Shown here: positions 1-56,120 of the stretch, piece by piece
Layout: every line of letters starts with the position of its first letter
Numbering within the stretch: the stretch's first letter is position 1
Source of the DNA: a virus
Lineage: Duplodnaviria > Caudoviricetes
Reading direction: 5' to 3' (one strand)
Length of the DNA: 56,120 nt
Virus record (IMG/VR): IMGVR_UViG_3300046331_000690
Coordinates: 1-56,120 of that record
The notes under the pieces: generated by a model
What the model was told of the DNA's origin: nothing
The model's database searches: none
The model's input: only the letters and a program-made list of their open reading frames with translations
Program-made: the position numbers and the translations under genes

Positions 1-117
1 CAAAGGAAGATAGGCCAATTTAGAGTGCAACATATAAAATTTATTCTACGGGCAAAAGAATGGTATATGGAGGCATTGATTGATAGTAAGATTGAGTTTG
101 TGGGAGGGGAGGATTAA
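1..117 (+). CDS. 3' part of a 70-aa hypothetical protein spanning the window join (56025..56120 + 1..117)
   Basis: Manual translation gives MARIQLV...SFEYN|QRKIGQF...VGGED*. The TAA at 115-117 overlaps the AAC core of repeat R0. Confidence 0.75.
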   Translation, partial: QRKIGQFRVQHIKFILRAKEWYMEALIDSKIEFVGGED

Positions 118-238
118 CGCACAGGGCTTAACGCAGGTGTGGTATTAGATAGGTGATTTACAGCCCTTGTACTTGGCTTGGATATATATGCTGCCGATAG
201 CCTGATTGTCAAGCCACACTTGCGGTAAACCCAATGTT
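116..238. repeat. attC-like hairpin repeat R0
   Basis: AAC..GGGCTTAACGCAGGTGTGG...CCACACTTGCGGTAAACCC..GTT, 123 bp. Confidence 0.85.
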
Positions 239-266
239 GGCTGCTGTACGGTAAAAAAATAAAGAA

Positions 267-518
267 ATGACAAAAGAAAGTATCATAGAATTACAAAAGA
301 TTGATTGCAACTGTAATGATTGTAAACACCTTGTCCGTGATTTTGAAAAATATAAATTATTTGATGGTTTATATACAAATGAGAAGGGTCAGGTTACAAG
401 TCCATCACATCGTGTCAATTATGGTAATTGTCAAAAATTAAATAAGGCGGTATCGTTTATTCCGAATACCTGTCAATTAGAAACGCAAGGCTGCTTTGAA
501 CATCGGAGAGTAGTATAG
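267..518 (+). CDS. Cassette 1: Cys-rich hypothetical protein
   Basis: 83-aa ORF with a CNCNDC motif. Its stop lies in the cassette right end. Confidence 0.75.
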   Translation: MTKESIIELQKIDCNCNDCKHLVRDFEKYKLFDGLYTNEKGQVTSPSHRVNYGNCQKLNKAVSFIPNTCQLETQGCFEHRRVV

Positions 519-523
519 CGTAC

Positions 524-645
524 AACGCCTACGGCTTGGCGAAGTGGGGGAATTATACCCACAAAAGCCGATTAGAATTACTAATGTTTAATAACAGATA
601 AAAGATGATAGAAGCAGTCAGCCCCCATTTTGCCAAACCGATGTT
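524..645. repeat. attC-like hairpin repeat R1
   Basis: AAC..CGGCTTGGCGAAGTGGGGG...CCCCCATTTTGCCAAACCG.ATGTT, 122 bp. Confidence 0.85.
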
Positions 646-2008
646 ACCTGCTGGTGCGGTTGGTTTACGAGTACTTTCCTTATTCGATGGAATGAGCTGT
701 GGGCAACAAGCACTTGAAAGAATTGGTGTAAATGTTTTGGAATATTACGCAAGTGAAATTGATAAACACGCTATTGCAGTAACGATGCACAATTACCCAA
801 ATACAAAGCAATTAGGAAGCGTTATTGATGTGGATGGATATACACTACCAAAGATTGATTTATTGATTGGTGGAAGCCCTTGCCAAAGTTTTTCATTTGC
901 TGGCAAACGAAAAGGAATGAGTACAAAATGCGAAACAGAAATATTGACTTTAGAACACTATTTGGAATTGAAAAATGAAGGTTACGAATTTGAAGGGCAA
1001 AGCTATTTATTTTGGGAGTATATGAGATTGCTTAACGAAGTCAAACCAAAATACTTTTTACTTGAAAATGTACTGATGGGCGAAAAATGGGAAAAGATAT
1101 TGAGTAAAGCAATTGGAGTAAAACCAATTGAAATAAACTCTGCTTTAGTATCTGCTCAAAATCGAAGAAGATTATACTGGACAAATATTGGAATGCAACC
1201 AATGGGATTATTTGGAGATTTAGAAAACATAATACCGCAACCAAAAGACAAAGGTATTTTGTTAAAAGATATACTTGAAAGTGAAGTTGATGACAAATAT
1301 TATTTGAGCCAACAACGAATTGAAACAATGCTGAAAAGTGAAAGAAGTGTGCCTTATGTTGATGAAGAAACAAAGAAATTCAATTGCTTATTGGCTGTAT
1401 ATAATAAAATACCTACTGATGGGCAATATGTGGTACACAACACAATGCCACGAAGTAGCACAACTGGCAAAGGCGGTAGCGGACCACTAAGCCGAAATGA
1501 TGGTAAAACCTATTGCTTAGATACTGGAAGCACAAATGCAATTGAATTAGTTGGATGTATAAAGTTTGGCAGAACAGATGAGGCAAAGGAAATGAGAAAA
1601 GAAAGTATGAAAAATGGCAAAGATTATACACCATTTCAAGCCAAAGAAATAACTGGTATTGATTACGATAAAATGAATACGCTTACTACTGCAATAAATA
1701 AAGATAACCTGGTAATGCAATTAAATCCATCAACTGAAAGTAATGGATGCCAACCTTACCAACAAAATAGAATTTATGATACAGATGGAATTAGCCCCGC
1801 CTTAATGGCTCAAATGAGTTGTGGCACTCACGCCATAAAACACGAAAGAAAAATAAGAAGATTAACACCTTTAGAGTGTGAAAGACTGCAAACCGTTAAA
1901 TATGGATATACAAGTGTAGCTTCTGATAGTCAGCGATACAGAATGTTAGGTAATGGATGGACTGTTGATGTTATTGCTCACATATTATCTTACGGAGAAT
2001 GGTCGTAG
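641..2008 (+). CDS. Cassette 2: C5-cytosine DNA methyltransferase
   Basis: Motifs LSLFDG (I), GGSPCQ (IV), LENV (VI), QNRRR (VIII), RRLTPLECERLQ (IX) and LGNGW (X). The likely start is ATG 641 inside the repeat; the ORF track gives 605. Confidence 0.92.
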   Translation: MLPAGAVGLRVLSLFDGMSCGQQALERIGVNVLEYYASEIDKHAIAVTMHNYPNTKQLGSVIDVDGYTLPKIDLLIGGSPCQSFSFAGKRKGMSTKCETEILTLEHYLELKNEGYEFEGQSYLFWEYMRLLNEVKPKYFLLENVLMGEKWEKILSKAIGVKPIEINSALVSAQNRRRLYWTNIGMQPMGLFGDLENIIPQPKDKGILLKDILESEVDDKYYLSQQRIETMLKSERSVPYVDEETKKFNCLLAVYNKIPTDGQYVVHNTMPRSSTTGKGGSGPLSRNDGKTYCLDTGSTNAIELVGCIKFGRTDEAKEMRKESMKNGKDYTPFQAKEITGIDYDKMNTLTTAINKDNLVMQLNPSTESNGCQPYQQNRIYDTDGISPALMAQMSCGTHAIKHERKIRRLTPLECERLQTVKYGYTSVASDSQRYRMLGNGWTVDVIAHILSYGEWS

Positions 2009-2019
2009 CACTTGCAGGT

Positions 2020-2141
2020 AACGGTGGGCATATTACGCAGGTTTGGAGGCTTTGCAATCAGATCCAAACCAGCACTAAAGCCCGGCTCTGCAAGCTGACC
2101 AGGATATGACTTCCAGCCAAACTTGCGTAAATGCCGTTGTT
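2020..2141. repeat. attC-like hairpin repeat R2
   Basis: AAC..GGCAT[A]TTACGCAGGTTTGG...CCAAACTTGCGTAAATGCC..GTT, 122 bp, with one bulged A. Confidence 0.85.
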
Positions 2142-2195
2142 GTGTGCTGTTTTTCTTAGGGTTTTACAACTATCTTTAAAATAATTGTAAATAAA

Positions 2196-2231
2196 TTAGG
2201 AAAATACAATTTGACGGCATATATTTGTATT
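2196..2231 (+). promoter_or_regulatory. Putative Bacteroidota promoter inside cassette 3
   Basis: TTAG(2196-99)-N20-TATATTTG(2220-27), overlapped by the inverted repeat AATACAA/TTGTATT. Confidence 0.55.
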
Positions 2232-2246
2232 ACAAAAGCAAAAAAC

Positions 2247-2501
2247 ATGACAAAGACAATTTCACAATTACGCAAAGAAGCAAACAAAGCACCTAAGTAC
2301 GTTTTAAAAATGGACGGACTTGATTTATTTGTTGCCGACAAACAGGCTTTAACTGGCTGCAATATCACTGAAGATGTAAAGAAGGCTAAAATGTTTTCAG
2401 TTGGTTTTGATAATGAAGAAATGAAAGCTGGAGTATGGACGGCAGTTGCACAGTTAATGACTAATAACAAAGATGTAAAGTTTGAAGTAATGTATTTATG
2501 A
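2247..2501 (+). CDS. Cassette 3, gene 1: hypothetical protein
   Basis: ORF with ATG 2247 after an A-rich leader. Confidence 0.7.
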   Translation: MTKTISQLRKEANKAPKYVLKMDGLDLFVADKQALTGCNITEDVKKAKMFSVGFDNEEMKAGVWTAVAQLMTNNKDVKFEVMYL

Positions 2502-3169
2502 GAATAATAGTAGGATGCGAAGAAAGCGGCGAAGTACGTGATGCCTTTATAAAATTAGGGCATGATGCAATTAGCTGCGATTTAAAGCCATCAAGGAACG
2601 GCGGGCCACATTATCAGGGCAGCATCTTTGATATAGACTACTCTGATTTTGATTTGGCTATAATTCATCCACCATGCACTTACTTATGCGTTACTGCAAA
2701 TAAATGGCTTAAAGACCAACCTGCCAGAAAAAGCGGGGCATTAGTTGGAGCAGAAAGGCGGCAAGCCGTAAAAGAGGCACATGATTTTTTTATAGCCTGC
2801 TGGAAATTACCAGTTAAAAGAATGTGTATTGAAAACCCTGTAGGCGTAATGAGTTCATTATGGCGAAAGCCGGATCAAATCATACAACCGTGGCAATTTG
2901 GGCATAATGAACCAAAAAAAACCTGCCTTTGGCTGCGTGGCTTGCCACTATTAAAACACACTAAAATAATGGAACCGGAATATCATATAACAAAATCCGG
3001 GAAACGATTGCCTAAGTGGTATGCTTATGCTGATAAAAGCAAAGGGCAGGCACACAGGGCAGAAATTAGAAGCAAAACATTCACAGGCATTGCGGAAGCA
3101 ATGGCAAACCAATGGACAAATGAAAAGAAGATTATTTCACCTGTACTTGAAATCAACTTTGGAGCATAA
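2498..3169 (+). CDS. Cassette 3, gene 2: short phage C5-cytosine methyltransferase-like protein
   Basis: GCEESG (motif I-like), HPPCT (IV), IENP (VI), and C-terminal RSKTFTGIAEAMA. Confidence 0.75.
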   Translation: MRIIVGCEESGEVRDAFIKLGHDAISCDLKPSRNGGPHYQGSIFDIDYSDFDLAIIHPPCTYLCVTANKWLKDQPARKSGALVGAERRQAVKEAHDFFIACWKLPVKRMCIENPVGVMSSLWRKPDQIIQPWQFGHNEPKKTCLWLRGLPLLKHTKIMEPEYHITKSGKRLPKWYAYADKSKGQAHRAEIRSKTFTGIAEAMANQWTNEKKIISPVLEINFGA

Positions 3170-3341
3170 ATATTATGGCTCTTTAAAAGCGATTTTTATT
3201 GACACTACAAACCCGGATTTAGGAGTAAGCAAATTTACCCTGGACAGGTTTGATTTTGTCCAGCCCTACGAAAATGAAGTTTGTGTAATTCGTAAAGGCT
3301 TTATGCAGTCCACCGGCGATATTAGGACTGCTACCAAATAG
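3120..3341 (+). CDS. Cassette 3, gene 3: small hypothetical protein, possibly DNA-binding
   Basis: In-frame ATG 3120 within ORF 3021..3341. The stop lies in the cassette right end. Confidence 0.6.
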   Translation: MKRRLFHLYLKSTLEHKYYGSLKAIFIDTTNPDLGVSKFTLDRFDFVQPYENEVCVIRKGFMQSTGDIRTATK

Positions 3342-3346
3342 CACAC

Positions 3347-3469
3347 AACGGATTGGGGCTTGTAGCAGTAGTGGATCTATAGCACTACTGTTCAATACAC
3401 CACTAAAGCTGATTAGAAGTACACAGCTCAAAACTTGCACTTCTGCCCCTATTGCTACAAACCCTTGTT
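3347..3469. repeat. attC-like hairpin repeat R3
   Basis: AAC..GGGCTTGTAGCAGTAG...CTATTGCTACAAACCC.TTGTT, 123 bp. Confidence 0.85.
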
Positions 3470-3520
3470 AGCGGTAGTACGGTAAAATAAATAAGGGTGT
3501 AAAAATTAAAAACAGAAAAA

Positions 3521-3853
3521 ATGAAAAAAGCATTTATCAAATGGATGTCCAACCAAAACTGGATTTACAACTTAGCAGTAAAATTAATTGCTAACAGAAT
3601 TGTACACGGTCAAAATCAACTTACGCCTAAATATCTAATGGATAGAGGATGGGTTGAAGAAGAAGGATTTTTTGTTGAGTCAAACATTAAAGACCGTGAT
3701 AAGATTTGGATAAAGTTTGAAAACCACTATTTCAGAATTTGGCACGGCAAAGAAAGAACCTTTATCGGTTTAGAAAGCAAAGTTGAATGGTTTGAAAACT
3801 ACTATCTACTTGCTCACGGTGATAATGGTCGCTACCAACTTGCAGGTGTGTAG
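3521..3853 (+). CDS. Cassette 4: hypothetical protein
   Basis: 110-aa ORF that fills the cassette. Confidence 0.75.
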   Translation: MKKAFIKWMSNQNWIYNLAVKLIANRIVHGQNQLTPKYLMDRGWVEEEGFFVESNIKDRDKIWIKFENHYFRIWHGKERTFIGLESKVEWFENYYLLAHGDNGRYQLAGV

Positions 3854-3863
3854 TATTACCGCT

Positions 3864-3991
3864 AACGAACAGGGCTTGGCTGCACGTACCGGAATTTGAA
3901 ATACTGAATTTCAGCCCTTGTACAAAAGCCCGGTTATGTACCGAAGTTGATAGTCAAATTGTCAAGCCGGTATTGCGCCAAACCCCATGTA
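3864..3991. repeat. attC-like hairpin repeat R4 (right core GTA)
   Basis: AAC..GGGCTTGGC..TACCGG...CCGGTA..GCCAAACCC..GTA, 128 bp. Shares CAGCCCTTGTAC and TTGTCAAGCC with R0. Confidence 0.8.
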
Positions 3992-4051
3992 CTACGTAGT
4001 ATTTTCTTGTGCTGCGGAGCATTTTTAAGTAACAATTTAAAAACTATAACA

Positions 4052-4447
4052 ATGATAACAAGAGATTTATTCAGACTTCCTTTCGGAAACCACAAGTTAA
4101 CAGATGGGATTTATACTTTCTTGCTTCAAAAAGAAAATTCCGATTATCTCCGAAAGACTACTTACAGCATAAGGCAATACGACTCTTTATCGGGAGGTTC
4201 GGTTACATTTTATGAAGATATTGACGATGTTTTTGATAACACAAGCCGATATAAGCAAAAGGTTTTAAAATATAGAGTATTCATTACGGGAATGTCTTTT
4301 GGTGGTAGGGATGATTTATGGAATGTACTTTACAACTTAAAATACGTTCCTAAGTCCTCTTATAAAGAGTGGTTAAAAAAAGTTGAAGGAATAATGTCCA
4401 TCCAAATTGAAAAACAAATGTGTGGCGTTGGCGAAAATATTACGTAG
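4052..4447 (+). CDS. Cassette 5: hypothetical protein
   Basis: Likely ATG at 4052; the upstream part of ORF 3947 is repeat sequence. Confidence 0.7.
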   Translation: MITRDLFRLPFGNHKLTDGIYTFLLQKENSDYLRKTTYSIRQYDSLSGGSVTFYEDIDDVFDNTSRYKQKVLKYRVFITGMSFGGRDDLWNVLYNLKYVPKSSYKEWLKKVEGIMSIQIEKQMCGVGENIT

Positions 4448-4571
4448 TACGGTTCGGGGCTTTAAGAAGTTGGGGTTTCAAAGCTCAAATGTTCGTTTAA
4501 GCACTACTGTTGATTAGAATTACAAAAGTTGGGGTTTATCACTTCTGCCCCAATTTCTTAAACCCCTTGTT
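4448..4571. repeat. attC-like hairpin repeat R5 (left core TAC)
   Basis: TAC..GGGGCTTTAAGAAGTTGGGG...CCCCAATTTCTTAAACCCC.TTGTT, 124 bp. Shares GCACTACTGTT, GATTAGAA and CACTTCTGCCCC with R3. Confidence 0.85.
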
Positions 4572-4626
4572 ATGCCATCGTTGCGGTTTTCAAGGCAGGA
4601 AGTTTAACTTAAAAACAATTTAAAAA

Positions 4627-5343
4627 ATGAAATTAATAGCACTTGGCGACACTCACGGCAGAACAGATTGGAAGCAAATAGTTTCTAATACTGAATTTGA
4701 TAAAGTAATATTTATTGGCGACTACTTTGATACTCACGAAGATATTACACCTGAACAGCAGAAGTCAAATTTTGAAGATCTGATTAAATACAAAATAGCC
4801 AATATGGATAAAGTTGTTTTACTTTTTGGCAACCACGACTATCATTATTTAAAAACTGTAAATGAAACTTATAGTGGTTTTCAAGAATGGCACAGGACAG
4901 ATATAGCAGAGATGTTACACAAAGCATTAGGTGCTGATTTAATGCAAATGTGCCTAATTGATGGTAATTACATTTTTAGCCACGCAGGTGTAACAAAAAC
5001 TTGGTTGAAAAATACTGGTTATACAGGCGAAGACCCATTAGAATTATTTATAAATGATTTGTTTAAATATCAGCCATTGGCTTTTAGGTTTACAAGTGGT
5101 GTTAATCATTCTCCTTATGGTGATGATATTTGCCAAACGCCAATATGGGTTCGCCCACAAAGTTTGTATGCAGATTGTTTGGATAATTTTATTCAAGTTG
5201 TTGGGCATACTACACAAAAGCAATTAAAGATTATAGACGACAAGATAGTATTGATTGATACAATCGGAATGTCTGGTCAATTTCTTTGTATCACTGATGG
5301 TGAAATGTCCGTTTTGGAACTATCACGTAGCAATGGGGCATAA
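4627..5343 (+). CDS. Cassette 6: calcineurin-like metallophosphoesterase
   Basis: GDTHG, GDYFD, GNHD, SHAG and GHT motifs. Confidence 0.9.
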   Translation: MKLIALGDTHGRTDWKQIVSNTEFDKVIFIGDYFDTHEDITPEQQKSNFEDLIKYKIANMDKVVLLFGNHDYHYLKTVNETYSGFQEWHRTDIAEMLHKALGADLMQMCLIDGNYIFSHAGVTKTWLKNTGYTGEDPLELFINDLFKYQPLAFRFTSGVNHSPYGDDICQTPIWVRPQSLYADCLDNFIQVVGHTTQKQLKIIDDKIVLIDTIGMSGQFLCITDGEMSVLELSRSNGA

Positions 5344-5472
5344 CGCTGGGCATATTGCGAAGTTGGGGTAATAGAATTACTGTCGCTTGGTAGCTTATTG
5401 CACAACTGCTCAACAAAGATTTAAACTCCGATTGCGGTTCCGTCAAGCCCCAATTTAGCAAATGCCTATGTT
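5342..5472. repeat. attC-like hairpin repeat R6
   Basis: AAC..GGCAT[A]TTGCGAAGTTGGGG...CCCCAATTTAGCAAATGCC..GTT, 131 bp, with the same bulged A as R2. Confidence 0.85.
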
Positions 5473-5512
5473 GGCTGCTGCTATTAGGGTTCTCAAAATA
5501 ATGTCCTAAATA

Positions 5513-5544
5513 TTTGGTGTAACCAATAAGTTACACTACATTTG
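5513..5544 (+). promoter_or_regulatory. Bacteroidota promoter with a palindromic operator in cassette 7
   Basis: TTTG(5513-16)-N20-TACATTTG(5537-44). The spacer is GTGTAAC-caataa-GTTACAC. Confidence 0.7.
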
Positions 5545-5558
5545 ATAAAACATTTATT

Positions 5559-5807
5559 ATGGCAACAGTAACAAAAAACGCAAAAGAACTGAGTTTTAAA
5601 CAAATAACTATTGGTGAATTGCAACACGCTGATTTTTTTTCTCTTAATGGTAAATCATTTTTCATCTTTTCAAGAGTGGAAGAAATCGGATTAGGATTAG
5701 TTTCTATTCATTACCTATCAACGGTGAAATGGCAATCGTATGACAGGGTAATCAGGAATGATAAAAAGGTGTTTGTTGCACCATTAGGGAGGCATTATGA
5801 AGGATAA
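5559..5807 (+). CDS. Cassette 7, gene 1: hypothetical protein
   Basis: 82-aa ORF downstream of the promoter. Confidence 0.7.
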   Translation: MATVTKNAKELSFKQITIGELQHADFFSLNGKSFFIFSRVEEIGLGLVSIHYLSTVKWQSYDRVIRNDKKVFVAPLGRHYEG

Positions 5808-5994
5808 AATATTTAACTACATAAATGCTGCTGCTTTCTTTTCTGAATACTTGCCACACATTAAAAGCTATAAACACAAATTACGTGGCAAAAATGGTAG
5901 AGGAAACATTGTTGACTTTACAGATAAAGAAAAAAAGGAAATAAACGCTGCCTTGAAAAAACTCTTTAAAGAATTAGGGGGTGTCGCAAAGTAG
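5797..5994 (+). CDS. Cassette 7, gene 2: small DNA-binding protein (DUF5053-like)
   Basis: KLRGKNGRGNIVDFTDKEKKEINAAL resembles the DUF5053 C-terminal pattern (recalled, not searched). Confidence 0.5.
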   Translation: MKDKIFNYINAAAFFSEYLPHIKSYKHKLRGKNGRGNIVDFTDKEKKEINAALKKLFKELGGVAK

Positions 5995-6040
5995 CAGCCA
6001 ACATCTTTTTTAATGCACTCTCTTTAAAAATCAACATTTT
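5990..6040. other. Putative attI-like primary recombination site
   Basis: The last cassette ends in AAC (6000-02) with no hairpin after it, 38 bp before the recombinase ATG. Confidence 0.55.
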
Positions 6041-6922
6041 ATGAATAGGAAAAATGAATTATTACAGCAATTTAAAAATGAATTGAGTTTGAGAAATTAT
6101 GCTATGAATAGTATAGATACTTACAGTGGGTATCTATCACAGTTTTTTGAAGCAATGAAAGGCAAACCAAAGCCATTGCAAATTGAGGAGATTAAACAAT
6201 TTTTGTTATCCATCACCAACATGAATACCAGGGCAATGTTTGTAAATAGCATCCGTAATTTTTATAGCTACATTTTAAAAACGCCTTTGAGTTTAGATGA
6301 TATTCCTTATCCACGTAAGACAAGTTATTTGCCACAAATACTAAGCATACAAGAGGTAGATCGAATGATGAAATGTGTTGTAAATATTAAGCATAAAGCC
6401 ATTTTGCAAACCATGTATAGTTGCGCTTTGCGTATAAGTGAAGTGCCAGAAATTGAATGCAATACTAATATATGTCACTTGGATAGCAGCAGAAAAACAT
6501 TGCTGGTGAAAGGTGCCAAGGGTTTTAAAGATCGGTATGTACCAATACCTATTCCTACCATTATATTGCTTCGCAATTACAGAATAGCAGATAATAAAGG
6601 AAAGTGGTTATTTATGGGGCAAAATCAACAAAAATATTCTGTGAGAAGTATTCAGCAGATTTTTCACCGTGCAAAAGAAGCTGCACATATTGCCAAAAAA
6701 GTAACGCCACATTCATTAAGGCATAGCCGCCTTACTCACCTATGCGAAGCTGGGATGGATATATACAAGCTAAAGGAATTTGCCGGGCACAACAATATTA
6801 AAACAACTGAAATTTATTTGCACCTCAGTAAATCATCACTGGTAAATAATACCGAGCTGGCAGACCTGATCATTGCACAGTCATTGCATAACAGTGAATT
6901 ATTAATAGAATTAGGAAATTAA
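6041..6922 (+). CDS. Tyrosine recombinase, integron-integrase-like/XerD-like
   Basis: N-terminal SAM-like segment (LRNYAMNSIDTY) and catalytic motifs LRISE, KGFKDR, HSLRHS, AGH, TTEIY. The IntI-specific insertion is absent. Confidence 0.93.
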   Translation: MNRKNELLQQFKNELSLRNYAMNSIDTYSGYLSQFFEAMKGKPKPLQIEEIKQFLLSITNMNTRAMFVNSIRNFYSYILKTPLSLDDIPYPRKTSYLPQILSIQEVDRMMKCVVNIKHKAILQTMYSCALRISEVPEIECNTNICHLDSSRKTLLVKGAKGFKDRYVPIPIPTIILLRNYRIADNKGKWLFMGQNQQKYSVRSIQQIFHRAKEAAHIAKKVTPHSLRHSRLTHLCEAGMDIYKLKEFAGHNNIKTTEIYLHLSKSSLVNNTELADLIIAQSLHNSELLIELGN

Positions 6923-6923
6923 A

Positions 6924-7364
6924 ATGAGAACACCCTTCACTTTAGCTGATCTTAAAAAAACGCCTTGTGCGGCAATTAATCAGCACCTCTTTGTTGCGCC
7001 GGTTAAGAAAAAAGAAAAGAGCCTTGGCAAGCAAAAAACATGGATTCAGTTTAGATTACTCCAGTTTGCAGAAAGCAACAAACTGGAGCTTAAAGAAGAA
7101 CATAGATTTCACGATGAGCGCAAGTGGCGTTTCGATTGGGCAATACCTGAGCTGCATATAGCATTTGAATACGAAGGTATCTTTTCAGCTAAAAGCCGCC
7201 ATACTACAGCCAAAGGTTTTACAGGTGATGCAGAAAAATATAACGCTGCTCAATCTGCAGGATGGATAGTTTACAGATACACTGCAATAAACTACTTAGA
7301 TTTGGTAACTGATCTAAATAATTTGCCCGGTATTATTCAAAAAGAAAAAGATTTATTCAAATAG
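6924..7364 (+). CDS. PD-(D/E)XK endonuclease (DUF559/Vsr-like)
   Basis: EHRFH..RKWRFDWA...AFEYEG...RH...D.EKYN.AQ..GW.VYR. Confidence 0.75.
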   Translation: MRTPFTLADLKKTPCAAINQHLFVAPVKKKEKSLGKQKTWIQFRLLQFAESNKLELKEEHRFHDERKWRFDWAIPELHIAFEYEGIFSAKSRHTTAKGFTGDAEKYNAAQSAGWIVYRYTAINYLDLVTDLNNLPGIIQKEKDLFK

Positions 7365-7378
7365 AGTAACTTTGACTT

Positions 7379-7933
7379 ATGGCCAAAAAACAATTGACCG
7401 ATTTAAAACAGGATCCGAGCAACTTTAATCAGCATTCTCAATTTGGTATGGGCCTACTGGAAAAGTCAATAAGGAAGTTTGGTTTTGTAGAAGCTGGCCT
7501 TATTAGTGAAGATGATGTTATCTGCTCAGGAAATGCCAGGCAGGAGACCGCAGTTAGTATTGGAATGGAAGATGTGCAGATAATTGATATAGATGGTAGT
7601 AAACCCGTTTATCTACGAAAAAAAGGACTAAAAAGCGGCTCACAGGAATTTAAAGAACTTGGATTGGCTTTAAATGCTGTAGGTAAAGCTAATGTGGTAT
7701 TGGATGCTGAATTGATTGAAGCCGAATTGGGGGATGCTGTTTGTGAGGAGTGGGGAATTGAAAAAGAATTAAACTATAGTAGTAAAAATAAAGAAATTGA
7801 TTTAGATGAAAATGAACGTTTTACTATTGAATTAAATTTTACTGCTGATAATTTTTTCAGCATTAAAGAGGCAATTGCTGCCAAAGGGATAACTGCTGAA
7901 TCTATTCTACTTAAAGCTTTGAATATTGACTAA
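7379..7933 (+). CDS. ParB-like N-terminal domain protein
   Basis: LKQDPSNFNQH..LEKSIRKFGF..ICSGNAR pattern; sits directly before a methyltransferase. Confidence 0.65.
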   Translation: MAKKQLTDLKQDPSNFNQHSQFGMGLLEKSIRKFGFVEAGLISEDDVICSGNARQETAVSIGMEDVQIIDIDGSKPVYLRKKGLKSGSQEFKELGLALNAVGKANVVLDAELIEAELGDAVCEEWGIEKELNYSSKNKEIDLDENERFTIELNFTADNFFSIKEAIAAKGITAESILLKALNID

Positions 7934-8984
7934 ACATAAATTTCCATATAACTGGAACTTAGCAGACGGCTATCCTGCTAAAGGAATTGAACCGAATAAT
8001 TTAAATGTATTCGGAACTTTTATTTGCGGTGGTGGCTCAACTATGGGTTATAAATTAGCAGGCTTCAATCATTTAGGCGGAGTTGAAATAGATAAAAAAG
8101 TTGCAGCAGTTTATAAACTTAATCATAATCCAAAGCACCTTTTTATTGAAGATTTAAGAGCATTTAACCAAAGAAATGATTTGCCAGATCAATTATTTGA
8201 ATTGGATATTTTAGATGGTTCTCCACCATGCAGCACTTTTTCTATGGCTGGAAATAGAGAAAAAGACTGGGGTAAAGAAAAAATGTTTAGAGAGGGGCAG
8301 GCTATGCAAACATTGGATGACCTTGTTTTTGTGTACACTGACACTATTTTAAAACTAAGGCCAAAGGTTGCAATACTTGAAAATGTTAAAGGATTGATTC
8401 AGGCAAATGCCAGAGCCTATCTGCATCAAATAAAAAACCACCTTCAACTGGCCGGATATTCAGTTCAGGTTTTTTGTCTAAATGCAGCATCTATGGGAGT
8501 ACCACAAAAAAGAGAAAGAGTATTTTTAATTGCAAGGCAAACCACCTTCAACTGGCCGGATATTCAGTTCAGGTTTTTTGAAAAACCAATATTATTTGGA
8601 GAATTATCAAAATTAAACCCAAATGGAAAATTCAAAGAAATTATTGACTCTTGCAAAGATTTATGGAAAAATGCAAAACAAGGCTGCGGTCTTAATACAG
8701 TGCATCCAAATGGAAGCTCGTTTTTTTCTAAACGAAAGGTATCAGATAAAGAAGTTTGTGGAACTTTAACAGCACATGCAGATGAGGATTTTATGCACTC
8801 AACTGAGTTTAGGTGCTTAAATGAAGATGAGTTTAAGTTTATCGGAAGTTATCCAAAAGATTATAATTTTATTAATATTAATCCTGCTTATCTAATAGGC
8901 ATGTCAGTTCCTCCCGTAATGACAGCACAAATAGCACATCAGATTTATTTGCAATGGTTTAAAACGGAGGTAGAAAATGCGTAA
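7926..8984 (+). CDS. C5-cytosine DNA methyltransferase
   Basis: FICGGG, GSPPCS, LENV, QKRER and GMSVPP motifs; TTG start. Confidence 0.9.
   Translation: MTKHKFPYNWNLADGYPAKGIEPNNLNVFGTFICGGGSTMGYKLAGFNHLGGVEIDKKVAAVYKLNHNPKHLFIEDLRAFNQRNDLPDQLFELDILDGSPPCSTFSMAGNREKDWGKEKMFREGQAMQTLDDLVFVYTDTILKLRPKVAILENVKGLIQANARAYLHQIKNHLQLAGYSVQVFCLNAASMGVPQKRERVFLIARQTTFNWPDIQFRFFEKPILFGELSKLNPNGKFKEIIDSCKDLWKNAKQGCGLNTVHPNGSSFFSKRKVSDKEVCGTLTAHADEDFMHSTEFRCLNEDEFKFIGSYPKDYNFININPAYLIGMSVPPVMTAQIAHQIYLQWFKTEVENA
8435..8580. repeat. Exact 42-bp direct repeat (8435-8476 and 8539-8580)
   Basis: AAACCACCTTCAACTGGCCGGATATTCAGTTCAGGTTTTTTG occurs twice. Confidence 0.9.
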
Positions 8985-9468
8985 ACCAGACAAACAAACC
9001 ATTATAGATTTTATCATTAGTTGCCTTGAAAAAGGAGAGCAACGTGGTAACATATTGGTAAAAACTGGTAAAAAGTGGGGAACTAGTAAATCTGCCTTTG
9101 ATAGATGGCTAAAAATAGCAAAGCAGCAGTTAACTGATAAGCAGCAGGCCATTAAAAAGGAACTGGAAGCTATTGATAAAGCAGCAGCTATTGAAGCTCG
9201 TAAAAAGGCTATAATGACCGCAGATGAAAGGAAAGAATATTTGACTAAAATCATAAATGGAGAAGTAAAATTTAAAAAGCCATTTTTTGTAAAAGGTAAA
9301 ATAATGGAATACCCTGCTGAACCGGATGTAGCTGATAGGATGAAAGCAATATCTGAATTGAACAAAATGGAGGGTGACTATGCAGAAACAGCTATTAGGT
9401 TAAAAGGAGATGCTCTTTCTCCTTTAGAAATCTTCATAAATGGCAAACCAGCAGGTGCCGGTAGTTAA
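8977..9468 (+). CDS. terS: Terminase small subunit
   Basis: N-terminal HTH, DRMKAISELNKMEG motif, and position directly upstream of TerL. Confidence 0.75.
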   Translation: MRKPDKQTIIDFIISCLEKGEQRGNILVKTGKKWGTSKSAFDRWLKIAKQQLTDKQQAIKKELEAIDKAAAIEARKKAIMTADERKEYLTKIINGEVKFKKPFFVKGKIMEYPAEPDVADRMKAISELNKMEGDYAETAIRLKGDALSPLEIFINGKPAGAGS

Positions 9469-10792
9469 TATAAATATTGACTATGACAGTGTATTTCTAC
9501 CTGTTTACAAGCCGCTCAGAAATACTGATGCCCGGTTAAAATTTGTATATGGTGGCCGGGATAGCGGTAAGAGCCGGGATAGAGCCCAACAAAAAATAAT
9601 TGATTGCCTTTCTAAAAAGTATTTCCGATGCATCCTGATTAAAAAAACTGCAAATTCAATCAAGGATAGCCAGTGGCAGTTGATAAAAGATATTTGTGAG
9701 GAATGGAATATTGATCACCTGTTCCAGTTTAATACCAGCCCATTAGAGATTAAGTGTAAAGTAAATGGAAACAAATTCATTTGCCGGGGTATGGATGATC
9801 CTGCAAAGATTAAATCTATCAATGAGCCTTCAGATGCCTGGATAGAGGAAGGCAATCAACTTACTTTAGAAGACTGGATTTATATTATAACCACTCTCCG
9901 GAGCAATAGAGGACCAGTGAGTATTGATATGACCTTCAATACTGAAACTAAGGGAGATTATGAAGACTTCTGGCTGTATAAGGAGTATTTTAGCCATACT
10001 ACAGAAAAGAGTTTTACCCATACCAAAACGATCAGCTTTGGCAATGAAAAGGTAGATCTTAAATACATTGCCGTACATAGTACCTACCATGATAATCCAC
10101 ATGTTAGCATTGAAAGAAAGGCCTATCATGAAGGTTTGCAAACCTTAAATTTTTACTGGTACCGGGTATTTACTCAAGGCCTTTGGGGAAATGAAGAAAA
10201 CAATAGTCCATGGTTATTTGCATTTGACCGGGCAAAACATGTAAGTGCTGTAGAGCTATTTGCCAAGCGATCAGAGATACTGTATATAAGTTTTGACTTT
10301 AACCGGAATCCGCATGCGTGCACCATCATTCAATGGTATGATGAAACAGTATTTATTATTGAAGTGCTTAAAATACCGAATGTAGGTACTGAGGGTATCT
10401 GTGATATTGCAAAAGAGAAATATCCTGGCTTTTTATATGTTGTGACTGGTGACTATTCCGGTGATACTGTTTCTTCCCTGTTTAAAGAGCAGGTTACCAA
10501 TTATACCATCATTAAAAAATCGCTCTCTCTTAATGATGGACAGGTAAAGATTTCACCAAACCCAAGACTGGAGAAAAACCAAACGCTTGTAAATACCATT
10601 TTTAGTAAGTATAAAATATTGATGTGCCCGGTAAAGGCAAAGCCAGCCATTTATGATGCAGAAAAAGTAAATACGAGGGCAGATGGAACAATTGTAAAAG
10701 ATGATAGAAATGATCCTACACAACAGGCCGATGTACTGGATACTCTTCGTTATTGGTTCAACCAGTTTATGGGATGGTTTATAAAAAAATAA
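9440..10792 (+). CDS. terL: Terminase large subunit (PBSX-like)
   Basis: Walker A YGGRDSGKS, Walker B WIEE, TFN coupling motif, nuclease SFDFN and D..D.LRY. Confidence 0.93.
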   Translation: MANQQVPVVNINIDYDSVFLPVYKPLRNTDARLKFVYGGRDSGKSRDRAQQKIIDCLSKKYFRCILIKKTANSIKDSQWQLIKDICEEWNIDHLFQFNTSPLEIKCKVNGNKFICRGMDDPAKIKSINEPSDAWIEEGNQLTLEDWIYIITTLRSNRGPVSIDMTFNTETKGDYEDFWLYKEYFSHTTEKSFTHTKTISFGNEKVDLKYIAVHSTYHDNPHVSIERKAYHEGLQTLNFYWYRVFTQGLWGNEENNSPWLFAFDRAKHVSAVELFAKRSEILYISFDFNRNPHACTIIQWYDETVFIIEVLKIPNVGTEGICDIAKEKYPGFLYVVTGDYSGDTVSSLFKEQVTNYTIIKKSLSLNDGQVKISPNPRLEKNQTLVNTIFSKYKILMCPVKAKPAIYDAEKVNTRADGTIVKDDRNDPTQQADVLDTLRYWFNQFMGWFIKK

Positions 10793-10817
10793 GGAGGCTG
10801 TAGAAACAACCTCCTTT
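10791..10817 (+). terminator. Possible intrinsic terminator after terL
   Basis: AAGGAGG...CCTCCTTT hairpin. Confidence 0.45.
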
Positions 10818-10863
10818 GTAAAATCAAATATCCTATGAAAAACAGGCCTCAAAAGTATAAAAA

Positions 10864-10905
10864 ATAATCTTATTGATTAAAAATTTATCAATAAGATTAT
10901 ATTTG
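10864..10905 (+). promoter_or_regulatory. Late promoter/operator A
   Basis: Perfect palindrome ATAATCTTATTGAT-N9-ATCAATAAGATTAT overlapping a TATATTTG -7 box. Confidence 0.7.
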
Positions 10906-10921
10906 TTGCAAATTATTATAC

Positions 10922-11557
10922 ATGAGCTGCGAAAATGGATGTTATGAAGCTGTTATTTCCGGTTGTAATGACATTGTAATTCGTGCCGGCTTTACTCCCA
11001 ACTATCCTATGTATTGGATAGTAAAAAAATCCAACAGCAATAATATTTACCAGAAATTAACCCAAACAACTGTTGATGGAGATTTAATCATTAACATGGA
11101 TGATTTGCCACTTGGGTATTTAACTGCCAATAGCTTTTTAAACATTCAGGTAAGAAATGGGAATAATTATCTGCAGCCTGTTTTGTTTCAGTTTGGTATT
11201 GATACTTACCAATGTGTTGTAGCTAAGTTAATAAATGTGATTAGTCCTAATGACAATAGCAGCTTTAATATAATTCAATATTCAAATTCTATGGCAATAA
11301 ATGAAAGTCTTTTCTTTTCAGTAAATGCAGATTTTACCATTGATTTAAAAGCCGGCGAAACACTGGAGTATATTTCTCTTAATAATAGTAGCACAATGAA
11401 TATTGTTGTTAGTACTACTCCAGACGGTAATGAATTGGCAGAGCAGGAAGTATTAAACCTTCAGCCGCTAGTATTGATGCATGTTGCTGCTTCTGATGAA
11501 ACAATATATGTAAAAGGCATATTGCCAAATACACTTGTAAAATTTAAAAAATCGTAA
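10922..11557 (+). CDS. Hypothetical virion-associated protein
   Basis: 211-aa ORF at the head of a late operon. Confidence 0.6.
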   Translation: MSCENGCYEAVISGCNDIVIRAGFTPNYPMYWIVKKSNSNNIYQKLTQTTVDGDLIINMDDLPLGYLTANSFLNIQVRNGNNYLQPVLFQFGIDTYQCVVAKLINVISPNDNSSFNIIQYSNSMAINESLFFSVNADFTIDLKAGETLEYISLNNSSTMNIVVSTTPDGNELAEQEVLNLQPLVLMHVAASDETIYVKGILPNTLVKFKKS

Positions 11558-13545
11558 TGAAAAAGATATTGCCAATCATAGTTTTTTTAATTACCAATCA
11601 ATGTTTTGGACAAGCTTATGTTGCAAATGCATACGAGGCTAAGAGCTACTTTAAATTGAACGGCTATAAAGTAGTTGGTATAAGTAATGACAGTCTCGAA
11701 GCAAACAAACGTTTTAACTACCTATGGACAGAATCAGCCGGTAAAAAGTTTGTAATTAGCTATGTGGCAACCCATGGTGGCAGCGGTGGCGGTCCGGCAT
11801 TTGATAGTACTTATGTTTATGCAGCAATACTGAATTGCTTAAAATACAGCGATACTTCTACCATGCTGGGAGTATACAGAACAGCCTTGAACGGAAAGCT
11901 TTCAATTGCTGCAGCAGCTGCAACGTATCAGCCTATTGGGAGCTATTTAACAGGCTCGGCGCTTACTCCATACTTGACTACAGCAATTGCAGCCAGTACT
12001 TATCAACCCATTGGTTCATATCTCACCAGCATCAACAGTAGCCAGGTTATAACGGCTCTGGGCTATACTCCTTATGATGCAAGCAATCCTACAGGTTATC
12101 TCACAACTTCCTCGATTTCTGGTAAACTAAACATATCCGACACAGCCGCAATGCTAAACTTGTACAAAACAGTCTTGGCAACTAATACGGCTAATATTGT
12201 ATTGAAGGCAAACACAAACAACCCTTCCTTCACAGGCTTAGTTAGCGCAGGCGGAGCAACAGCAGACAGCGCAATTACTACTACATCTTTGCACGTTACA
12301 ACCAATATGAGAGTAGATGGAAACGTAGGAGTTGGGCCAGTAGGCGCTTATCCATTGTCTGTAGTGGGTACAGGTGCAACATCAATACTTGGCTATTTTG
12401 AGCAACCGGGTTCTTTGGTTCCAACCTTGCAAACCTATATGAAAAATACAAGCAGCAATGTATCTACTAATGCAGTTGTAGGTGCTTTGGGCTTTGGTAA
12501 TTACTTCAATAGTTCTTATTCTCCAACTACACAAAATATTGCAGATATACAAGGGGTATATTTGGGTAGCGGCACTACACAAAGAGGTGGTATTAATTTG
12601 CGTACTCACAACGGTACAACACTTGCCACCCGATTAAATATTAATGATACAGGTATTGTAAAAATACCTTACTACGGTGCAGGAACAACTCTTGCTACGC
12701 CTGCTTATGGATTGGGTGTAAGAGCAGACGGAACGATTATAGAAATAGCAACAGGCGGTGGTAGTAGTGATAGTTCTACATTTTCAACCAATTTTAGAAG
12801 GGATAGTTTAGCAATAAATTTAAGGGCTGAAATTGCAGCAATTGCAGGGGGTGGCACAGGATGGGGTAAAATAGGAAATACCGTTACAGCAGGCTCACAA
12901 TTTTTAGGAAGCACCAATAATGTTTCTTTAAGAATTAGAGCCAATAACACTGAAAGATTGGTTATTGATAGCGTTGGTACTTCAACATTTACAGGCCCAT
13001 CTTTAACGGGTAGTGCTGCACAAGCAGCGGTAGTTATAAATCAAACATGGAATACATCTGCTAGCGTTTCGGCATTTATTGTAAATGCTACTAATACAGC
13101 CAGCGGAGGTTCGGCGTCTGTAGCAGATTTTAGGATTGGCGGTAATTCGGTGGCTATTATTAATAAAGTTGGTGCTGTTTATTTAGCACAGGCAAATGGA
13201 GCATCATTCGGTTGGAGTGGCCGCAGTCGTATTTGGTGCAATGCAGATGGTATTATTAACCTTTCAAATAACGCACAGGATAATATTACAAGGGTTAATT
13301 GGGGTAGCACCACATCAGCTTACCCTTCTATTGCACGTAATGCTGCAACACTTGAATTTAAGTTAGCAGATAACAGTGCATTTGCAGGTACACAATCTTT
13401 GTATGATAGGTTTGGAGCAGGTTCACCCGAAGGCGGGGTTACTGCACCAGTTGGGGCAGTTTATCACAGGACAGACGGTGGAGCAGGTACATCATTTTAT
13501 GTTAAAGAATCAGGCACAGGAAACACAGGCTGGATAGCAAAATAA
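11557..13545 (+). CDS. Tail-fibre-like protein with a Sec signal peptide
   Basis: MKKILPIIVFLITNQCFG|Q. Gly/Thr-rich, with AAxTYQPIGSYLT repeats and a C-terminal GSPEG.VTAPVG..Y...GNTGW fibre-type motif. Confidence 0.65.
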   Translation: MKKILPIIVFLITNQCFGQAYVANAYEAKSYFKLNGYKVVGISNDSLEANKRFNYLWTESAGKKFVISYVATHGGSGGGPAFDSTYVYAAILNCLKYSDTSTMLGVYRTALNGKLSIAAAAATYQPIGSYLTGSALTPYLTTAIAASTYQPIGSYLTSINSSQVITALGYTPYDASNPTGYLTTSSISGKLNISDTAAMLNLYKTVLATNTANIVLKANTNNPSFTGLVSAGGATADSAITTTSLHVTTNMRVDGNVGVGPVGAYPLSVVGTGATSILGYFEQPGSLVPTLQTYMKNTSSNVSTNAVVGALGFGNYFNSSYSPTTQNIADIQGVYLGSGTTQRGGINLRTHNGTTLATRLNINDTGIVKIPYYGAGTTLATPAYGLGVRADGTIIEIATGGGSSDSSTFSTNFRRDSLAINLRAEIAAIAGGGTGWGKIGNTVTAGSQFLGSTNNVSLRIRANNTERLVIDSVGTSTFTGPSLTGSAAQAAVVINQTWNTSASVSAFIVNATNTASGGSASVADFRIGGNSVAIINKVGAVYLAQANGASFGWSGRSRIWCNADGIINLSNNAQDNITRVNWGSTTSAYPSIARNAATLEFKLADNSAFAGTQSLYDRFGAGSPEGGVTAPVGAVYHRTDGGAGTSFYVKESGTGNTGWIAK

Positions 13546-13550
13546 TTTTT

Positions 13551-14393
13551 ATGAAGCAAATAATAACTATACTCATTCTATTTAACACTTGTTTTGCGCA
13601 GGTTACATTCAACTATCAAAAACCTGATACAACAAATGTTGTTGATTTTTTTGTGATAGCCGGACAAAGCAATACTGGCAGACCGCTATCAACTTATATG
13701 ACTGCACCAGAAGCTGCTTTATACGCAGGTGCAAGAAGTAAGACTTTTATATTTAATCCGTGGGTAAATACCGATACATTTCAAATTATGAATGTCGGTA
13801 CAAATTGCTATACAGAAAATGCTAATGTGTTACAATACGGCCCTGAAGCAAGTTTGTTCAAGTTGCTAGAGCAGCAAGGAAACAAAGAAAGATATGTTGT
13901 AAAAATGGGTATTGGCGGCACAAGTATGGAAGGTGTTTGGAGACCAGGCAGATTAACATTTACCAACCTTATGAAGTATACCGATACGGCGATAAGTAGG
14001 ATTGTTGCTAAAGGTAAAACACCTCGTTTTGTAGCCTTCATATTTCAGCAGGGCGAAGCAGATGCAACCTCATTAACCAATAGCGGTTTGTATTATGCCA
14101 ATATGGTAAGGTTTTGGAATAGTGCAGATAGCGCCATCAATATAATGTACAGGCGAAGGGGATTAGTAATGCTTACACCTTACAAAAAAATCATTGGCAG
14201 GATAAAGCCCAATCCACAGGTTTCATACACTTACGCATCTGTTGTAAGAGAAGCGCAAGAAAGATACTGTAAAAATTTTAATGCTGTTTTAAATGATTGT
14301 GACAGTTATCCAATGTTGGACGATGAACATTTTTCTGCAAAAGGGCAAATAACTTTTGGTACTGATATTTATAATATGATAAAAAACTATTGA
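13551..14393 (+). CDS. SGNH/SASA-type carbohydrate O-acetylesterase with a signal peptide
   Basis: AGQSN, QGEAD and DDEH motifs; signal peptide ending CFA|Q. Confidence 0.85.
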   Translation: MKQIITILILFNTCFAQVTFNYQKPDTTNVVDFFVIAGQSNTGRPLSTYMTAPEAALYAGARSKTFIFNPWVNTDTFQIMNVGTNCYTENANVLQYGPEASLFKLLEQQGNKERYVVKMGIGGTSMEGVWRPGRLTFTNLMKYTDTAISRIVAKGKTPRFVAFIFQQGEADATSLTNSGLYYANMVRFWNSADSAINIMYRRRGLVMLTPYKKIIGRIKPNPQVSYTYASVVREAQERYCKNFNAVLNDCDSYPMLDDEHFSAKGQITFGTDIYNMIKNY

Positions 14394-14408
14394 TGAAAAT
14401 ACTATTCA

Positions 14409-14708
14409 ATGATTGAATTAGCGCTTATACTATCCCTTCAAATAACAGCCATATATGTATGCTTTCAAGAAGGCATGCTGTTGGGCTGGTTGAGGATATT
14501 TTTGGCTAACTGGTTAGATAAGTACCTGGGTAGTAAGATCAGCAGGTATGTACAGAAACCAATATGGGATTGTTTGCCTTGCATGGCCAGTGTGTGGACA
14601 TTATTACTTGCATTGCGTTATATACGTGAGCCAGATATAATTATGGCACTGATATTAATTGTTTGCGGCATCAATGTACTGATAGATAAAATACTTGATT
14701 ATGAATGA
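14409..14708 (+). CDS. Small membrane protein
   Basis: Hydrophobic segments and a CLPCMASVW motif. Confidence 0.6.
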   Translation: MIELALILSLQITAIYVCFQEGMLLGWLRIFLANWLDKYLGSKISRYVQKPIWDCLPCMASVWTLLLALRYIREPDIIMALILIVCGINVLIDKILDYE

Positions 14709-14916
14709 GCTATTGGTTGCAAAAGGTTGGGTAAATTATTATAGTTGTAAAACATGTGGAGATAGAAAGTTTTATAATCATCTGGATAAGCCGGGTTATG
14801 AAATAAGGGTAAAACAAAAGAATCAAACGTTCAGTATTTTATTAAACAATATGATGGTATCCGGTCCGCATTGGGGATATCAGTTAGAAGAAAAACTTTT
14901 ATTAAATGGAATTTAA
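14701..14916 (+). CDS. Hypothetical protein
   Basis: ORF overlapping both neighbours in an operon-like way; CxxC. Confidence 0.55.
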   Translation: MNELLVAKGWVNYYSCKTCGDRKFYNHLDKPGYEIRVKQKNQTFSILLNNMMVSGPHWGYQLEEKLLLNGI

Positions 14917-15520
14917 GCTGGAAATAATAACAGGGATAAATCCTAAGCAATTCTTCCCGGATGCAAAGTATATCATTACTTATGCATTCACTATTGGTGA
15001 CAGGCATTATTTCCGCTATGATGATCCATTGAATACACCTTATGACAGGGCTTTGAAGTGCCTTGTTTATTACAAAGAGCTGGACATGAATTGCGATAGG
15101 GATTTCTTAAAAGCACATACGGCAGCTTTTGACAAAGTGCTTTCTGGAAGTAAGCTAACTATTAATGATCTGGTGACCTTAAAGCAAATGAATGAACAAT
15201 TAAAACAAAGGCTGGAACTACCTAAAGAGCCAGATTTAATGTATAAACTGGCCGCTATTGTTTTCTTTGATCAGCATGAGAACCCAATGACGTATGAATT
15301 TAAATATGGGGAGAATAAAATTCGCTTTTGGAAGAAAAATTTAAGCCTCAACGCTTTTTTTTTGCGGAAGCCATTGGTGGAATTGATACCATATTTGAGA
15401 TATGCAGGAGAAAATTTAGAACAGTTTTCAGAAATGACAGGAAAGGCAACACAAGCACATTTGGACAAACTATTGCCGCTACTATCGGCAGAACAGAAGA
15501 CGACATTATTGGGCAAATAA
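14906..15520 (+). CDS. Putative tail assembly chaperone
   Basis: Lies just before the tape measure gene and is followed by an open -1 frame to 15639. Confidence 0.5.
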   Translation: MEFKLEIITGINPKQFFPDAKYIITYAFTIGDRHYFRYDDPLNTPYDRALKCLVYYKELDMNCDRDFLKAHTAAFDKVLSGSKLTINDLVTLKQMNEQLKQRLELPKEPDLMYKLAAIVFFDQHENPMTYEFKYGENKIRFWKKNLSLNAFFLRKPLVELIPYLRYAGENLEQFSEMTGKATQAHLDKLLPLLSAEQKTTLLGK

Positions 15521-15639
15521 AAATAGTAACCGGCAGTTTAAACGCTGCAATACTTCCTCACTTAACAATCTATGAGTTTTACCAGGAGCTTGAATTTATT
15601 ATGAAGGCTGCTATAAAACAAAAGGCTAATAGAAAATAG

Positions 15640-18600
15640 ATGTCTGCAGAGAATGTTGTTATAAATTTTGTGGGAGATACCTCAGCATTACAGCCGGTAG
15701 AAAATGCGCTGGATGGAATCATTGCACAATCTGGTGAAGTTGGTACCGCCTGGACCAAAGCTTCTGCTGCAATGACAAACCAGACCAAGGAATCTGTTAC
15801 CTCTACCAATAAGCTTTCTAAAAGTATTGAGCAAATGATTGTGGCTACCAAAAGTATGGATAAGGTGGCAATAGGCGGAGCTTATAAAGAAACATTAAAA
15901 GAAATAAAAAATGAATTAGGGTTGACTAATAAAGAAATTGTAAAATTTTTAAATGATGCAAAGAAGCTGGTAGAAATTCAAGTAGGTGACCCTAATACAT
16001 TAGAAGATATCGATCAGATGAAATTAGGTATTGAGGTTATTAATCAACAGCTTTTGGAATTAGGTAATTTTGAAGGAGGTACACTTTTAGAATTTATTAA
16101 ATCGCTTAAAAATCAATTGCTTGGCTTAAAAGCTGCTGGTAAAGAAAATACTTCTGAATTTACTAATCTTAGAGAAGAGATAGTAAGATTACAAAATGAA
16201 TATAATAACACTAATAAGGAACTAAAGAACCTTGGAAGTGATACAAAAGGAATTGATGGTGTTATTTCTCTTGCTGGTGGAGTTGCTAGTGGCTTTGCAG
16301 TAGCACAGGGAGCAGCTGCTTTGTTTGGTGATGAAAATGAGGAAGTACAAAAGGCATTGCTAAAAGTAAATGCTGCCATGAGTTTTTTACAGGGTTTACA
16401 AGGAATTCAAAATGTATTGCAAAAAGAAAGTGCAGCTTCGCTATTATTTGCATCAGGCGCACGTACCACACAAACAGCGGCAGTAGTAGCAGAGACAGTA
16501 GCAGAAGGTGCTAATGTAGTAGCTACAGAAGCTGCTACGGTTGCTCAGGTAGAATTAAATACAGCCATGTCTCTTAATCCGGTTGGTTTACTGATAGTTG
16601 GAATATTGGCTGCTGTAGCTGCTTTTTCTGCTTTTGGAGATGAAGTAGAAAGTAGTGTTGACAGAATAGAACGTTTACAGAAAAAAGCAGAGGATGTATA
16701 TACCGCTTTACAAAATTTAAGTAAGGTAAACCAGTTTGCAGTTGACAGAGAGGTAGAAATTACTAAGAATAAAGAATTGGTAAATGTATTGGAAGCCCAA
16801 AATACATCCATTCAAAATATCAATCAACAAAAGAAGATTGGTATTGGTTTAGAAAATGACAAGCTTAAAGATGAGTTAAGCAATATTGAATCGGTAAAGG
16901 ATATATCAGAAGATAAAAATCAATTTGTAGAAAGGGAATTGGCTATAAAATCACAGATATACTCCAATGATCAGGCTCAACTTGTATTAGATATTGAAAC
17001 CAATAAGGTATTAGCTGAGAGAGCGCTTAAATCCAATTCGGCAAATGCAGATGCAGAAGTTGCTAAGAGGAAATTAGCAATTATTCAAAATCAGATAGAT
17101 AGTATTGCCTCCATAAAAGCAATCAGTGATGCTGAAATTGAAGCAATTAAAAGAAAAAAACAAGAGGATCTTAATCCAGCCAATCAACTGACTGCAGGTG
17201 AAATAGCCAAAGTAAATGCAGATGCTAATTTAGCTATAGCCGAAAATAGAAAAGCTCTTTCTCAAAAACTATTAGAAATTGATACTGCCGGTATAGAAGC
17301 CAAAGTATTGCTTGCAAAAAAGGGTAGTGAGGATGAATACCAGGCAAGGCTTCTGTTTTTGCAAAATGAGCAACAAACTTTATTAGCTGCTACTAAGGTT
17401 ACAAAAAATGACAAGCTAAAAATAGAAGCTGATTTTTATGTAAAAAAGAAAGCGCTGGATCAGGAATTTGCAGTTAAAAAACTAGAGAATGAGATCAGTT
17501 ATTTTGATGCAAATATTGCTGAGTTTGGATTGTCTGAAAATAGAAAATTGGAGCTTACAATTAGAAGGCTTGATAAACAGCGTGATCTTGAAATATTGCA
17601 AGCAGAAGATAATGCTGCTAAAATAGCGGAGATTAATGCTAAGTATGATTTACAAAATATCGAAGCAAATAAAGCTTCTATTGCAAATGTATTGGCTGAT
17701 AATTTAAAAACTGTTGATGCATTTAGCGGAATCTCCAATGCTGCCAATGAGAAAATATTAACTCAGGATAAATCAACATTTGACCAACGAGTGGCTGCAA
17801 GTAAACAGTTATTATCCAATAAATTACTTAGTCTTGATTTAGAAGCATCTGCCGAAAAGAAAAAACTTGCTGTTGGATTAGAAGCTGCTGGAGATGATAT
17901 TAATAAGCGATTGTTTGCACAACATGAGTATGATGTTGCTGTTCAGTTAATCAATAATCAACGTTCAGCTGCTGCCATCAAAAGTGAGGAAGAAACTACT
18001 GCTGCAACATTGAAGGAAATTGAAAAGAGAACCGTCAGTCTTCAAAATGTTTTTTCTATCGTTCAAAAAGGTTTGCAGGCTACATTGGGAAATTCTCCAT
18101 TAACTACAGCTTTAACTGATTTGCAAAACTTTGGTGTACAGGCACAAGATGTATTTGCAAAAATAAAAGCAGGTACCATTACTTCTGCTGAAGGATTTAA
18201 ACAACTGGCCGGATCTGCCATTGCTTCTATGCAAGAAATTACCAATCAGCTTTTTGCAGATAACAGTGCCCAAAGAGCAGCTACATTACAGGATACTCTT
18301 TCGATATTGGATGAGCAGAAAAATAAAGAGCTTAGTAATAAGAATTTGACAGAGCAACAAAAGGCTGAGATAGATAAAAAGTATAAAGACAAGGAACGGC
18401 AGGAGAAAATAAAAGCATTTGAGGCAGAGAAAGGAGCTAAAAAAGAACAGGCAATAATAAATGGATTATTGGCTGTTACCAATGTATGGGCACAAAATGC
18501 AGGTAACCCAATTTTAGCAGCTATCCTTACTGCTTTGACTGTAACTACTACTGCTATTCAGGTTGCTAAAATTTCAGCAGCTAAAACTCCTAAATTCTTT

Positions 18601-18981
18601 AAAGGAAAGGTAGGTATTGAAGGACCTGGCACAACAACCAGCGATAGCATACCGGCTATGATCAGCCGGGGAGAAAGCGTTATTAATGCCAAGGCAACCA
18701 ACAAATGGAAACAAGCGCTGGAGGCAATCAATAATAATCAATTTGAAAGTTATCTGGCCAGTCATTTTACAAAGCTTGCTATGCCTCAAATACCTGAAGG
18801 TTTGATTGCTGGGCAAAATGGATTACAGATTGATTATGAAAAATTGGCTTTGGCCATTGCCGGTAAAATACCTGAGCCTACATACATTCAGAACAATATA
18901 GATGAAAGTGGATTTCAAAGATTAGTAATAAAAAATGGCAATAAAACTGAGTATAAAAATCAACGCTATTCAATGACATGA
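15640..18981 (+). CDS. Tail tape measure protein
   Basis: 1113 aa, Ala-rich and helical; C-terminal GPGTTTSDSIPAMISRGESVINA motif. Confidence 0.88.
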   Translation: MSAENVVINFVGDTSALQPVENALDGIIAQSGEVGTAWTKASAAMTNQTKESVTSTNKLSKSIEQMIVATKSMDKVAIGGAYKETLKEIKNELGLTNKEIVKFLNDAKKLVEIQVGDPNTLEDIDQMKLGIEVINQQLLELGNFEGGTLLEFIKSLKNQLLGLKAAGKENTSEFTNLREEIVRLQNEYNNTNKELKNLGSDTKGIDGVISLAGGVASGFAVAQGAAALFGDENEEVQKALLKVNAAMSFLQGLQGIQNVLQKESAASLLFASGARTTQTAAVVAETVAEGANVVATEAATVAQVELNTAMSLNPVGLLIVGILAAVAAFSAFGDEVESSVDRIERLQKKAEDVYTALQNLSKVNQFAVDREVEITKNKELVNVLEAQNTSIQNINQQKKIGIGLENDKLKDELSNIESVKDISEDKNQFVERELAIKSQIYSNDQAQLVLDIETNKVLAERALKSNSANADAEVAKRKLAIIQNQIDSIASIKAISDAEIEAIKRKKQEDLNPANQLTAGEIAKVNADANLAIAENRKALSQKLLEIDTAGIEAKVLLAKKGSEDEYQARLLFLQNEQQTLLAATKVTKNDKLKIEADFYVKKKALDQEFAVKKLENEISYFDANIAEFGLSENRKLELTIRRLDKQRDLEILQAEDNAAKIAEINAKYDLQNIEANKASIANVLADNLKTVDAFSGISNAANEKILTQDKSTFDQRVAASKQLLSNKLLSLDLEASAEKKKLAVGLEAAGDDINKRLFAQHEYDVAVQLINNQRSAAAIKSEEETTAATLKEIEKRTVSLQNVFSIVQKGLQATLGNSPLTTALTDLQNFGVQAQDVFAKIKAGTITSAEGFKQLAGSAIASMQEITNQLFADNSAQRAATLQDTLSILDEQKNKELSNKNLTEQQKAEIDKKYKDKERQEKIKAFEAEKGAKKEQAIINGLLAVTNVWAQNAGNPILAAILTALTVTTTAIQVAKISAAKTPKFFKGKVGIEGPGTTTSDSIPAMISRGESVINAKATNKWKQALEAINNNQFESYLASHFTKLAMPQIPEGLIAGQNGLQIDYEKLALAIAGKIPEPTYIQNNIDESGFQRLVIKNGNKTEYKNQRYSMT

Positions 18982-19457
18982 AAAAAGAATCTTTAAATAC
19001 AATTTTCGACTACAATGATGGTCAACTTTTTTGGAAGGTTGAAAGGAATGGGACTAAAGGAATTGGCTCTTTAGCCGGCTGCTTAGATCGAAATGGATAT
19101 GTTGTAGTATGCTTTGACGGAAAGCCGAGAAAAGCTCACAGAATTATTTATACAATGCATTTTGGCGAAATACCAGAAGGTAAAGAAATCGATCATGAGA
19201 ACTTGATCAGAACTGATAATAGGATTGAAAACCTAAGAATTGCCAATCATGGACAGAATCAACAGAATGGGAAAAAGTACAAAAACAATACCAGTGGATT
19301 TAAGGGGGTTTATTATTATCCACCTGATAGATGGAGGGCAAGGATAAGCGTAAACAACAAAGATATTTGTTTGGGATTCTATAGTACTAAGGAAGAAGCA
19401 GCTTCTGCTTATCAAGAAGGTGCAAATAGATTACATAAACAATTTGCTAATTATTAA
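18978..19457 (+). CDS. HNH-AP2 homing endonuclease
   Basis: HR...IDH.N..RTDNRIENLR, followed by NTSGFKGV..WRARI (AP2). Confidence 0.9.
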   Translation: MKKESLNTIFDYNDGQLFWKVERNGTKGIGSLAGCLDRNGYVVVCFDGKPRKAHRIIYTMHFGEIPEGKEIDHENLIRTDNRIENLRIANHGQNQQNGKKYKNNTSGFKGVYYYPPDRWRARISVNNKDICLGFYSTKEEAASAYQEGANRLHKQFANY

Positions 19458-19459
19458 TA

Positions 19460-22069
19460 ATGAGTAACTGGAGATTCACTTTATTAGACAGATTAAATAT
19501 TGCTACGGTTATAGAAGAGCCAGTGGGATGGGATGCTTGTGAAGCTGCCTTAAACCGGGATAAAGATTACCATGGTATTTTCTTTGATAATCAGGGTGAT
19601 ACTTTTGAGTTTTACGATGAAGCAAAGGACTTGCTACAGGCTGAATATAATAGTTATGGCAGTCAGGGTAATTTGGTTTTGATTATTGAGGAGAATTGCG
19701 GCAACGGATATGTAGAATACAGCCGGGGTAAATTCGATTTTAATAAGTATGAATTTATTTGCGAACGTAGTTGCTTTGTTAAAATACCTATTGAAAGTAT
19801 TGGTGAGGTGATGGATTTAAGAAACCGAATAAATCAGAAAGTAGATCTTGAAACTTTGACCGGTTTTGATGGCACCACAGCTTTAATTCCTTATAGCCAT
19901 CTTCCATTTACTATGGAGTTACCGGGTAAGTCTATTAATGTTCAGGATAAAGCAATTTGGGAAATGGAAGGAACTACAGAGATTAGTTTAGCTGATGTTC
20001 CAAATATTCAATATGATAGCGCTCCATCAAATTATAATTTTGGTTGGTTTCAGGTAGTACCCCAAATTGAAACTATCAAACTGAGTGAATTTGGTAAATT
20101 TTCAACAGCCCTAACTCCTGAAAATAATTTTATATGCAGTGGGATTTATAATGATGATAAATGTCCGGATTTATTTAAAGTTAGAGCCGGGAATATTGCC
20201 GGTACAACCGATAGGACACTTTATTTTGATTGGAGTAATTGTACTCCAACTTTATACAACGACAATAATAAAGACAATTTTGATTTTATTAATAAATTCA
20301 ATCTCTCTCTTTCATATACTATTCAATTTGATACTAAAAATGCAAGGATTTTATTTTTGAATAAAGTTGTTTTAATCAGGCGAAAAAATGGAACTACAGA
20401 AGTACTGCATAATATTCAAGAATTAAGTGCTACCGGTGGAAGCGGTTCGCCGGGCGGATATGTGACAGGCAGTTATTGGGCACCCAATACAACACATACG
20501 GTATCTGATATATTTACAATCAGCGATATAATGCTAAATGACGGGGATTATTTATTTATTGTGTTATGTGGCCTTTCTCAATATTTAAATACTGAAGCTA
20601 CTGCAGGTGATCCAGCTTTTAATTTAGTAGGTAAAGCCGGCACGCTGGATTTGCTGGCATTATCAAAAGCAGTTGCCACTACTTCCAAAGTATTTGCCAT
20701 CAATGAAACGATCAGCAGGGTATCGGAGGCCATTACCAATGATAAGCTCAGGGCTTATAGTGAATATTTTGGCAGAACGGATAGCCAGCCATATACTGTA
20801 GATGCTGATGGTAACGGATCACTGGAAGTAGTAACAGATGGCATAAGGGTAAGGCGCCAGGAGAATAAAATAGCTGGGAAAACTTCTGTATTTGCTGTTT
20901 CCCTACAGGATCTGTTTGAGGGTTTAAATCCTATCCATAATATTGGAATGGGTATTGAAGCAGATATTAACAGAACGGGATACAATCGGCTAAGAGTCGA
21001 GCCTTGGACTTTCTTCTATAACAATGCAGTCATTTTTACTTGTACAAATATTGACAAGATTATACGTAAGGCAGAGGCCAGGGATATTTTCTCCACCTTT
21101 CAATTTGGTTATCAAAAATGGGAGGCTGAGGAGTTTAATGGACTGGATGAATTTTTAACCAAAAGAACTTATAGAACTACCCTTAGTCAAATTAAAAATG
21201 ATCTATCGAAATTATCAAAGATGGTTGCCAGCGGCTATGCTCTGGAAATTACCCGGCGCAAAGGAAATGAGGATAGTAAGGACTGGCGGTATGATAAGGA
21301 TACATTTATTATTTGCTGTAAAAGAAATACACCGGTTACCAGAAATGCTGATTTTATCAATACTGACAGGTTTATTGTTTTTGAAGCTTTGCCAAATCAA
21401 TTTATTGGCCAGACAATTACCATCACTGGTACTGCCAGCAATAACGGGAGTTATACTATTTCAGATATTCAAACAATTAGCATAGTAGGACAAATAACAC
21501 CGGGCTATCAAATATTTGTATTACCTGCAACACTTGTTTATGAGGTTGGTGGTTCAGGAACATTTCTATTGGGCGGTTCTACAGCTTTAATAGTTGAACA
21601 GGGGAATATTTCCACTCCGGAAAACATTATTGATCCAGCAACCATTTATAATTATCGCATTTCACCGGTCCGCAATGCGATGCGATGGATGAATAAGGTA
21701 TTGGCCAGTTATCGAAATTTTGATGCTGATGCTAAGTTGTTGTTTACCGATGGTGATGGTAATTATTTTGCCAAAGGCGAAATGACAGCTACCAATGGTA
21801 AACTTGAAAATGCAGCTATTGAAGAAAACGAAATGGTCAATCTTTCTATTTATGCAGATAAGAGTAATGCCATGCCATTAATGATGGCAGAGAGGATTCA
21901 ATTTGAATATCCAATGACGAGTAGTGAGTATGCTGATATAAAAGCCAATCCTTATGGCCTGGTAAGCTTTAGCAGCGATTGTGAAGCAGGTGAGGGATGG
22001 ATAGAAGCAATGATCTATAAACCGGAGCAGGGGAAAGCAACATTTACATTAATACCAAAAGCAAATTAA
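19460..22069 (+). CDS. Tail/baseplate structural protein
   Basis: 869-aa ORF following the tape measure gene. Confidence 0.6.
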   Translation: MSNWRFTLLDRLNIATVIEEPVGWDACEAALNRDKDYHGIFFDNQGDTFEFYDEAKDLLQAEYNSYGSQGNLVLIIEENCGNGYVEYSRGKFDFNKYEFICERSCFVKIPIESIGEVMDLRNRINQKVDLETLTGFDGTTALIPYSHLPFTMELPGKSINVQDKAIWEMEGTTEISLADVPNIQYDSAPSNYNFGWFQVVPQIETIKLSEFGKFSTALTPENNFICSGIYNDDKCPDLFKVRAGNIAGTTDRTLYFDWSNCTPTLYNDNNKDNFDFINKFNLSLSYTIQFDTKNARILFLNKVVLIRRKNGTTEVLHNIQELSATGGSGSPGGYVTGSYWAPNTTHTVSDIFTISDIMLNDGDYLFIVLCGLSQYLNTEATAGDPAFNLVGKAGTLDLLALSKAVATTSKVFAINETISRVSEAITNDKLRAYSEYFGRTDSQPYTVDADGNGSLEVVTDGIRVRRQENKIAGKTSVFAVSLQDLFEGLNPIHNIGMGIEADINRTGYNRLRVEPWTFFYNNAVIFTCTNIDKIIRKAEARDIFSTFQFGYQKWEAEEFNGLDEFLTKRTYRTTLSQIKNDLSKLSKMVASGYALEITRRKGNEDSKDWRYDKDTFIICCKRNTPVTRNADFINTDRFIVFEALPNQFIGQTITITGTASNNGSYTISDIQTISIVGQITPGYQIFVLPATLVYEVGGSGTFLLGGSTALIVEQGNISTPENIIDPATIYNYRISPVRNAMRWMNKVLASYRNFDADAKLLFTDGDGNYFAKGEMTATNGKLENAAIEENEMVNLSIYADKSNAMPLMMAERIQFEYPMTSSEYADIKANPYGLVSFSSDCEAGEGWIEAMIYKPEQGKATFTLIPKAN

Positions 22070-22070
22070 A

Positions 22071-23549
22071 ATGGCCATAAGAATAATTTCACCAACATAT
22101 AGTTTTGTTCAATTTGGGCAATCGGAATCAATACAGGGCTGTTGTACTGAAGAAGAGTTATGTGCTTTACCTGTAGCAGAGGAAACAGACCTTTATTTTC
22201 AGTTTAGTATTGTGGCCGATAATGCAGAAGAAATTCAGGCAGTAAATGATATTACGCTGTCGGATATTCATTTATATGGAATGAGTGGAGAAGGCAATGA
22301 GGGATTACCAATATTTACTAATCTGGTAAGAAACTGGACACAAGAAGATGAATTGCAGTTTGAAAAGTTTATAACCGGTGCATTAGAAATTACTTATTTA
22401 TGGCGTCATCCTTTGTACGATGTAAAAACATTATTTGCCTGCAATGGCTGTTTTCAATTGGGTATTTATATTGAACCATTTTTAGTAGGTGCCACTGAAT
22501 ACAATTTCAATGCAATCAGTAATGTTTTTAAACATGTTTGTGATAGCTGCTATACAGCAGTAATTGAGTACAGCAATAAAAAAGACTATGCCGGCTTTAG
22601 GTATTGCAATATTGATGATTTTGTAAATCGGGTTAGGCTGCCAATGTACCTTACCCAGCCTAGTCATAAAGAGGATAAGTCTGTTTATAGAAAGAGCAAT
22701 GGAATCATAAAGCAAAATAGTTCTTTATTGTACAAAGAATATTTGGCTATAACTGATTTTCTTACAGAGAAACTTCATGATAAATTATCCATTGCATTGG
22801 CACATAATGACCTGCTTAATTTGTACGATACAAAATATCAAGGTGGCATTAGTAAAAATGGAGAATATGCCATTGAGTGGGATGCTGAATTAAATTTATG
22901 TACTGCACCGGCAAATTTTAAAGCGATCGCATACGGCTTTACTTTTAAAAATGCCAATTGTACGGATTGTAATACTGCTGTATTACCCGAAAGGCCAGTA
23001 TGTATTATTGGTATTGCTACAACTGCCTTTTCCTATGAAAATACAGAAACAGATTTAATATACACGGCTGTATTTTTATTGGATGTGCAACCGGAAAGTA
23101 CTGTAATTGACTATAGTCTTGATTTAGGTATTACCTGGTATCCTATTATAAGTTTTGGACCAACCAGCGGCTTAACACTTACAGCAAATTATTCAATACC
23201 TCCGAATGTAAGCGATACGGTACCTCACTATATAAGGGTGAGAACGGTATGTGCCAATGGAGCATCAGCCACAGCACATTTGTATTATTATAGTGAGGAC
23301 TATAGCTTAACATTTGTGGCAACTTCTATTACTTCAACATCCTTTCAGTTGAATAGTGGCTTTAGTTCGGGTGTAAGTTTTGATATAAGCTTAGATGGTG
23401 GAGCTACTTATATTTTAACTGGATTAACAAGTACTAGCTATATAGTTACCGGCCTTACAACTGGTACAACCTATCAAGTAGTAAGAAGAATGCATTCGCT
23501 AAATGGAATAGTACAGGCACTACCACCGGTAAACGTAACAACGTTATAA
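22071..23549 (+). CDS. Tail structural protein with C-terminal FN3/Ig-like segments
   Basis: VTGLTTGTTYQV is an FN3-like motif. Confidence 0.55.
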   Translation: MAIRIISPTYSFVQFGQSESIQGCCTEEELCALPVAEETDLYFQFSIVADNAEEIQAVNDITLSDIHLYGMSGEGNEGLPIFTNLVRNWTQEDELQFEKFITGALEITYLWRHPLYDVKTLFACNGCFQLGIYIEPFLVGATEYNFNAISNVFKHVCDSCYTAVIEYSNKKDYAGFRYCNIDDFVNRVRLPMYLTQPSHKEDKSVYRKSNGIIKQNSSLLYKEYLAITDFLTEKLHDKLSIALAHNDLLNLYDTKYQGGISKNGEYAIEWDAELNLCTAPANFKAIAYGFTFKNANCTDCNTAVLPERPVCIIGIATTAFSYENTETDLIYTAVFLLDVQPESTVIDYSLDLGITWYPIISFGPTSGLTLTANYSIPPNVSDTVPHYIRVRTVCANGASATAHLYYYSEDYSLTFVATSITSTSFQLNSGFSSGVSFDISLDGGATYILTGLTSTSYIVTGLTTGTTYQVVRRMHSLNGIVQALPPVNVTTL

Positions 23550-23552
23550 TTT

Positions 23553-24392
23553 ATGAAAAAAGGAATATTATTAATGGCTTTGGGTAATGAGAATTATTAC
23601 CGTATGGCGGTTGTGTTAGCAGCTTCTATAAAAGTTAATGATCCTGATTTGCCCATTTGTTTAATTACCGGAAATAAGGTGCAGGAAGAGCATAAGCTGT
23701 TATTTGATATTATCAATCCTCCGATTGAAAAAAGTATTACGGTTAAAGGCGCCATACAATTTATAAAGGCTAAGACCTACATGTATGAGTATAGCCCTTT
23801 TGATGAAACTATATTTTTAGATGTGGATCAGGTAATGATAATGGGGAGGAAATTAAGTTCATTATTTGATGAGCTTGCCGGTATTGATTTGGCTATCAGT
23901 AATACCGGTATTGCAAAGGAGAGTATATGGGCAAGTATTAAAGAAGTGAAAAGCTTGTATGGTAATAATCCATTCTGGAATTATCACAGTGAGTTTATTT
24001 ACTTTAAAAAGTGTGCTGCTGTAAAAAGTTTCTTTAAGGCCGCAATAAAAATTTATGATGATAATAAAATAACTACTGCAAATAAGTTTGCCAATGCAAA
24101 TATGGCTGATGAACTGGCATTTCAGGCAGCATCAATAAAAACGGGTATTTACCCTCATAAAGAAAATTGGCTTCCAAATTTTTGGTTTGACCGGGATATT
24201 AAAAATAGCAGGAAGTATCCATTTGAATTGACAGAATATATTACTTACAGCATTGGCGGTAATAAAATTCCCAATAATGTAAAAGACAATTACAATATTT
24301 TGGCGAAAGCATACTTCGCAAAACTTGGTTTATTAAATCCCTATCAGGTGGTTGATAAACGTACTTTTTTACCTGAAAGAAAATTAATTTAA
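23553..24392 (+). CDS. Putative GT-A glycosyltransferase
   Basis: LAASIK..P.LPICLIT, K...YEYSPFDETIFLDVD (DxD), and DELAF. Confidence 0.7.
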   Translation: MKKGILLMALGNENYYRMAVVLAASIKVNDPDLPICLITGNKVQEEHKLLFDIINPPIEKSITVKGAIQFIKAKTYMYEYSPFDETIFLDVDQVMIMGRKLSSLFDELAGIDLAISNTGIAKESIWASIKEVKSLYGNNPFWNYHSEFIYFKKCAAVKSFFKAAIKIYDDNKITTANKFANANMADELAFQAASIKTGIYPHKENWLPNFWFDRDIKNSRKYPFELTEYITYSIGGNKIPNNVKDNYNILAKAYFAKLGLLNPYQVVDKRTFLPERKLI

Positions 24393-24393
24393 A

Positions 24394-26190
24394 ATGCCAA
24401 AGATTAGTAATGAGAAATTGCAAATGTATTTTACCAGCAGTGGTAATTATTACCCTTTGTATGTTGATTCTGTAAAATTGTACAATGATTTAAAGGTGCA
24501 TGCGGACGGTTCATTTCCAGGTCATTTGATAGAAAAGCAACGTCCATCAGAGAGCGAAGAGATTCTTGTTTATAGAAAAGACATTTACGAAGCAGTAACA
24601 AAGCTTCCTCTTAGCAAGGTAATAAATTGCTACAGCAAAATCAGAAGATCACCAGACTGGATGATAAAATTCCCTACCGATAAGGTTTCTGCTAAAATTG
24701 CGGAAGATGAAACGCTGGAGGAATATTGCAGTGAACAATTACCAGGCTTTACAAGCATTACTAATTGGGCTTTTGATATTTTGCTTCCTCAAAATTTAAT
24801 TGATGCCAATGCAGTGATAGCAGTAATACCAATAAAGGAAATTACTGCAACTGAATACGCTATGCCAACGCCTATATTATTCAACAGTGATCAGGTAATG
24901 TTTTATAGCGAAAAGGATAAATATTGCATTCTTGAAAGCAAAATAATAGTCAACTACCAGGATGCAAATAATCATTTTCAAAGTGGTAAAAGATTTTATT
25001 ACATAGATGATAATGAAATTGCTATTTATGAGCAATCAAAGGATGGTTACGTGCCTGTATTTTTTCAGGTAAATACAATCAAGCAATTTCCTGTCTTTAA
25101 AGTAAAATCAGAAAGCTACCGGCAGTATGAGAATATGAACTTAAACAGAAGCCGGCTACATGCCATGGTGCCGTTTTTGAATAAAGCTGCAACTGGGGAT
25201 AGTGATTTAGATGGCAGTAAGATTCAGCATTTGTATCCGCTGTTTTGGTACTATCAAAATAAAAGCTGTAATAGTTGTAATGGTATAGGCAAGGTTGCTA
25301 CTGAAAATGGACATACAGATTGTAAAAGTTGTGCAGGTAGCGGAAAAGTAAAATTTTCTCCCTTTGCACATATTCAAGTTGATCCTGCCACACTAGGCAC
25401 ACAGGCCAATCCAATACCACCGGCTGGTTATATACAACGTGATATTGCCATTTTAGAATTACAGGAAAAATGTGTTGAAAAGAATAATTATAAGGCGCTC
25501 TCTGCAATGAATATGCAGTTTCTTGATCAGACACCACTTTCAATATCTGGCGATGCAAAGCAGGTTGACAGGGAGGAGCTAAACAACACCGTTTATAATA
25601 CTGCAGAAGATTTGGTATATACAGTTGAGAAGGTTATTTATTTTATCAATGAGTGGCGGTATATATACATTGTTGCTGATAAGAATAAAAGAGAGGAAAT
25701 GTTGCCAGAGATACCAGTTCCACAAAATTTTGATTTGTTGCCAGAAGATTATTTGATGAAGGAAGTAACCGATGCAAGAACTGCCAAGGTAAATCCATTA
25801 TTAATTGCTACTCTGGAACAGCAGCTTGCCGCCAAGAAGTTTTACAACCAGCCTGATCTTGCTTGTAACATTAAGCTATATTTTGACCTTGATCCATTGC
25901 CTGGTTTATCTGTGGATGAAAAAATGAGCCTGATCAGTAATCAGGCCATTACTAAAGAAGATTTTGTAATCAGCAGCTATATGGCCAGCTTTATAAAAAG
26001 AGCATTGAGGGAAAATGCAGACTTTGATAAAATGGATTATCAACCACAGATGGATGTGCTTATAAAATACGCTCAGGAAAAAATTAAGGCAAATGATGCT
26101 GCCAGCCAAATGATTGATGCTCAAAAGCAGGCTGTATTGGCTGAAATGAAACAGGCTAACCCCGGACAGCAAGCATCAGGAGGCCAATAA
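24394..26190 (+). CDS. Portal protein with a DnaJ-type zinc-finger insertion
   Basis: Size and position, SGDAKQVD motif, CNSCNG.G and CKSCAG.G. Confidence 0.7.
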   Translation: MPKISNEKLQMYFTSSGNYYPLYVDSVKLYNDLKVHADGSFPGHLIEKQRPSESEEILVYRKDIYEAVTKLPLSKVINCYSKIRRSPDWMIKFPTDKVSAKIAEDETLEEYCSEQLPGFTSITNWAFDILLPQNLIDANAVIAVIPIKEITATEYAMPTPILFNSDQVMFYSEKDKYCILESKIIVNYQDANNHFQSGKRFYYIDDNEIAIYEQSKDGYVPVFFQVNTIKQFPVFKVKSESYRQYENMNLNRSRLHAMVPFLNKAATGDSDLDGSKIQHLYPLFWYYQNKSCNSCNGIGKVATENGHTDCKSCAGSGKVKFSPFAHIQVDPATLGTQANPIPPAGYIQRDIAILELQEKCVEKNNYKALSAMNMQFLDQTPLSISGDAKQVDREELNNTVYNTAEDLVYTVEKVIYFINEWRYIYIVADKNKREEMLPEIPVPQNFDLLPEDYLMKEVTDARTAKVNPLLIATLEQQLAAKKFYNQPDLACNIKLYFDLDPLPGLSVDEKMSLISNQAITKEDFVISSYMASFIKRALRENADFDKMDYQPQMDVLIKYAQEKIKANDAASQMIDAQKQAVLAEMKQANPGQQASGGQ

Positions 26191-26278
26191 GCATCCATAC
26201 AATTTGGGCAAGTAAAAGGACCAGCAATACTTTACCAATATCTCTAAGAAAAGATTTCATGTTTTAAATATAAAAATT

Positions 26279-27889
26279 TTGGAGCAGTCTGTCAAGCAAA
26301 TATTATCCACAATAGACGATGCAATTGCAAAGTTTCAGGATGCCATTCCCGGCATACAGAAATTGATCTATGATGAACTGCAGCCATTGTTAAAGAAGAT
26401 TGATATTAAGGATGGAAAGCTGTTGAATAATGTAAACAACCTGAAGCTTATTGGTGAACTGAAAAATAAGCTGGAGAAAATTATTATTAATCCGGAGTAT
26501 AAAAAATCTGTAGAAAAATTCATTGAAAGCTTTGGAGTGGTGGCCAACCTGCAGCAGGATTATTTCAGCCAGTTTAACCAAAAGTATAAGGCAAAAAATA
26601 CATTGCCTATAATTAAGCAGTTGGCAGTTGAAAGCACTATTACTGATTTGGTAGGGCAAGGGATGAGCAGTAATGTGATAGATCCTATACAGAGAATTTT
26701 AACCCAAAATATTACAACCGGTGGCAATTATGCCAACTTTCAAAATCAATTAAGGAATCATATTTTAAATAATGAAACCGGAGATGGCAGCCTGGAGCGC
26801 TATACCAAACAGATTACTACAGATGCCATTCATCAGTATAATGCCACTTACCATGATACCATTGCCCAGGACCTGCAATTTAACTGGTGCCGGTATGTAG
26901 GCAGTAACCTAACTACCAGCCGGGAGTTTTGTATTTTAATGACAAAAAAGCAATGGGCACATAAAACCGAATTGCCGGATATTATTAAAGGCCATATTGG
27001 TGACACAGAATGCAAGCTGAGTAAAACTACCGGTTTGCCATTGGGAATGATCCCAGGTACCAATGTTGATAATTTTAAAGTTCGTAGGGGTGGATACAAT
27101 TGCGGACATCAGGCTTTTTGGGTGCCGGATAGTGCAGTGCCGGAGGAGGTGAAAGCTAAGTTTGCAGGGGGCAAAGTTCCTGCTAAAGAGGAACCGGCTA
27201 TGCCTACTAAAAAAGCTTTAAAGAATGATATTTTACAAAATAATAAAGAGTCGATAAAAAAAATTAGTGATGACAAAATTGCCATTTATGATGATTTGTT
27301 TGATAATCTTATTGAGACTATTGTAATTAAAAAAACCAATAAAGCTGAAGCGTATTGTACAACAGATGGTAAAACAGTTGTAATAGGTAATTATAATAGA
27401 GATAGAAAAAGCAAAGGTTTTATTTACAAAAATCGAAATCTATCAGATTATTTCAGAGATACGGTAATGGCTCATGAAACAGGACATGCCATACATGTAC
27501 AAAAAGAGGTGATTATATTACCTCAAAAAGCAAATAATATTGAAGCGAAGGTAAGCGAAGGTTTTGCCTCTCATTTTGATAATTTAAAATCAATCATAAA
27601 AGGCAAGGAGAAATCAGTTGAGGATTTCTTAATTAAAACAAGGTCTGGTTCAAACCAAGATGAGAAAGAACAAATTGGTGTACTAGCTGATATTTTGGGT
27701 AGTTTAACTAAGGGTAAATATGGATGGGGTCATGAACTGAAATATTATAACAGGGTAGGTTATTCAGAAGCTGAAATATTTGCTCATTCTATTTCTTTAT
27801 TGAAAGTAGATAATAAATTTGCAAATAGCAATGCTGAAATGAAACAGGTTATTGAAGAAATGAAAACAAAGATTTTAGATTGGTTGTAA
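26279..27889 (+). CDS. Minor head (MuF-like) protein with a C-terminal HExxH domain
   Basis: YVG....SREFC and RGGYNCGH motifs, a linker, then AHETGHAIH and EIFAH. Confidence 0.7.
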   Translation: MEQSVKQILSTIDDAIAKFQDAIPGIQKLIYDELQPLLKKIDIKDGKLLNNVNNLKLIGELKNKLEKIIINPEYKKSVEKFIESFGVVANLQQDYFSQFNQKYKAKNTLPIIKQLAVESTITDLVGQGMSSNVIDPIQRILTQNITTGGNYANFQNQLRNHILNNETGDGSLERYTKQITTDAIHQYNATYHDTIAQDLQFNWCRYVGSNLTTSREFCILMTKKQWAHKTELPDIIKGHIGDTECKLSKTTGLPLGMIPGTNVDNFKVRRGGYNCGHQAFWVPDSAVPEEVKAKFAGGKVPAKEEPAMPTKKALKNDILQNNKESIKKISDDKIAIYDDLFDNLIETIVIKKTNKAEAYCTTDGKTVVIGNYNRDRKSKGFIYKNRNLSDYFRDTVMAHETGHAIHVQKEVIILPQKANNIEAKVSEGFASHFDNLKSIIKGKEKSVEDFLIKTRSGSNQDEKEQIGVLADILGSLTKGKYGWGHELKYYNRVGYSEAEIFAHSISLLKVDNKFANSNAEMKQVIEEMKTKILDWL

Positions 27890-28078
27890 TTCATAATCCA
27901 ACAGGCCAATATCTTCACCATCAACTAAATGCTGATTCCAGACAATTTTTTTATTTTCAGATATAGCAAGCGTTACTAACTCTTCCGTAATAAAATTATC
28001 GCCGTATTGCCTACTGCCGCTCATTAGGTATTTAAAATCTTGCCCGGTCATTTTTAAATATTTCTCAGTGTTATCCAT
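27875..28078 (-). CDS. Hypothetical protein
   Basis: Last gene of a small minus-strand operon. Confidence 0.6.
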   Translation of the reverse strand: MDNTEKYLKMTGQDFKYLMSGSRQYGDNFITEELVTLAISENKKIVWNQHLVDGEDIGLLDYELQPI

Positions 28079-28101
28079 TTCTAAATATTTTTTTGCATTA
28101 A

Positions 28102-28347
28102 TTAATCTTCCTCATCCTCTTCAAATTCTATATCATTTAAACTTAGCAAGCTACCGTCATTCTCCCTCCAGTATATACAACCAAAATAGGCTTCTGTCCA
28201 TAAAGTACCTTCTTCTGCAAGATGTGTTTTTCCATCCATAGCTACTTTCATTGCCACTCCTACATCCTGACAAATGCCAAACTGATCACCAGAAACCGGT
28301 GCTATTTTCTCCCAGTGTAAGCAGGTACAACAAAATTTTGCGGCCAT
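28102..28347 (-). CDS. Cys-rich hypothetical protein
   Basis: CCTCLHW..GIC..FGCIYW. Confidence 0.6.
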   Translation of the reverse strand: MAAKFCCTCLHWEKIAPVSGDQFGICQDVGVAMKVAMDGKTHLAEEGTLWTEAYFGCIYWRENDGSLLSLNDIEFEEDEED

Positions 28348-28356
28348 AATAAAAAT

Positions 28357-28560
28357 TTATCTGCAAGATGCGTCTGGTAATATGTGATAGCGACTTGCAT
28401 TTGTAGTATTGGCTTTTGCCCAATCCTCCGTTTGCTTAAATGGCTGACAGGTAATGGTACCTGTGTTATCAACACACTCCATACATTTTAGTTTACTATT
28501 ATCTTTTGAACAAGAGCAAAAAATAGTAGCTACAATCAGTAGCAATGAAAATTTTTTCAT
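28357..28560 (-). CDS. Small lipoprotein
   Basis: Signal peptide with lipobox FCS|C. Confidence 0.65.
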   Translation of the reverse strand: MKKFSLLLIVATIFCSCSKDNSKLKCMECVDNTGTITCQPFKQTEDWAKANTTNASRYHILPDASCR

Positions 28561-28712
28561 GTTTTTTCTTTTAAATAAGCTTCTTTAATCAGCATAATAA
28601 CAGCCTGGCTTTTATTGATTTTCTGTCCTTTCTTTTTTGTTTCTTCCACCTGCTTATCCAGTATCAGGTTAAAAACTTTGGTAGGTATTTCCTTTAAACT
28701 TATTCCCGGCAT
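28557..28712 (-). CDS. 51-aa ribbon-helix-helix-like regulator (not in the ORF track)
   Basis: Manual translation gives MPGISLKEIPTKVFNLILDKQVEETKKKGQKINKSQAVIMLIKEAYLKEKT*. ATGA overlap with the next gene; a minus-strand TACATTTG box at 28739-46. Confidence 0.6.
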   Translation of the reverse strand: MPGISLKEIPTKVFNLILDKQVEETKKKGQKINKSQAVIMLIKEAYLKEKT

Positions 28713-28754
28713 AAAAGTACAATTTGTTTAACTCATATCAAATGTACAACTTAA

Positions 28755-28796
28755 ATTATCTCAATGATTAAAAATTTATCAATCTGATTAAATTTG
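28755..28796 (+). promoter_or_regulatory. Late promoter/operator B
   Basis: Degenerate copy of 10864-10905 with the identical core TGATTAAAAATTTATCAAT and a TAAATTTG -7 box. Confidence 0.7.
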
Positions 28797-28807
28797 TAAG
28801 GCAAAAC

Positions 28808-28880
28808 AGCAGTGTAGAGCAGCTGGTAGCTCGAAAGTCTCATAATCTTTAGGTCGCTGGTTCGAGTCCAGCCACTGCAA
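28808..28880 (+). tRNA. tRNA-Met (CAT), initiator-like
   Basis: Cloverleaf: GCAGTG/CACTGC acceptor with unpaired 1:72, GAGC/GCTC D-stem, CTCATAA loop, GCTGG-TTCGAGT-CCAGC T arm. Confidence 0.85.
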
Positions 28881-28895
28881 CAAAAAATTTAAACT

Positions 28896-29243
28896 ATGTC
28901 AAAAGTTCTAGTTATTCGCAAAACAGATAAGACCATTCACAAAGTTTCGCTTCAAAATAAAGCCACTTTACTAGCTTTCAACAACAGGTTACCAGCCGGT
29001 CAAAAATGGACATTTGAGGAAATGGAAGCAGAAGAAGCAGAAAAGCTACCTTTTATTGACGATGCCTATGTAACAGCAGGTGAGGCACAAAATAAAGTTG
29101 GTGTACTTACTCAGGAAGTAGAAGTGAAGGATGCAAGGATTGCTGAACTGGAAGCAAAGTTGGCAGCATTGAGCGCTTCGGCAGAGGCAGCAGCACCGGT
29201 TATTCCAGCAGCGCCGGTTAAGGAACCAGCAGCAAAAAAATAA
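28896..29243 (+). CDS. Hypothetical protein
   Basis: 115-aa ORF with a coiled coil and an Ala/Pro tail. Confidence 0.65.
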   Translation: MSKVLVIRKTDKTIHKVSLQNKATLLAFNNRLPAGQKWTFEEMEAEEAEKLPFIDDAYVTAGEAQNKVGVLTQEVEVKDARIAELEAKLAALSASAEAAAPVIPAAPVKEPAAKK

Positions 29244-29286
29244 TTTATTCAACCCGATTGTTTTAACCCAACAATAATACTTTTTT

Positions 29287-30168
29287 ATGGCAAAAATCAG
29301 CTCAGTTTTAGAAAGACAGTTTAAGAAATTAGGTATAGAAATTACAGACGAACTGAAAACAGTTCTTGAGATAGAAGGGGAAATGCCTGATGATGTTGCT
29401 TCTAAAATTGACAAAGGGTTACTTACCCTAGAGGCTGCCAAAACCAATCCTGAAATAACCAAGTCATTAAAGCAGAGTACCCTTGCCGGGGCTGATGCTA
29501 AGATGGATGAAATTATTAAGGAAATGGGCCTGACAGTAGGTGAAGATTTTGCAGGTGAAAAGAATACCTATGAAAAAATTAGCATGCTGAGTAAAATGTT
29601 GCATGAGCAGGGGAAGAAAAAAGGGGAAGGTAACAGCAAAGAAAGTGTAAGTGATCTTTTGAAAAAAGAGCGTGAAGCATTTGCAGCTAAAGAAGCTGAT
29701 ATGCAAAAGAAATTGAAAGACCTTACAGACGGACTTACCAGTAAGGAATCTGAATTTAAAAATATCAGGGAGAGTGATCTTACATCATTTGAACTGCAAA
29801 AAATATTACTTGGGAAAGACTATGTTTTTCCTAAGGAAATGGATAGTTCTTTAAAAGTACAAACTGCTTTGGGAGCTCTCAATAAGGACCTAGCCGAAAA
29901 GGGATTGGTTATCAAACGAAACGAAGCCGGATCATTGGTAATTACCGATAAAGAAGGCCAAAAAGCGTACACTGATAAGCATGAACCAATTGACAGTCCA
30001 CACTCATACATTGACGGCGTGCTTACGCAAAACAAATTACTGAACATTAATGACCCTAATGCTCAGAAACAACAACAGGGGTCACAAGGAGCACAAACTA
30101 TTCCAGGAACTGGCGCAAAAGGAAATGCAACAATTGTTGCAGAGATTGATGCACAGATTTTTAAATAG
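29287..30168 (+). CDS. Capsid scaffolding protein
   Basis: Charged, helical protein directly before the capsid gene. Confidence 0.65.
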   Translation: MAKISSVLERQFKKLGIEITDELKTVLEIEGEMPDDVASKIDKGLLTLEAAKTNPEITKSLKQSTLAGADAKMDEIIKEMGLTVGEDFAGEKNTYEKISMLSKMLHEQGKKKGEGNSKESVSDLLKKEREAFAAKEADMQKKLKDLTDGLTSKESEFKNIRESDLTSFELQKILLGKDYVFPKEMDSSLKVQTALGALNKDLAEKGLVIKRNEAGSLVITDKEGQKAYTDKHEPIDSPHSYIDGVLTQNKLLNINDPNAQKQQQGSQGAQTIPGTGAKGNATIVAEIDAQIFK

Positions 30169-30207
30169 GCTCAATACTATCTCTTTTATTTTTTCAACTT
30201 AATTACA

Positions 30208-31329
30208 ATGGGTAAAGGATTAGCCAATGCCCTCTTGATATCTTCCCGTGAAGTTTTCAGAGGAGCTACGCCTATAACTAAATTAACCACTCCGGGTTTT
30301 TTGCAGTACCTGCTGCAGAATAACAAGCCAAAGATTGTCAGCATGGCAAAAGATGATGGCACAGGATATTTACGTGATCTTAAAATCAGATTCCGTACCA
30401 GGGGTGTTCCCGGCAGATCAGTAACAACTGATGATTGTTCTGTACAAGTAAAGCCAGCCTATCAGGAACTGGTAGTTCCTGCCACCAGCTATCGTGCTTT
30501 TGGGCTTTGTTTTGAAGATGATGAAATTGCCAAATTTGAAAGCGATTCATTGGCACAATTGAGTGCCGGTAATCCTACCATGACAGGCATCATGAAGGAT
30601 GTATATGAAGCAATCATTGAGCAAGCCAATGGTTTTGTTGCTGATATCAACCTTGATTTATTGGCATTACAGGCCGCCAATTTTGGAAAGAATGCCACTA
30701 CCGGATTTAATACTGCCAAAGCAGTAAACTTCCCATTAAGCACTGCTACCAATCCTTTAGCATCTGGCATGACAGATGTAATGGCTGATGCAATGGCAAA
30801 TGAAATGCGTCTTTCTGGAGCATGCATAGTAGGTAGCGGTTTGATCAACAACTATTACCTGAACCAAAGTGCAATACCTGCAGGGCAAGGCAATCAGGCT
30901 GGTATTAATACATCTATGTTGGCATTACCAAACTTTTATTTTGATCCTTATGCCCAAACATCATGGGGAGCTAATCAGTTTGGTTTGTTTGAAAAAGATG
31001 CAATCCAGTTTGTAAATACCTGCCGTTTCAGAGGTGCCAAAGCTGGTCAGAAAGGAAGTGATTTCTTTATGACATTGAGGTTGCCTTTGATTGATAGTCT
31101 TGGCCAGGGTGATTTAGGTTATTTTGAATTTGATGTTCAATTGGCATACAGAACCTGCCCAAGTGAAATAGTAATCAACGGCGGTGCACCGGTACAAATT
31201 GGTCGTGGTTGGAATATCATTTTGAGCTGCTCATACCAGACAATAAATATTCCTTCTAACAGCTATGAGGCTACTGACAGGTTAAATCAGGTAAACGGAA
31301 CCTTCCTTTACTCAGCTACAAACGCATAG
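30208..31329 (+). CDS. Major capsid protein
   Basis: 373 aa; position after the scaffold gene and composition fit. Confidence 0.7.
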   Translation: MGKGLANALLISSREVFRGATPITKLTTPGFLQYLLQNNKPKIVSMAKDDGTGYLRDLKIRFRTRGVPGRSVTTDDCSVQVKPAYQELVVPATSYRAFGLCFEDDEIAKFESDSLAQLSAGNPTMTGIMKDVYEAIIEQANGFVADINLDLLALQAANFGKNATTGFNTAKAVNFPLSTATNPLASGMTDVMADAMANEMRLSGACIVGSGLINNYYLNQSAIPAGQGNQAGINTSMLALPNFYFDPYAQTSWGANQFGLFEKDAIQFVNTCRFRGAKAGQKGSDFFMTLRLPLIDSLGQGDLGYFEFDVQLAYRTCPSEIVINGGAPVQIGRGWNIILSCSYQTINIPSNSYEATDRLNQVNGTFLYSATNA

Positions 31330-31337
31330 TAAAATAA

Positions 31338-31895
31338 ATGAACTGTTTAGTAAATAGGATAGGCATAAAAGGTTGCGGAGCTCCATCCATAACTGCTTCA
31401 GCACCGGGGGTAACTCCAGTAGTTGAAGAATTGCCTATCCTTTTTATAAATCAGCTACCAGGGGTTACTTTAGAAAATATTGAAGCACTGGCAGATGATG
31501 AACAGGAAACATTTATTGGGGTATGGAATGATGTGGCACTTAGGACCATGAAGAAGTTTGAGATACTGGTAAAAGCAAAATTAAACCGGTGTTATAAGCT
31601 AACTGATAAAACAGTAGTGGAGTGCCTTGTTTGCGAAAAAAAGGAATTGTTTGATGTGGCGCTTTGGTACCTGCATGGAACAGAATTGATGATTGAAAGG
31701 ACTAGCACGGATGAAATGAGCCGGTTTACAACTATTGATTTAGAGAAGGCAGAGCAATTAAAGGAAGAGTTTTTTCGAGAGTTTTCTGCTGCTTTGGATG
31801 ATGCTGTAAATAGTATCAATCCTGCTGATAGTGACTGTGTAATAAGTTGTGTGGAATGTAACGACACCGTAAAATGGGTAATGCAAACACCATGA
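31338..31895 (+). CDS. Head-tail adaptor-like protein
   Basis: Position after the capsid gene. Confidence 0.45.
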   Translation: MNCLVNRIGIKGCGAPSITASAPGVTPVVEELPILFINQLPGVTLENIEALADDEQETFIGVWNDVALRTMKKFEILVKAKLNRCYKLTDKTVVECLVCEKKELFDVALWYLHGTELMIERTSTDEMSRFTTIDLEKAEQLKEEFFREFSAALDDAVNSINPADSDCVISCVECNDTVKWVMQTP

Positions 31896-32515
31896 TCAGC
31901 GTAAACAGCAATATCAATGTTATCATTAAAGCAAAGCTGGAGCAAATTCAAGCCTTAAAAAACAACCCTGATCCGATTTTAAGAACAGTAGCATTGGCGG
32001 TATTACCAGAATTTAAACACCGGATTCATGTGGATGGTAAGGATAGTAACGGCGGACAGATTGGAGAATATAGTCCGGGTTACATGAAAGTAAGAACAGG
32101 TAATTATCAGGATGCAGCCAAAATTAAAAAAGGTGCTAAAGCAGGTGAATTTAAGGATAAAAAGAAAAAAGGAGAAGCCGGGAAATTTACTGATAGAACT
32201 ATTCGCTTAAATAAAAATACCGGTGTATTTACCGGAGAGGATAAAACCGGCACCAATAGGCCAACTTATAACAGAACTAGCGATAATAAAGTGATACTCT
32301 CACTTACCCGGCAAATGGAAAACGATTTGAGTATTATACCTACCGGTAATGGATACGGAATTGGTTATCTGAATCCGGATAATTTTAAAAAGGCTACTTA
32401 TTGTGAGGCCAAATACAAGAAAAAAATATTGACCAAATTAACGAAGGAAGAAAAGGATTTGGCAATAAAATCAGCACAAGATTTTGTTCCTGACTATTTA
32501 AAAACATTACAATAA
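31892..32515 (+). CDS. Virion morphogenesis/tail completion-like protein
   Basis: Basic protein with a V.LSLTRQM motif; ATGA overlap start. Confidence 0.5.
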   Translation: MISVNSNINVIIKAKLEQIQALKNNPDPILRTVALAVLPEFKHRIHVDGKDSNGGQIGEYSPGYMKVRTGNYQDAAKIKKGAKAGEFKDKKKKGEAGKFTDRTIRLNKNTGVFTGEDKTGTNRPTYNRTSDNKVILSLTRQMENDLSIIPTGNGYGIGYLNPDNFKKATYCEAKYKKKILTKLTKEEKDLAIKSAQDFVPDYLKTLQ

Positions 32516-33112
32516 ATGCCTTTTATTAATCAGATAGTAACCTACATCAATGATTCTTTAAAGGCAGGTTCTTTGAATAAATCAGCATTGCAACCGGCAG
32601 TATATCATGAGCTCAGTACAGTAGTAGTACGCAAAAATGCTACACAAAAAGAGCCTGAATATTTACCGGCCATTATTTCACCAGAAGGCAAAGCCATGGT
32701 GATAACGCCTGATAGTAAATTGGCCATACAAATTTATCATAAGCAGCTTACCAATGTGTACAGCTATGAGAAAAAAAGCTATGGCAATAATTATGATGTA
32801 AAAAGCAGTACAGAGCTGGCCATGATTGTTATTACCAACAGTAAATTAATTGGTAGTAATAAAGATGCAGTAGAGCCACTCTTTGTTTTTGGAATACCAC
32901 AGGTACCAACACAAAGCTTTTTACAGCAATTAAATATCATCAATTGCTCTATTACTCCTTTGGGATCTAATATGAATCATGTAGAAGTATTTAGACAGGA
33001 ATACCCAAAGAGTGACTATTTTTTAAATGAGCAAATGAGTATGTTTTTAATCCGATACAGAATTGAAATGAAGTTTAACCAGGCATGTGTAGATCAATGC
33101 CTTTGTCAATAA
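32516..33112 (+). CDS. Tail terminator-like protein
   Basis: Position only. Confidence 0.4.
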   Translation: MPFINQIVTYINDSLKAGSLNKSALQPAVYHELSTVVVRKNATQKEPEYLPAIISPEGKAMVITPDSKLAIQIYHKQLTNVYSYEKKSYGNNYDVKSSTELAMIVITNSKLIGSNKDAVEPLFVFGIPQVPTQSFLQQLNIINCSITPLGSNMNHVEVFRQEYPKSDYFLNEQMSMFLIRYRIEMKFNQACVDQCLCQ

Positions 33113-33141
33113 AATTTATTCAACTTAAAAATTCATCAAAA

Positions 33142-33597
33142 ATGAAAAGTTTAAAATTTCTTATCTGCTCCATGTTAGTATTGGCTTGCAGCTTATCGTT
33201 ATCTGCTCAAATCCAGTATCAAAAAACAATATCCGGTAAACTAGTACCAGTTGGTAAAATTGCAACATATACCACAGCCAATGCAACACCTGTAGTAATT
33301 GATACACTTGCCATTGCAGACAATAGTGCCGGTATAATGGAAATTGTTGCTGTAGGTTCCACAACAGCAGGTGACGGTGTAACTGGCAAATTATATTACC
33401 GGTATAAAAAAGTTGCCGGCACATTAACGGTAGCAACTGCAGAGGTAGCATCAGCCATTGTAGCAGATACCAATGTTAGTGGTGCCACATTCGCTTTTGC
33501 AGCCACATCATACGGTAATGGAAAGTTAACGATAACCGGAAAGGCTGCTTTAAGTATCAAGTGGCGAACCTTAATAAAGCCTTACTATAATTTTTAA
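33142..33597 (+). CDS. Beta-rich late protein with a Sec signal peptide
   Basis: MKSLKFLICSMLVLACSLSLSA|Q. Confidence 0.65.
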   Translation: MKSLKFLICSMLVLACSLSLSAQIQYQKTISGKLVPVGKIATYTTANATPVVIDTLAIADNSAGIMEIVAVGSTTAGDGVTGKLYYRYKKVAGTLTVATAEVASAIVADTNVSGATFAFAATSYGNGKLTITGKAALSIKWRTLIKPYYNF

Positions 33598-33656
33598 GTA
33601 AGGCATGACCGGTTAGCCGGTAAAACATCAATTTTTCAATTTTTCAATTTTATATT

Positions 33657-34223
33657 ATGGGTTCCTATTCATCATTATATGGTTGCGGCGGTAGCGAAGC
33701 TCTGCACGTATGCCACGATTGCCCGGGTTCTTTTGAAAGAGAATTTGCCCGGGTTCGCCTTTCTGGTTTTGTGAAAAAAAATTATTACGCTACCCTTAAA
33801 GCTAGTCCACTTGATCTTGCAGTTTGGCAAGCTGGTGTTGATGCTGGAAATATTATCATATTGCCTGAAACATCCGGTAATTATGATCCGGGAGAGCCAA
33901 AAGAGTTGAAGGGCTTTGGTAGCCGCCGGGTTACTTATGGTCCACGCAACATGAAGTTGTTGATTAATGATCCTGTGTATTATGAGAATTATCATTTCTA
34001 TAATGAGATCATTGACAGGACAGATTTAATTCCATTTTTTGGTACCAGCAGCTTGCTTCATTTATTTGATGAAACTGCTTCTATCAAAGCAAAGGATCCT
34101 GTAGCTGATGATCTGGAAGAAGAAGTAATCTGGAATGTAGAATGTGAGGTAATTAGCAAAAATATTCCTGCTAAATATCCACTGGCTACCATTGAATCGC
34201 TCTTTGTTTGTGGGGATTTTTAG
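33657..34223 (+). CDS. Major tail tube protein (a -1 frameshift form would extend to 34294)
   Basis: Size, position, and the G.YD.GEP....GFG pattern; slippery end. Confidence 0.6.
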   Translation: MGSYSSLYGCGGSEALHVCHDCPGSFEREFARVRLSGFVKKNYYATLKASPLDLAVWQAGVDAGNIIILPETSGNYDPGEPKELKGFGSRRVTYGPRNMKLLINDPVYYENYHFYNEIIDRTDLIPFFGTSSLLHLFDETASIKAKDPVADDLEEEVIWNVECEVISKNIPAKYPLATIESLFVCGDF

Positions 34224-34296
34224 GTGGGGGGTCCGGTATCCCTTACACCGGAGAATTCAATGAAGATTTCAACGATGATTTTTTAAACGGATAGGG

Positions 34297-34326
34297 GAAG
34301 GGGTAAATTATTTTACCCCTTCTTTT
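34297..34326 (+). terminator. Intrinsic terminator
   Basis: GAAGGGGTAAA-ttat-TTTACCCCTTC followed by TTTT. Confidence 0.75.
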
Positions 34327-34340
34327 AAAACATACTTACA

Positions 34341-35156
34341 ATGAAAATTCTTTTTTTATTCCTTTCATTTTCTATCTGCCTTTTATCTTTTGGGCAAGAC
34401 CCAACGGCTAAAATTGCAACAGCAAGAGCATACAATAGTGCCAATATTGTTACCAATAATGTGAAGGCTATAACAGCTACTAAAGTAAATACAGCCAATA
34501 CAAAAATATTAGACGCTATAGCTGCATTGAGGGATAGTGCAACGGGTTCTACTGGTTGGGGATTAACTGGCAATACAGGAACTAGCTCTATAACTAAATA
34601 TATCGGTACAAACGATACAGCAAGTTTTATAATTAGAACGAATAGCGTTCCGGCAATTACAGTTACACAGGATGGCAATACTGGTATAGGCACCACTACT
34701 CCCAATAGTAAATTAGATGTAAATGGTGACGTAAATGTTACTGGATCAGTAGCTGCATATTTTTATTATGGCAATGGATCAAATCTTACTAGCCTGCCAG
34801 ATTCAAGGCCGTATAAAAGTTATGTTGCAAGAATTTATCAGGTATCAACTTTTGCTCCTGCAGTAGCTCATTATTTTCCAGACACTGGGTTGCCGGGAAT
34901 TGCCGTAAGTTATGGAAGAACAGGGGTAGGAGTTTACACAATTACATTAACCTGGGATAATACAATTACTACTGCCACTGAAGATAATTTTACAATTAAC
35001 CTAACTGGCTTACTAAAATATAATTACAATTTAGTTTCTCAATCAGCATCTGGCAGTACAACAACATTAGTATATACCATAAATAACTACGATCATGCTG
35101 GTGGTTTAGTTGATGGTATATACAGAGGCTATTTAGAAATAAGATATTACCCATAA
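34341..35156 (+). CDS. Fibre-like protein with a signal peptide
   Basis: LSFG|Q, N-terminal ARAYN..NIVTN..KAITATKVNTA domain, and GNTGIGTTTP..KLDVNG. Confidence 0.65.
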   Translation: MKILFLFLSFSICLLSFGQDPTAKIATARAYNSANIVTNNVKAITATKVNTANTKILDAIAALRDSATGSTGWGLTGNTGTSSITKYIGTNDTASFIIRTNSVPAITVTQDGNTGIGTTTPNSKLDVNGDVNVTGSVAAYFYYGNGSNLTSLPDSRPYKSYVARIYQVSTFAPAVAHYFPDTGLPGIAVSYGRTGVGVYTITLTWDNTITTATEDNFTINLTGLLKYNYNLVSQSASGSTTTLVYTINNYDHAGGLVDGIYRGYLEIRYYP

Positions 35157-35166
35157 AATATTACCA

Positions 35167-36621
35167 ATGAAAAAATTACTTTTTATACTTCCATTACTTT
35201 TTTTTGGAGTTGCATTTGCACAAACACCTGCCGCACTTGTAGATAGTGCCAGGGCATACAACAATACCAATATTGTAACGAATGCATCTAAGGCAATTAC
35301 TGCCACTAAGGTAAATACAGCTATCAATAAAACTCTAGATGCAGTTAATGGAGTGAGGCAATTTGCTGAGCATCAGATAAAACATGTATTGGTAGATACT
35401 GGCTTGGTAGCGAATGTTATTAATGATAGTACAGTTCTGATAAAGATTGACAGTACTGTTGTAACTTTTGGAGATACAGCAGAATTTGGAGGAACCATTG
35501 CAACTAGGGCAAATATTTTTGCTTTTAAAGATTGGGATATGGATTATGATCTTGATAACATTTACAACAAAAATACAGGTAATGTAGGCATTGGCACCAG
35601 TACACCTACAGCAAAACTGCATATTGCCGGCAATGTAAAAATAGTAGATGGAACTCAGGGGGCAGGTAAGGTACTTACAAGTGATGCAGATGGTAATTCA
35701 GCATGGGCGGTTCAATCATCTCCAGTTATTTATAATCAGATAATAGGTGAAGAAAAAATTAGCGATGGTAACAATATATTAGAATTTGATAGTGCTTATT
35801 TAAAAAAGACTATTGCCATTTATAGGAATGGGTTAAGGCTAAGAAATACTGATTTCAATCCTGTTTATACAAAAGCTGTATCACTTAATTTTACCCCTAC
35901 TATTGGTGATATTTTTATTAAAGATTATAAAAATATACCAGATACTGCTGCTGTTTTAATCTCCTTTAATATTGACAATAACTCTACAAGCTTTGATATA
36001 GAAGGTAGCGACTTTTTTACAGCAAGAGTAGATTGGGGTGATGGTGTTATAAATAATTACGCTGGATATACTATAACTGTATCTCATACATATACCACAA
36101 ATGGGATACATAATGCATCCTTTAAATTTAACAGCTTTTCAACGGTTACTGCTTTACTCTTAAATAATCAAAAAGTAGTTTATATTGATAATCTCGATTT
36201 ATTAACTCAATTATATTCATTAGGTTTAAGCTATAATCAGCTTACTCATTTTAATCCAAGAAAGCCTTTAAGCGGTTCGTTGACGTATCTAAGTTTAGAT
36301 CACAATAACATATCCAATTTTAACTTGTCATTACCCAGTATAAATGCTTTACAAATAATAAACGTTGGGTATAATGATTTAGTAAAATTCCATATAAATG
36401 GACCAACTCCAAGAAACACGTATGTAGTAGACTTGAGCAATAATCAATTGCCTGTTACAGAAATTAATAGTATATTAACTTATTTCGATTCTGGTACATT
36501 ACTTAATACTAATGCTGCATTTACTTTAGATCAGCAAACACCATCAGCTTCACCAACTGGAGCTGGTATAACTTCAAAGAATAACCTTATAACTTATGGT
36601 TGTACAGTAATAACAGATTAA
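35167..36621 (+). CDS. Fibre-like protein with a signal peptide, a PKD-like domain and leucine-rich repeats
   Basis: AFA|Q, the same N-terminal domain, VDWGDG..SHTY, and LxLxxNxL repeats. Confidence 0.7.
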   Translation: MKKLLFILPLLFFGVAFAQTPAALVDSARAYNNTNIVTNASKAITATKVNTAINKTLDAVNGVRQFAEHQIKHVLVDTGLVANVINDSTVLIKIDSTVVTFGDTAEFGGTIATRANIFAFKDWDMDYDLDNIYNKNTGNVGIGTSTPTAKLHIAGNVKIVDGTQGAGKVLTSDADGNSAWAVQSSPVIYNQIIGEEKISDGNNILEFDSAYLKKTIAIYRNGLRLRNTDFNPVYTKAVSLNFTPTIGDIFIKDYKNIPDTAAVLISFNIDNNSTSFDIEGSDFFTARVDWGDGVINNYAGYTITVSHTYTTNGIHNASFKFNSFSTVTALLLNNQKVVYIDNLDLLTQLYSLGLSYNQLTHFNPRKPLSGSLTYLSLDHNNISNFNLSLPSINALQIINVGYNDLVKFHINGPTPRNTYVVDLSNNQLPVTEINSILTYFDSGTLLNTNAAFTLDQQTPSASPTGAGITSKNNLITYGCTVITD

Positions 36622-36637
36622 AAAAGCTATCATAATC

Positions 36638-37036
36638 ATGAAAAAACTATTATCGATTATTTTATTACTGATTTCCATTGGGGTAAATGCTCAAATTAAG
36701 AGTAATACAGATTCTATTTTAAATGTTTTCAATTCAAGGATTTTAAACATTGAGAATATAAAGCCCTTTAAGCTTGGCACCGGCTTTACCAGCAAAAATG
36801 ATTTTGTAAATGTAAATTTTGATAGTGCTAATTTGAAATTATTGAATAGGATTATTACATTGGAGGCGGCTAGCACAAACCTTAATAATACAGTGATTTC
36901 ACAGGGTTCATTGATAACAGCACTGGCAAATAGAATTGCTATTTTAGAGGCTGATAAAATAGCAAAAGATTCAAAACAAATCATGAATGATTCAAGATTT
37001 ACATTAATTGAATCCTGGATTAAAAAACCTTTGTAA
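36638..37036 (+). CDS. Coiled-coil protein with a signal peptide
   Basis: VNA|Q and RIxxLE heptads. Confidence 0.65.
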   Translation: MKKLLSIILLLISIGVNAQIKSNTDSILNVFNSRILNIENIKPFKLGTGFTSKNDFVNVNFDSANLKLLNRIITLEAASTNLNNTVISQGSLITALANRIAILEADKIAKDSKQIMNDSRFTLIESWIKKPL

Positions 37037-38901
37037 TGAAAAAAAGTACAACAATATTTTTAATAATGCTTTGCTGCAATTGCTTTGCTGCCAATCATTA
37101 TTTTTCTTCTACTGGTAGCGATGCAAATAATGGCTTAAGTTCTTTATTACCACAGCTTAGTATTTCTAAATTAAATACTGATATGGCCACTTATGCAAAT
37201 GGTGATTCAGTTTTGTTTAAGTGTGGAGATACTTTTTATGGAGCTATTACAGGATTTAAGACAGGTTTAAAATTTGGCAGTTACGGCACAGGTGCAAAGC
37301 CTATAATTTCGGGATTTACAAATGTAACAAGCTGGACAAATCTGGGTAGTAATATTTGGGAGAGTGTAGCAATTACCGGAACTAATAAGCCCAACATGGT
37401 AACTATTGGCGGCGTGGCAAAAGCAATGGGCAGATACCCAAATGCAGGGTACAATTTCTACACTTCATTTACCACAGGTTACATTAAAGATGCAGCCCTA
37501 ACAGGTAGGAACTTTACAGGCGGCAGGTTGTGTGTAAGGAAATTGCACGACATAATAAGTAACGATTCTATTACAGCACATAGCATTGATACCCTTTATG
37601 CAAATAGTATATCAGGCTACAATACATTGACCGGTTACGGCTATTTTGTAGAAAACCACCCCAATACATTGGATACAGAGGGTGAATGGTATTTTAATCC
37701 AATAACAAAAAAGTTACGAATTTACAGCACATCCAACCCAACGAGTGTAAAAATATCAACCATTGACACATTATGCTATCTATCTGCTTTTGATAATATT
37801 GCCATCAGTGGTATTGAGTTTCAAGGAGCAAATATTGCTGCTGTAGCGTTTGGTGGTCCTACAGTTGGTCAGGCGGTAAACGATACCATCAGAGGTTGCT
37901 CATTTACTTATAGTGGCAGGAACGCTATTTATTGTACATTCAACCGTTACTGCTCAATTGAGGGTAATTCAATTTACTACAGCCTGAATAATGGTATTTA
38001 TTGTGAAAACGAGGGTGGCAGAAGTTTGAATATTAATATCTCAAATAACACGATTAAACACACTGGTACATTGCCAGGCATGGGATTTATACAGGCAAGT
38101 ACAAGTAGCAATATCAGCTACAATGGCATTACCGTATTGGGAGATTCGGCAGTAATTACAGGTAACATAATTGATACGGTTGGGCATGTTGGCATTGCAG
38201 CTTACTACTCTAATACTAAAGTTAGAAACAACAATATCAACTACCACAATTACATAACAGACGATGGTGGTGGTATAAACTTTTTTGATGTAACATTTGG
38301 TGCAACAACCGAAACCGGGATTGATATAGTAGGCAATACAGTTACTAGGGGAATTGGTGCAGGCGTTGGAACTCCCGATGGCGGCAATGTGGCAAATGGT
38401 ATCTATCTTGATGATAAGATTAATGGTGTACGAATTGACAGCAATATAGTAACAACAGCCGCTAATCATGGTATCTACTACCATAATATAACCAACGTAA
38501 CAGCAAGTAGAAATAATGTAAGTAATTGTGGGGTGTCAGGCTTTGCGATAGCCCATGATGACCACGCTTATGGTATTCCTATCAGTAATTTAATTTTTAC
38601 AAATAACATAATTACACAGCCTACAGGATGGACTTTGTACTTCTATAATTTCATTGATGGCGGTAATTTGGATAGCATGTTTACAAGGCTTGACAGCAAC
38701 ACTTACTATCGTTCATCCTTGACAGATACTGCTTTTAGGACTATCAGGTTTAATGGTACAAGTTATTTCAACCAGCATCTGAATTTTGGAGGGTGGAGGG
38801 CTGGTTATCCTTTGTGGGATGTCAATAGCACGTTAACCATTCCGGCTGATAGAGTTGTGATTAAAAACTTTAAAGGGTATATGATTTTTAGAAAAAATTA
38901 A
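37036..38901 (+). CDS. Right-handed beta-helix protein (tailspike/depolymerase-like) with a signal peptide
   Basis: YFSSTGSDANNG, LFKCGDTFYG, YGTGAKPIISG, repeated I.GN.I, and GIYLDD. Confidence 0.8.
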   Translation: MKKSTTIFLIMLCCNCFAANHYFSSTGSDANNGLSSLLPQLSISKLNTDMATYANGDSVLFKCGDTFYGAITGFKTGLKFGSYGTGAKPIISGFTNVTSWTNLGSNIWESVAITGTNKPNMVTIGGVAKAMGRYPNAGYNFYTSFTTGYIKDAALTGRNFTGGRLCVRKLHDIISNDSITAHSIDTLYANSISGYNTLTGYGYFVENHPNTLDTEGEWYFNPITKKLRIYSTSNPTSVKISTIDTLCYLSAFDNIAISGIEFQGANIAAVAFGGPTVGQAVNDTIRGCSFTYSGRNAIYCTFNRYCSIEGNSIYYSLNNGIYCENEGGRSLNINISNNTIKHTGTLPGMGFIQASTSSNISYNGITVLGDSAVITGNIIDTVGHVGIAAYYSNTKVRNNNINYHNYITDDGGGINFFDVTFGATTETGIDIVGNTVTRGIGAGVGTPDGGNVANGIYLDDKINGVRIDSNIVTTAANHGIYYHNITNVTASRNNVSNCGVSGFAIAHDDHAYGIPISNLIFTNNIITQPTGWTLYFYNFIDGGNLDSMFTRLDSNTYYRSSLTDTAFRTIRFNGTSYFNQHLNFGGWRAGYPLWDVNSTLTIPADRVVIKNFKGYMIFRKN

Positions 38902-38911
38902 AAACTATCGC

Positions 38912-39184
38912 ATGGAAGAAATTACTCAAGTTAAAAAAGATATACAGGAAGTAAAGGTTAACGTAGGCACAATCCTTTATCTATTAAAGGGAGATGAATC
39001 TTTCGGTGAACACGGTTTTGTGAAAACTACAAAAGAGGCATTAGTAAACCACGAAGACCGGTTAAATCTGTTAGAAGAAGAGCAAGTTAGAAATAAGCAA
39101 TTGAAGAAAATAATATTTTGGCTTATATCAATTGCCGTAACAGAAGGCATCGCAACACTATTTTTAATATTTACAAAAAAATAA
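38912..39184 (+). CDS. Membrane protein (holin/antiholin-like)
   Basis: Coiled coil plus a C-terminal TM segment, in the lysis cluster. Confidence 0.5.
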   Translation: MEEITQVKKDIQEVKVNVGTILYLLKGDESFGEHGFVKTTKEALVNHEDRLNLLEEEQVRNKQLKKIIFWLISIAVTEGIATLFLIFTKK

Positions 39185-39189
39185 ATTTT

Positions 39190-39414
39190 ATGTGGGAGAA
39201 AATTAGCAAACAATCAATCATTAACATCATTAGCCTAATTACCATTATAGGCTGTTTTATTTTGCTTTACCTGATGCAGGTAAAAGAAATACCAGCTGGT
39301 AATAAAGACCTGGTACTTACTGCAACCGGATTTGTATTTGGCAACGGCATGGGATCCGTGTACGGCTACCTTTTCAGTAGAAGTAAAACAGAAGATAAAA
39401 AAATTACATCATGA
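39190..39414 (+). CDS. Holin
   Basis: Two TM segments and a charged tail. Confidence 0.6.
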   Translation: MWEKISKQSIINIISLITIIGCFILLYLMQVKEIPAGNKDLVLTATGFVFGNGMGSVYGYLFSRSKTEDKKITS

Positions 39415-39998
39415 AAAAATTATTACAGTTCGTATTATGGTTAATAGTAGCAGCGCTTTTAACCAGCTGTGGATCTTCTAAAAAAATTAAATCAAGCTCT
39501 TTTACTAAGTTAGATAGCACAGGTATTACTATTGCTAAAGAAGTATCTGTAAAAAAGGAAAATACATCAGCAAATAACATAGTTGAAAACAGTACAGAAA
39601 ACAGTTTTGAATTTTCTTTTGAAGAAGCAAAGGAGAGGGCAGATGACTTATGTAAAGATAAAAGTACTAAAAAATATGAGGTTGAGGCAACTGCTAAAAA
39701 ATATACCGTAAAAATTAATGGCCACACAATAGAGAGCTCCAGGCCAATAAAAGGTATAAAGTATCAGGGTAAAGAAAATACCAAGATAACTGAGGCTATA
39801 GTTAATAATACAACTGATAGTAGTACCAATGATACAAATATTTCCACTGTGAAAACTCAGGAAATAAATACTACCGAAAAGAAAAAGGAATATTCCGGAT
39901 TTCCATTATCATCCTGGTTTTTGCTTTTATTATCAATGTTGGTTTTGGTTGCCATCATCTTTAGAAAGGAAATAAAAAAATACATTGATCATGTTTAA
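39411..39998 (+). CDS. Putative unimolecular spanin
   Basis: N-terminal lipobox LTS|C plus a C-terminal TM segment. Confidence 0.65.
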   Translation: MKKLLQFVLWLIVAALLTSCGSSKKIKSSSFTKLDSTGITIAKEVSVKKENTSANNIVENSTENSFEFSFEEAKERADDLCKDKSTKKYEVEATAKKYTVKINGHTIESSRPIKGIKYQGKENTKITEAIVNNTTDSSTNDTNISTVKTQEINTTEKKKEYSGFPLSSWFLLLLSMLVLVAIIFRKEIKKYIDHV

Positions 39999-40662
39999 GT
40001 TAACTGGTGAAATATTACAAAAGCTTTGTCCTGAAATGCCATTGAATAAAGCAAATTTTATTGCAGGGTTATTGGTATTTATTTGTCCAAAATATGGCAT
40101 TGATACGGCAGATAAATTTCATGAATTTATTGCAAATGTTTTACATGAAAGTGGAGGGTTTAACATTTTATCTGAAAGCCTGAATTATAGCATAAAGGGA
40201 TTGCTTGAAACTTTTAGCCGTAAAAGAATATCTGAACAGGATTGCAAGCGACTGGGAAGGACACCAGCCCGGGCAGCAGAACAGGCACAAATAGCATGGG
40301 CGCTTTATGGCGGCGACTGGGGAAGGGCAAATTTGGGGAACAATAAACCAAATGACGGTTGGATTTTTAGAGGAGCCGGTCCAATACAAATTACGGGTAG
40401 AGAAAACATTACCAGGTTTGCCAATTACTACAATAAACTCAATTCAACCGCATACACTCCGGAGGAGATGGCAGACCTATTGAAAAGGGATATTGGCGTA
40501 GGAATACATTCTGCCTGCTGGATCTTTGCTATCTCAATGAACCTTATTAACGATGCTGTAAATGATAATATGGCTGTAATCGTTAAAAGAATCAACGGTG
40601 GTACCATTGGAATGCCCGATCGTATGAAATATTATGAACTGGCTAAAGAGTACATTGTTTAA
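39991..40662 (+). CDS. Endolysin, glycoside hydrolase family 19
   Basis: HESGG, ESLNYS, FRGAGPIQITGRENI and KRINGG motifs. Confidence 0.9.
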   Translation: MFKLTGEILQKLCPEMPLNKANFIAGLLVFICPKYGIDTADKFHEFIANVLHESGGFNILSESLNYSIKGLLETFSRKRISEQDCKRLGRTPARAAEQAQIAWALYGGDWGRANLGNNKPNDGWIFRGAGPIQITGRENITRFANYYNKLNSTAYTPEEMADLLKRDIGVGIHSACWIFAISMNLINDAVNDNMAVIVKRINGGTIGMPDRMKYYELAKEYIV

Positions 40663-40708
40663 AAATACTTTTCAGATTGCAAGCAGTAATATAATTGAAT
40701 TAAGAATT

Positions 40709-40737
40709 AGCCCTTGTACTTTTACAAGGGCTTTTAA
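40709..40737 (+). terminator. Terminator after the lysis cassette
   Basis: AGCCCTTGTA-cttt-TACAAGGGCT followed by TTT. Confidence 0.7.
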
Positions 40738-40751
40738 ATTAACTTCTTCCA

Positions 40752-40988
40752 ATGCGCTATATGTTCACTGCTATTATTGCAATTCCATCCTACCATATTG
40801 GTTTTTTAGACATTTTTGAGGTTGACAACAATACATATTTTGCAAACCCTAAAAACTCATGGGAAAGCCTACACTATCCTCCAGAGTATGTACAGTTTTA
40901 CTTTTCAAAAATTGGTTCAACATGGAAAACTGAACCACATGTACTTCAGAATATTTTAGAACAAGTTATTGAGCAAGGGGGGTTATGA
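40752..40988 (+). CDS. Hypothetical protein
   Basis: 78-aa ORF converging on the integrase. Confidence 0.5.
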   Translation: MRYMFTAIIAIPSYHIGFLDIFEVDNNTYFANPKNSWESLHYPPEYVQFYFSKIGSTWKTEPHVLQNILEQVIEQGGL

Positions 40989-42200
40989 AAAACTATTTGC
41001 CACCTTTTTAAGCCGTTGGTGTTGCCTTTCTTTTTCTCCATGTGCATAGTGCGATAAAGTTATTACAGGTGTTGTATGGCCAGCCATATCAGCTGCAGAC
41101 TGAATATCCAAAGCCGCTGCTATTTCATCTAAATTAGAATGCTTTAAACTATAGAAATCAGCAGAAATGTTAAGTCCACCTTTTTCAACTGTAGCTTTTA
41201 CGTGTGTCCTCCAGCGCCGGGTAATTTGCTCTGGCCTGATCTGTTTTACTCCTGGTTTAAGGCCAACACTAAATATAAAATCTTCTGGTTTTGCATCTTT
41301 CAGCAATTCTTCCCATAGGGGGAGTATATTATCTTTAATCGTTCTTAGCTGTTCATTTGTTTGTTTACCTTTTTTTACTAATAATTTGTATTGCTGTTTC
41401 TCAAGATAAATATCTTTTCTTTGAACCCTTAATAATTCAGTTTCCCGGCTGCCAGAATGAAAGAAAATTTGCATAAAACGCCAAAAGGAATAAGTTTTTA
41501 TTTTTAAATGATTATTTATTTTGGTTCTTTCTTCAGCTGTAAGGGTCTGTCTTATCCTTTTTATCACTTTCTTCTTTTTTAAATCTTTCACAGGATTTAT
41601 TTCTGTAGCCTCCATTTCTACCAATTCAGAGAATAGTATCATTAAGTATGATCTAAATTTATTGTAACGGTCATTGCTGAACTTAGGATTGATAATGGCC
41701 ACCTGCTCCAACAGTGCTTTAATATGCTTTCTTCTTACATCTCCAATTGTTAAAGCAGTAATATGCATTTGTCTGGCAGCGGCCTCTAATGCTTTAATTA
41801 CACATTTGATATCCTCAGTAGTATGTGGTTCAACTTTCAATTTTGGTAAAACCTCCCAAAAAGCTTCTATAAATTTTGTACCTGGATGAATCTCGTGGTT
41901 CAATACTACCGGTTTAATAAATTCTCCAGTAATAGGGTTGTATCCTTCATATTGAAGCATCATCAATAGCTCATCCATTACTACCTGTACAGCAGATCTT
42001 CTTTCCTGTAATGTTTTAAAGCGATTGATTTTGCTTTTCAGAATTTTTAAACAACCCTTTTTATATTTTTCTTTGAAAGCAGGGTCATGAAAATAGTATT
42101 GAATGTACCATTCCTTTTTTACAGAAGCAGATTGTGTTTTCCAGTTTTTCGGGAAAACAGTAGGTTCGCTGCAGGTGCAGCCATTTGGTAGTTGTAGCAT
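40983..42200 (-). CDS. int: Prophage tyrosine integrase
   Basis: GSRETE, KKGK, YSLKH, AGH and HY motifs; adjacent to attP. Confidence 0.92.
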   Translation of the reverse strand: MLQLPNGCTCSEPTVFPKNWKTQSASVKKEWYIQYYFHDPAFKEKYKKGCLKILKSKINRFKTLQERRSAVQVVMDELLMMLQYEGYNPITGEFIKPVVLNHEIHPGTKFIEAFWEVLPKLKVEPHTTEDIKCVIKALEAAARQMHITALTIGDVRRKHIKALLEQVAIINPKFSNDRYNKFRSYLMILFSELVEMEATEINPVKDLKKKKVIKRIRQTLTAEERTKINNHLKIKTYSFWRFMQIFFHSGSRETELLRVQRKDIYLEKQQYKLLVKKGKQTNEQLRTIKDNILPLWEELLKDAKPEDFIFSVGLKPGVKQIRPEQITRRWRTHVKATVEKGGLNISADFYSLKHSNLDEIAAALDIQSAADMAGHTTPVITLSHYAHGEKERQHQRLKKVANSFS

Positions 42201-42203
42201 AAA

Positions 42204-42452
42204 AGTATTAACCTTTTTATTAACTTTTTATGCTACCGTGCAAGGGAAACTAAAACTTAAATTAGCTGAAAACCTTATCAGATAAGGCTTTCAGCTTTGT
42301 ATCGGGGAGCAGACTTGAACTGCCGACCTTCGGGTTATGAATCCCCGTTTTAAATGTTATATTTTTTGAAACCCTTGCTGGTAGCGGTTTTTAATTTTGT
42401 GATTTTAGTCCGAAACGTCCAATTTTTATACAGTATTAACTTTTTTATTAAC
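42204..42452. other. attP region: tRNA(CAT) 3'-half core flanked by arm-type repeats
   Basis: Minus strand 42298-42344 reads GGATTCATAACCCGAAGGTCGGCAGTTCAAGTCTGCTCCCCGATACA. 21-bp direct repeats at 42204-24 and 42432-52. Confidence 0.85.
42264..42296 (-). terminator. Hairpin just downstream of the tRNA fragment
   Basis: AGCTGAAAACCTTATC/GATAAGGCTTTCAGCT. Confidence 0.6.
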
Positions 42453-42457
42453 CGTAA

Positions 42458-42850
42458 TTACTTCTTCTTTTTGCTTAGTAATTCAATATTCTGCTCCATT
42501 CTTACCATGTCTTTTTCAAGGCCTGATATTCTTTCTTTAAGGCTTTTTACCTGACTTTCTAAATTTGAAAACATCATCATCTCTCCTTGGCCAGTTAATA
42601 ACCAGGTTGGAGAAACTTTATAAAAATGCAATAGTCTTCCAACTGCTTCAAGGGTAAATGAATTTTTATTTAAAGAGTCCTGTGAATTTCTTATCCGGGT
42701 AATATTCGTACTTGCCATGCCGATTGTTTCTCCAATTGCCTTATCTGTTACCTTTCCTTTTGATCTATCTCGAAGAATTGAATCGATCGCTTGTAAAAAT
42801 CTTGCATTGATCTCGTCTGTGAAATGATATTTGTAGGTTATTGGTTCCAT
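42458..42850 (-). CDS. HTH regulator
   Basis: HTH-like segment, VSPTWLLTGQGEM motif, and a coiled coil. Confidence 0.7.
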   Translation of the reverse strand: MEPITYKYHFTDEINARFLQAIDSILRDRSKGKVTDKAIGETIGMASTNITRIRNSQDSLNKNSFTLEAVGRLLHFYKVSPTWLLTGQGEMMMFSNLESQVKSLKERISGLEKDMVRMEQNIELLSKKKK

Positions 42851-42881
42851 TATTATAAATTATTTTTTGGTACACCATTTA

Positions 42882-43499
42882 TTAAAATAAAATTCCAACA
42901 GAGGCATTAAAATAACCAGTATTATTATCACTATTATTATCCCTTGTAATTGTATGAAATCCACTGCCATTTAAATTTTTAATAGTTTGAATGGTGGTTA
43001 TGGAGGTATTGAATTGAATGTATCTATATCCAACAGAAGTATAGAATCCAAGATTTTGTTTAGATTTAATTGGTAGTATTGCTCCTAAATTGAAACCTGC
43101 AAAAGCTTGACCCTTAGTATTTGATTTAGTGGTTATACCCTCTCCGTTTCCAAGATTAAGCGAATAATTTAATTTAAAATTATAATTATAGGTGCCAAGG
43201 TTTAAAGATAAATAAACAGGAAGCTTGTCTATATATAAATACTTTCTAAAATCTATATATATTGGATAGGCAGTTGATGACGTTCCATTACTGGAAAATG
43301 AAATTAATTCTAAACCTAAACCTATCCCCATAGAACGGTTTCCATTTTTATTATTAGAAGATAATCCCATAAAAAATTTACCTCCAACGTTTTTTGCATC
43401 CTCTAGTTGTAAACCAACTTGAAAAGATGCGTTGCTTTTATTTTTAGACTGGCTAATACCGAATAATGGCATTAATAGTATTATAATTAACTTTTTCAT
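42882..43499 (-). CDS. Outer-membrane beta-barrel protein (lysogenic conversion)
   Basis: Signal peptide, alternating beta strands, terminal ...ASVGILF. Confidence 0.75.
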   Translation of the reverse strand: MKKLIIILLMPLFGISQSKNKSNASFQVGLQLEDAKNVGGKFFMGLSSNNKNGNRSMGIGLGLELISFSSNGTSSTAYPIYIDFRKYLYIDKLPVYLSLNLGTYNYNFKLNYSLNLGNGEGITTKSNTKGQAFAGFNLGAILPIKSKQNLGFYTSVGYRYIQFNTSITTIQTIKNLNGSGFHTITRDNNSDNNTGYFNASVGILF

Positions 43500-43500
43500 T

Positions 43501-44253
43501 TCAATTTCTATTGATAATTATTGAGTTTGTATTGCGTTTTATAACGCCGGTAACTATAAAAATATTGATGATTTCATTTACGGGTATATCAAAAGGGGGA
43601 TAGGCAAGTTTGCCCAGCCTGGCTCCTTCATCAAAAAGCATGGTATTATCTGAGTAGCAGGTAAAAAAATCACTGTGGCTTTCGTCATTTTTATAAAAAA
43701 TCCTTTTGACCATTCTTCTGTCTGCAGTTTCAATAACATAAACCTCTCCGGGCTCTATAAATTTACTTCTGCATCTAACTAATCCAATTACACATCCAGG
43801 AGGATAATTAGGGATCATGCTGTTCCCGTAAATTCTTATGGCTGCTTCACTATCATTTAATAAATCCCCAATATAAATTGTGCCGGCTGGAGCCTGAATA
43901 GGCATGATTTCAGAATTAAGGTTACCGGCTGATGCATCTGCATCGTAAAATGGAATATGTTTTTTTTCTTTTCCATTTTTTAAATCATTTCTTTTTACAT
44001 GGTATGGAGCAGTAGGTTCATTTAAGACATTTTCATTTAAATCAGAATTGGTGAGCATTTCTCCAACACCATGAAGTAGCCAAATCTCATTCAGTTTTGG
44101 ATAGGTAGATTTTATTTTAGAAAGGTTTTTTGGACCAATAGAAGTTCTAATATTATTTACAGAACCATTAGAAATATCACAGTTCTTTTCAAATTGAGAT
44201 TGCCCAATTTGGAGAGTATTTATGAATTCTATTAGTCTTTCTTTAACTGACAT
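43501..44253 (-). CDS. cI: CI-like repressor (HTH plus S24 peptidase)
   Basis: N-terminal HTH, WLLHGVGEM, GNSMIP and VKR. Confidence 0.88.
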   Translation of the reverse strand: MSVKERLIEFINTLQIGQSQFEKNCDISNGSVNNIRTSIGPKNLSKIKSTYPKLNEIWLLHGVGEMLTNSDLNENVLNEPTAPYHVKRNDLKNGKEKKHIPFYDADASAGNLNSEIMPIQAPAGTIYIGDLLNDSEAAIRIYGNSMIPNYPPGCVIGLVRCRSKFIEPGEVYVIETADRRMVKRIFYKNDESHSDFFTCYSDNTMLFDEGARLGKLAYPPFDIPVNEIINIFIVTGVIKRNTNSIIINRN

Positions 44254-44254
44254 T

Positions 44255-44361
44255 AGATAAATGTTCTGTAAAAATGTTTATGTTAATAACTGTGTGGAAA
44301 AAATATACAGAGAAAAGTTCTAAGTATTTTTGGTTATTAGAACAATGTTCTATTATCTTTG
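44255..44361. promoter_or_regulatory. CI/Cro switch: three operators and a rightward promoter
   Basis: AGA..nnnGTTCT at 44255-67, 44309-21 and 44339-51; TTTG(44329-32)-N21-TATCTTTG(44354-61). Confidence 0.75.
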
Positions 44362-44392
44362 CCATACCAAAGTAAATACAAAAAAACTAAAG

Positions 44393-44593
44393 ATGCAAAT
44401 TCCAGAACATTTAATTAAAAAATGGACCGCTTTAAGAAGTGGCGAGGATGTATCTAAAATAGCAGGATTAGCTGGATGCACTGGCCAAGCTGTTAGAGAT
44501 GCATTTAAGTTAAAAAGAACCAATACTAAAATATTTGCTGCTCTTGGAACTTACTACAAAGAAAAGGCTGAATTATTAAAAGAATTTATCTAA
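44393..44593 (+). CDS. Cro-like HTH protein
   Basis: Divergent from CI; SKIAGLAGCTGQAVRDA HTH. Confidence 0.65.
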   Translation: MQIPEHLIKKWTALRSGEDVSKIAGLAGCTGQAVRDAFKLKRTNTKIFAALGTYYKEKAELLKEFI

Positions 44594-44796
44594 TGACAGA
44601 AGCCCAAATCATAAACGAATTACAAACTATTGATGCTATGGCCAAGGCCTTAAGCGAAAGATGCTACCGTGCAAGGAAGCTCCTGGAGAGGATCTCCTCT
44701 CCAGCTCCCAAGGGGGGCAAGAGGAAAATTAGTGCAGAGCAGGAGGCAGAACTCCGGCTAAGCTTGAGAGGAAAGAAAACATTGTTTGCAAAATAA
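44593..44796 (+). CDS. Hypothetical protein
   Basis: Early operon ORF. Confidence 0.6.
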   Translation: MTEAQIINELQTIDAMAKALSERCYRARKLLERISSPAPKGGKRKISAEQEAELRLSLRGKKTLFAK

Positions 44797-44811
44797 AATA
44801 AACCTAGCTAT

Positions 44812-45063
44812 ATGATACACCCAAATTTACCTACCGTCTCGCTTTCTTTTGAAACGCTGTATATGCAGCATTGGTTTACTGTGAAATATGATACAGAGCA
44901 TGAAGGATGTATCCGGATTATGGATGTGATTTACAACTGCTGGCCGCTTGATGTGGTTGAACTTAGGACTGCTGATAAAGTACTATGGCAATTCATAAGT
45001 GATGCGGCCTTCAATAACTGTGAAACCCACTGGCAGGATTATAAGGAGGGTATAGCAGCATGA
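44812..45063 (+). CDS. Hypothetical protein
   Basis: Early operon ORF. Confidence 0.6.
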   Translation: MIHPNLPTVSLSFETLYMQHWFTVKYDTEHEGCIRIMDVIYNCWPLDVVELRTADKVLWQFISDAAFNNCETHWQDYKEGIAA

Positions 45064-45206
45064 TGAAGTATATACCTGCAATACCAATGAAGTGGATCCT
45101 CACTCAGTATTGCCTTAGTAAAAATTTACCATTCCGGCTCAACAGGCCAGAAGAATTAATAAGAGCCTTTCAGCATTATTGCAATAACGTAAAAAAATTA
45201 AACTGA
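45060..45206 (+). CDS. 48-aa hypothetical protein (not in the ORF track)
   Basis: MMKYIPAIPMKWILTQ...KKLN*; overlaps both neighbours at start/stop codons. Confidence 0.5.
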   Translation: MMKYIPAIPMKWILTQYCLSKNLPFRLNRPEELIRAFQHYCNNVKKLN

Positions 45207-45391
45207 TGAAAATTGCAATGACAATATTGAAGGTGCTGAAAGTGATAGCTGTTTTATTTCTGCTGTTTATTGTGTATGTGGCTGGGGTAATAATGATAAT
45301 TCCAATTATGCTTTTCACTGTCGTTTTTGGCAGATCGGATATGGTAGATCATGATGAGCTGATGAGTGAAAACATTGAGTATGATTTTTAA
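45206..45391 (+). CDS. Small membrane protein
   Basis: Long hydrophobic segment. Confidence 0.55.
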   Translation: MKIAMTILKVLKVIAVLFLLFIVYVAGVIMIIPIMLFTVVFGRSDMVDHDELMSENIEYDF

Positions 45392-45534
45392 TTTTTTCAT
45401 ATAGCAAGCAATCGTAGCCGGTGTATTTCTATACACTGGCACATTTTAAAGATTATGAGCAAATTGATTGATTGGTTAATAGATGTATTTATAGAATGGA
45501 TTGAGCCGCATGGCAACTCCGAAATAATGTAATT

Positions 45535-45927
45535 ATGAGTGAATGTAGTTTTCCAACCTGCACCAGAATACCAGAGCATAACGGCTACTGTTTTCTGCAT
45601 AAAATATACAGCAGTGTACCCCAACCGCCGAAGGTTAAAAAGGAAATCCCAAAAGTTTCTGAAAAGCGTAAGGAGCAGGACAAGCAATATAAAAAAGTAA
45701 AGAAAGAGATCTTAGGTAAAGATGCAAGATGTAAAGTAAAATCACCTGTTTGTACTGGTAAAGCTCAGGGATTAAACCACGACCAAAAGAGAACGCCGGG
45801 CAACTATACCAATGTAAATAATTTAACGCCCTGCTGCAATGCCTGTAATCTGTACATAGAAGAGCATTCAGCCTGGGCACTTGAAAACGGGCATACGATA
45901 AGCAAATTCGCAACAATTAAACAGTAA
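45535..45927 (+). CDS. Zn-binding HNH-like protein
   Basis: C..KSPVC...LNH...NLTPCCNACN. Confidence 0.6.
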   Translation: MSECSFPTCTRIPEHNGYCFLHKIYSSVPQPPKVKKEIPKVSEKRKEQDKQYKKVKKEILGKDARCKVKSPVCTGKAQGLNHDQKRTPGNYTNVNNLTPCCNACNLYIEEHSAWALENGHTISKFATIKQ

Positions 45928-45945
45928 TAAAATCAACAAAAAATC

Positions 45946-46875
45946 ATGAGTACAAAATTAACGCTGATTCAAAAACTAGATCAGTCGGCACCTGCAGCAA
46001 TAGTAGGGTTGCCAGAAGTAGCAGACCGCTTCAAAGGTATTTACAAAGTAATGAACGGCGGCGATGATGAAGTCGCTGGCATAAAGTACGAAGCTGAAAA
46101 ATTCCACTTTATGAAGTTAGTAACAGATACGGCCGCTTTACAGAACTGCACCAAATTAAGCCTGTATGGATGCTTTATTGATATGGCTGTAAATGGCCTG
46201 TCATTCGATCCTGCTATGAAGCATGCCTACATAGTACCGTTCTCAGTAAATGCTGGCACTAAAGACAACCCAAAGTGGGAGCAACGGGCTTCTTTAATGA
46301 TTGATGGCCGTGGCGAATTGCTGATCAGAGTAAGACAAGGGCAAATAAAATACGCTGATAACCCGGTACTGGTTTATGAAGGCGATGAGTTTATGCATGG
46401 TACTACAAAAGGATCTGTATTCTTAGAGCATAAGGCTGTATTTCCACGTAAATCAGATAATATCATTGCCTGTTATCTACGAATAGAAAGGCCAGATGGA
46501 TCCGTTGATTATAAGGTAATGGGTATTGACGAAGTGTTGAAATTAAAAGAATTTGGAAAGAACGGCAATAGCCTGGCATGGACAAAAGGCTTACCGGGCA
46601 TGGTGCAAACCAAATGTATTAAACACGCTTTCAGAAGCTATCCAAAAGTAAAGCTTGGTAATTTTACCAAACTACAGACAGAAAGCATTGAACCCACTCC
46701 AGAGGTTACTATTGATTACGGCTTAAATGACGCTGCTGAGGAGCTTCCGCAAGCTACCGGAACATTTACACCGGTCATGATTGTAGAGCCAGTAAAGCAG
46801 CCAGTACAAGATGATGAGTTTGTTTCTAAAGCTCAGCCATCCGGAAGTAAAAGCTTTGATGATGATGACTTTTAA
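45946..46875 (+). CDS. recT: RecT-family ssDNA annealing protein
   Basis: GLSFDP..AYIVPF, VYEGDEF, MVQTKCIKHAF, and an acidic tail. Confidence 0.85.
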   Translation: MSTKLTLIQKLDQSAPAAIVGLPEVADRFKGIYKVMNGGDDEVAGIKYEAEKFHFMKLVTDTAALQNCTKLSLYGCFIDMAVNGLSFDPAMKHAYIVPFSVNAGTKDNPKWEQRASLMIDGRGELLIRVRQGQIKYADNPVLVYEGDEFMHGTTKGSVFLEHKAVFPRKSDNIIACYLRIERPDGSVDYKVMGIDEVLKLKEFGKNGNSLAWTKGLPGMVQTKCIKHAFRSYPKVKLGNFTKLQTESIEPTPEVTIDYGLNDAAEELPQATGTFTPVMIVEPVKQPVQDDEFVSKAQPSGSKSFDDDDF

Positions 46876-46906
46876 TTTTTAACCTTCTAATAGTTCAACA
46901 AAAAAA

Positions 46907-48274
46907 ATGGAAAATAACAATCAAGTAGCAGTAATCGAAAATAGTATCGAGCTGCTAAAAAAAGCACCGCAAATTTTACAGGCTAACCAGATCCGCAAAA
47001 GCAAAGCCATTGAAGTAGGCAACAATATTCTTGTGCAGATTGATAGCGAAGGCATGAATACTGCTATTGATGAAAGAGCAATGAAGTATCTGGCCAATGT
47101 AAACGCTGCCAGCAAGGATATGAAAGAACAACGGGCAGGAGTTACTCAAATAATGGACCAGCTCAAAAAAATGTACACCGAGGTAGAGAATGAATTGGAT
47201 ATTAAAAAGCCCGGAACAATACCTGCACAAATTCAAGAGCACCGGAATAAGTATGCTACTCAATTAGCACAAGAAGCAGCCGAAAAGAAAAGGCAAGCTG
47301 AATTAGTAGCTGCAAAGCAAAAGGCATACATTGAAATTGTCGCAAGTATAGAATCTCAATTTGCACAGTTTTACGGTAATCTTTTACTGGCTAAAAAAAC
47401 AGCAATGCACAACAGCTTTAATCAAATATCACTTGCTGATTTTGGCGAAAAATCAATGAAGTTAAAAGCCTTCAACCCTACCTTAAACCCTGCTTTACTT
47501 AGCGAATTTAAACCTACTGGATATTATTTACAGTATCATTCACAAGGTGAAATTGCAGAAATGATAGTAAGTATCTCTAGTGAAAAAATACCTGAGTATA
47601 GCAATAACTATGTTGCAGAATTGGAAATTGTAAAAGATGAACTAATTGAAAGATTACCATCTAAATTAAATGAACTGAATGAGCAAAAAAGACTGGCAGA
47701 TGAAAGAGCGGCCGAAGCAGAAAGGCAGCGTATTGAAAAAGAAAAATCAGATGCAGCCATTGCAGCCGCCAATGCTGAGCAGCGAAAAATTTTAGAAGCA
47801 AAGGCAGAAGCTGACAGGCTTGAAAATGAACGCAAAAACGCTGAGCTATTAGAACGGCAGCAAAAAGCAGCAGCGGAACAGGCAGACAGAGAAGCAGCAA
47901 CAGCAGCAAGGATCAAAGAAGAAGCCGAAGAGAACAAAAGGAAAGCTGATCTTGATATTGAAGTGAAAAAGCAGGGTGAACAAACGATGGTAATGTTTGA
48001 GCAGGAAGCAGCTACTGCAGAATTGAATGATGGACCATCTACCAGGCAAGGTGTTGAAATTACGGTATTGCACCCGGTAGGCTATACTCAAATATTTGCG
48101 CTTTGGTTTGATGCTGAGGGAAAGAACCTGCCTCTTGATAAACTTGGTAACACAAAACTTGATCAGATGAAAGCATGGTGTGAAAAGAAATGCTTGAAGG
48201 ACGGCACTAAAATAGAAAGTAAGTTTTTAGAGTACACCGATAATTTTAAAGCTGTAAATAAGAAAGCAAAGTGA
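46907..48274 (+). CDS. Coiled-coil protein of the recombination module
   Basis: Long E/A/K/R-rich helix. Confidence 0.6.
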   Translation: MENNNQVAVIENSIELLKKAPQILQANQIRKSKAIEVGNNILVQIDSEGMNTAIDERAMKYLANVNAASKDMKEQRAGVTQIMDQLKKMYTEVENELDIKKPGTIPAQIQEHRNKYATQLAQEAAEKKRQAELVAAKQKAYIEIVASIESQFAQFYGNLLLAKKTAMHNSFNQISLADFGEKSMKLKAFNPTLNPALLSEFKPTGYYLQYHSQGEIAEMIVSISSEKIPEYSNNYVAELEIVKDELIERLPSKLNELNEQKRLADERAAEAERQRIEKEKSDAAIAAANAEQRKILEAKAEADRLENERKNAELLERQQKAAAEQADREAATAARIKEEAEENKRKADLDIEVKKQGEQTMVMFEQEAATAELNDGPSTRQGVEITVLHPVGYTQIFALWFDAEGKNLPLDKLGNTKLDQMKAWCEKKCLKDGTKIESKFLEYTDNFKAVNKKAK

Positions 48275-48939
48275 GTATAATTAAAGATCCATACTATAGT
48301 CGCTCCGAGGTTTCAAACTCCGACCTCGGAGCCTTAGAAAAGTATTTTGAAAGAGATGCCTTTACTATTGACTTAACAGCAGCATTCCGGTTTGGTAGCT
48401 TACTGGATGCTATGATTACAGAACCTGAGCAGGTAGATTACTTTAAAATGACAGTAGCCGGTGAACCAATGCCAAAGGATGAATTTGTAAAGGCTGGTAT
48501 AATGAAGGCAAAGTTTTTTGCAGATCCAATGTGCAAGCATTTGGCCAGTATATCAGAAATGCAAAAGGTTACAATTAAGCATGATTTTGAAATCTGTTAT
48601 GAAGGTATAAACTTTAAATTGGACATGAGGGCTAAGTGGGATTTTTTCGTAAAAGATATTGATATGAGTGGTGACTTAAAAACAACAGCCAGTACCACTC
48701 AGAAACAATTTGAAGATTCAATCAGTCATTATAATTACGACAGGCAAGCTGCATTGTACATGGATCTGGAAGGTAAAACAAACTTCATCTTTTTAGGTAT
48801 TTCAAAAACAGCACCCCATAAGATTTTTAAAGTACCAGTAAAAAAGGGCAGTCCAATTTACAACGCTGGCAAGGCAAAGTACCAGGAGTTAGCATGGCGG
48901 TATTTTTATCTGTTTGGCGATTTAAGTAAAATTTCATGA
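48271..48939 (+). CDS. RecE-like PD-(D/E)XK exonuclease (DUF3799-like)
   Basis: VSNSDL, FGSLLD, RAKWD..GDLKTT and YDRQAALY motifs. Confidence 0.8.
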   Translation: MSIIKDPYYSRSEVSNSDLGALEKYFERDAFTIDLTAAFRFGSLLDAMITEPEQVDYFKMTVAGEPMPKDEFVKAGIMKAKFFADPMCKHLASISEMQKVTIKHDFEICYEGINFKLDMRAKWDFFVKDIDMSGDLKTTASTTQKQFEDSISHYNYDRQAALYMDLEGKTNFIFLGISKTAPHKIFKVPVKKGSPIYNAGKAKYQELAWRYFYLFGDLSKIS

Positions 48940-49388
48940 AGCAAATAACCTTTGAGATTAGAGGCGGCAAAATTATAAACCCTGCTGAAATGCGAGAGCT
49001 ATTCAACACATTGAAAGAAGGTAGGCACCAATTGACAATTAAGGATATGAGAAAAAGAAGCTTACCGCAAAATGATTATTACTGGGGCGTAGTAGTTCCG
49101 ATGTGTAGGCAGGGTTTATATGATGCTGGTTACGATGAGGTAAAAACTTCTTTAGACAGCCACGAAGTTTTAAAGCATTTATTCCTAAAAAAGGAAGTAG
49201 TAAATAAATCAACTGGCGAGGTATTAGTATTAGATGGAAGCAGCAAAGAGCTCACCATCCCGGAGTTTAACGAGTACATAGAAAACATTTGTAAATGGGC
49301 TGCTGAGTACTTATCAATTGCCATCCCTTCACCAAATGAAGCAATGGCAACCTTCGCTGATTATATAGATGAAATTACAGAAAGATGA
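48936..49388 (+). CDS. NinB/DUF1367-like protein
   Basis: KRSLPQNDYYW..HEVLK..SSKELT..EF..YIE. Confidence 0.65.
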   Translation: MKQITFEIRGGKIINPAEMRELFNTLKEGRHQLTIKDMRKRSLPQNDYYWGVVVPMCRQGLYDAGYDEVKTSLDSHEVLKHLFLKKEVVNKSTGEVLVLDGSSKELTIPEFNEYIENICKWAAEYLSIAIPSPNEAMATFADYIDEITER

Positions 49389-49651
49389 AACTTGAAAAAG
49401 ATGTATTCAGTAGTTGTAATCCGAAAAGAAAATATGGAGAGCAGGGCGAAGTAGTAGGAGTTGTAAGTTATCATGGAAGCGTTGCGATAGTAGAGAATTT
49501 ACTAGGTGAAAAGTTTGCAGTAAAGGCCGAATTATTATCCGGTACAGTAGCTGAAAAAACTACAGAGCCTATAATTGAAAAACCAAAGCAATCAACAAAA
49601 ACGGTAAAGGCCAATAAGCCGGCACCAATTATTCAACCATCATTATTTTAA
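49385..49651 (+). CDS. Hypothetical protein
   Basis: Operonic ORF. Confidence 0.6.
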   Translation: MKLEKDVFSSCNPKRKYGEQGEVVGVVSYHGSVAIVENLLGEKFAVKAELLSGTVAEKTTEPIIEKPKQSTKTVKANKPAPIIQPSLF

Positions 49652-49656
49652 GATTT

Positions 49657-50181
49657 ATGGAAAAAGTAAAAATCAAAAAAGCAAAGATCAAAGACGGTTT
49701 ATTCTTAGACGTAGAATTTACAGAGGATTTACCGGGGCACTCAAAAAAAGATACCAAGCTATCCTGTACAGTGCCGGTACATGAAGATTTATTGAAAGCA
49801 TTTGAAAAGCTACCAAAACACCTGGCTATACTTACTGATGCTTTAGCTAAGCCATCCAAAGTAAAAAAGCTGGAAGAGTGGGAGGATGAAGAGCTTACAA
49901 AATTTGCTGTAAAAGGATTTAGTATTGGAGGTAATGACGAGAACGAGGGTGTAACCTTATCAGGCAGTAAAAAAGGTGAATACGGTTTAATCAATCTCAA
50001 TACACCGTTTCAAAAATGGGAAGCCAGCGACTACAAACATATTGGCGATTTAGGCAGCGATATTAACGACTGCATTTATGAAGTTGAGCAATACTTGTTT
50101 GAAGGTAAAAAAGCGCCAGAAAGCCAGCTATCATTATTTGATGATGTAACCGTAACAATTGAAGGAGGTGAGGAAATATGA
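49657..50181 (+). CDS. Hypothetical phage protein
   Basis: 174-aa ORF. Confidence 0.65.
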   Translation: MEKVKIKKAKIKDGLFLDVEFTEDLPGHSKKDTKLSCTVPVHEDLLKAFEKLPKHLAILTDALAKPSKVKKLEEWEDEELTKFAVKGFSIGGNDENEGVTLSGSKKGEYGLINLNTPFQKWEASDYKHIGDLGSDINDCIYEVEQYLFEGKKAPESQLSLFDDVTVTIEGGEEI

Positions 50182-50384
50182 GATTAGCAGCAACGCATTT
50201 TGTAGAGGTTTATGAGAGTGTAAATAAAGTAGAAACGGTTTCAAAACTTTACCCTATAAATGCCATGGCTAAATGCTTATACATATCTAGGGCTATGAAA
50301 TTTAAAACACTTCAAGTTTGGAAAATCAAATTCAAAGAAAATGCCAATCCGGAAAAAGGGGAGTTACCAGAAGGTAAAAAATAG
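50178..50384 (+). CDS. Hypothetical protein
   Basis: ATGA overlap. Confidence 0.5.
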   Translation: MRLAATHFVEVYESVNKVETVSKLYPINAMAKCLYISRAMKFKTLQVWKIKFKENANPEKGELPEGKK

Positions 50385-50455
50385 AACTCCAAAAGAAACG
50401 CCGCTGCCTAAAATTGAGGTTACGGTAAAAGTAAAAGCTTTAAAAACTGTAGAAA

Positions 50456-50935
50456 ATGACTAAAAGAAACTTTAGAGGTAAGGTTTATCATTACGATCAT
50501 GATTGTGGATGGGTGTATGGCTGTTTACATAACGAATGGGAAGGTGGCAGCTTTTTTACACTGATTACTAATATTGACGATGAAAAACCAACAACAAACT
50601 CTTACAATGTTTTAGCCGGAACTGTAAGCCAATCAACCGGAATTAAGGATAAAAACGGCAAAGAAATATTTGAAGGTGACATTTTGATTGATAGAGAAAT
50701 TACAGAGGATGGAATTGATATTAGTAGTTATTGCCCTGTTATTTATAACGAAGCAACAGGAAGTTACTGTATTGATAATTCTTACTACAAAAATGTTCAG
50801 CACCTGGTTAATATGGTTGAGTACTTCGGGATTGGGAATTTAGAAGTAGTTGGTAATGTTTTTGAAAATTATGACTTACTGCCTAAAGTAAACTCACCTG
50901 ATTACATTGAACCAAAAATTGACCTTCCATTTTAA
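50456..50935 (+). CDS. YopX-family protein
   Basis: FRG..WVYG..QSTGIKDKNGKEIFEGDI..EVVGNVFEN. Confidence 0.85.
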   Translation: MTKRNFRGKVYHYDHDCGWVYGCLHNEWEGGSFFTLITNIDDEKPTTNSYNVLAGTVSQSTGIKDKNGKEIFEGDILIDREITEDGIDISSYCPVIYNEATGSYCIDNSYYKNVQHLVNMVEYFGIGNLEVVGNVFENYDLLPKVNSPDYIEPKIDLPF

Positions 50936-51059
50936 AAACAACTGTATGAGAAAGTGGAGCAGGTATTACAGAAACCGAATTAGAGAGGATAGAAAGCCTT
51001 TAATACGCAGGGTAATGTGTTACGTTAATTTCAAAAAATTCATTAATAAAATCTAAAAC

Positions 51060-51377
51060 ATGAAAAAATGCTATATCGCCGGGCAAATATCCGGGGTACA
51101 AATTTCTAAAGCATACAAGAACTTTTTTCTGGCTGAATGTGAACTGGAGAAAATGGGCTATAAGCCTGTAAACCCAATGGCTTTACCACATAAGCACAAT
51201 AAGGAATCGAGCAGCTATATGAGAGAGTGCATAGCTGCCTTAATTGAATGCGATTTTATTTACATGCTGGTAGGATGGGGAGATAGCGAAGGGGCAAAAC
51301 TTGAATATGATCTTGCAGTAAAATTAGGCATCACAGTTTTGTATCAACCAAAAGAAAGTTTCTATGCAAAAGGATAA
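51060..51377 (+). CDS. DUF4406-like protein
   Basis: YIAGQISG..VNP..YMRECI..CD.IYML.GW..SEGAKLE. Confidence 0.8.
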   Translation: MKKCYIAGQISGVQISKAYKNFFLAECELEKMGYKPVNPMALPHKHNKESSSYMRECIAALIECDFIYMLVGWGDSEGAKLEYDLAVKLGITVLYQPKESFYAKG

Positions 51378-51702
51378 TTCATTCCGCAAGGCTTTTTACC
51401 ATCTTAAAATGGCAAACGAATATTTTAGAGATGCACAAAGGGAACACCCTAATAAAGTAAGCGGTGCAGTTGGTAAGAAGTATGGAGACCGCACCGAATG
51501 GATGATGAAAGATTTTAAAAGCAATCCATTATTACCAGGCTTTGCAATTGAGCAATGGAGCAAGGAAATGGACAGCGATATTATGTTTCATGAATCAATC
51601 AGCAGCAAAGCCTTGAACCTTACAGAAAAGCAAAAAGAGATTTTGGAAACTATCATAGACCAGGTAATTGCTGGAGAAGAAATTACAGTTAAAATACAAT
51701 AG
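51364..51702 (+). CDS. Hypothetical protein
   Basis: Operonic ORF. Confidence 0.6.
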   Translation: MQKDNSFRKAFYHLKMANEYFRDAQREHPNKVSGAVGKKYGDRTEWMMKDFKSNPLLPGFAIEQWSKEMDSDIMFHESISSKALNLTEKQKEILETIIDQVIAGEEITVKIQ

Positions 51703-51744
51703 TCAAAAAGAATAAAATTTATACAAAAAGATTTGCAGAGTTGC

Positions 51745-51844
51745 TATATTTGCAACTCAATCACTTAACGAAGTAGTGTCCGATAAGTGATTTATTCACT
51801 CCATTAAAGGGGGCTTTCAGACACTACCTGTTAGCCCCTTTTTT
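51745..51844 (+). promoter_or_regulatory. Promoter plus structured leader (two hairpins with complementary loops; the second is a terminator)
   Basis: TATATTTG at 51745-52; AATCACTTA/TAAGTGATT; GGGGCT/AGCCCC-T6; loops GTAGTGTC and GACACTAC. Confidence 0.55.
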
Positions 51845-51849
51845 AGTTT

Positions 51850-54648
51850 ATGATTGATATAACAGAAACGCCGATTGGCTATCAGGTTGAATTTGAATAT
51901 AAGCCTTGGATAGTGGATGCAGTAAAAAGAATACCCGGCGCACATTTTAAACAGTTAGACGGTAAGAAATTCTGGCACGTTCCTTTAAGTTCCAGTAATG
52001 CTTTATTAAATTGGGCTGCTAAATTAGGTAAGACACCAAAGGCACAAACTGCTGTAGAGATTGGAGAAATAGATCCGCTTCCAGAGCTTACAATTGATAT
52101 TCCACTAAAGATGAAAATGTTTCCGTACCAAGAAAGCGGCGTGGCTTACAATCTTGAAAAAAAGACGGCAATATTAGGGGATCAGCCTGGCCTGGGTAAA
52201 ACGATTCAAGCCATTGCAACTGCTGAGGCTTCCGGGTGTAAATGTATTTTAATTATTTGCCCTGCTACATTAAAAGAAAACTGGAAAAGAGAGATCGAGG
52301 TAAAGTGGACAAATAGCAAAGCATTGATCTTAAGTGATAGCTGTAAAAATACATGGCCAACATTTTATAAGGTAGGTATTGTAAAGTATTTCATCACGAA
52401 TTATGAGAGCTTAAAAAAGTACTTTGTTGAGGGGGTAAATATACCAACAGGCAAAGACGGCAAACCAGTTCCATTGCGTTTAAATCACATCAAATTTAAA
52501 GATACCATTGATCTTTTTGATTGTGTAATTATAGACGAAATCCACAAATGTTTCCCTTATGAAACTAAAGTATCAACAGAAATAGGGCTTTTAGAAATTG
52601 GGCTTATAGTAGAACAAAAGCTGGATATAAAAGTTGCAAGCTTTGACCACAAAAGCAATTCAATAGTATTTAAGAAAATAATAAATCACTGGACAAATGA
52701 GCTTAAAGAAAGAAGTATTTACAAAATCAGGCACGAAAACGGACTGCTCTACGCAACTGGAAATCATAAAATCTATACCGCCAGCGGCGAGTACAAAGAA
52801 GTACATAAAATCAAAAGTGGAGAGATGTTGTATATGTTGCAAGAAAACCTTTCTGACAAAAAAGGCAGGAAAGGCAACTGCAAAATACTGCTCCAGGAGT
52901 TGCTTTGCAAAGACAATAAATGCAGATCCGGAAATAAGGAAGAAAATGGACTTGAACAAAAGAAAGCCGGAAATAGAAAAAATATGTGCTTATTGCTCAG
53001 TAAGTTTTTCTATAAAATCCAACGGCAAGGAATCTGCAAAAATTCGGTTTTGCAGTCAAAGCTGCTCGGCAAAATGGAGAGTAAGAACACCGGAGGCTAT
53101 TGCTGCAAATCAAACGCAGGAGAAAAGGGAAAAAGCAAGAGTGAATGCACTTCGTATAATGAACGAAGGTTCAAGAAGGCAAAAAACTTCACAAAGAATG
53201 ATTGCAAAAAATCCTATGCACAATCAGGAAACAATAGAAAAGCTAAAAAAGGTAATGAGTGGTCGCACATTTCTGGCAAGGGGTGGCAATGGCCAATTAA
53301 CAAAGCAGCAAATAATGCTTTGGGAGGCAATAGGGCTACCGGAATCAGCAATGGAGTTTGCTATACCAACAAGGATCGTGAAGAGTTTATTCAAAAGCCT
53401 ACCAAATTCATACAAGGTAGATGTTGCAATAGAAAATATAAAGCTTGCAATAGAAGTGGACGGGAGTACCCACAGATTAAAAAAATGGAAATTTCTGGAC
53501 GCAAGAAAAACAGAAGTGTTAAATGCGTTAGGGTGGAAAGTATTGAGGTTTACAAACCAACAAGTAACGGAGAATTTGGATTCAGTTCTATTGTCAATAA
53601 AAGAGTTTATGATTTAGAGGTAGCTGATACACATAATTACTTTGCAGATAACATTTTAGTATCAAACTGTAAGGATGGGAAAACAATGCAAAGTAAGCTT
53701 ACAATGGGCATTGCAAAGGGTAAGGAGTACATTTTAGGATTGACAGGAACGCCTGTTGTAAACAAGCCTATTGACTTAATACCGCAACTGCACATCATTG
53801 GCCGCCTTCATAATTTCGGTGGGTACAAAGGCTTTGTAGATAGATACTGTCAAGGTAGAAATCAAGCAAGTAATTTAAAAGAATTGAATTACTTGTTGCA
53901 TAAAAACTGTTTTTATCGCAGGGAAAAGAAAGATGTATTAAAAGATTTGCCCGATAAAATGAGGGAGATTATCAAGTGTACCATCAGCAACCAGCGAGAG
54001 TATGACAAAGCCGAAAATAATCTGGTAAACTATCTCAAAGAAAATTTAGGTAAGACAGATCAGGAGATTAGCGTAAGCCTACGTGGTGAGGTTATGGTAA
54101 TGATTGGTATCTTAAAAAAGATAGCAGCAAAAGGTAAAATAGCAGATGTAATTGAACACATTGAGGAAGTAGTAGAGGCAGGGGAAAAGATTATTGTATT
54201 TGCATGGCACAAGGAAGTAATAGACGAACTGAAAAAAGTAATCACTGGCGCCGTTACCGTTGTAGGTAACGATAGTATGGAAAGCAGACAAAGATCTGTT
54301 GACAGCTTCCAGAATGATCCTAAAGTACAAGTTATCCTATGTAATATTAAATCCGGCGGTGTAGGTATCACGTTGACAGCTTCCAGCCGTGTAGCCTTTA
54401 TTGAATTACCATGGCATCCTGCAGACTGTGAGCAATGCGAAGATAGAGCACATAGGATTGGTCAAAAAGATAGCGTACAGGTGTCTTACTTCTTAGGTGA
54501 TGGAACTATTGATGAAAAGATTTACGAGATCATCGAGAATAAAAGAAACATTGTAAACCAGGTTACAGGGGCAAGTGATGATGTGGAAACGGTAGAAAAG
54601 AACATGGTCGATCAGTTGATTGGTATTTTTTCAAAAGCTAAAAATTAA
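51850..54648 (+). CDS. SNF2-family helicase interrupted by an intein
   Basis: GLGKT, DEIH, LTGTP, GVGITLT and QCEDRAHRIGQ motifs. Confidence 0.92.
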   Translation: MIDITETPIGYQVEFEYKPWIVDAVKRIPGAHFKQLDGKKFWHVPLSSSNALLNWAAKLGKTPKAQTAVEIGEIDPLPELTIDIPLKMKMFPYQESGVAYNLEKKTAILGDQPGLGKTIQAIATAEASGCKCILIICPATLKENWKREIEVKWTNSKALILSDSCKNTWPTFYKVGIVKYFITNYESLKKYFVEGVNIPTGKDGKPVPLRLNHIKFKDTIDLFDCVIIDEIHKCFPYETKVSTEIGLLEIGLIVEQKLDIKVASFDHKSNSIVFKKIINHWTNELKERSIYKIRHENGLLYATGNHKIYTASGEYKEVHKIKSGEMLYMLQENLSDKKGRKGNCKILLQELLCKDNKCRSGNKEENGLEQKKAGNRKNMCLLLSKFFYKIQRQGICKNSVLQSKLLGKMESKNTGGYCCKSNAGEKGKSKSECTSYNERRFKKAKNFTKNDCKKSYAQSGNNRKAKKGNEWSHISGKGWQWPINKAANNALGGNRATGISNGVCYTNKDREEFIQKPTKFIQGRCCNRKYKACNRSGREYPQIKKMEISGRKKNRSVKCVRVESIEVYKPTSNGEFGFSSIVNKRVYDLEVADTHNYFADNILVSNCKDGKTMQSKLTMGIAKGKEYILGLTGTPVVNKPIDLIPQLHIIGRLHNFGGYKGFVDRYCQGRNQASNLKELNYLLHKNCFYRREKKDVLKDLPDKMREIIKCTISNQREYDKAENNLVNYLKENLGKTDQEISVSLRGEVMVMIGILKKIAAKGKIADVIEHIEEVVEAGEKIIVFAWHKEVIDELKKVITGAVTVVGNDSMESRQRSVDSFQNDPKVQVILCNIKSGGVGITLTASSRVAFIELPWHPADCEQCEDRAHRIGQKDSVQVSYFLGDGTIDEKIYEIIENKRNIVNQVTGASDDVETVEKNMVDQLIGIFSKAKN
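52549..53667 (+). mobile_element. Intein (373 aa) inserted after DEIHK
   Basis: Block A CFPYETKV, block B ATGNHKI, blocks F/G VYDLEVADTHNYFADNILVSN, followed by extein Cys. Confidence 0.9.
52697..53617 (+). CDS. Zinc-finger plus DUF559/Vsr-like endonuclease nested in the +1 frame of the intein
   Basis: CxxC..F..YCSRSC and CxxC..F..FCSQSC repeats; YKVDVA..KLAIEVDGSTH..D..K...L...GWKVLRF. Confidence 0.85.
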   Translation: MSLKKEVFTKSGTKTDCSTQLEIIKSIPPAASTKKYIKSKVERCCICCKKTFLTKKAGKATAKYCSRSCFAKTINADPEIRKKMDLNKRKPEIEKICAYCSVSFSIKSNGKESAKIRFCSQSCSAKWRVRTPEAIAANQTQEKREKARVNALRIMNEGSRRQKTSQRMIAKNPMHNQETIEKLKKVMSGRTFLARGGNGQLTKQQIMLWEAIGLPESAMEFAIPTRIVKSLFKSLPNSYKVDVAIENIKLAIEVDGSTHRLKKWKFLDARKTEVLNALGWKVLRFTNQQVTENLDSVLLSIKEFMI

Positions 54649-54651
54649 GGC

Positions 54652-55494
54652 ATGAAGTATATCCTACATGATACAAATGCCATTGATGATGAGAAAATGA
54701 CTGAGCTTTTTTTAGAGTACGGATATGAGGGTATAGGGTTGTTTTGGTGTGTGCTTGAAAAGATTGGAAAGCAAGAAAAACCGATCAAAACCAAGGTGCT
54801 AAAATCACAGTTGAAAGTTGGTAAAAAGCTTGACAAATGCTGGAACTTTATGGAAAGTATCGGCATACTTTCATCAAACAATGGTGAAACTTTCAATGAA
54901 CGAATATTATCGTACAGCGAAACCTACAAGATAAAAAAAGAAAAAAACAAAGAAAAAATTTCACAATGGCGTGAAAATCAAACAGTTGAAAAAAATGTAA
55001 CCGGTTACGAACCTTCTTGTAACCCTCCTAAAGTAAAGGAAAGTAAAGTAAAGGAAAGTAAAGTAAATAATCCTGTTGTTGATGCTATCGCACCAACGGG
55101 AAAATTAGAAATTTTACCTACTGTTTTTTGGAAAGAATTAACAGACGTTTGGTTTAAATTTTATAAAAAATATTACCTCACTGATCCAAGCTTTATAGCA
55201 GCCGAAGGCAAGCAATTAAAATCAATTTTAACACGGCTCGAAAAAAAGACAAAAGAGAAAGGTTTTGAATGGACAGAAAAACACTCAGCAGATTGCCTTG
55301 CTCAATTTCTGGAACGTGCCAGATCAGATGAATGGCTAAGCAGAAATTTTAGCCTTGCAAACCTCGATTCAAAATTTGATATTATCATAACGCAAAAAAA
55401 TGGACAAGCCTCAAACGCAAAACAACAAACTGGAAAAGTTACAGGTGAACAACTCAACCAGGCATTTACTAATTTCTATACACAGCAACAATAA
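54652..55494 (+). CDS. Replication initiator (DUF4373-like N-terminus)
   Basis: HDTNA.DDEKM..L...YGYEGIGLFW.VLE and a KVKESKVKESK linker. Confidence 0.75.
   Translation: MKYILHDTNAIDDEKMTELFLEYGYEGIGLFWCVLEKIGKQEKPIKTKVLKSQLKVGKKLDKCWNFMESIGILSSNNGETFNERILSYSETYKIKKEKNKEKISQWRENQTVEKNVTGYEPSCNPPKVKESKVKESKVNNPVVDAIAPTGKLEILPTVFWKELTDVWFKFYKKYYLTDPSFIAAEGKQLKSILTRLEKKTKEKGFEWTEKHSADCLAQFLERARSDEWLSRNFSLANLDSKFDIIITQKNGQASNAKQQTGKVTGEQLNQAFTNFYTQQQ
55029..55067. repeat. 15-bp tandem repeat in the initiator gene (possible origin iterons)
   Basis: TAAAGTAAAGGAAAG x2 plus TAAAGTAAA. Confidence 0.5.
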
Positions 55495-56050
55495 AATGGC
55501 GATTGCTGATAATTTACAGCAGTTTAAAAATAATGGGGTGGTAAATTTTGCAAATATTCTTTCCATACCATCAAAAGACAGATTGCCTGAATTGGTACAA
55601 ATTCACGGCCAGCAAAAAATTCATGCCTTGTTGGTCATGATGCTGGCAGATTTTGCCAATAGTTTTAATCTGATCCGGCCAATGACACAAGATCAGATGG
55701 TATCAACAGCACTTGAATTAATTGCAACCAGCTATGATGATAACTTAGCTATTGAAGATTTTGCAATTTTCTTTAGTGATGCCAAAAGTGCTAAATACGG
55801 CAAAGTATTAGACAGAATGGATCAGCAAACGGTTTTTGAATTGTTTGAAAATTACCGCCAAAACAGACATAAGGCATACTTACAATCAAAAGAAGAACAA
55901 AACGTAAAATTCAAAGGATATGGCCCATCTGACAGGATTTGTGACGATAGGGAGGAAGAACAAAATGTAATGCGTAAGGAAATGAATAGGTATTATTCTG
56001 AAACTGTAATCAAAACCCATACACATGGCAAGAATCCAACTAGTGACTAA
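55400..56050 (+). CDS. Replication-associated protein (helicase-loader-like position)
   Basis: Follows the initiator; LAIEDFAIFF..AKSAKYGKV motif. Confidence 0.5.
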   Translation: MDKPQTQNNKLEKLQVNNSTRHLLISIHSNNKMAIADNLQQFKNNGVVNFANILSIPSKDRLPELVQIHGQQKIHALLVMMLADFANSFNLIRPMTQDQMVSTALELIATSYDDNLAIEDFAIFFSDAKSAKYGKVLDRMDQQTVFELFENYRQNRHKAYLQSKEEQNVKFKGYGPSDRICDDREEEQNVMRKEMNRYYSETVIKTHTHGKNPTSD

Positions 56051-56120
56051 CACCGATATTTTCTTAAGCCATGAATTTGAATTACCGGCTAAAGAACATG
56101 ATAAGAGCTTTGAGTATAAC
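56025..56120 (+). CDS. 5' part of the 70-aa ORF spanning the window join
   Basis: 32 codons from ATG 56025 to the window end, continuing in frame at position 1. Confidence 0.7.
   Translation, partial: MARIQLVTNTDIFLSHEFELPAKEHDKSFEYN

Follow-up and report, generated by a model that had tools for sequence, protein, structure and literature searches.

Leader-bearing, motif-rich late proteins suggest that the host-recognition gear of a temperate Bacteroidota phage probably matures outside the cytoplasm

By the textbook account, tail fibres are built in the cytoplasm. Why, then, should late genes of a tailed phage, fibre-type genes among them, begin with secretion signals? The window (the whole stretch of DNA analysed, 56,120 nucleotides) is a complete temperate tailed phage genome of 56 kb, and relatives of this phage sit in MAGs of Ferruginibacter/Bacteroidota. 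Its host is a Chitinophagaceae-type Bacteroidota in a freshwater setting. Seven leader-bearing ORFs are genuine late genes, and comprise three fibre-type proteins, two sugar-acting enzymes and two small proteins without an assigned role; core virion genes conserved among relatives carry no leader. Because these seven variable late proteins bear a host secretion signal and a sugar-attachment motif at three times the chance level, we propose that the host-recognition gear of this phage probably matures extracytoplasmically. The seven are given below with the predicted cleavage site (slash), the count of the motif D-(S/T)-(A/I/L/M/T/V), the variable slot (A to C) and the basis of the assignment.

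11557..13545, + strand: leader-bearing fibre-type protein, 662 aa, CFG/Q, 6 motifs, slot A (leader, fibre matches)
13551..14393, + strand: leader-bearing SASA/SGNH carbohydrate acetylesterase, 280 aa, CFA/Q, 3 motifs, slot A (PF03629 SASA)
33142..33597, + strand: leader-bearing small beta-rich protein, 151 aa, LSA/Q, 1 motif, slot B (leader)
34341..35156, + strand: leader-bearing short fibre, 271 aa, SFG/Q, 2 motifs, slot C (Harreka1_13 tip match)
35167..36621, + strand: leader-bearing fibre-type protein with leucine-rich-repeat C-terminus, 484 aa, AFA/Q, 6 motifs, slot C (N-module, repeat)
36638..37036, + strand: leader-bearing small helical protein, 132 aa, VNA/Q, 2 motifs, slot C (leader)
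37036..38901, + strand: leader-bearing right-handed beta-helix, glycoside-hydrolase-like, 621 aa, CFA/A, 9 motifs, slot C (PF13229)

Leaders were called by a heuristic on hydrophobicity, charge and the -3/-1 rule, together with direct reading of the sequence. The heuristic flagged 9 of 58 ORFs, namely the seven, a lipoprotein (39411-39998) and an OMP-like protein (42882-43499, - strand). All seven leaders are of the Sec/signal-peptidase-I type, with an n-region holding one or two Lys, a hydrophobic core of 10-15 residues and a small-x-small site, and the predicted +1 residue is Gln in six and Ala in 37036; the first-pass annotation had read both the signal peptides and the six Gln in the same way. 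According to Bochtler et al. (2018, PMC5837995), this Q-rule is particular to signal peptidase I substrates in Bacteroidetes. The matched ORF bears a leader in all ten IMG/VR loci opened (of 17; two of the ten are the same ORF), as do all 11 homologues of 37036 that were fetched and 18 of the 70 proteins in the 11557 list including the query, that is, 17 of 69 homologues. As the leaders are kept in homologues and follow the Bacteroidota Q-rule, and as all three MAGs carrying relatives encode a PF05096 glutaminyl cyclase, export from the cytoplasm is a well-supported prediction, and this part of the earlier interpretation stands. Domain searches found neither a T9SS sorting domain nor a surface-directing lipobox in any of the seven.

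The motif was counted against a chance level from within-protein shuffles (n = 3,000). The seven proteins hold 29 motifs in 2601 aa versus 9.3 expected (s.d. 2.9), a count that 0 of 3,000 shuffles reached; the remaining 51 proteins (13,997 aa) hold 29 versus 32.0 expected, and the tape-measure-like protein (1113 aa) holds 4. These statistics had been proposed as a check on by-eye counts (about 29 in about 2600 aa, 9 in the beta-helix, about 4 in the tape measure), which our recount reproduced exactly. Singly, the excess has p<0.05 in 11557, 13551, 35167 and 37036, and falls below significance at that threshold, by the same shuffles, in 33142, 34341 and 36638. Within the seven proteins all seven control motifs lay near expectation, among them (observed/expected) N-first 23/18.9, E-first 2/3.4, G-first 21/20.1, reversed 6/9.3, permuted 6/9.3 and D-S/T plus a non-hydrophobic residue 16/12.5; thus the excess is specific to the motif. 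Homologues of 11557 offer a natural experiment, with 112 motifs versus 54.7 expected (2.05x) in the 17 with a leader and 124 versus 163.5 (0.76x) in the 52 without. Additionally, leader ORFs of related phages hold 41 motifs versus 17.9 expected, and their other ORFs 74 versus 68.9.

Could wrong start codons, chance hydrophobic N-termini and a chance tripeptide cluster have produced this pattern? The ORF from which 33142 is taken opens earlier, at 33085, and the start used here is an ATG inside it; leader calls, moreover, are heuristic rather than from SignalP. However, just nine ORFs are flagged, seven of them in three slots, homologues on independent contigs begin alike, and no shuffle matches the motif count; we regard such an artefact as very improbable.

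Motif sites in exported Bacteroidota proteins, engineered ones included, are reported to be almost fully glycosylated (PMC12871550). From the motif-specific excess and these published rules, the general O-glycosylation system of the host would most likely modify many of the 29 sites. Not all leader-bearing phage proteins show the excess: gp085-087 of phage phi18:3 show none (1 each versus about 3 expected), two large leader proteins of relative G001 hold 3 versus 2.4 and 4 versus 2.0, and in the 35167 repeat family the members with a leader have fewer motifs than expected (84 versus 170). Such cases, the twofold enrichment of the D-S/T dipeptide alone in the seven (45 versus 21.9) and the three of nine 37036 motifs that are common to its whole family, and could be structural, would fit a reading in which the excess is structural or compositional and the leaders are not used for full export, serving as uncleaved inner-membrane anchors or being bypassed by late overexpression with cytoplasmic fibre assembly; cleavage itself is a prediction. 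We consider this reading unlikely, in that enrichment is confined to the exact motif and does not extend to D-S/T with a non-hydrophobic third residue, leaderless homologues are motif-poor, canonical small residues occupy -3 and -1, and Gln at +1, recurring in homologues, would be pointless unless cleavage exposed it to a periplasmic cyclase. The close clade of 37036 (P0002-P0006, 616-689 aa) and the phage copy hold 7-9 motifs versus about 2 expected.

The seven genes occupy three variable slots, bounded by conserved leaderless genes and followed by lysis and lysogeny genes:

10922..11557, + strand: conserved leaderless late gene, left border of slot A (homologues in G001, 53% identical, and L028, 28%); its stop overlaps the start of 11557
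14409..14708, + strand: small conserved membrane protein, right border of slot A (L028, 48% identical; G001, 61%)
32516..33112, + strand: conserved leaderless structural gene, left border of slot B (51-56% identical in G001, G002:C40 and G002:C115)
33657..34223, + strand: conserved leaderless structural gene separating slot B (to its left) from slot C (to its right) (62-67% identical in 4/4 relatives covering the region)
34292..34327, + strand: strong hairpin, possible attenuating terminator, 16-pair stem within the 117 nt that precede the cluster of four leader genes
39190..39414, + strand: holin-like small protein, two hydrophobic segments (from translation and position before lipoprotein and endolysin)
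39411..39998, + strand: unimolecular-spanin-like lipoprotein, lipobox LTS/C, C-terminal membrane segment (from sequence)
39985..40662, + strand: endolysin, end of late operon (phrog_181, E 1.8e-41)
42882..43499, - strand: leader-bearing OMP-like protein of the lysogeny module, 0 motifs (leader GIS/Q; beta-rich, ends in Phe)

What fills the slots differs among relatives: some have different leader-bearing fibres or esterases, some have leaderless fibres, and some have no gene there at all. L028 has an empty slot A, and neither G001 nor G003/L028 has a counterpart of 11557 at that slot; slot B is empty in three of four relatives (G001, G002:C40, G002:C115); slot C holds leader-bearing SASA or GDSL esterases in relatives and leaderless fibres in G002:C40. 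One N-terminal motif directly follows the leader in two relatives; in the leaderless one it comes after 'MATV' (BLASTP E 2e-4, 2e-5), and a leader-bearing giant ORF stands at the fibre position, between tail/baseplate and lysis genes, in eight IMG/VR loci. We suggest that the seven proteins form an exchangeable host-interaction cassette rather than core virion parts. Conserved tail proteins of 869 aa and 492 aa are present and could bind the host alone; the receptor-binding gear may thus extend beyond the leader proteins.

For 11557, 34341 and 35167, kinship to known fibres supports a predicted appendage role. Residues 1-240 of 11557 match leader-bearing proteins of 669-1979 aa at the fibre position of IMG/VR phage contigs, and its C-terminus matches tail fibre or tail proteins in 238 cultured-phage records, with 60-79% identity over residues 612-662 to the tail fibre, tail spike or tail proteins in some of these records; this end motif of about 50 residues is shared with fibres and tailspikes of cultured Klebsiella, Acinetobacter, Vibrio, Pseudomonas and Ralstonia phages. 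Residues 101-271 of 34341 are 34% identical (E 1e-14), through the last residue, to the C-terminal tip domain of Harreka1_13 (Olleya phage Harreka_1, MT732457), a leaderless 670-aa protein that is the last at the fibre position. In the window's proteins, a leader and a short module take the place of the N-terminal part. A paralogous N-module is common to 34341 and 35167 (E 3e-16), and 34341 bears a single unit of a repeat that recurs across 15,356 representative clusters. The repeat motif of 35167 is common to hundreds of Bacteroidota 'tail fiber domain' proteins, and this protein also has a weak LRR_8 match and a match to an LRR protein of Flavobacterium phage MaF61.

The two enzymes have different kin. 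Residues 32-273 of 13551 match PF03629 SASA (E 2.6e-13), a GQSN motif can be read in its sequence, and it weakly matches phrog_4201 'tail fiber protein'. Of the 537 homologues of 37036, the distant ones are encoded on Bacteroidota chromosomes, in many cases carry the T9SS sorting domain PF18962 and align over 90-100% of the query; secreted beta-helix proteins with a T9SS type A sorting domain (for example P0043 of Ilyomonas limi) align with the leader included, and unlike them 37036 and its close clade lack the C-terminal sorting domain. No added N-terminal adaptor was seen in this alignment, 37036 matching cellular secreted enzymes from the leader onward. The best PDB match of its AF2 model (pLDDT 92.5) is the B. 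thetaiotaomicron glycoside hydrolase BT_1002 (PDB 5MQP; TM 0.59-0.61), versus TM 0.2-0.36 for phage tailspikes and depolymerases, and the modelled fold is thus closer to a monomeric Bacteroides glycosidase than to trimeric tailspikes. Of the labels in the first-pass annotation, esterase and fibre hold, the latter for three proteins; the 'tailspike' does have a beta-helix, yet it is related to enzymes that cells secrete. The claim that the proteins are appendages is kept for 11557, 34341 and 35167, given their tip and end-motif kinship and the leaderless fibres in the same slot of relatives, and is weaker for 37036.

In our proposed route, the host Sec pathway would first carry the seven products out of the cytoplasm. 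Signal peptidase I would then cut the leaders, six of them before Gln, which a host cyclase would convert to pyroglutamate, and the general O-glycosylation system would glycosylate many of the D-S/T-X sites in the periplasm. At lysis by holin, endolysin and spanin, periplasmic fibres may meet fibreless particles and dock; 13551 and 37036 may ride on the fibres or act free on host surface polysaccharide. We judge this explanation as a whole, from an exchangeable cassette of exported proteins to docking at lysis, about as likely to be right as wrong.

Another possibility, which we hold only tentatively, is that export does occur but the proteins stay off the virion, as free periplasmic, surface or released enzymes and adhesins, or as changers of the lysogen surface; the first-pass annotation had likewise named surface proteins of the lysogen as an alternative. 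They might remove or cover the receptor polysaccharide on an infected or lysogenic cell, which would mean receptor destruction, superinfection exclusion or fewer progeny lost on debris, or they might alter the lysogen surface in a moron-type lysogenic conversion. Each of the seven genes is dispensable in at least one relative, which also fits morons, all lie in slots that are variable or empty among relatives, 37036 and 13551 are ordinary secreted-enzyme types, and relatives of the 35167 repeat family also occur on chromosomal contigs of up to 4.1 Mb. In the same vein, Matrishin et al. (2023) interpret Q-rule leader genes in P. gingivalis prophages as altering the outer membrane. The hairpin ahead of the 34341 cluster points the same way: the gap that holds it has a folding energy of -37.6 kcal/mol (z -3.06), which 0 of 200 shuffles matched, although a pattern scan did not call the hairpin a terminator. 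The fibre-type members, however, have the tips or end motifs of real virion fibres, and a relative has leaderless fibres with a common N-terminal motif in the same slot. Late-operon packing also argues for virion function: gaps inside the leader-gene clusters are -1 to 16 nt, which bears out the earlier placement of the genes inside structural operons, and the only strong + strand terminator-like site in 28000-45000 is at 40709-40732, after the endolysin. No compositional anomaly was seen at the leader genes. The seven lack a sorting domain or lipobox to reach the surface, and phi18:3 virion leader proteins are annotated from MS/MS.

Lambda Lom and Bor are moron-type outer-membrane proteins or lipoproteins expressed in the lysogen. 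They too are leader-bearing proteins among the late or tail genes of a temperate phage; in the window the candidate of this type lies outside the seven, being the OMP-like gene of the lysogeny module, flanked by the S24 repressor and an HTH gene, and with a leader and no motif it provides an internal contrast.

We found no description in print of an extracytoplasmic route for tailed-phage fibres. The sole find of our literature search for leader-bearing phage fibres was a remark by Matrishin et al. (2023, PMC10367356) on Q-rule signal peptides in P. gingivalis prophages ('Nixviridae'), which, those authors conclude, use the host general secretion system. These are likewise temperate Bacteroidota phages encoding Q-rule leader proteins, but that remark concerns five genes without assigned function, taken as host outer-membrane modifiers, and connects them with neither fibres, the fibre slot nor the glycosylation motif. 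Cellular signal peptidase I and O-glycosylation substrates, as described in PMC5837995 and PMC12871550, share the leader build, Gln at +1 and the D-S/T-hydrophobic motif; unlike them, the seven are encoded in phage structural operons, and three are of tail-fibre type. The only experimental pointer toward leader proteins joining a virion comes by analogy from gp085, gp086 and gp087 of phi18:3 (NC_021794, Pachyviridae), which have Sec-type leaders and Gln at +1, lie just before the lysis genes of this cultured Bacteroidota (Cellulophaga) phage and are noted in GenBank as structural 'based on experimental MS/MS proteomics analysis' of virions. They differ in virus family, have no sequence similarity to the window's proteins and are not enriched in the motif.

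Domain and family searches gave no family match for 33142 or 36638, atlas matches of the latter being helical look-alikes only. At other loci small leader proteins also come after leader fibres, with no detectable homology to 36638, and 33142 has a leader-bearing homologue, 44% identical, at the same place in G003:C31.

The seven late ORFs starting at 11557, 13551, 33142, 34341, 35167, 36638 and 37036 together contain 29 D-(S/T)-(A/I/L/M/T/V) motifs, the Bacteroidota O-glycosylation sequon, in 2601 aa, against 4 in the 1113-aa tape-measure-like protein, reproducing exactly the counts of the first-pass annotation. Shuffling within proteins gave a mean of 9.3 motifs (s.d. 2.9), and 0 of 3000 shuffles reached the observed 29, a 3.1-fold excess; the remaining 51 proteins contain 29 motifs where 32.0 are expected. 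Control motifs in the seven gave observed and expected counts of 23 and 18.9 (N-first), 2 and 3.4 (E-first), 21 and 20.1 (G-first), 6 and 9.3 (reversed), 6 and 9.3 (permuted), and 16 and 12.5 for D-S/T with a non-hydrophobic residue in third place. Only the exact motif is in excess, and chance does not account for it. Taken singly, 11557, 13551, 35167 and 37036 show it at p<0.05, a level not reached by the three smallest proteins, 33142, 34341 and 36638.

All seven proteins open with a leader of the Sec/signal-peptidase-I type. A heuristic combining a hydrophobic core, a positive n-region without acidic residues and small residues at -3/-1 flagged 9 of 58 ORFs: the seven, the lipoprotein at 39411-39998 and the minus-strand ORF at 42882-43499. 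Both the heuristic and direct reading of the sequences give each of the seven a positive n-region, a hydrophobic core of 10-15 residues and small residues at -3 and -1, with predicted cleavage at CFG↓Q, CFA↓Q, LSA↓Q, SFG↓Q, AFA↓Q, VNA↓Q and CFA↓A. Gln thus falls at +1 in six and Ala in 37036, in agreement with the Sec signal peptides and six Gln residues noticed at first pass. Gln at +1 after a signal peptidase I site is established as the Q-rule for cellular Bacteroidota proteins in the accessible text of PMC5837995, and all three MAGs carrying relatives encode a glutaminyl cyclase (PF05096). Judged from their leaders, the seven are predicted to be non-cytoplasmic, and their export is very likely. 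That the leaders are not used as such seems distinctly improbable, and we give very little weight to an artefact. Pfam and NCBIfam searches found no T9SS C-terminal sorting domain (PF18962 or type B) in the seven, and PADLOC returned no match for them, 39411 or 42882.

Two contrasts speak for a link between the motif excess and export. Leader-bearing homologues of 11557 (17) contain 112 motifs against 54.7 expected (2.05-fold), whereas those without a leader (52) contain 124 against 163.5 (0.76-fold). Additionally, leader ORFs on related contigs, despite a few false positives in this class, hold 41 motifs against 17.9 expected, and the rest 74 against 68.9. Other observations weigh against this link: gp085-087 of Cellulophaga phage phi18:3, which bear leaders, have 1 motif each where about 3 are expected, the two large leader proteins of the related contig G001 have 3 against 2.4 and 4 against 2.0, and in the repeat family of 35167 the members with leaders hold fewer motifs than expected (84 versus 170). 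Moreover, three of the nine motifs of 37036 are shared by 29-37 of 53 distant homologues, the other six being specific to its close clade; the three family-wide motifs could have a structural role, and so count against the link as well. According to the available portion of PMC12871550, the O-glycosylation system is established for cellular proteins and widespread in the phylum, non-cytoplasmic motif sites are nearly fully occupied, engineered sites are used, and glycosylation works across species. If the proteins are exported in a host running this system, most of the 29 sites should bear glycan, and glycosylation of the seven is plausible.

The window phage is temperate, and CheckV assigns 100% completeness to the 56,120-base window, which is the whole IMG/VR virus record. 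Its late genes lie on the plus strand. The principal features are as follows.

9440-10792, plus: large terminase (family searches)
15640-18981, plus: tape-measure-like protein with a lytic domain, 1113 aa
late block, between the tape-measure-like gene and the portal, plus: 'virion structural protein', 869 aa (phrog_15220)
24394-26190, plus: portal
after the portal, plus: head genes, without family match
39985-40662, plus: endolysin, last gene of the lysis cassette
40983-42200, minus: tyrosine integrase (family searches)
43501-44253, minus: S24 CI-like repressor (family searches)

Portal relatives 58-71% identical occur on contigs from MAGs that carry the label Ferruginibacter sp. or Bacteroidota. 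Thus, from the binning of its relatives, the host is probably a freshwater member of the Chitinophagaceae.

Comparison with four related phage contigs (G001:C377, G002:C40, G002:C115 and G003:C31, the last also called L028) separates a core from variable positions. The core genes, namely tape measure, 869-aa and 492-aa proteins, 23553, portal, head genes, 32516 and 33657, are 36-75% identical across the comparators, and none has a leader. Homologues of 23553 were flagged by a looser second heuristic; we read these as false positives with a hydrophobic N-terminus. All seven leader genes fall in three variable slots.

Content of the variable slots in the window and its relatives
Slot A (between 10922 and 14409): window, leader fibre and leader esterase; G001, two leaderless proteins; L028, empty
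Slot B (between 32516 and 33657): window, 33142; G003, 44% identical leader protein; other three, empty
Slot C (between 33657 and the lysis genes): window, four leader genes; G001, two leader proteins (SASA, DUF4838); G003, three leader proteins (one fibre-like, two with PKD domains); G002:C115, two leader proteins (one fibre-like, one GDSL esterase); G002:C40, three leaderless proteins

Slot C is the fibre position, following the last conserved structural gene, and is occupied in the four relatives by unrelated fibre or enzyme genes, leaderless in one. In three relatives the first slot-C protein (L041:1307-2956, L043:2251-3372 and, on the minus strand, L042:8314-9789) opens with an N-terminal motif, KIS-Q/E-M ... 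LP-x-V-x-SG-x-N, lying directly behind the predicted cleavage site in G003 and G002:C115 and behind 'MATV' in the leaderless protein of G002:C40. The match is short (BLASTP E 2e-4 and 2e-5), but the motif sits where a docking part would be expected to sit in versions with and without a leader, and it is a candidate for a virion-docking part whose export status may have been switched. Scans of viral contigs brought up no relative for 35167, 37036 or the capsid-position protein, megablast of 30000-39200 gave no match, and four DNA runs over 29000-42500 yielded short contigs identical to the window only, with no cassette variants. New here are a temperate siphovirus-like lineage with comparators, the picture of three cassette slots in which leader-bearing and leaderless fibres share one position, and the contrast in motif density between homologues with and without leaders.

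Homology to known or annotated virion fibres is present for 11557 and 34341, and 35167 shares the N-terminal module of 34341. Residues 1-240 of 11557 (662 aa), a stretch that takes in the leader, match proteins 669-1979 aa long on IMG/VR contigs; a leader is present on the matched ORF in all 10 loci examined of the 17 found (two share the same ORF), nearly always with Gln at +1. In eight of eight mapped loci, three of them near-identical, this ORF occupies the fibre position, after tail/baseplate genes and before lysis genes, and these ORFs carry 5-22 motifs where 2.7-8.0 would be expected. Over its final ~50 residues, 11557 shows 60-79% identity to parts of proteins that some of 238 cultured-phage records annotate as tail fibre, tail spike, tail protein or virion structural protein. 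An AF2 model of 11557 from a 25-row alignment was unusable (pLDDT 43.4, pTM 0.27).

The C-terminal 170 residues of 34341 (271 aa) match the C-terminus of Harreka1_13 to its last residue (34% identity, E 1e-14). That protein, from Olleya phage Harreka_1, differs in being leaderless, has 670 aa, and is encoded by the last large gene between tape measure and lysis genes. Directly behind their leaders, 34341 and 35167 share a module of ~50 residues (E 3e-16), after which they diverge; this putative docking part was absent from all other proteins and loci collected for comparison. Leucine-rich repeats form the C-terminal part of 35167, and both proteins carry a repeat unit very common in Bacteroidota 'tail fiber domain' proteins. 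A search of 34341 against 1.84 billion representatives returned 15,356 matches dominated by this internal repeat and so uninformative on the N-module and tip.

The small proteins 33142 and 36638 showed no homology to known or annotated virion fibres and no family match, and ESM Atlas gave only sub-threshold or helical look-alikes. The placement of 36638 after 35167 has the same gene arrangement as in IMG/VR loci L002, L004, L005, L006, L009 and L010, several unrelated contigs in which a small leader protein (124-167 aa) follows a giant leader fibre gene. Small leader proteins trailing leader fibres in five other loci have no detectable homology to 36638 or to each other.

Two of the seven resemble sugar-acting enzymes. 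13551 matches PF03629 SASA (E 2.6e-13; 50.6 bits against a curated cut-off of 24.8) with a catalytic GQSN motif at residues 38-41, and by these features it is a SASA/SGNH acetylesterase, as its earlier label of esterase had it; tblastn of 13551 against phages gave no match. 37036, labelled a tailspike at first pass, is indeed a beta-helix protein by its PF13229 match, although its relatives are cellular. Its 537 homologues include distant chromosomal Bacteroidota proteins of ~1000 aa, many with a T9SS sorting domain, which align over 90-100% of 37036 from the leader onward; the phage protein and its close clade (616-689 aa) are without that domain. The 37036 model (pLDDT 92.5) superposes best on the Bacteroides thetaiotaomicron glycoside hydrolase BT_1002 (TM 0.59-0.61), against TM 0.2-0.36 for phage tailspikes and depolymerases. 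No N-terminal particle-binding domain was found, the helix beginning right after the leader as in cellular homologues. The modelled fold and the missing particle-binding domain argue against a tailspike. A metagenome contig scan with 37036 found distant beta-helix loci only, and PDB sequence searches with 23553, 11557 and 37036 gave nothing usable.

Several lines of evidence suggest that exported proteins join the virion: the fibre kinships of 11557, 34341 and 35167, the logic of the slots, the tight packing of the seven within late operons, and their ordinary composition (GC3 0.19-0.32 versus 0.23-0.39 in neighbours). GenBank also lists the leader-bearing phi18:3 gp085-087 as found by virion MS/MS, three of 12 proteins so annotated in that record. 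In addition, a separate, motif-free, outer-membrane-protein-like leader protein sits in the lysogeny module, where a surface protein of the lysogen would be expected. Against a virion role, each of the seven is missing from some relative, 13551 and 37036 resemble secreted enzymes of an ordinary kind, the four-gene cluster at 34341 has a strong hairpin in front of it, and the conserved 869-aa and 492-aa tail proteins might suffice for adsorption. Of the features expected of morons, the seven show patchy presence among relatives but not a deviant composition, their GC3 being like that of their neighbours, and the hairpin before 34341 is the only sign of a promoter or terminator of their own. A sigma-70 promoter scan found 54 sites against 67.5 expected by shuffles, the consensus being uninformative for Bacteroidota, and no TAnnTTTG box was found just upstream of the leader clusters. 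Weighing these points, we give about even odds that at least the fibres are attached to the virion after export, and consider export without attachment less likely.

Tailed phages are, in textbook accounts, assembled wholly in the cytoplasm. We tentatively propose, as a possibility held with low confidence, that in many Bacteroidota tailed phages, the window phage included, the host-recognition appendages are made in a second compartment. Sec would export the fibres and the sugar-acting enzymes attached to them; in the periplasm both would acquire a pyroglutamate cap and a coat of host O-glycan, and they would be added to finished, fibreless particles only once lysis merges the compartments. 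The glycan coat of the virion would then be host-made, its make-up set by the last host. A fibre would change between cytoplasmic and periplasmic routes by gaining or losing a 20-residue leader, an idea suggested by the one N-terminal motif found in leader-bearing and leaderless versions among related phages. If true, periplasmic fibre maturation would be a new assembly step with a late join at lysis, and would offer an explanation of how host-type glycans might come to be on such phages; these could affect receptor binding, protease resistance and immune recognition of gut Bacteroidota phages. Fibre or depolymerase genes of Bacteroidota phages may also depend for folding or function on their leader and on periplasmic expression in a glycosylating host.

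In the accessible literature, which mostly excludes subscription journals, we found no description of leader-bearing tail fibres or periplasmic maturation in tailed phages, including in the available text of PMC6199706, PMC8143477 and PMC10367356. The last of these (Matrishin et al.) reports, in the part available, five Q-rule leader genes of no known function in Porphyromonas gingivalis prophages, read as outer-membrane modifiers. In the available text of the Hankyphage paper (PMC6199706), absent leaders serve as support for a phage origin of DGR targets; pipelines that likewise take a leader as evidence against a virion role would mislabel such genes.

Several features of the genome merit separate mention. 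A near-identical element lies upstream of both late gene blocks, at ~10898 and ~28789 (10870-10905 and 28760-28796), comprising a palindrome around TTGATTAAAAATTTA and then a TAnnTTTG box; it is a candidate late promoter or operator. A tRNA-Met gene occupies 28808-28881 (plus) in the 1-kb gap ahead of the head operon. Immediately upstream of the tape-measure-like gene, where a frameshifted tail-assembly chaperone pair usually sits, ORFs 14906-15520 and 15328-15639 (plus) overlap in different frames. Between that gene and the 869-aa gene stands an HNH endonuclease with an AP2 domain (18978-19457, plus), probably a mobile insertion; in G001, G002:C40 and L028 the two flanking genes adjoin or overlap, and the HNH gene is missing from between them. 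The ORF directly before the portal (23553-24392, plus; 279 aa) is 45-80% identical in all five relatives' loci and has no family or PDB match except phrog_1903; a suspected glycosyltransferase role drew no support from family and PDB searches.

Adjoining the integrase, the 3' part of a tRNA-Met, from anticodon loop to acceptor end, lies at 42299-42350 (minus). In four freshwater runs, depth jumps and contigs diverge from the window at 42299 and 42344, and the fragment is a probable attP core, with a host tRNA-Met gene as the integration site. The flagged ORF at 42882-43499 (minus), between the CI-like repressor and an HTH gene, encodes 205 aa that begin with a leader (GIS↓Q) and, like outer-membrane beta-barrels, continue in a beta-rich body with a terminal Phe; it has 0 motifs and is probably an outer-membrane protein of lysogenic conversion or exclusion. 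In the lysis region, a two-segment holin-like ORF (39190-39414, plus) overlaps the start of the lipoprotein gene (39411-39998, plus), whose lipobox and C-terminal membrane segment give the layout of a unimolecular spanin. Lipoproteins at the same position in relatives are motif-rich, with 6 motifs against 0.6 expected and 4 against 0.5.
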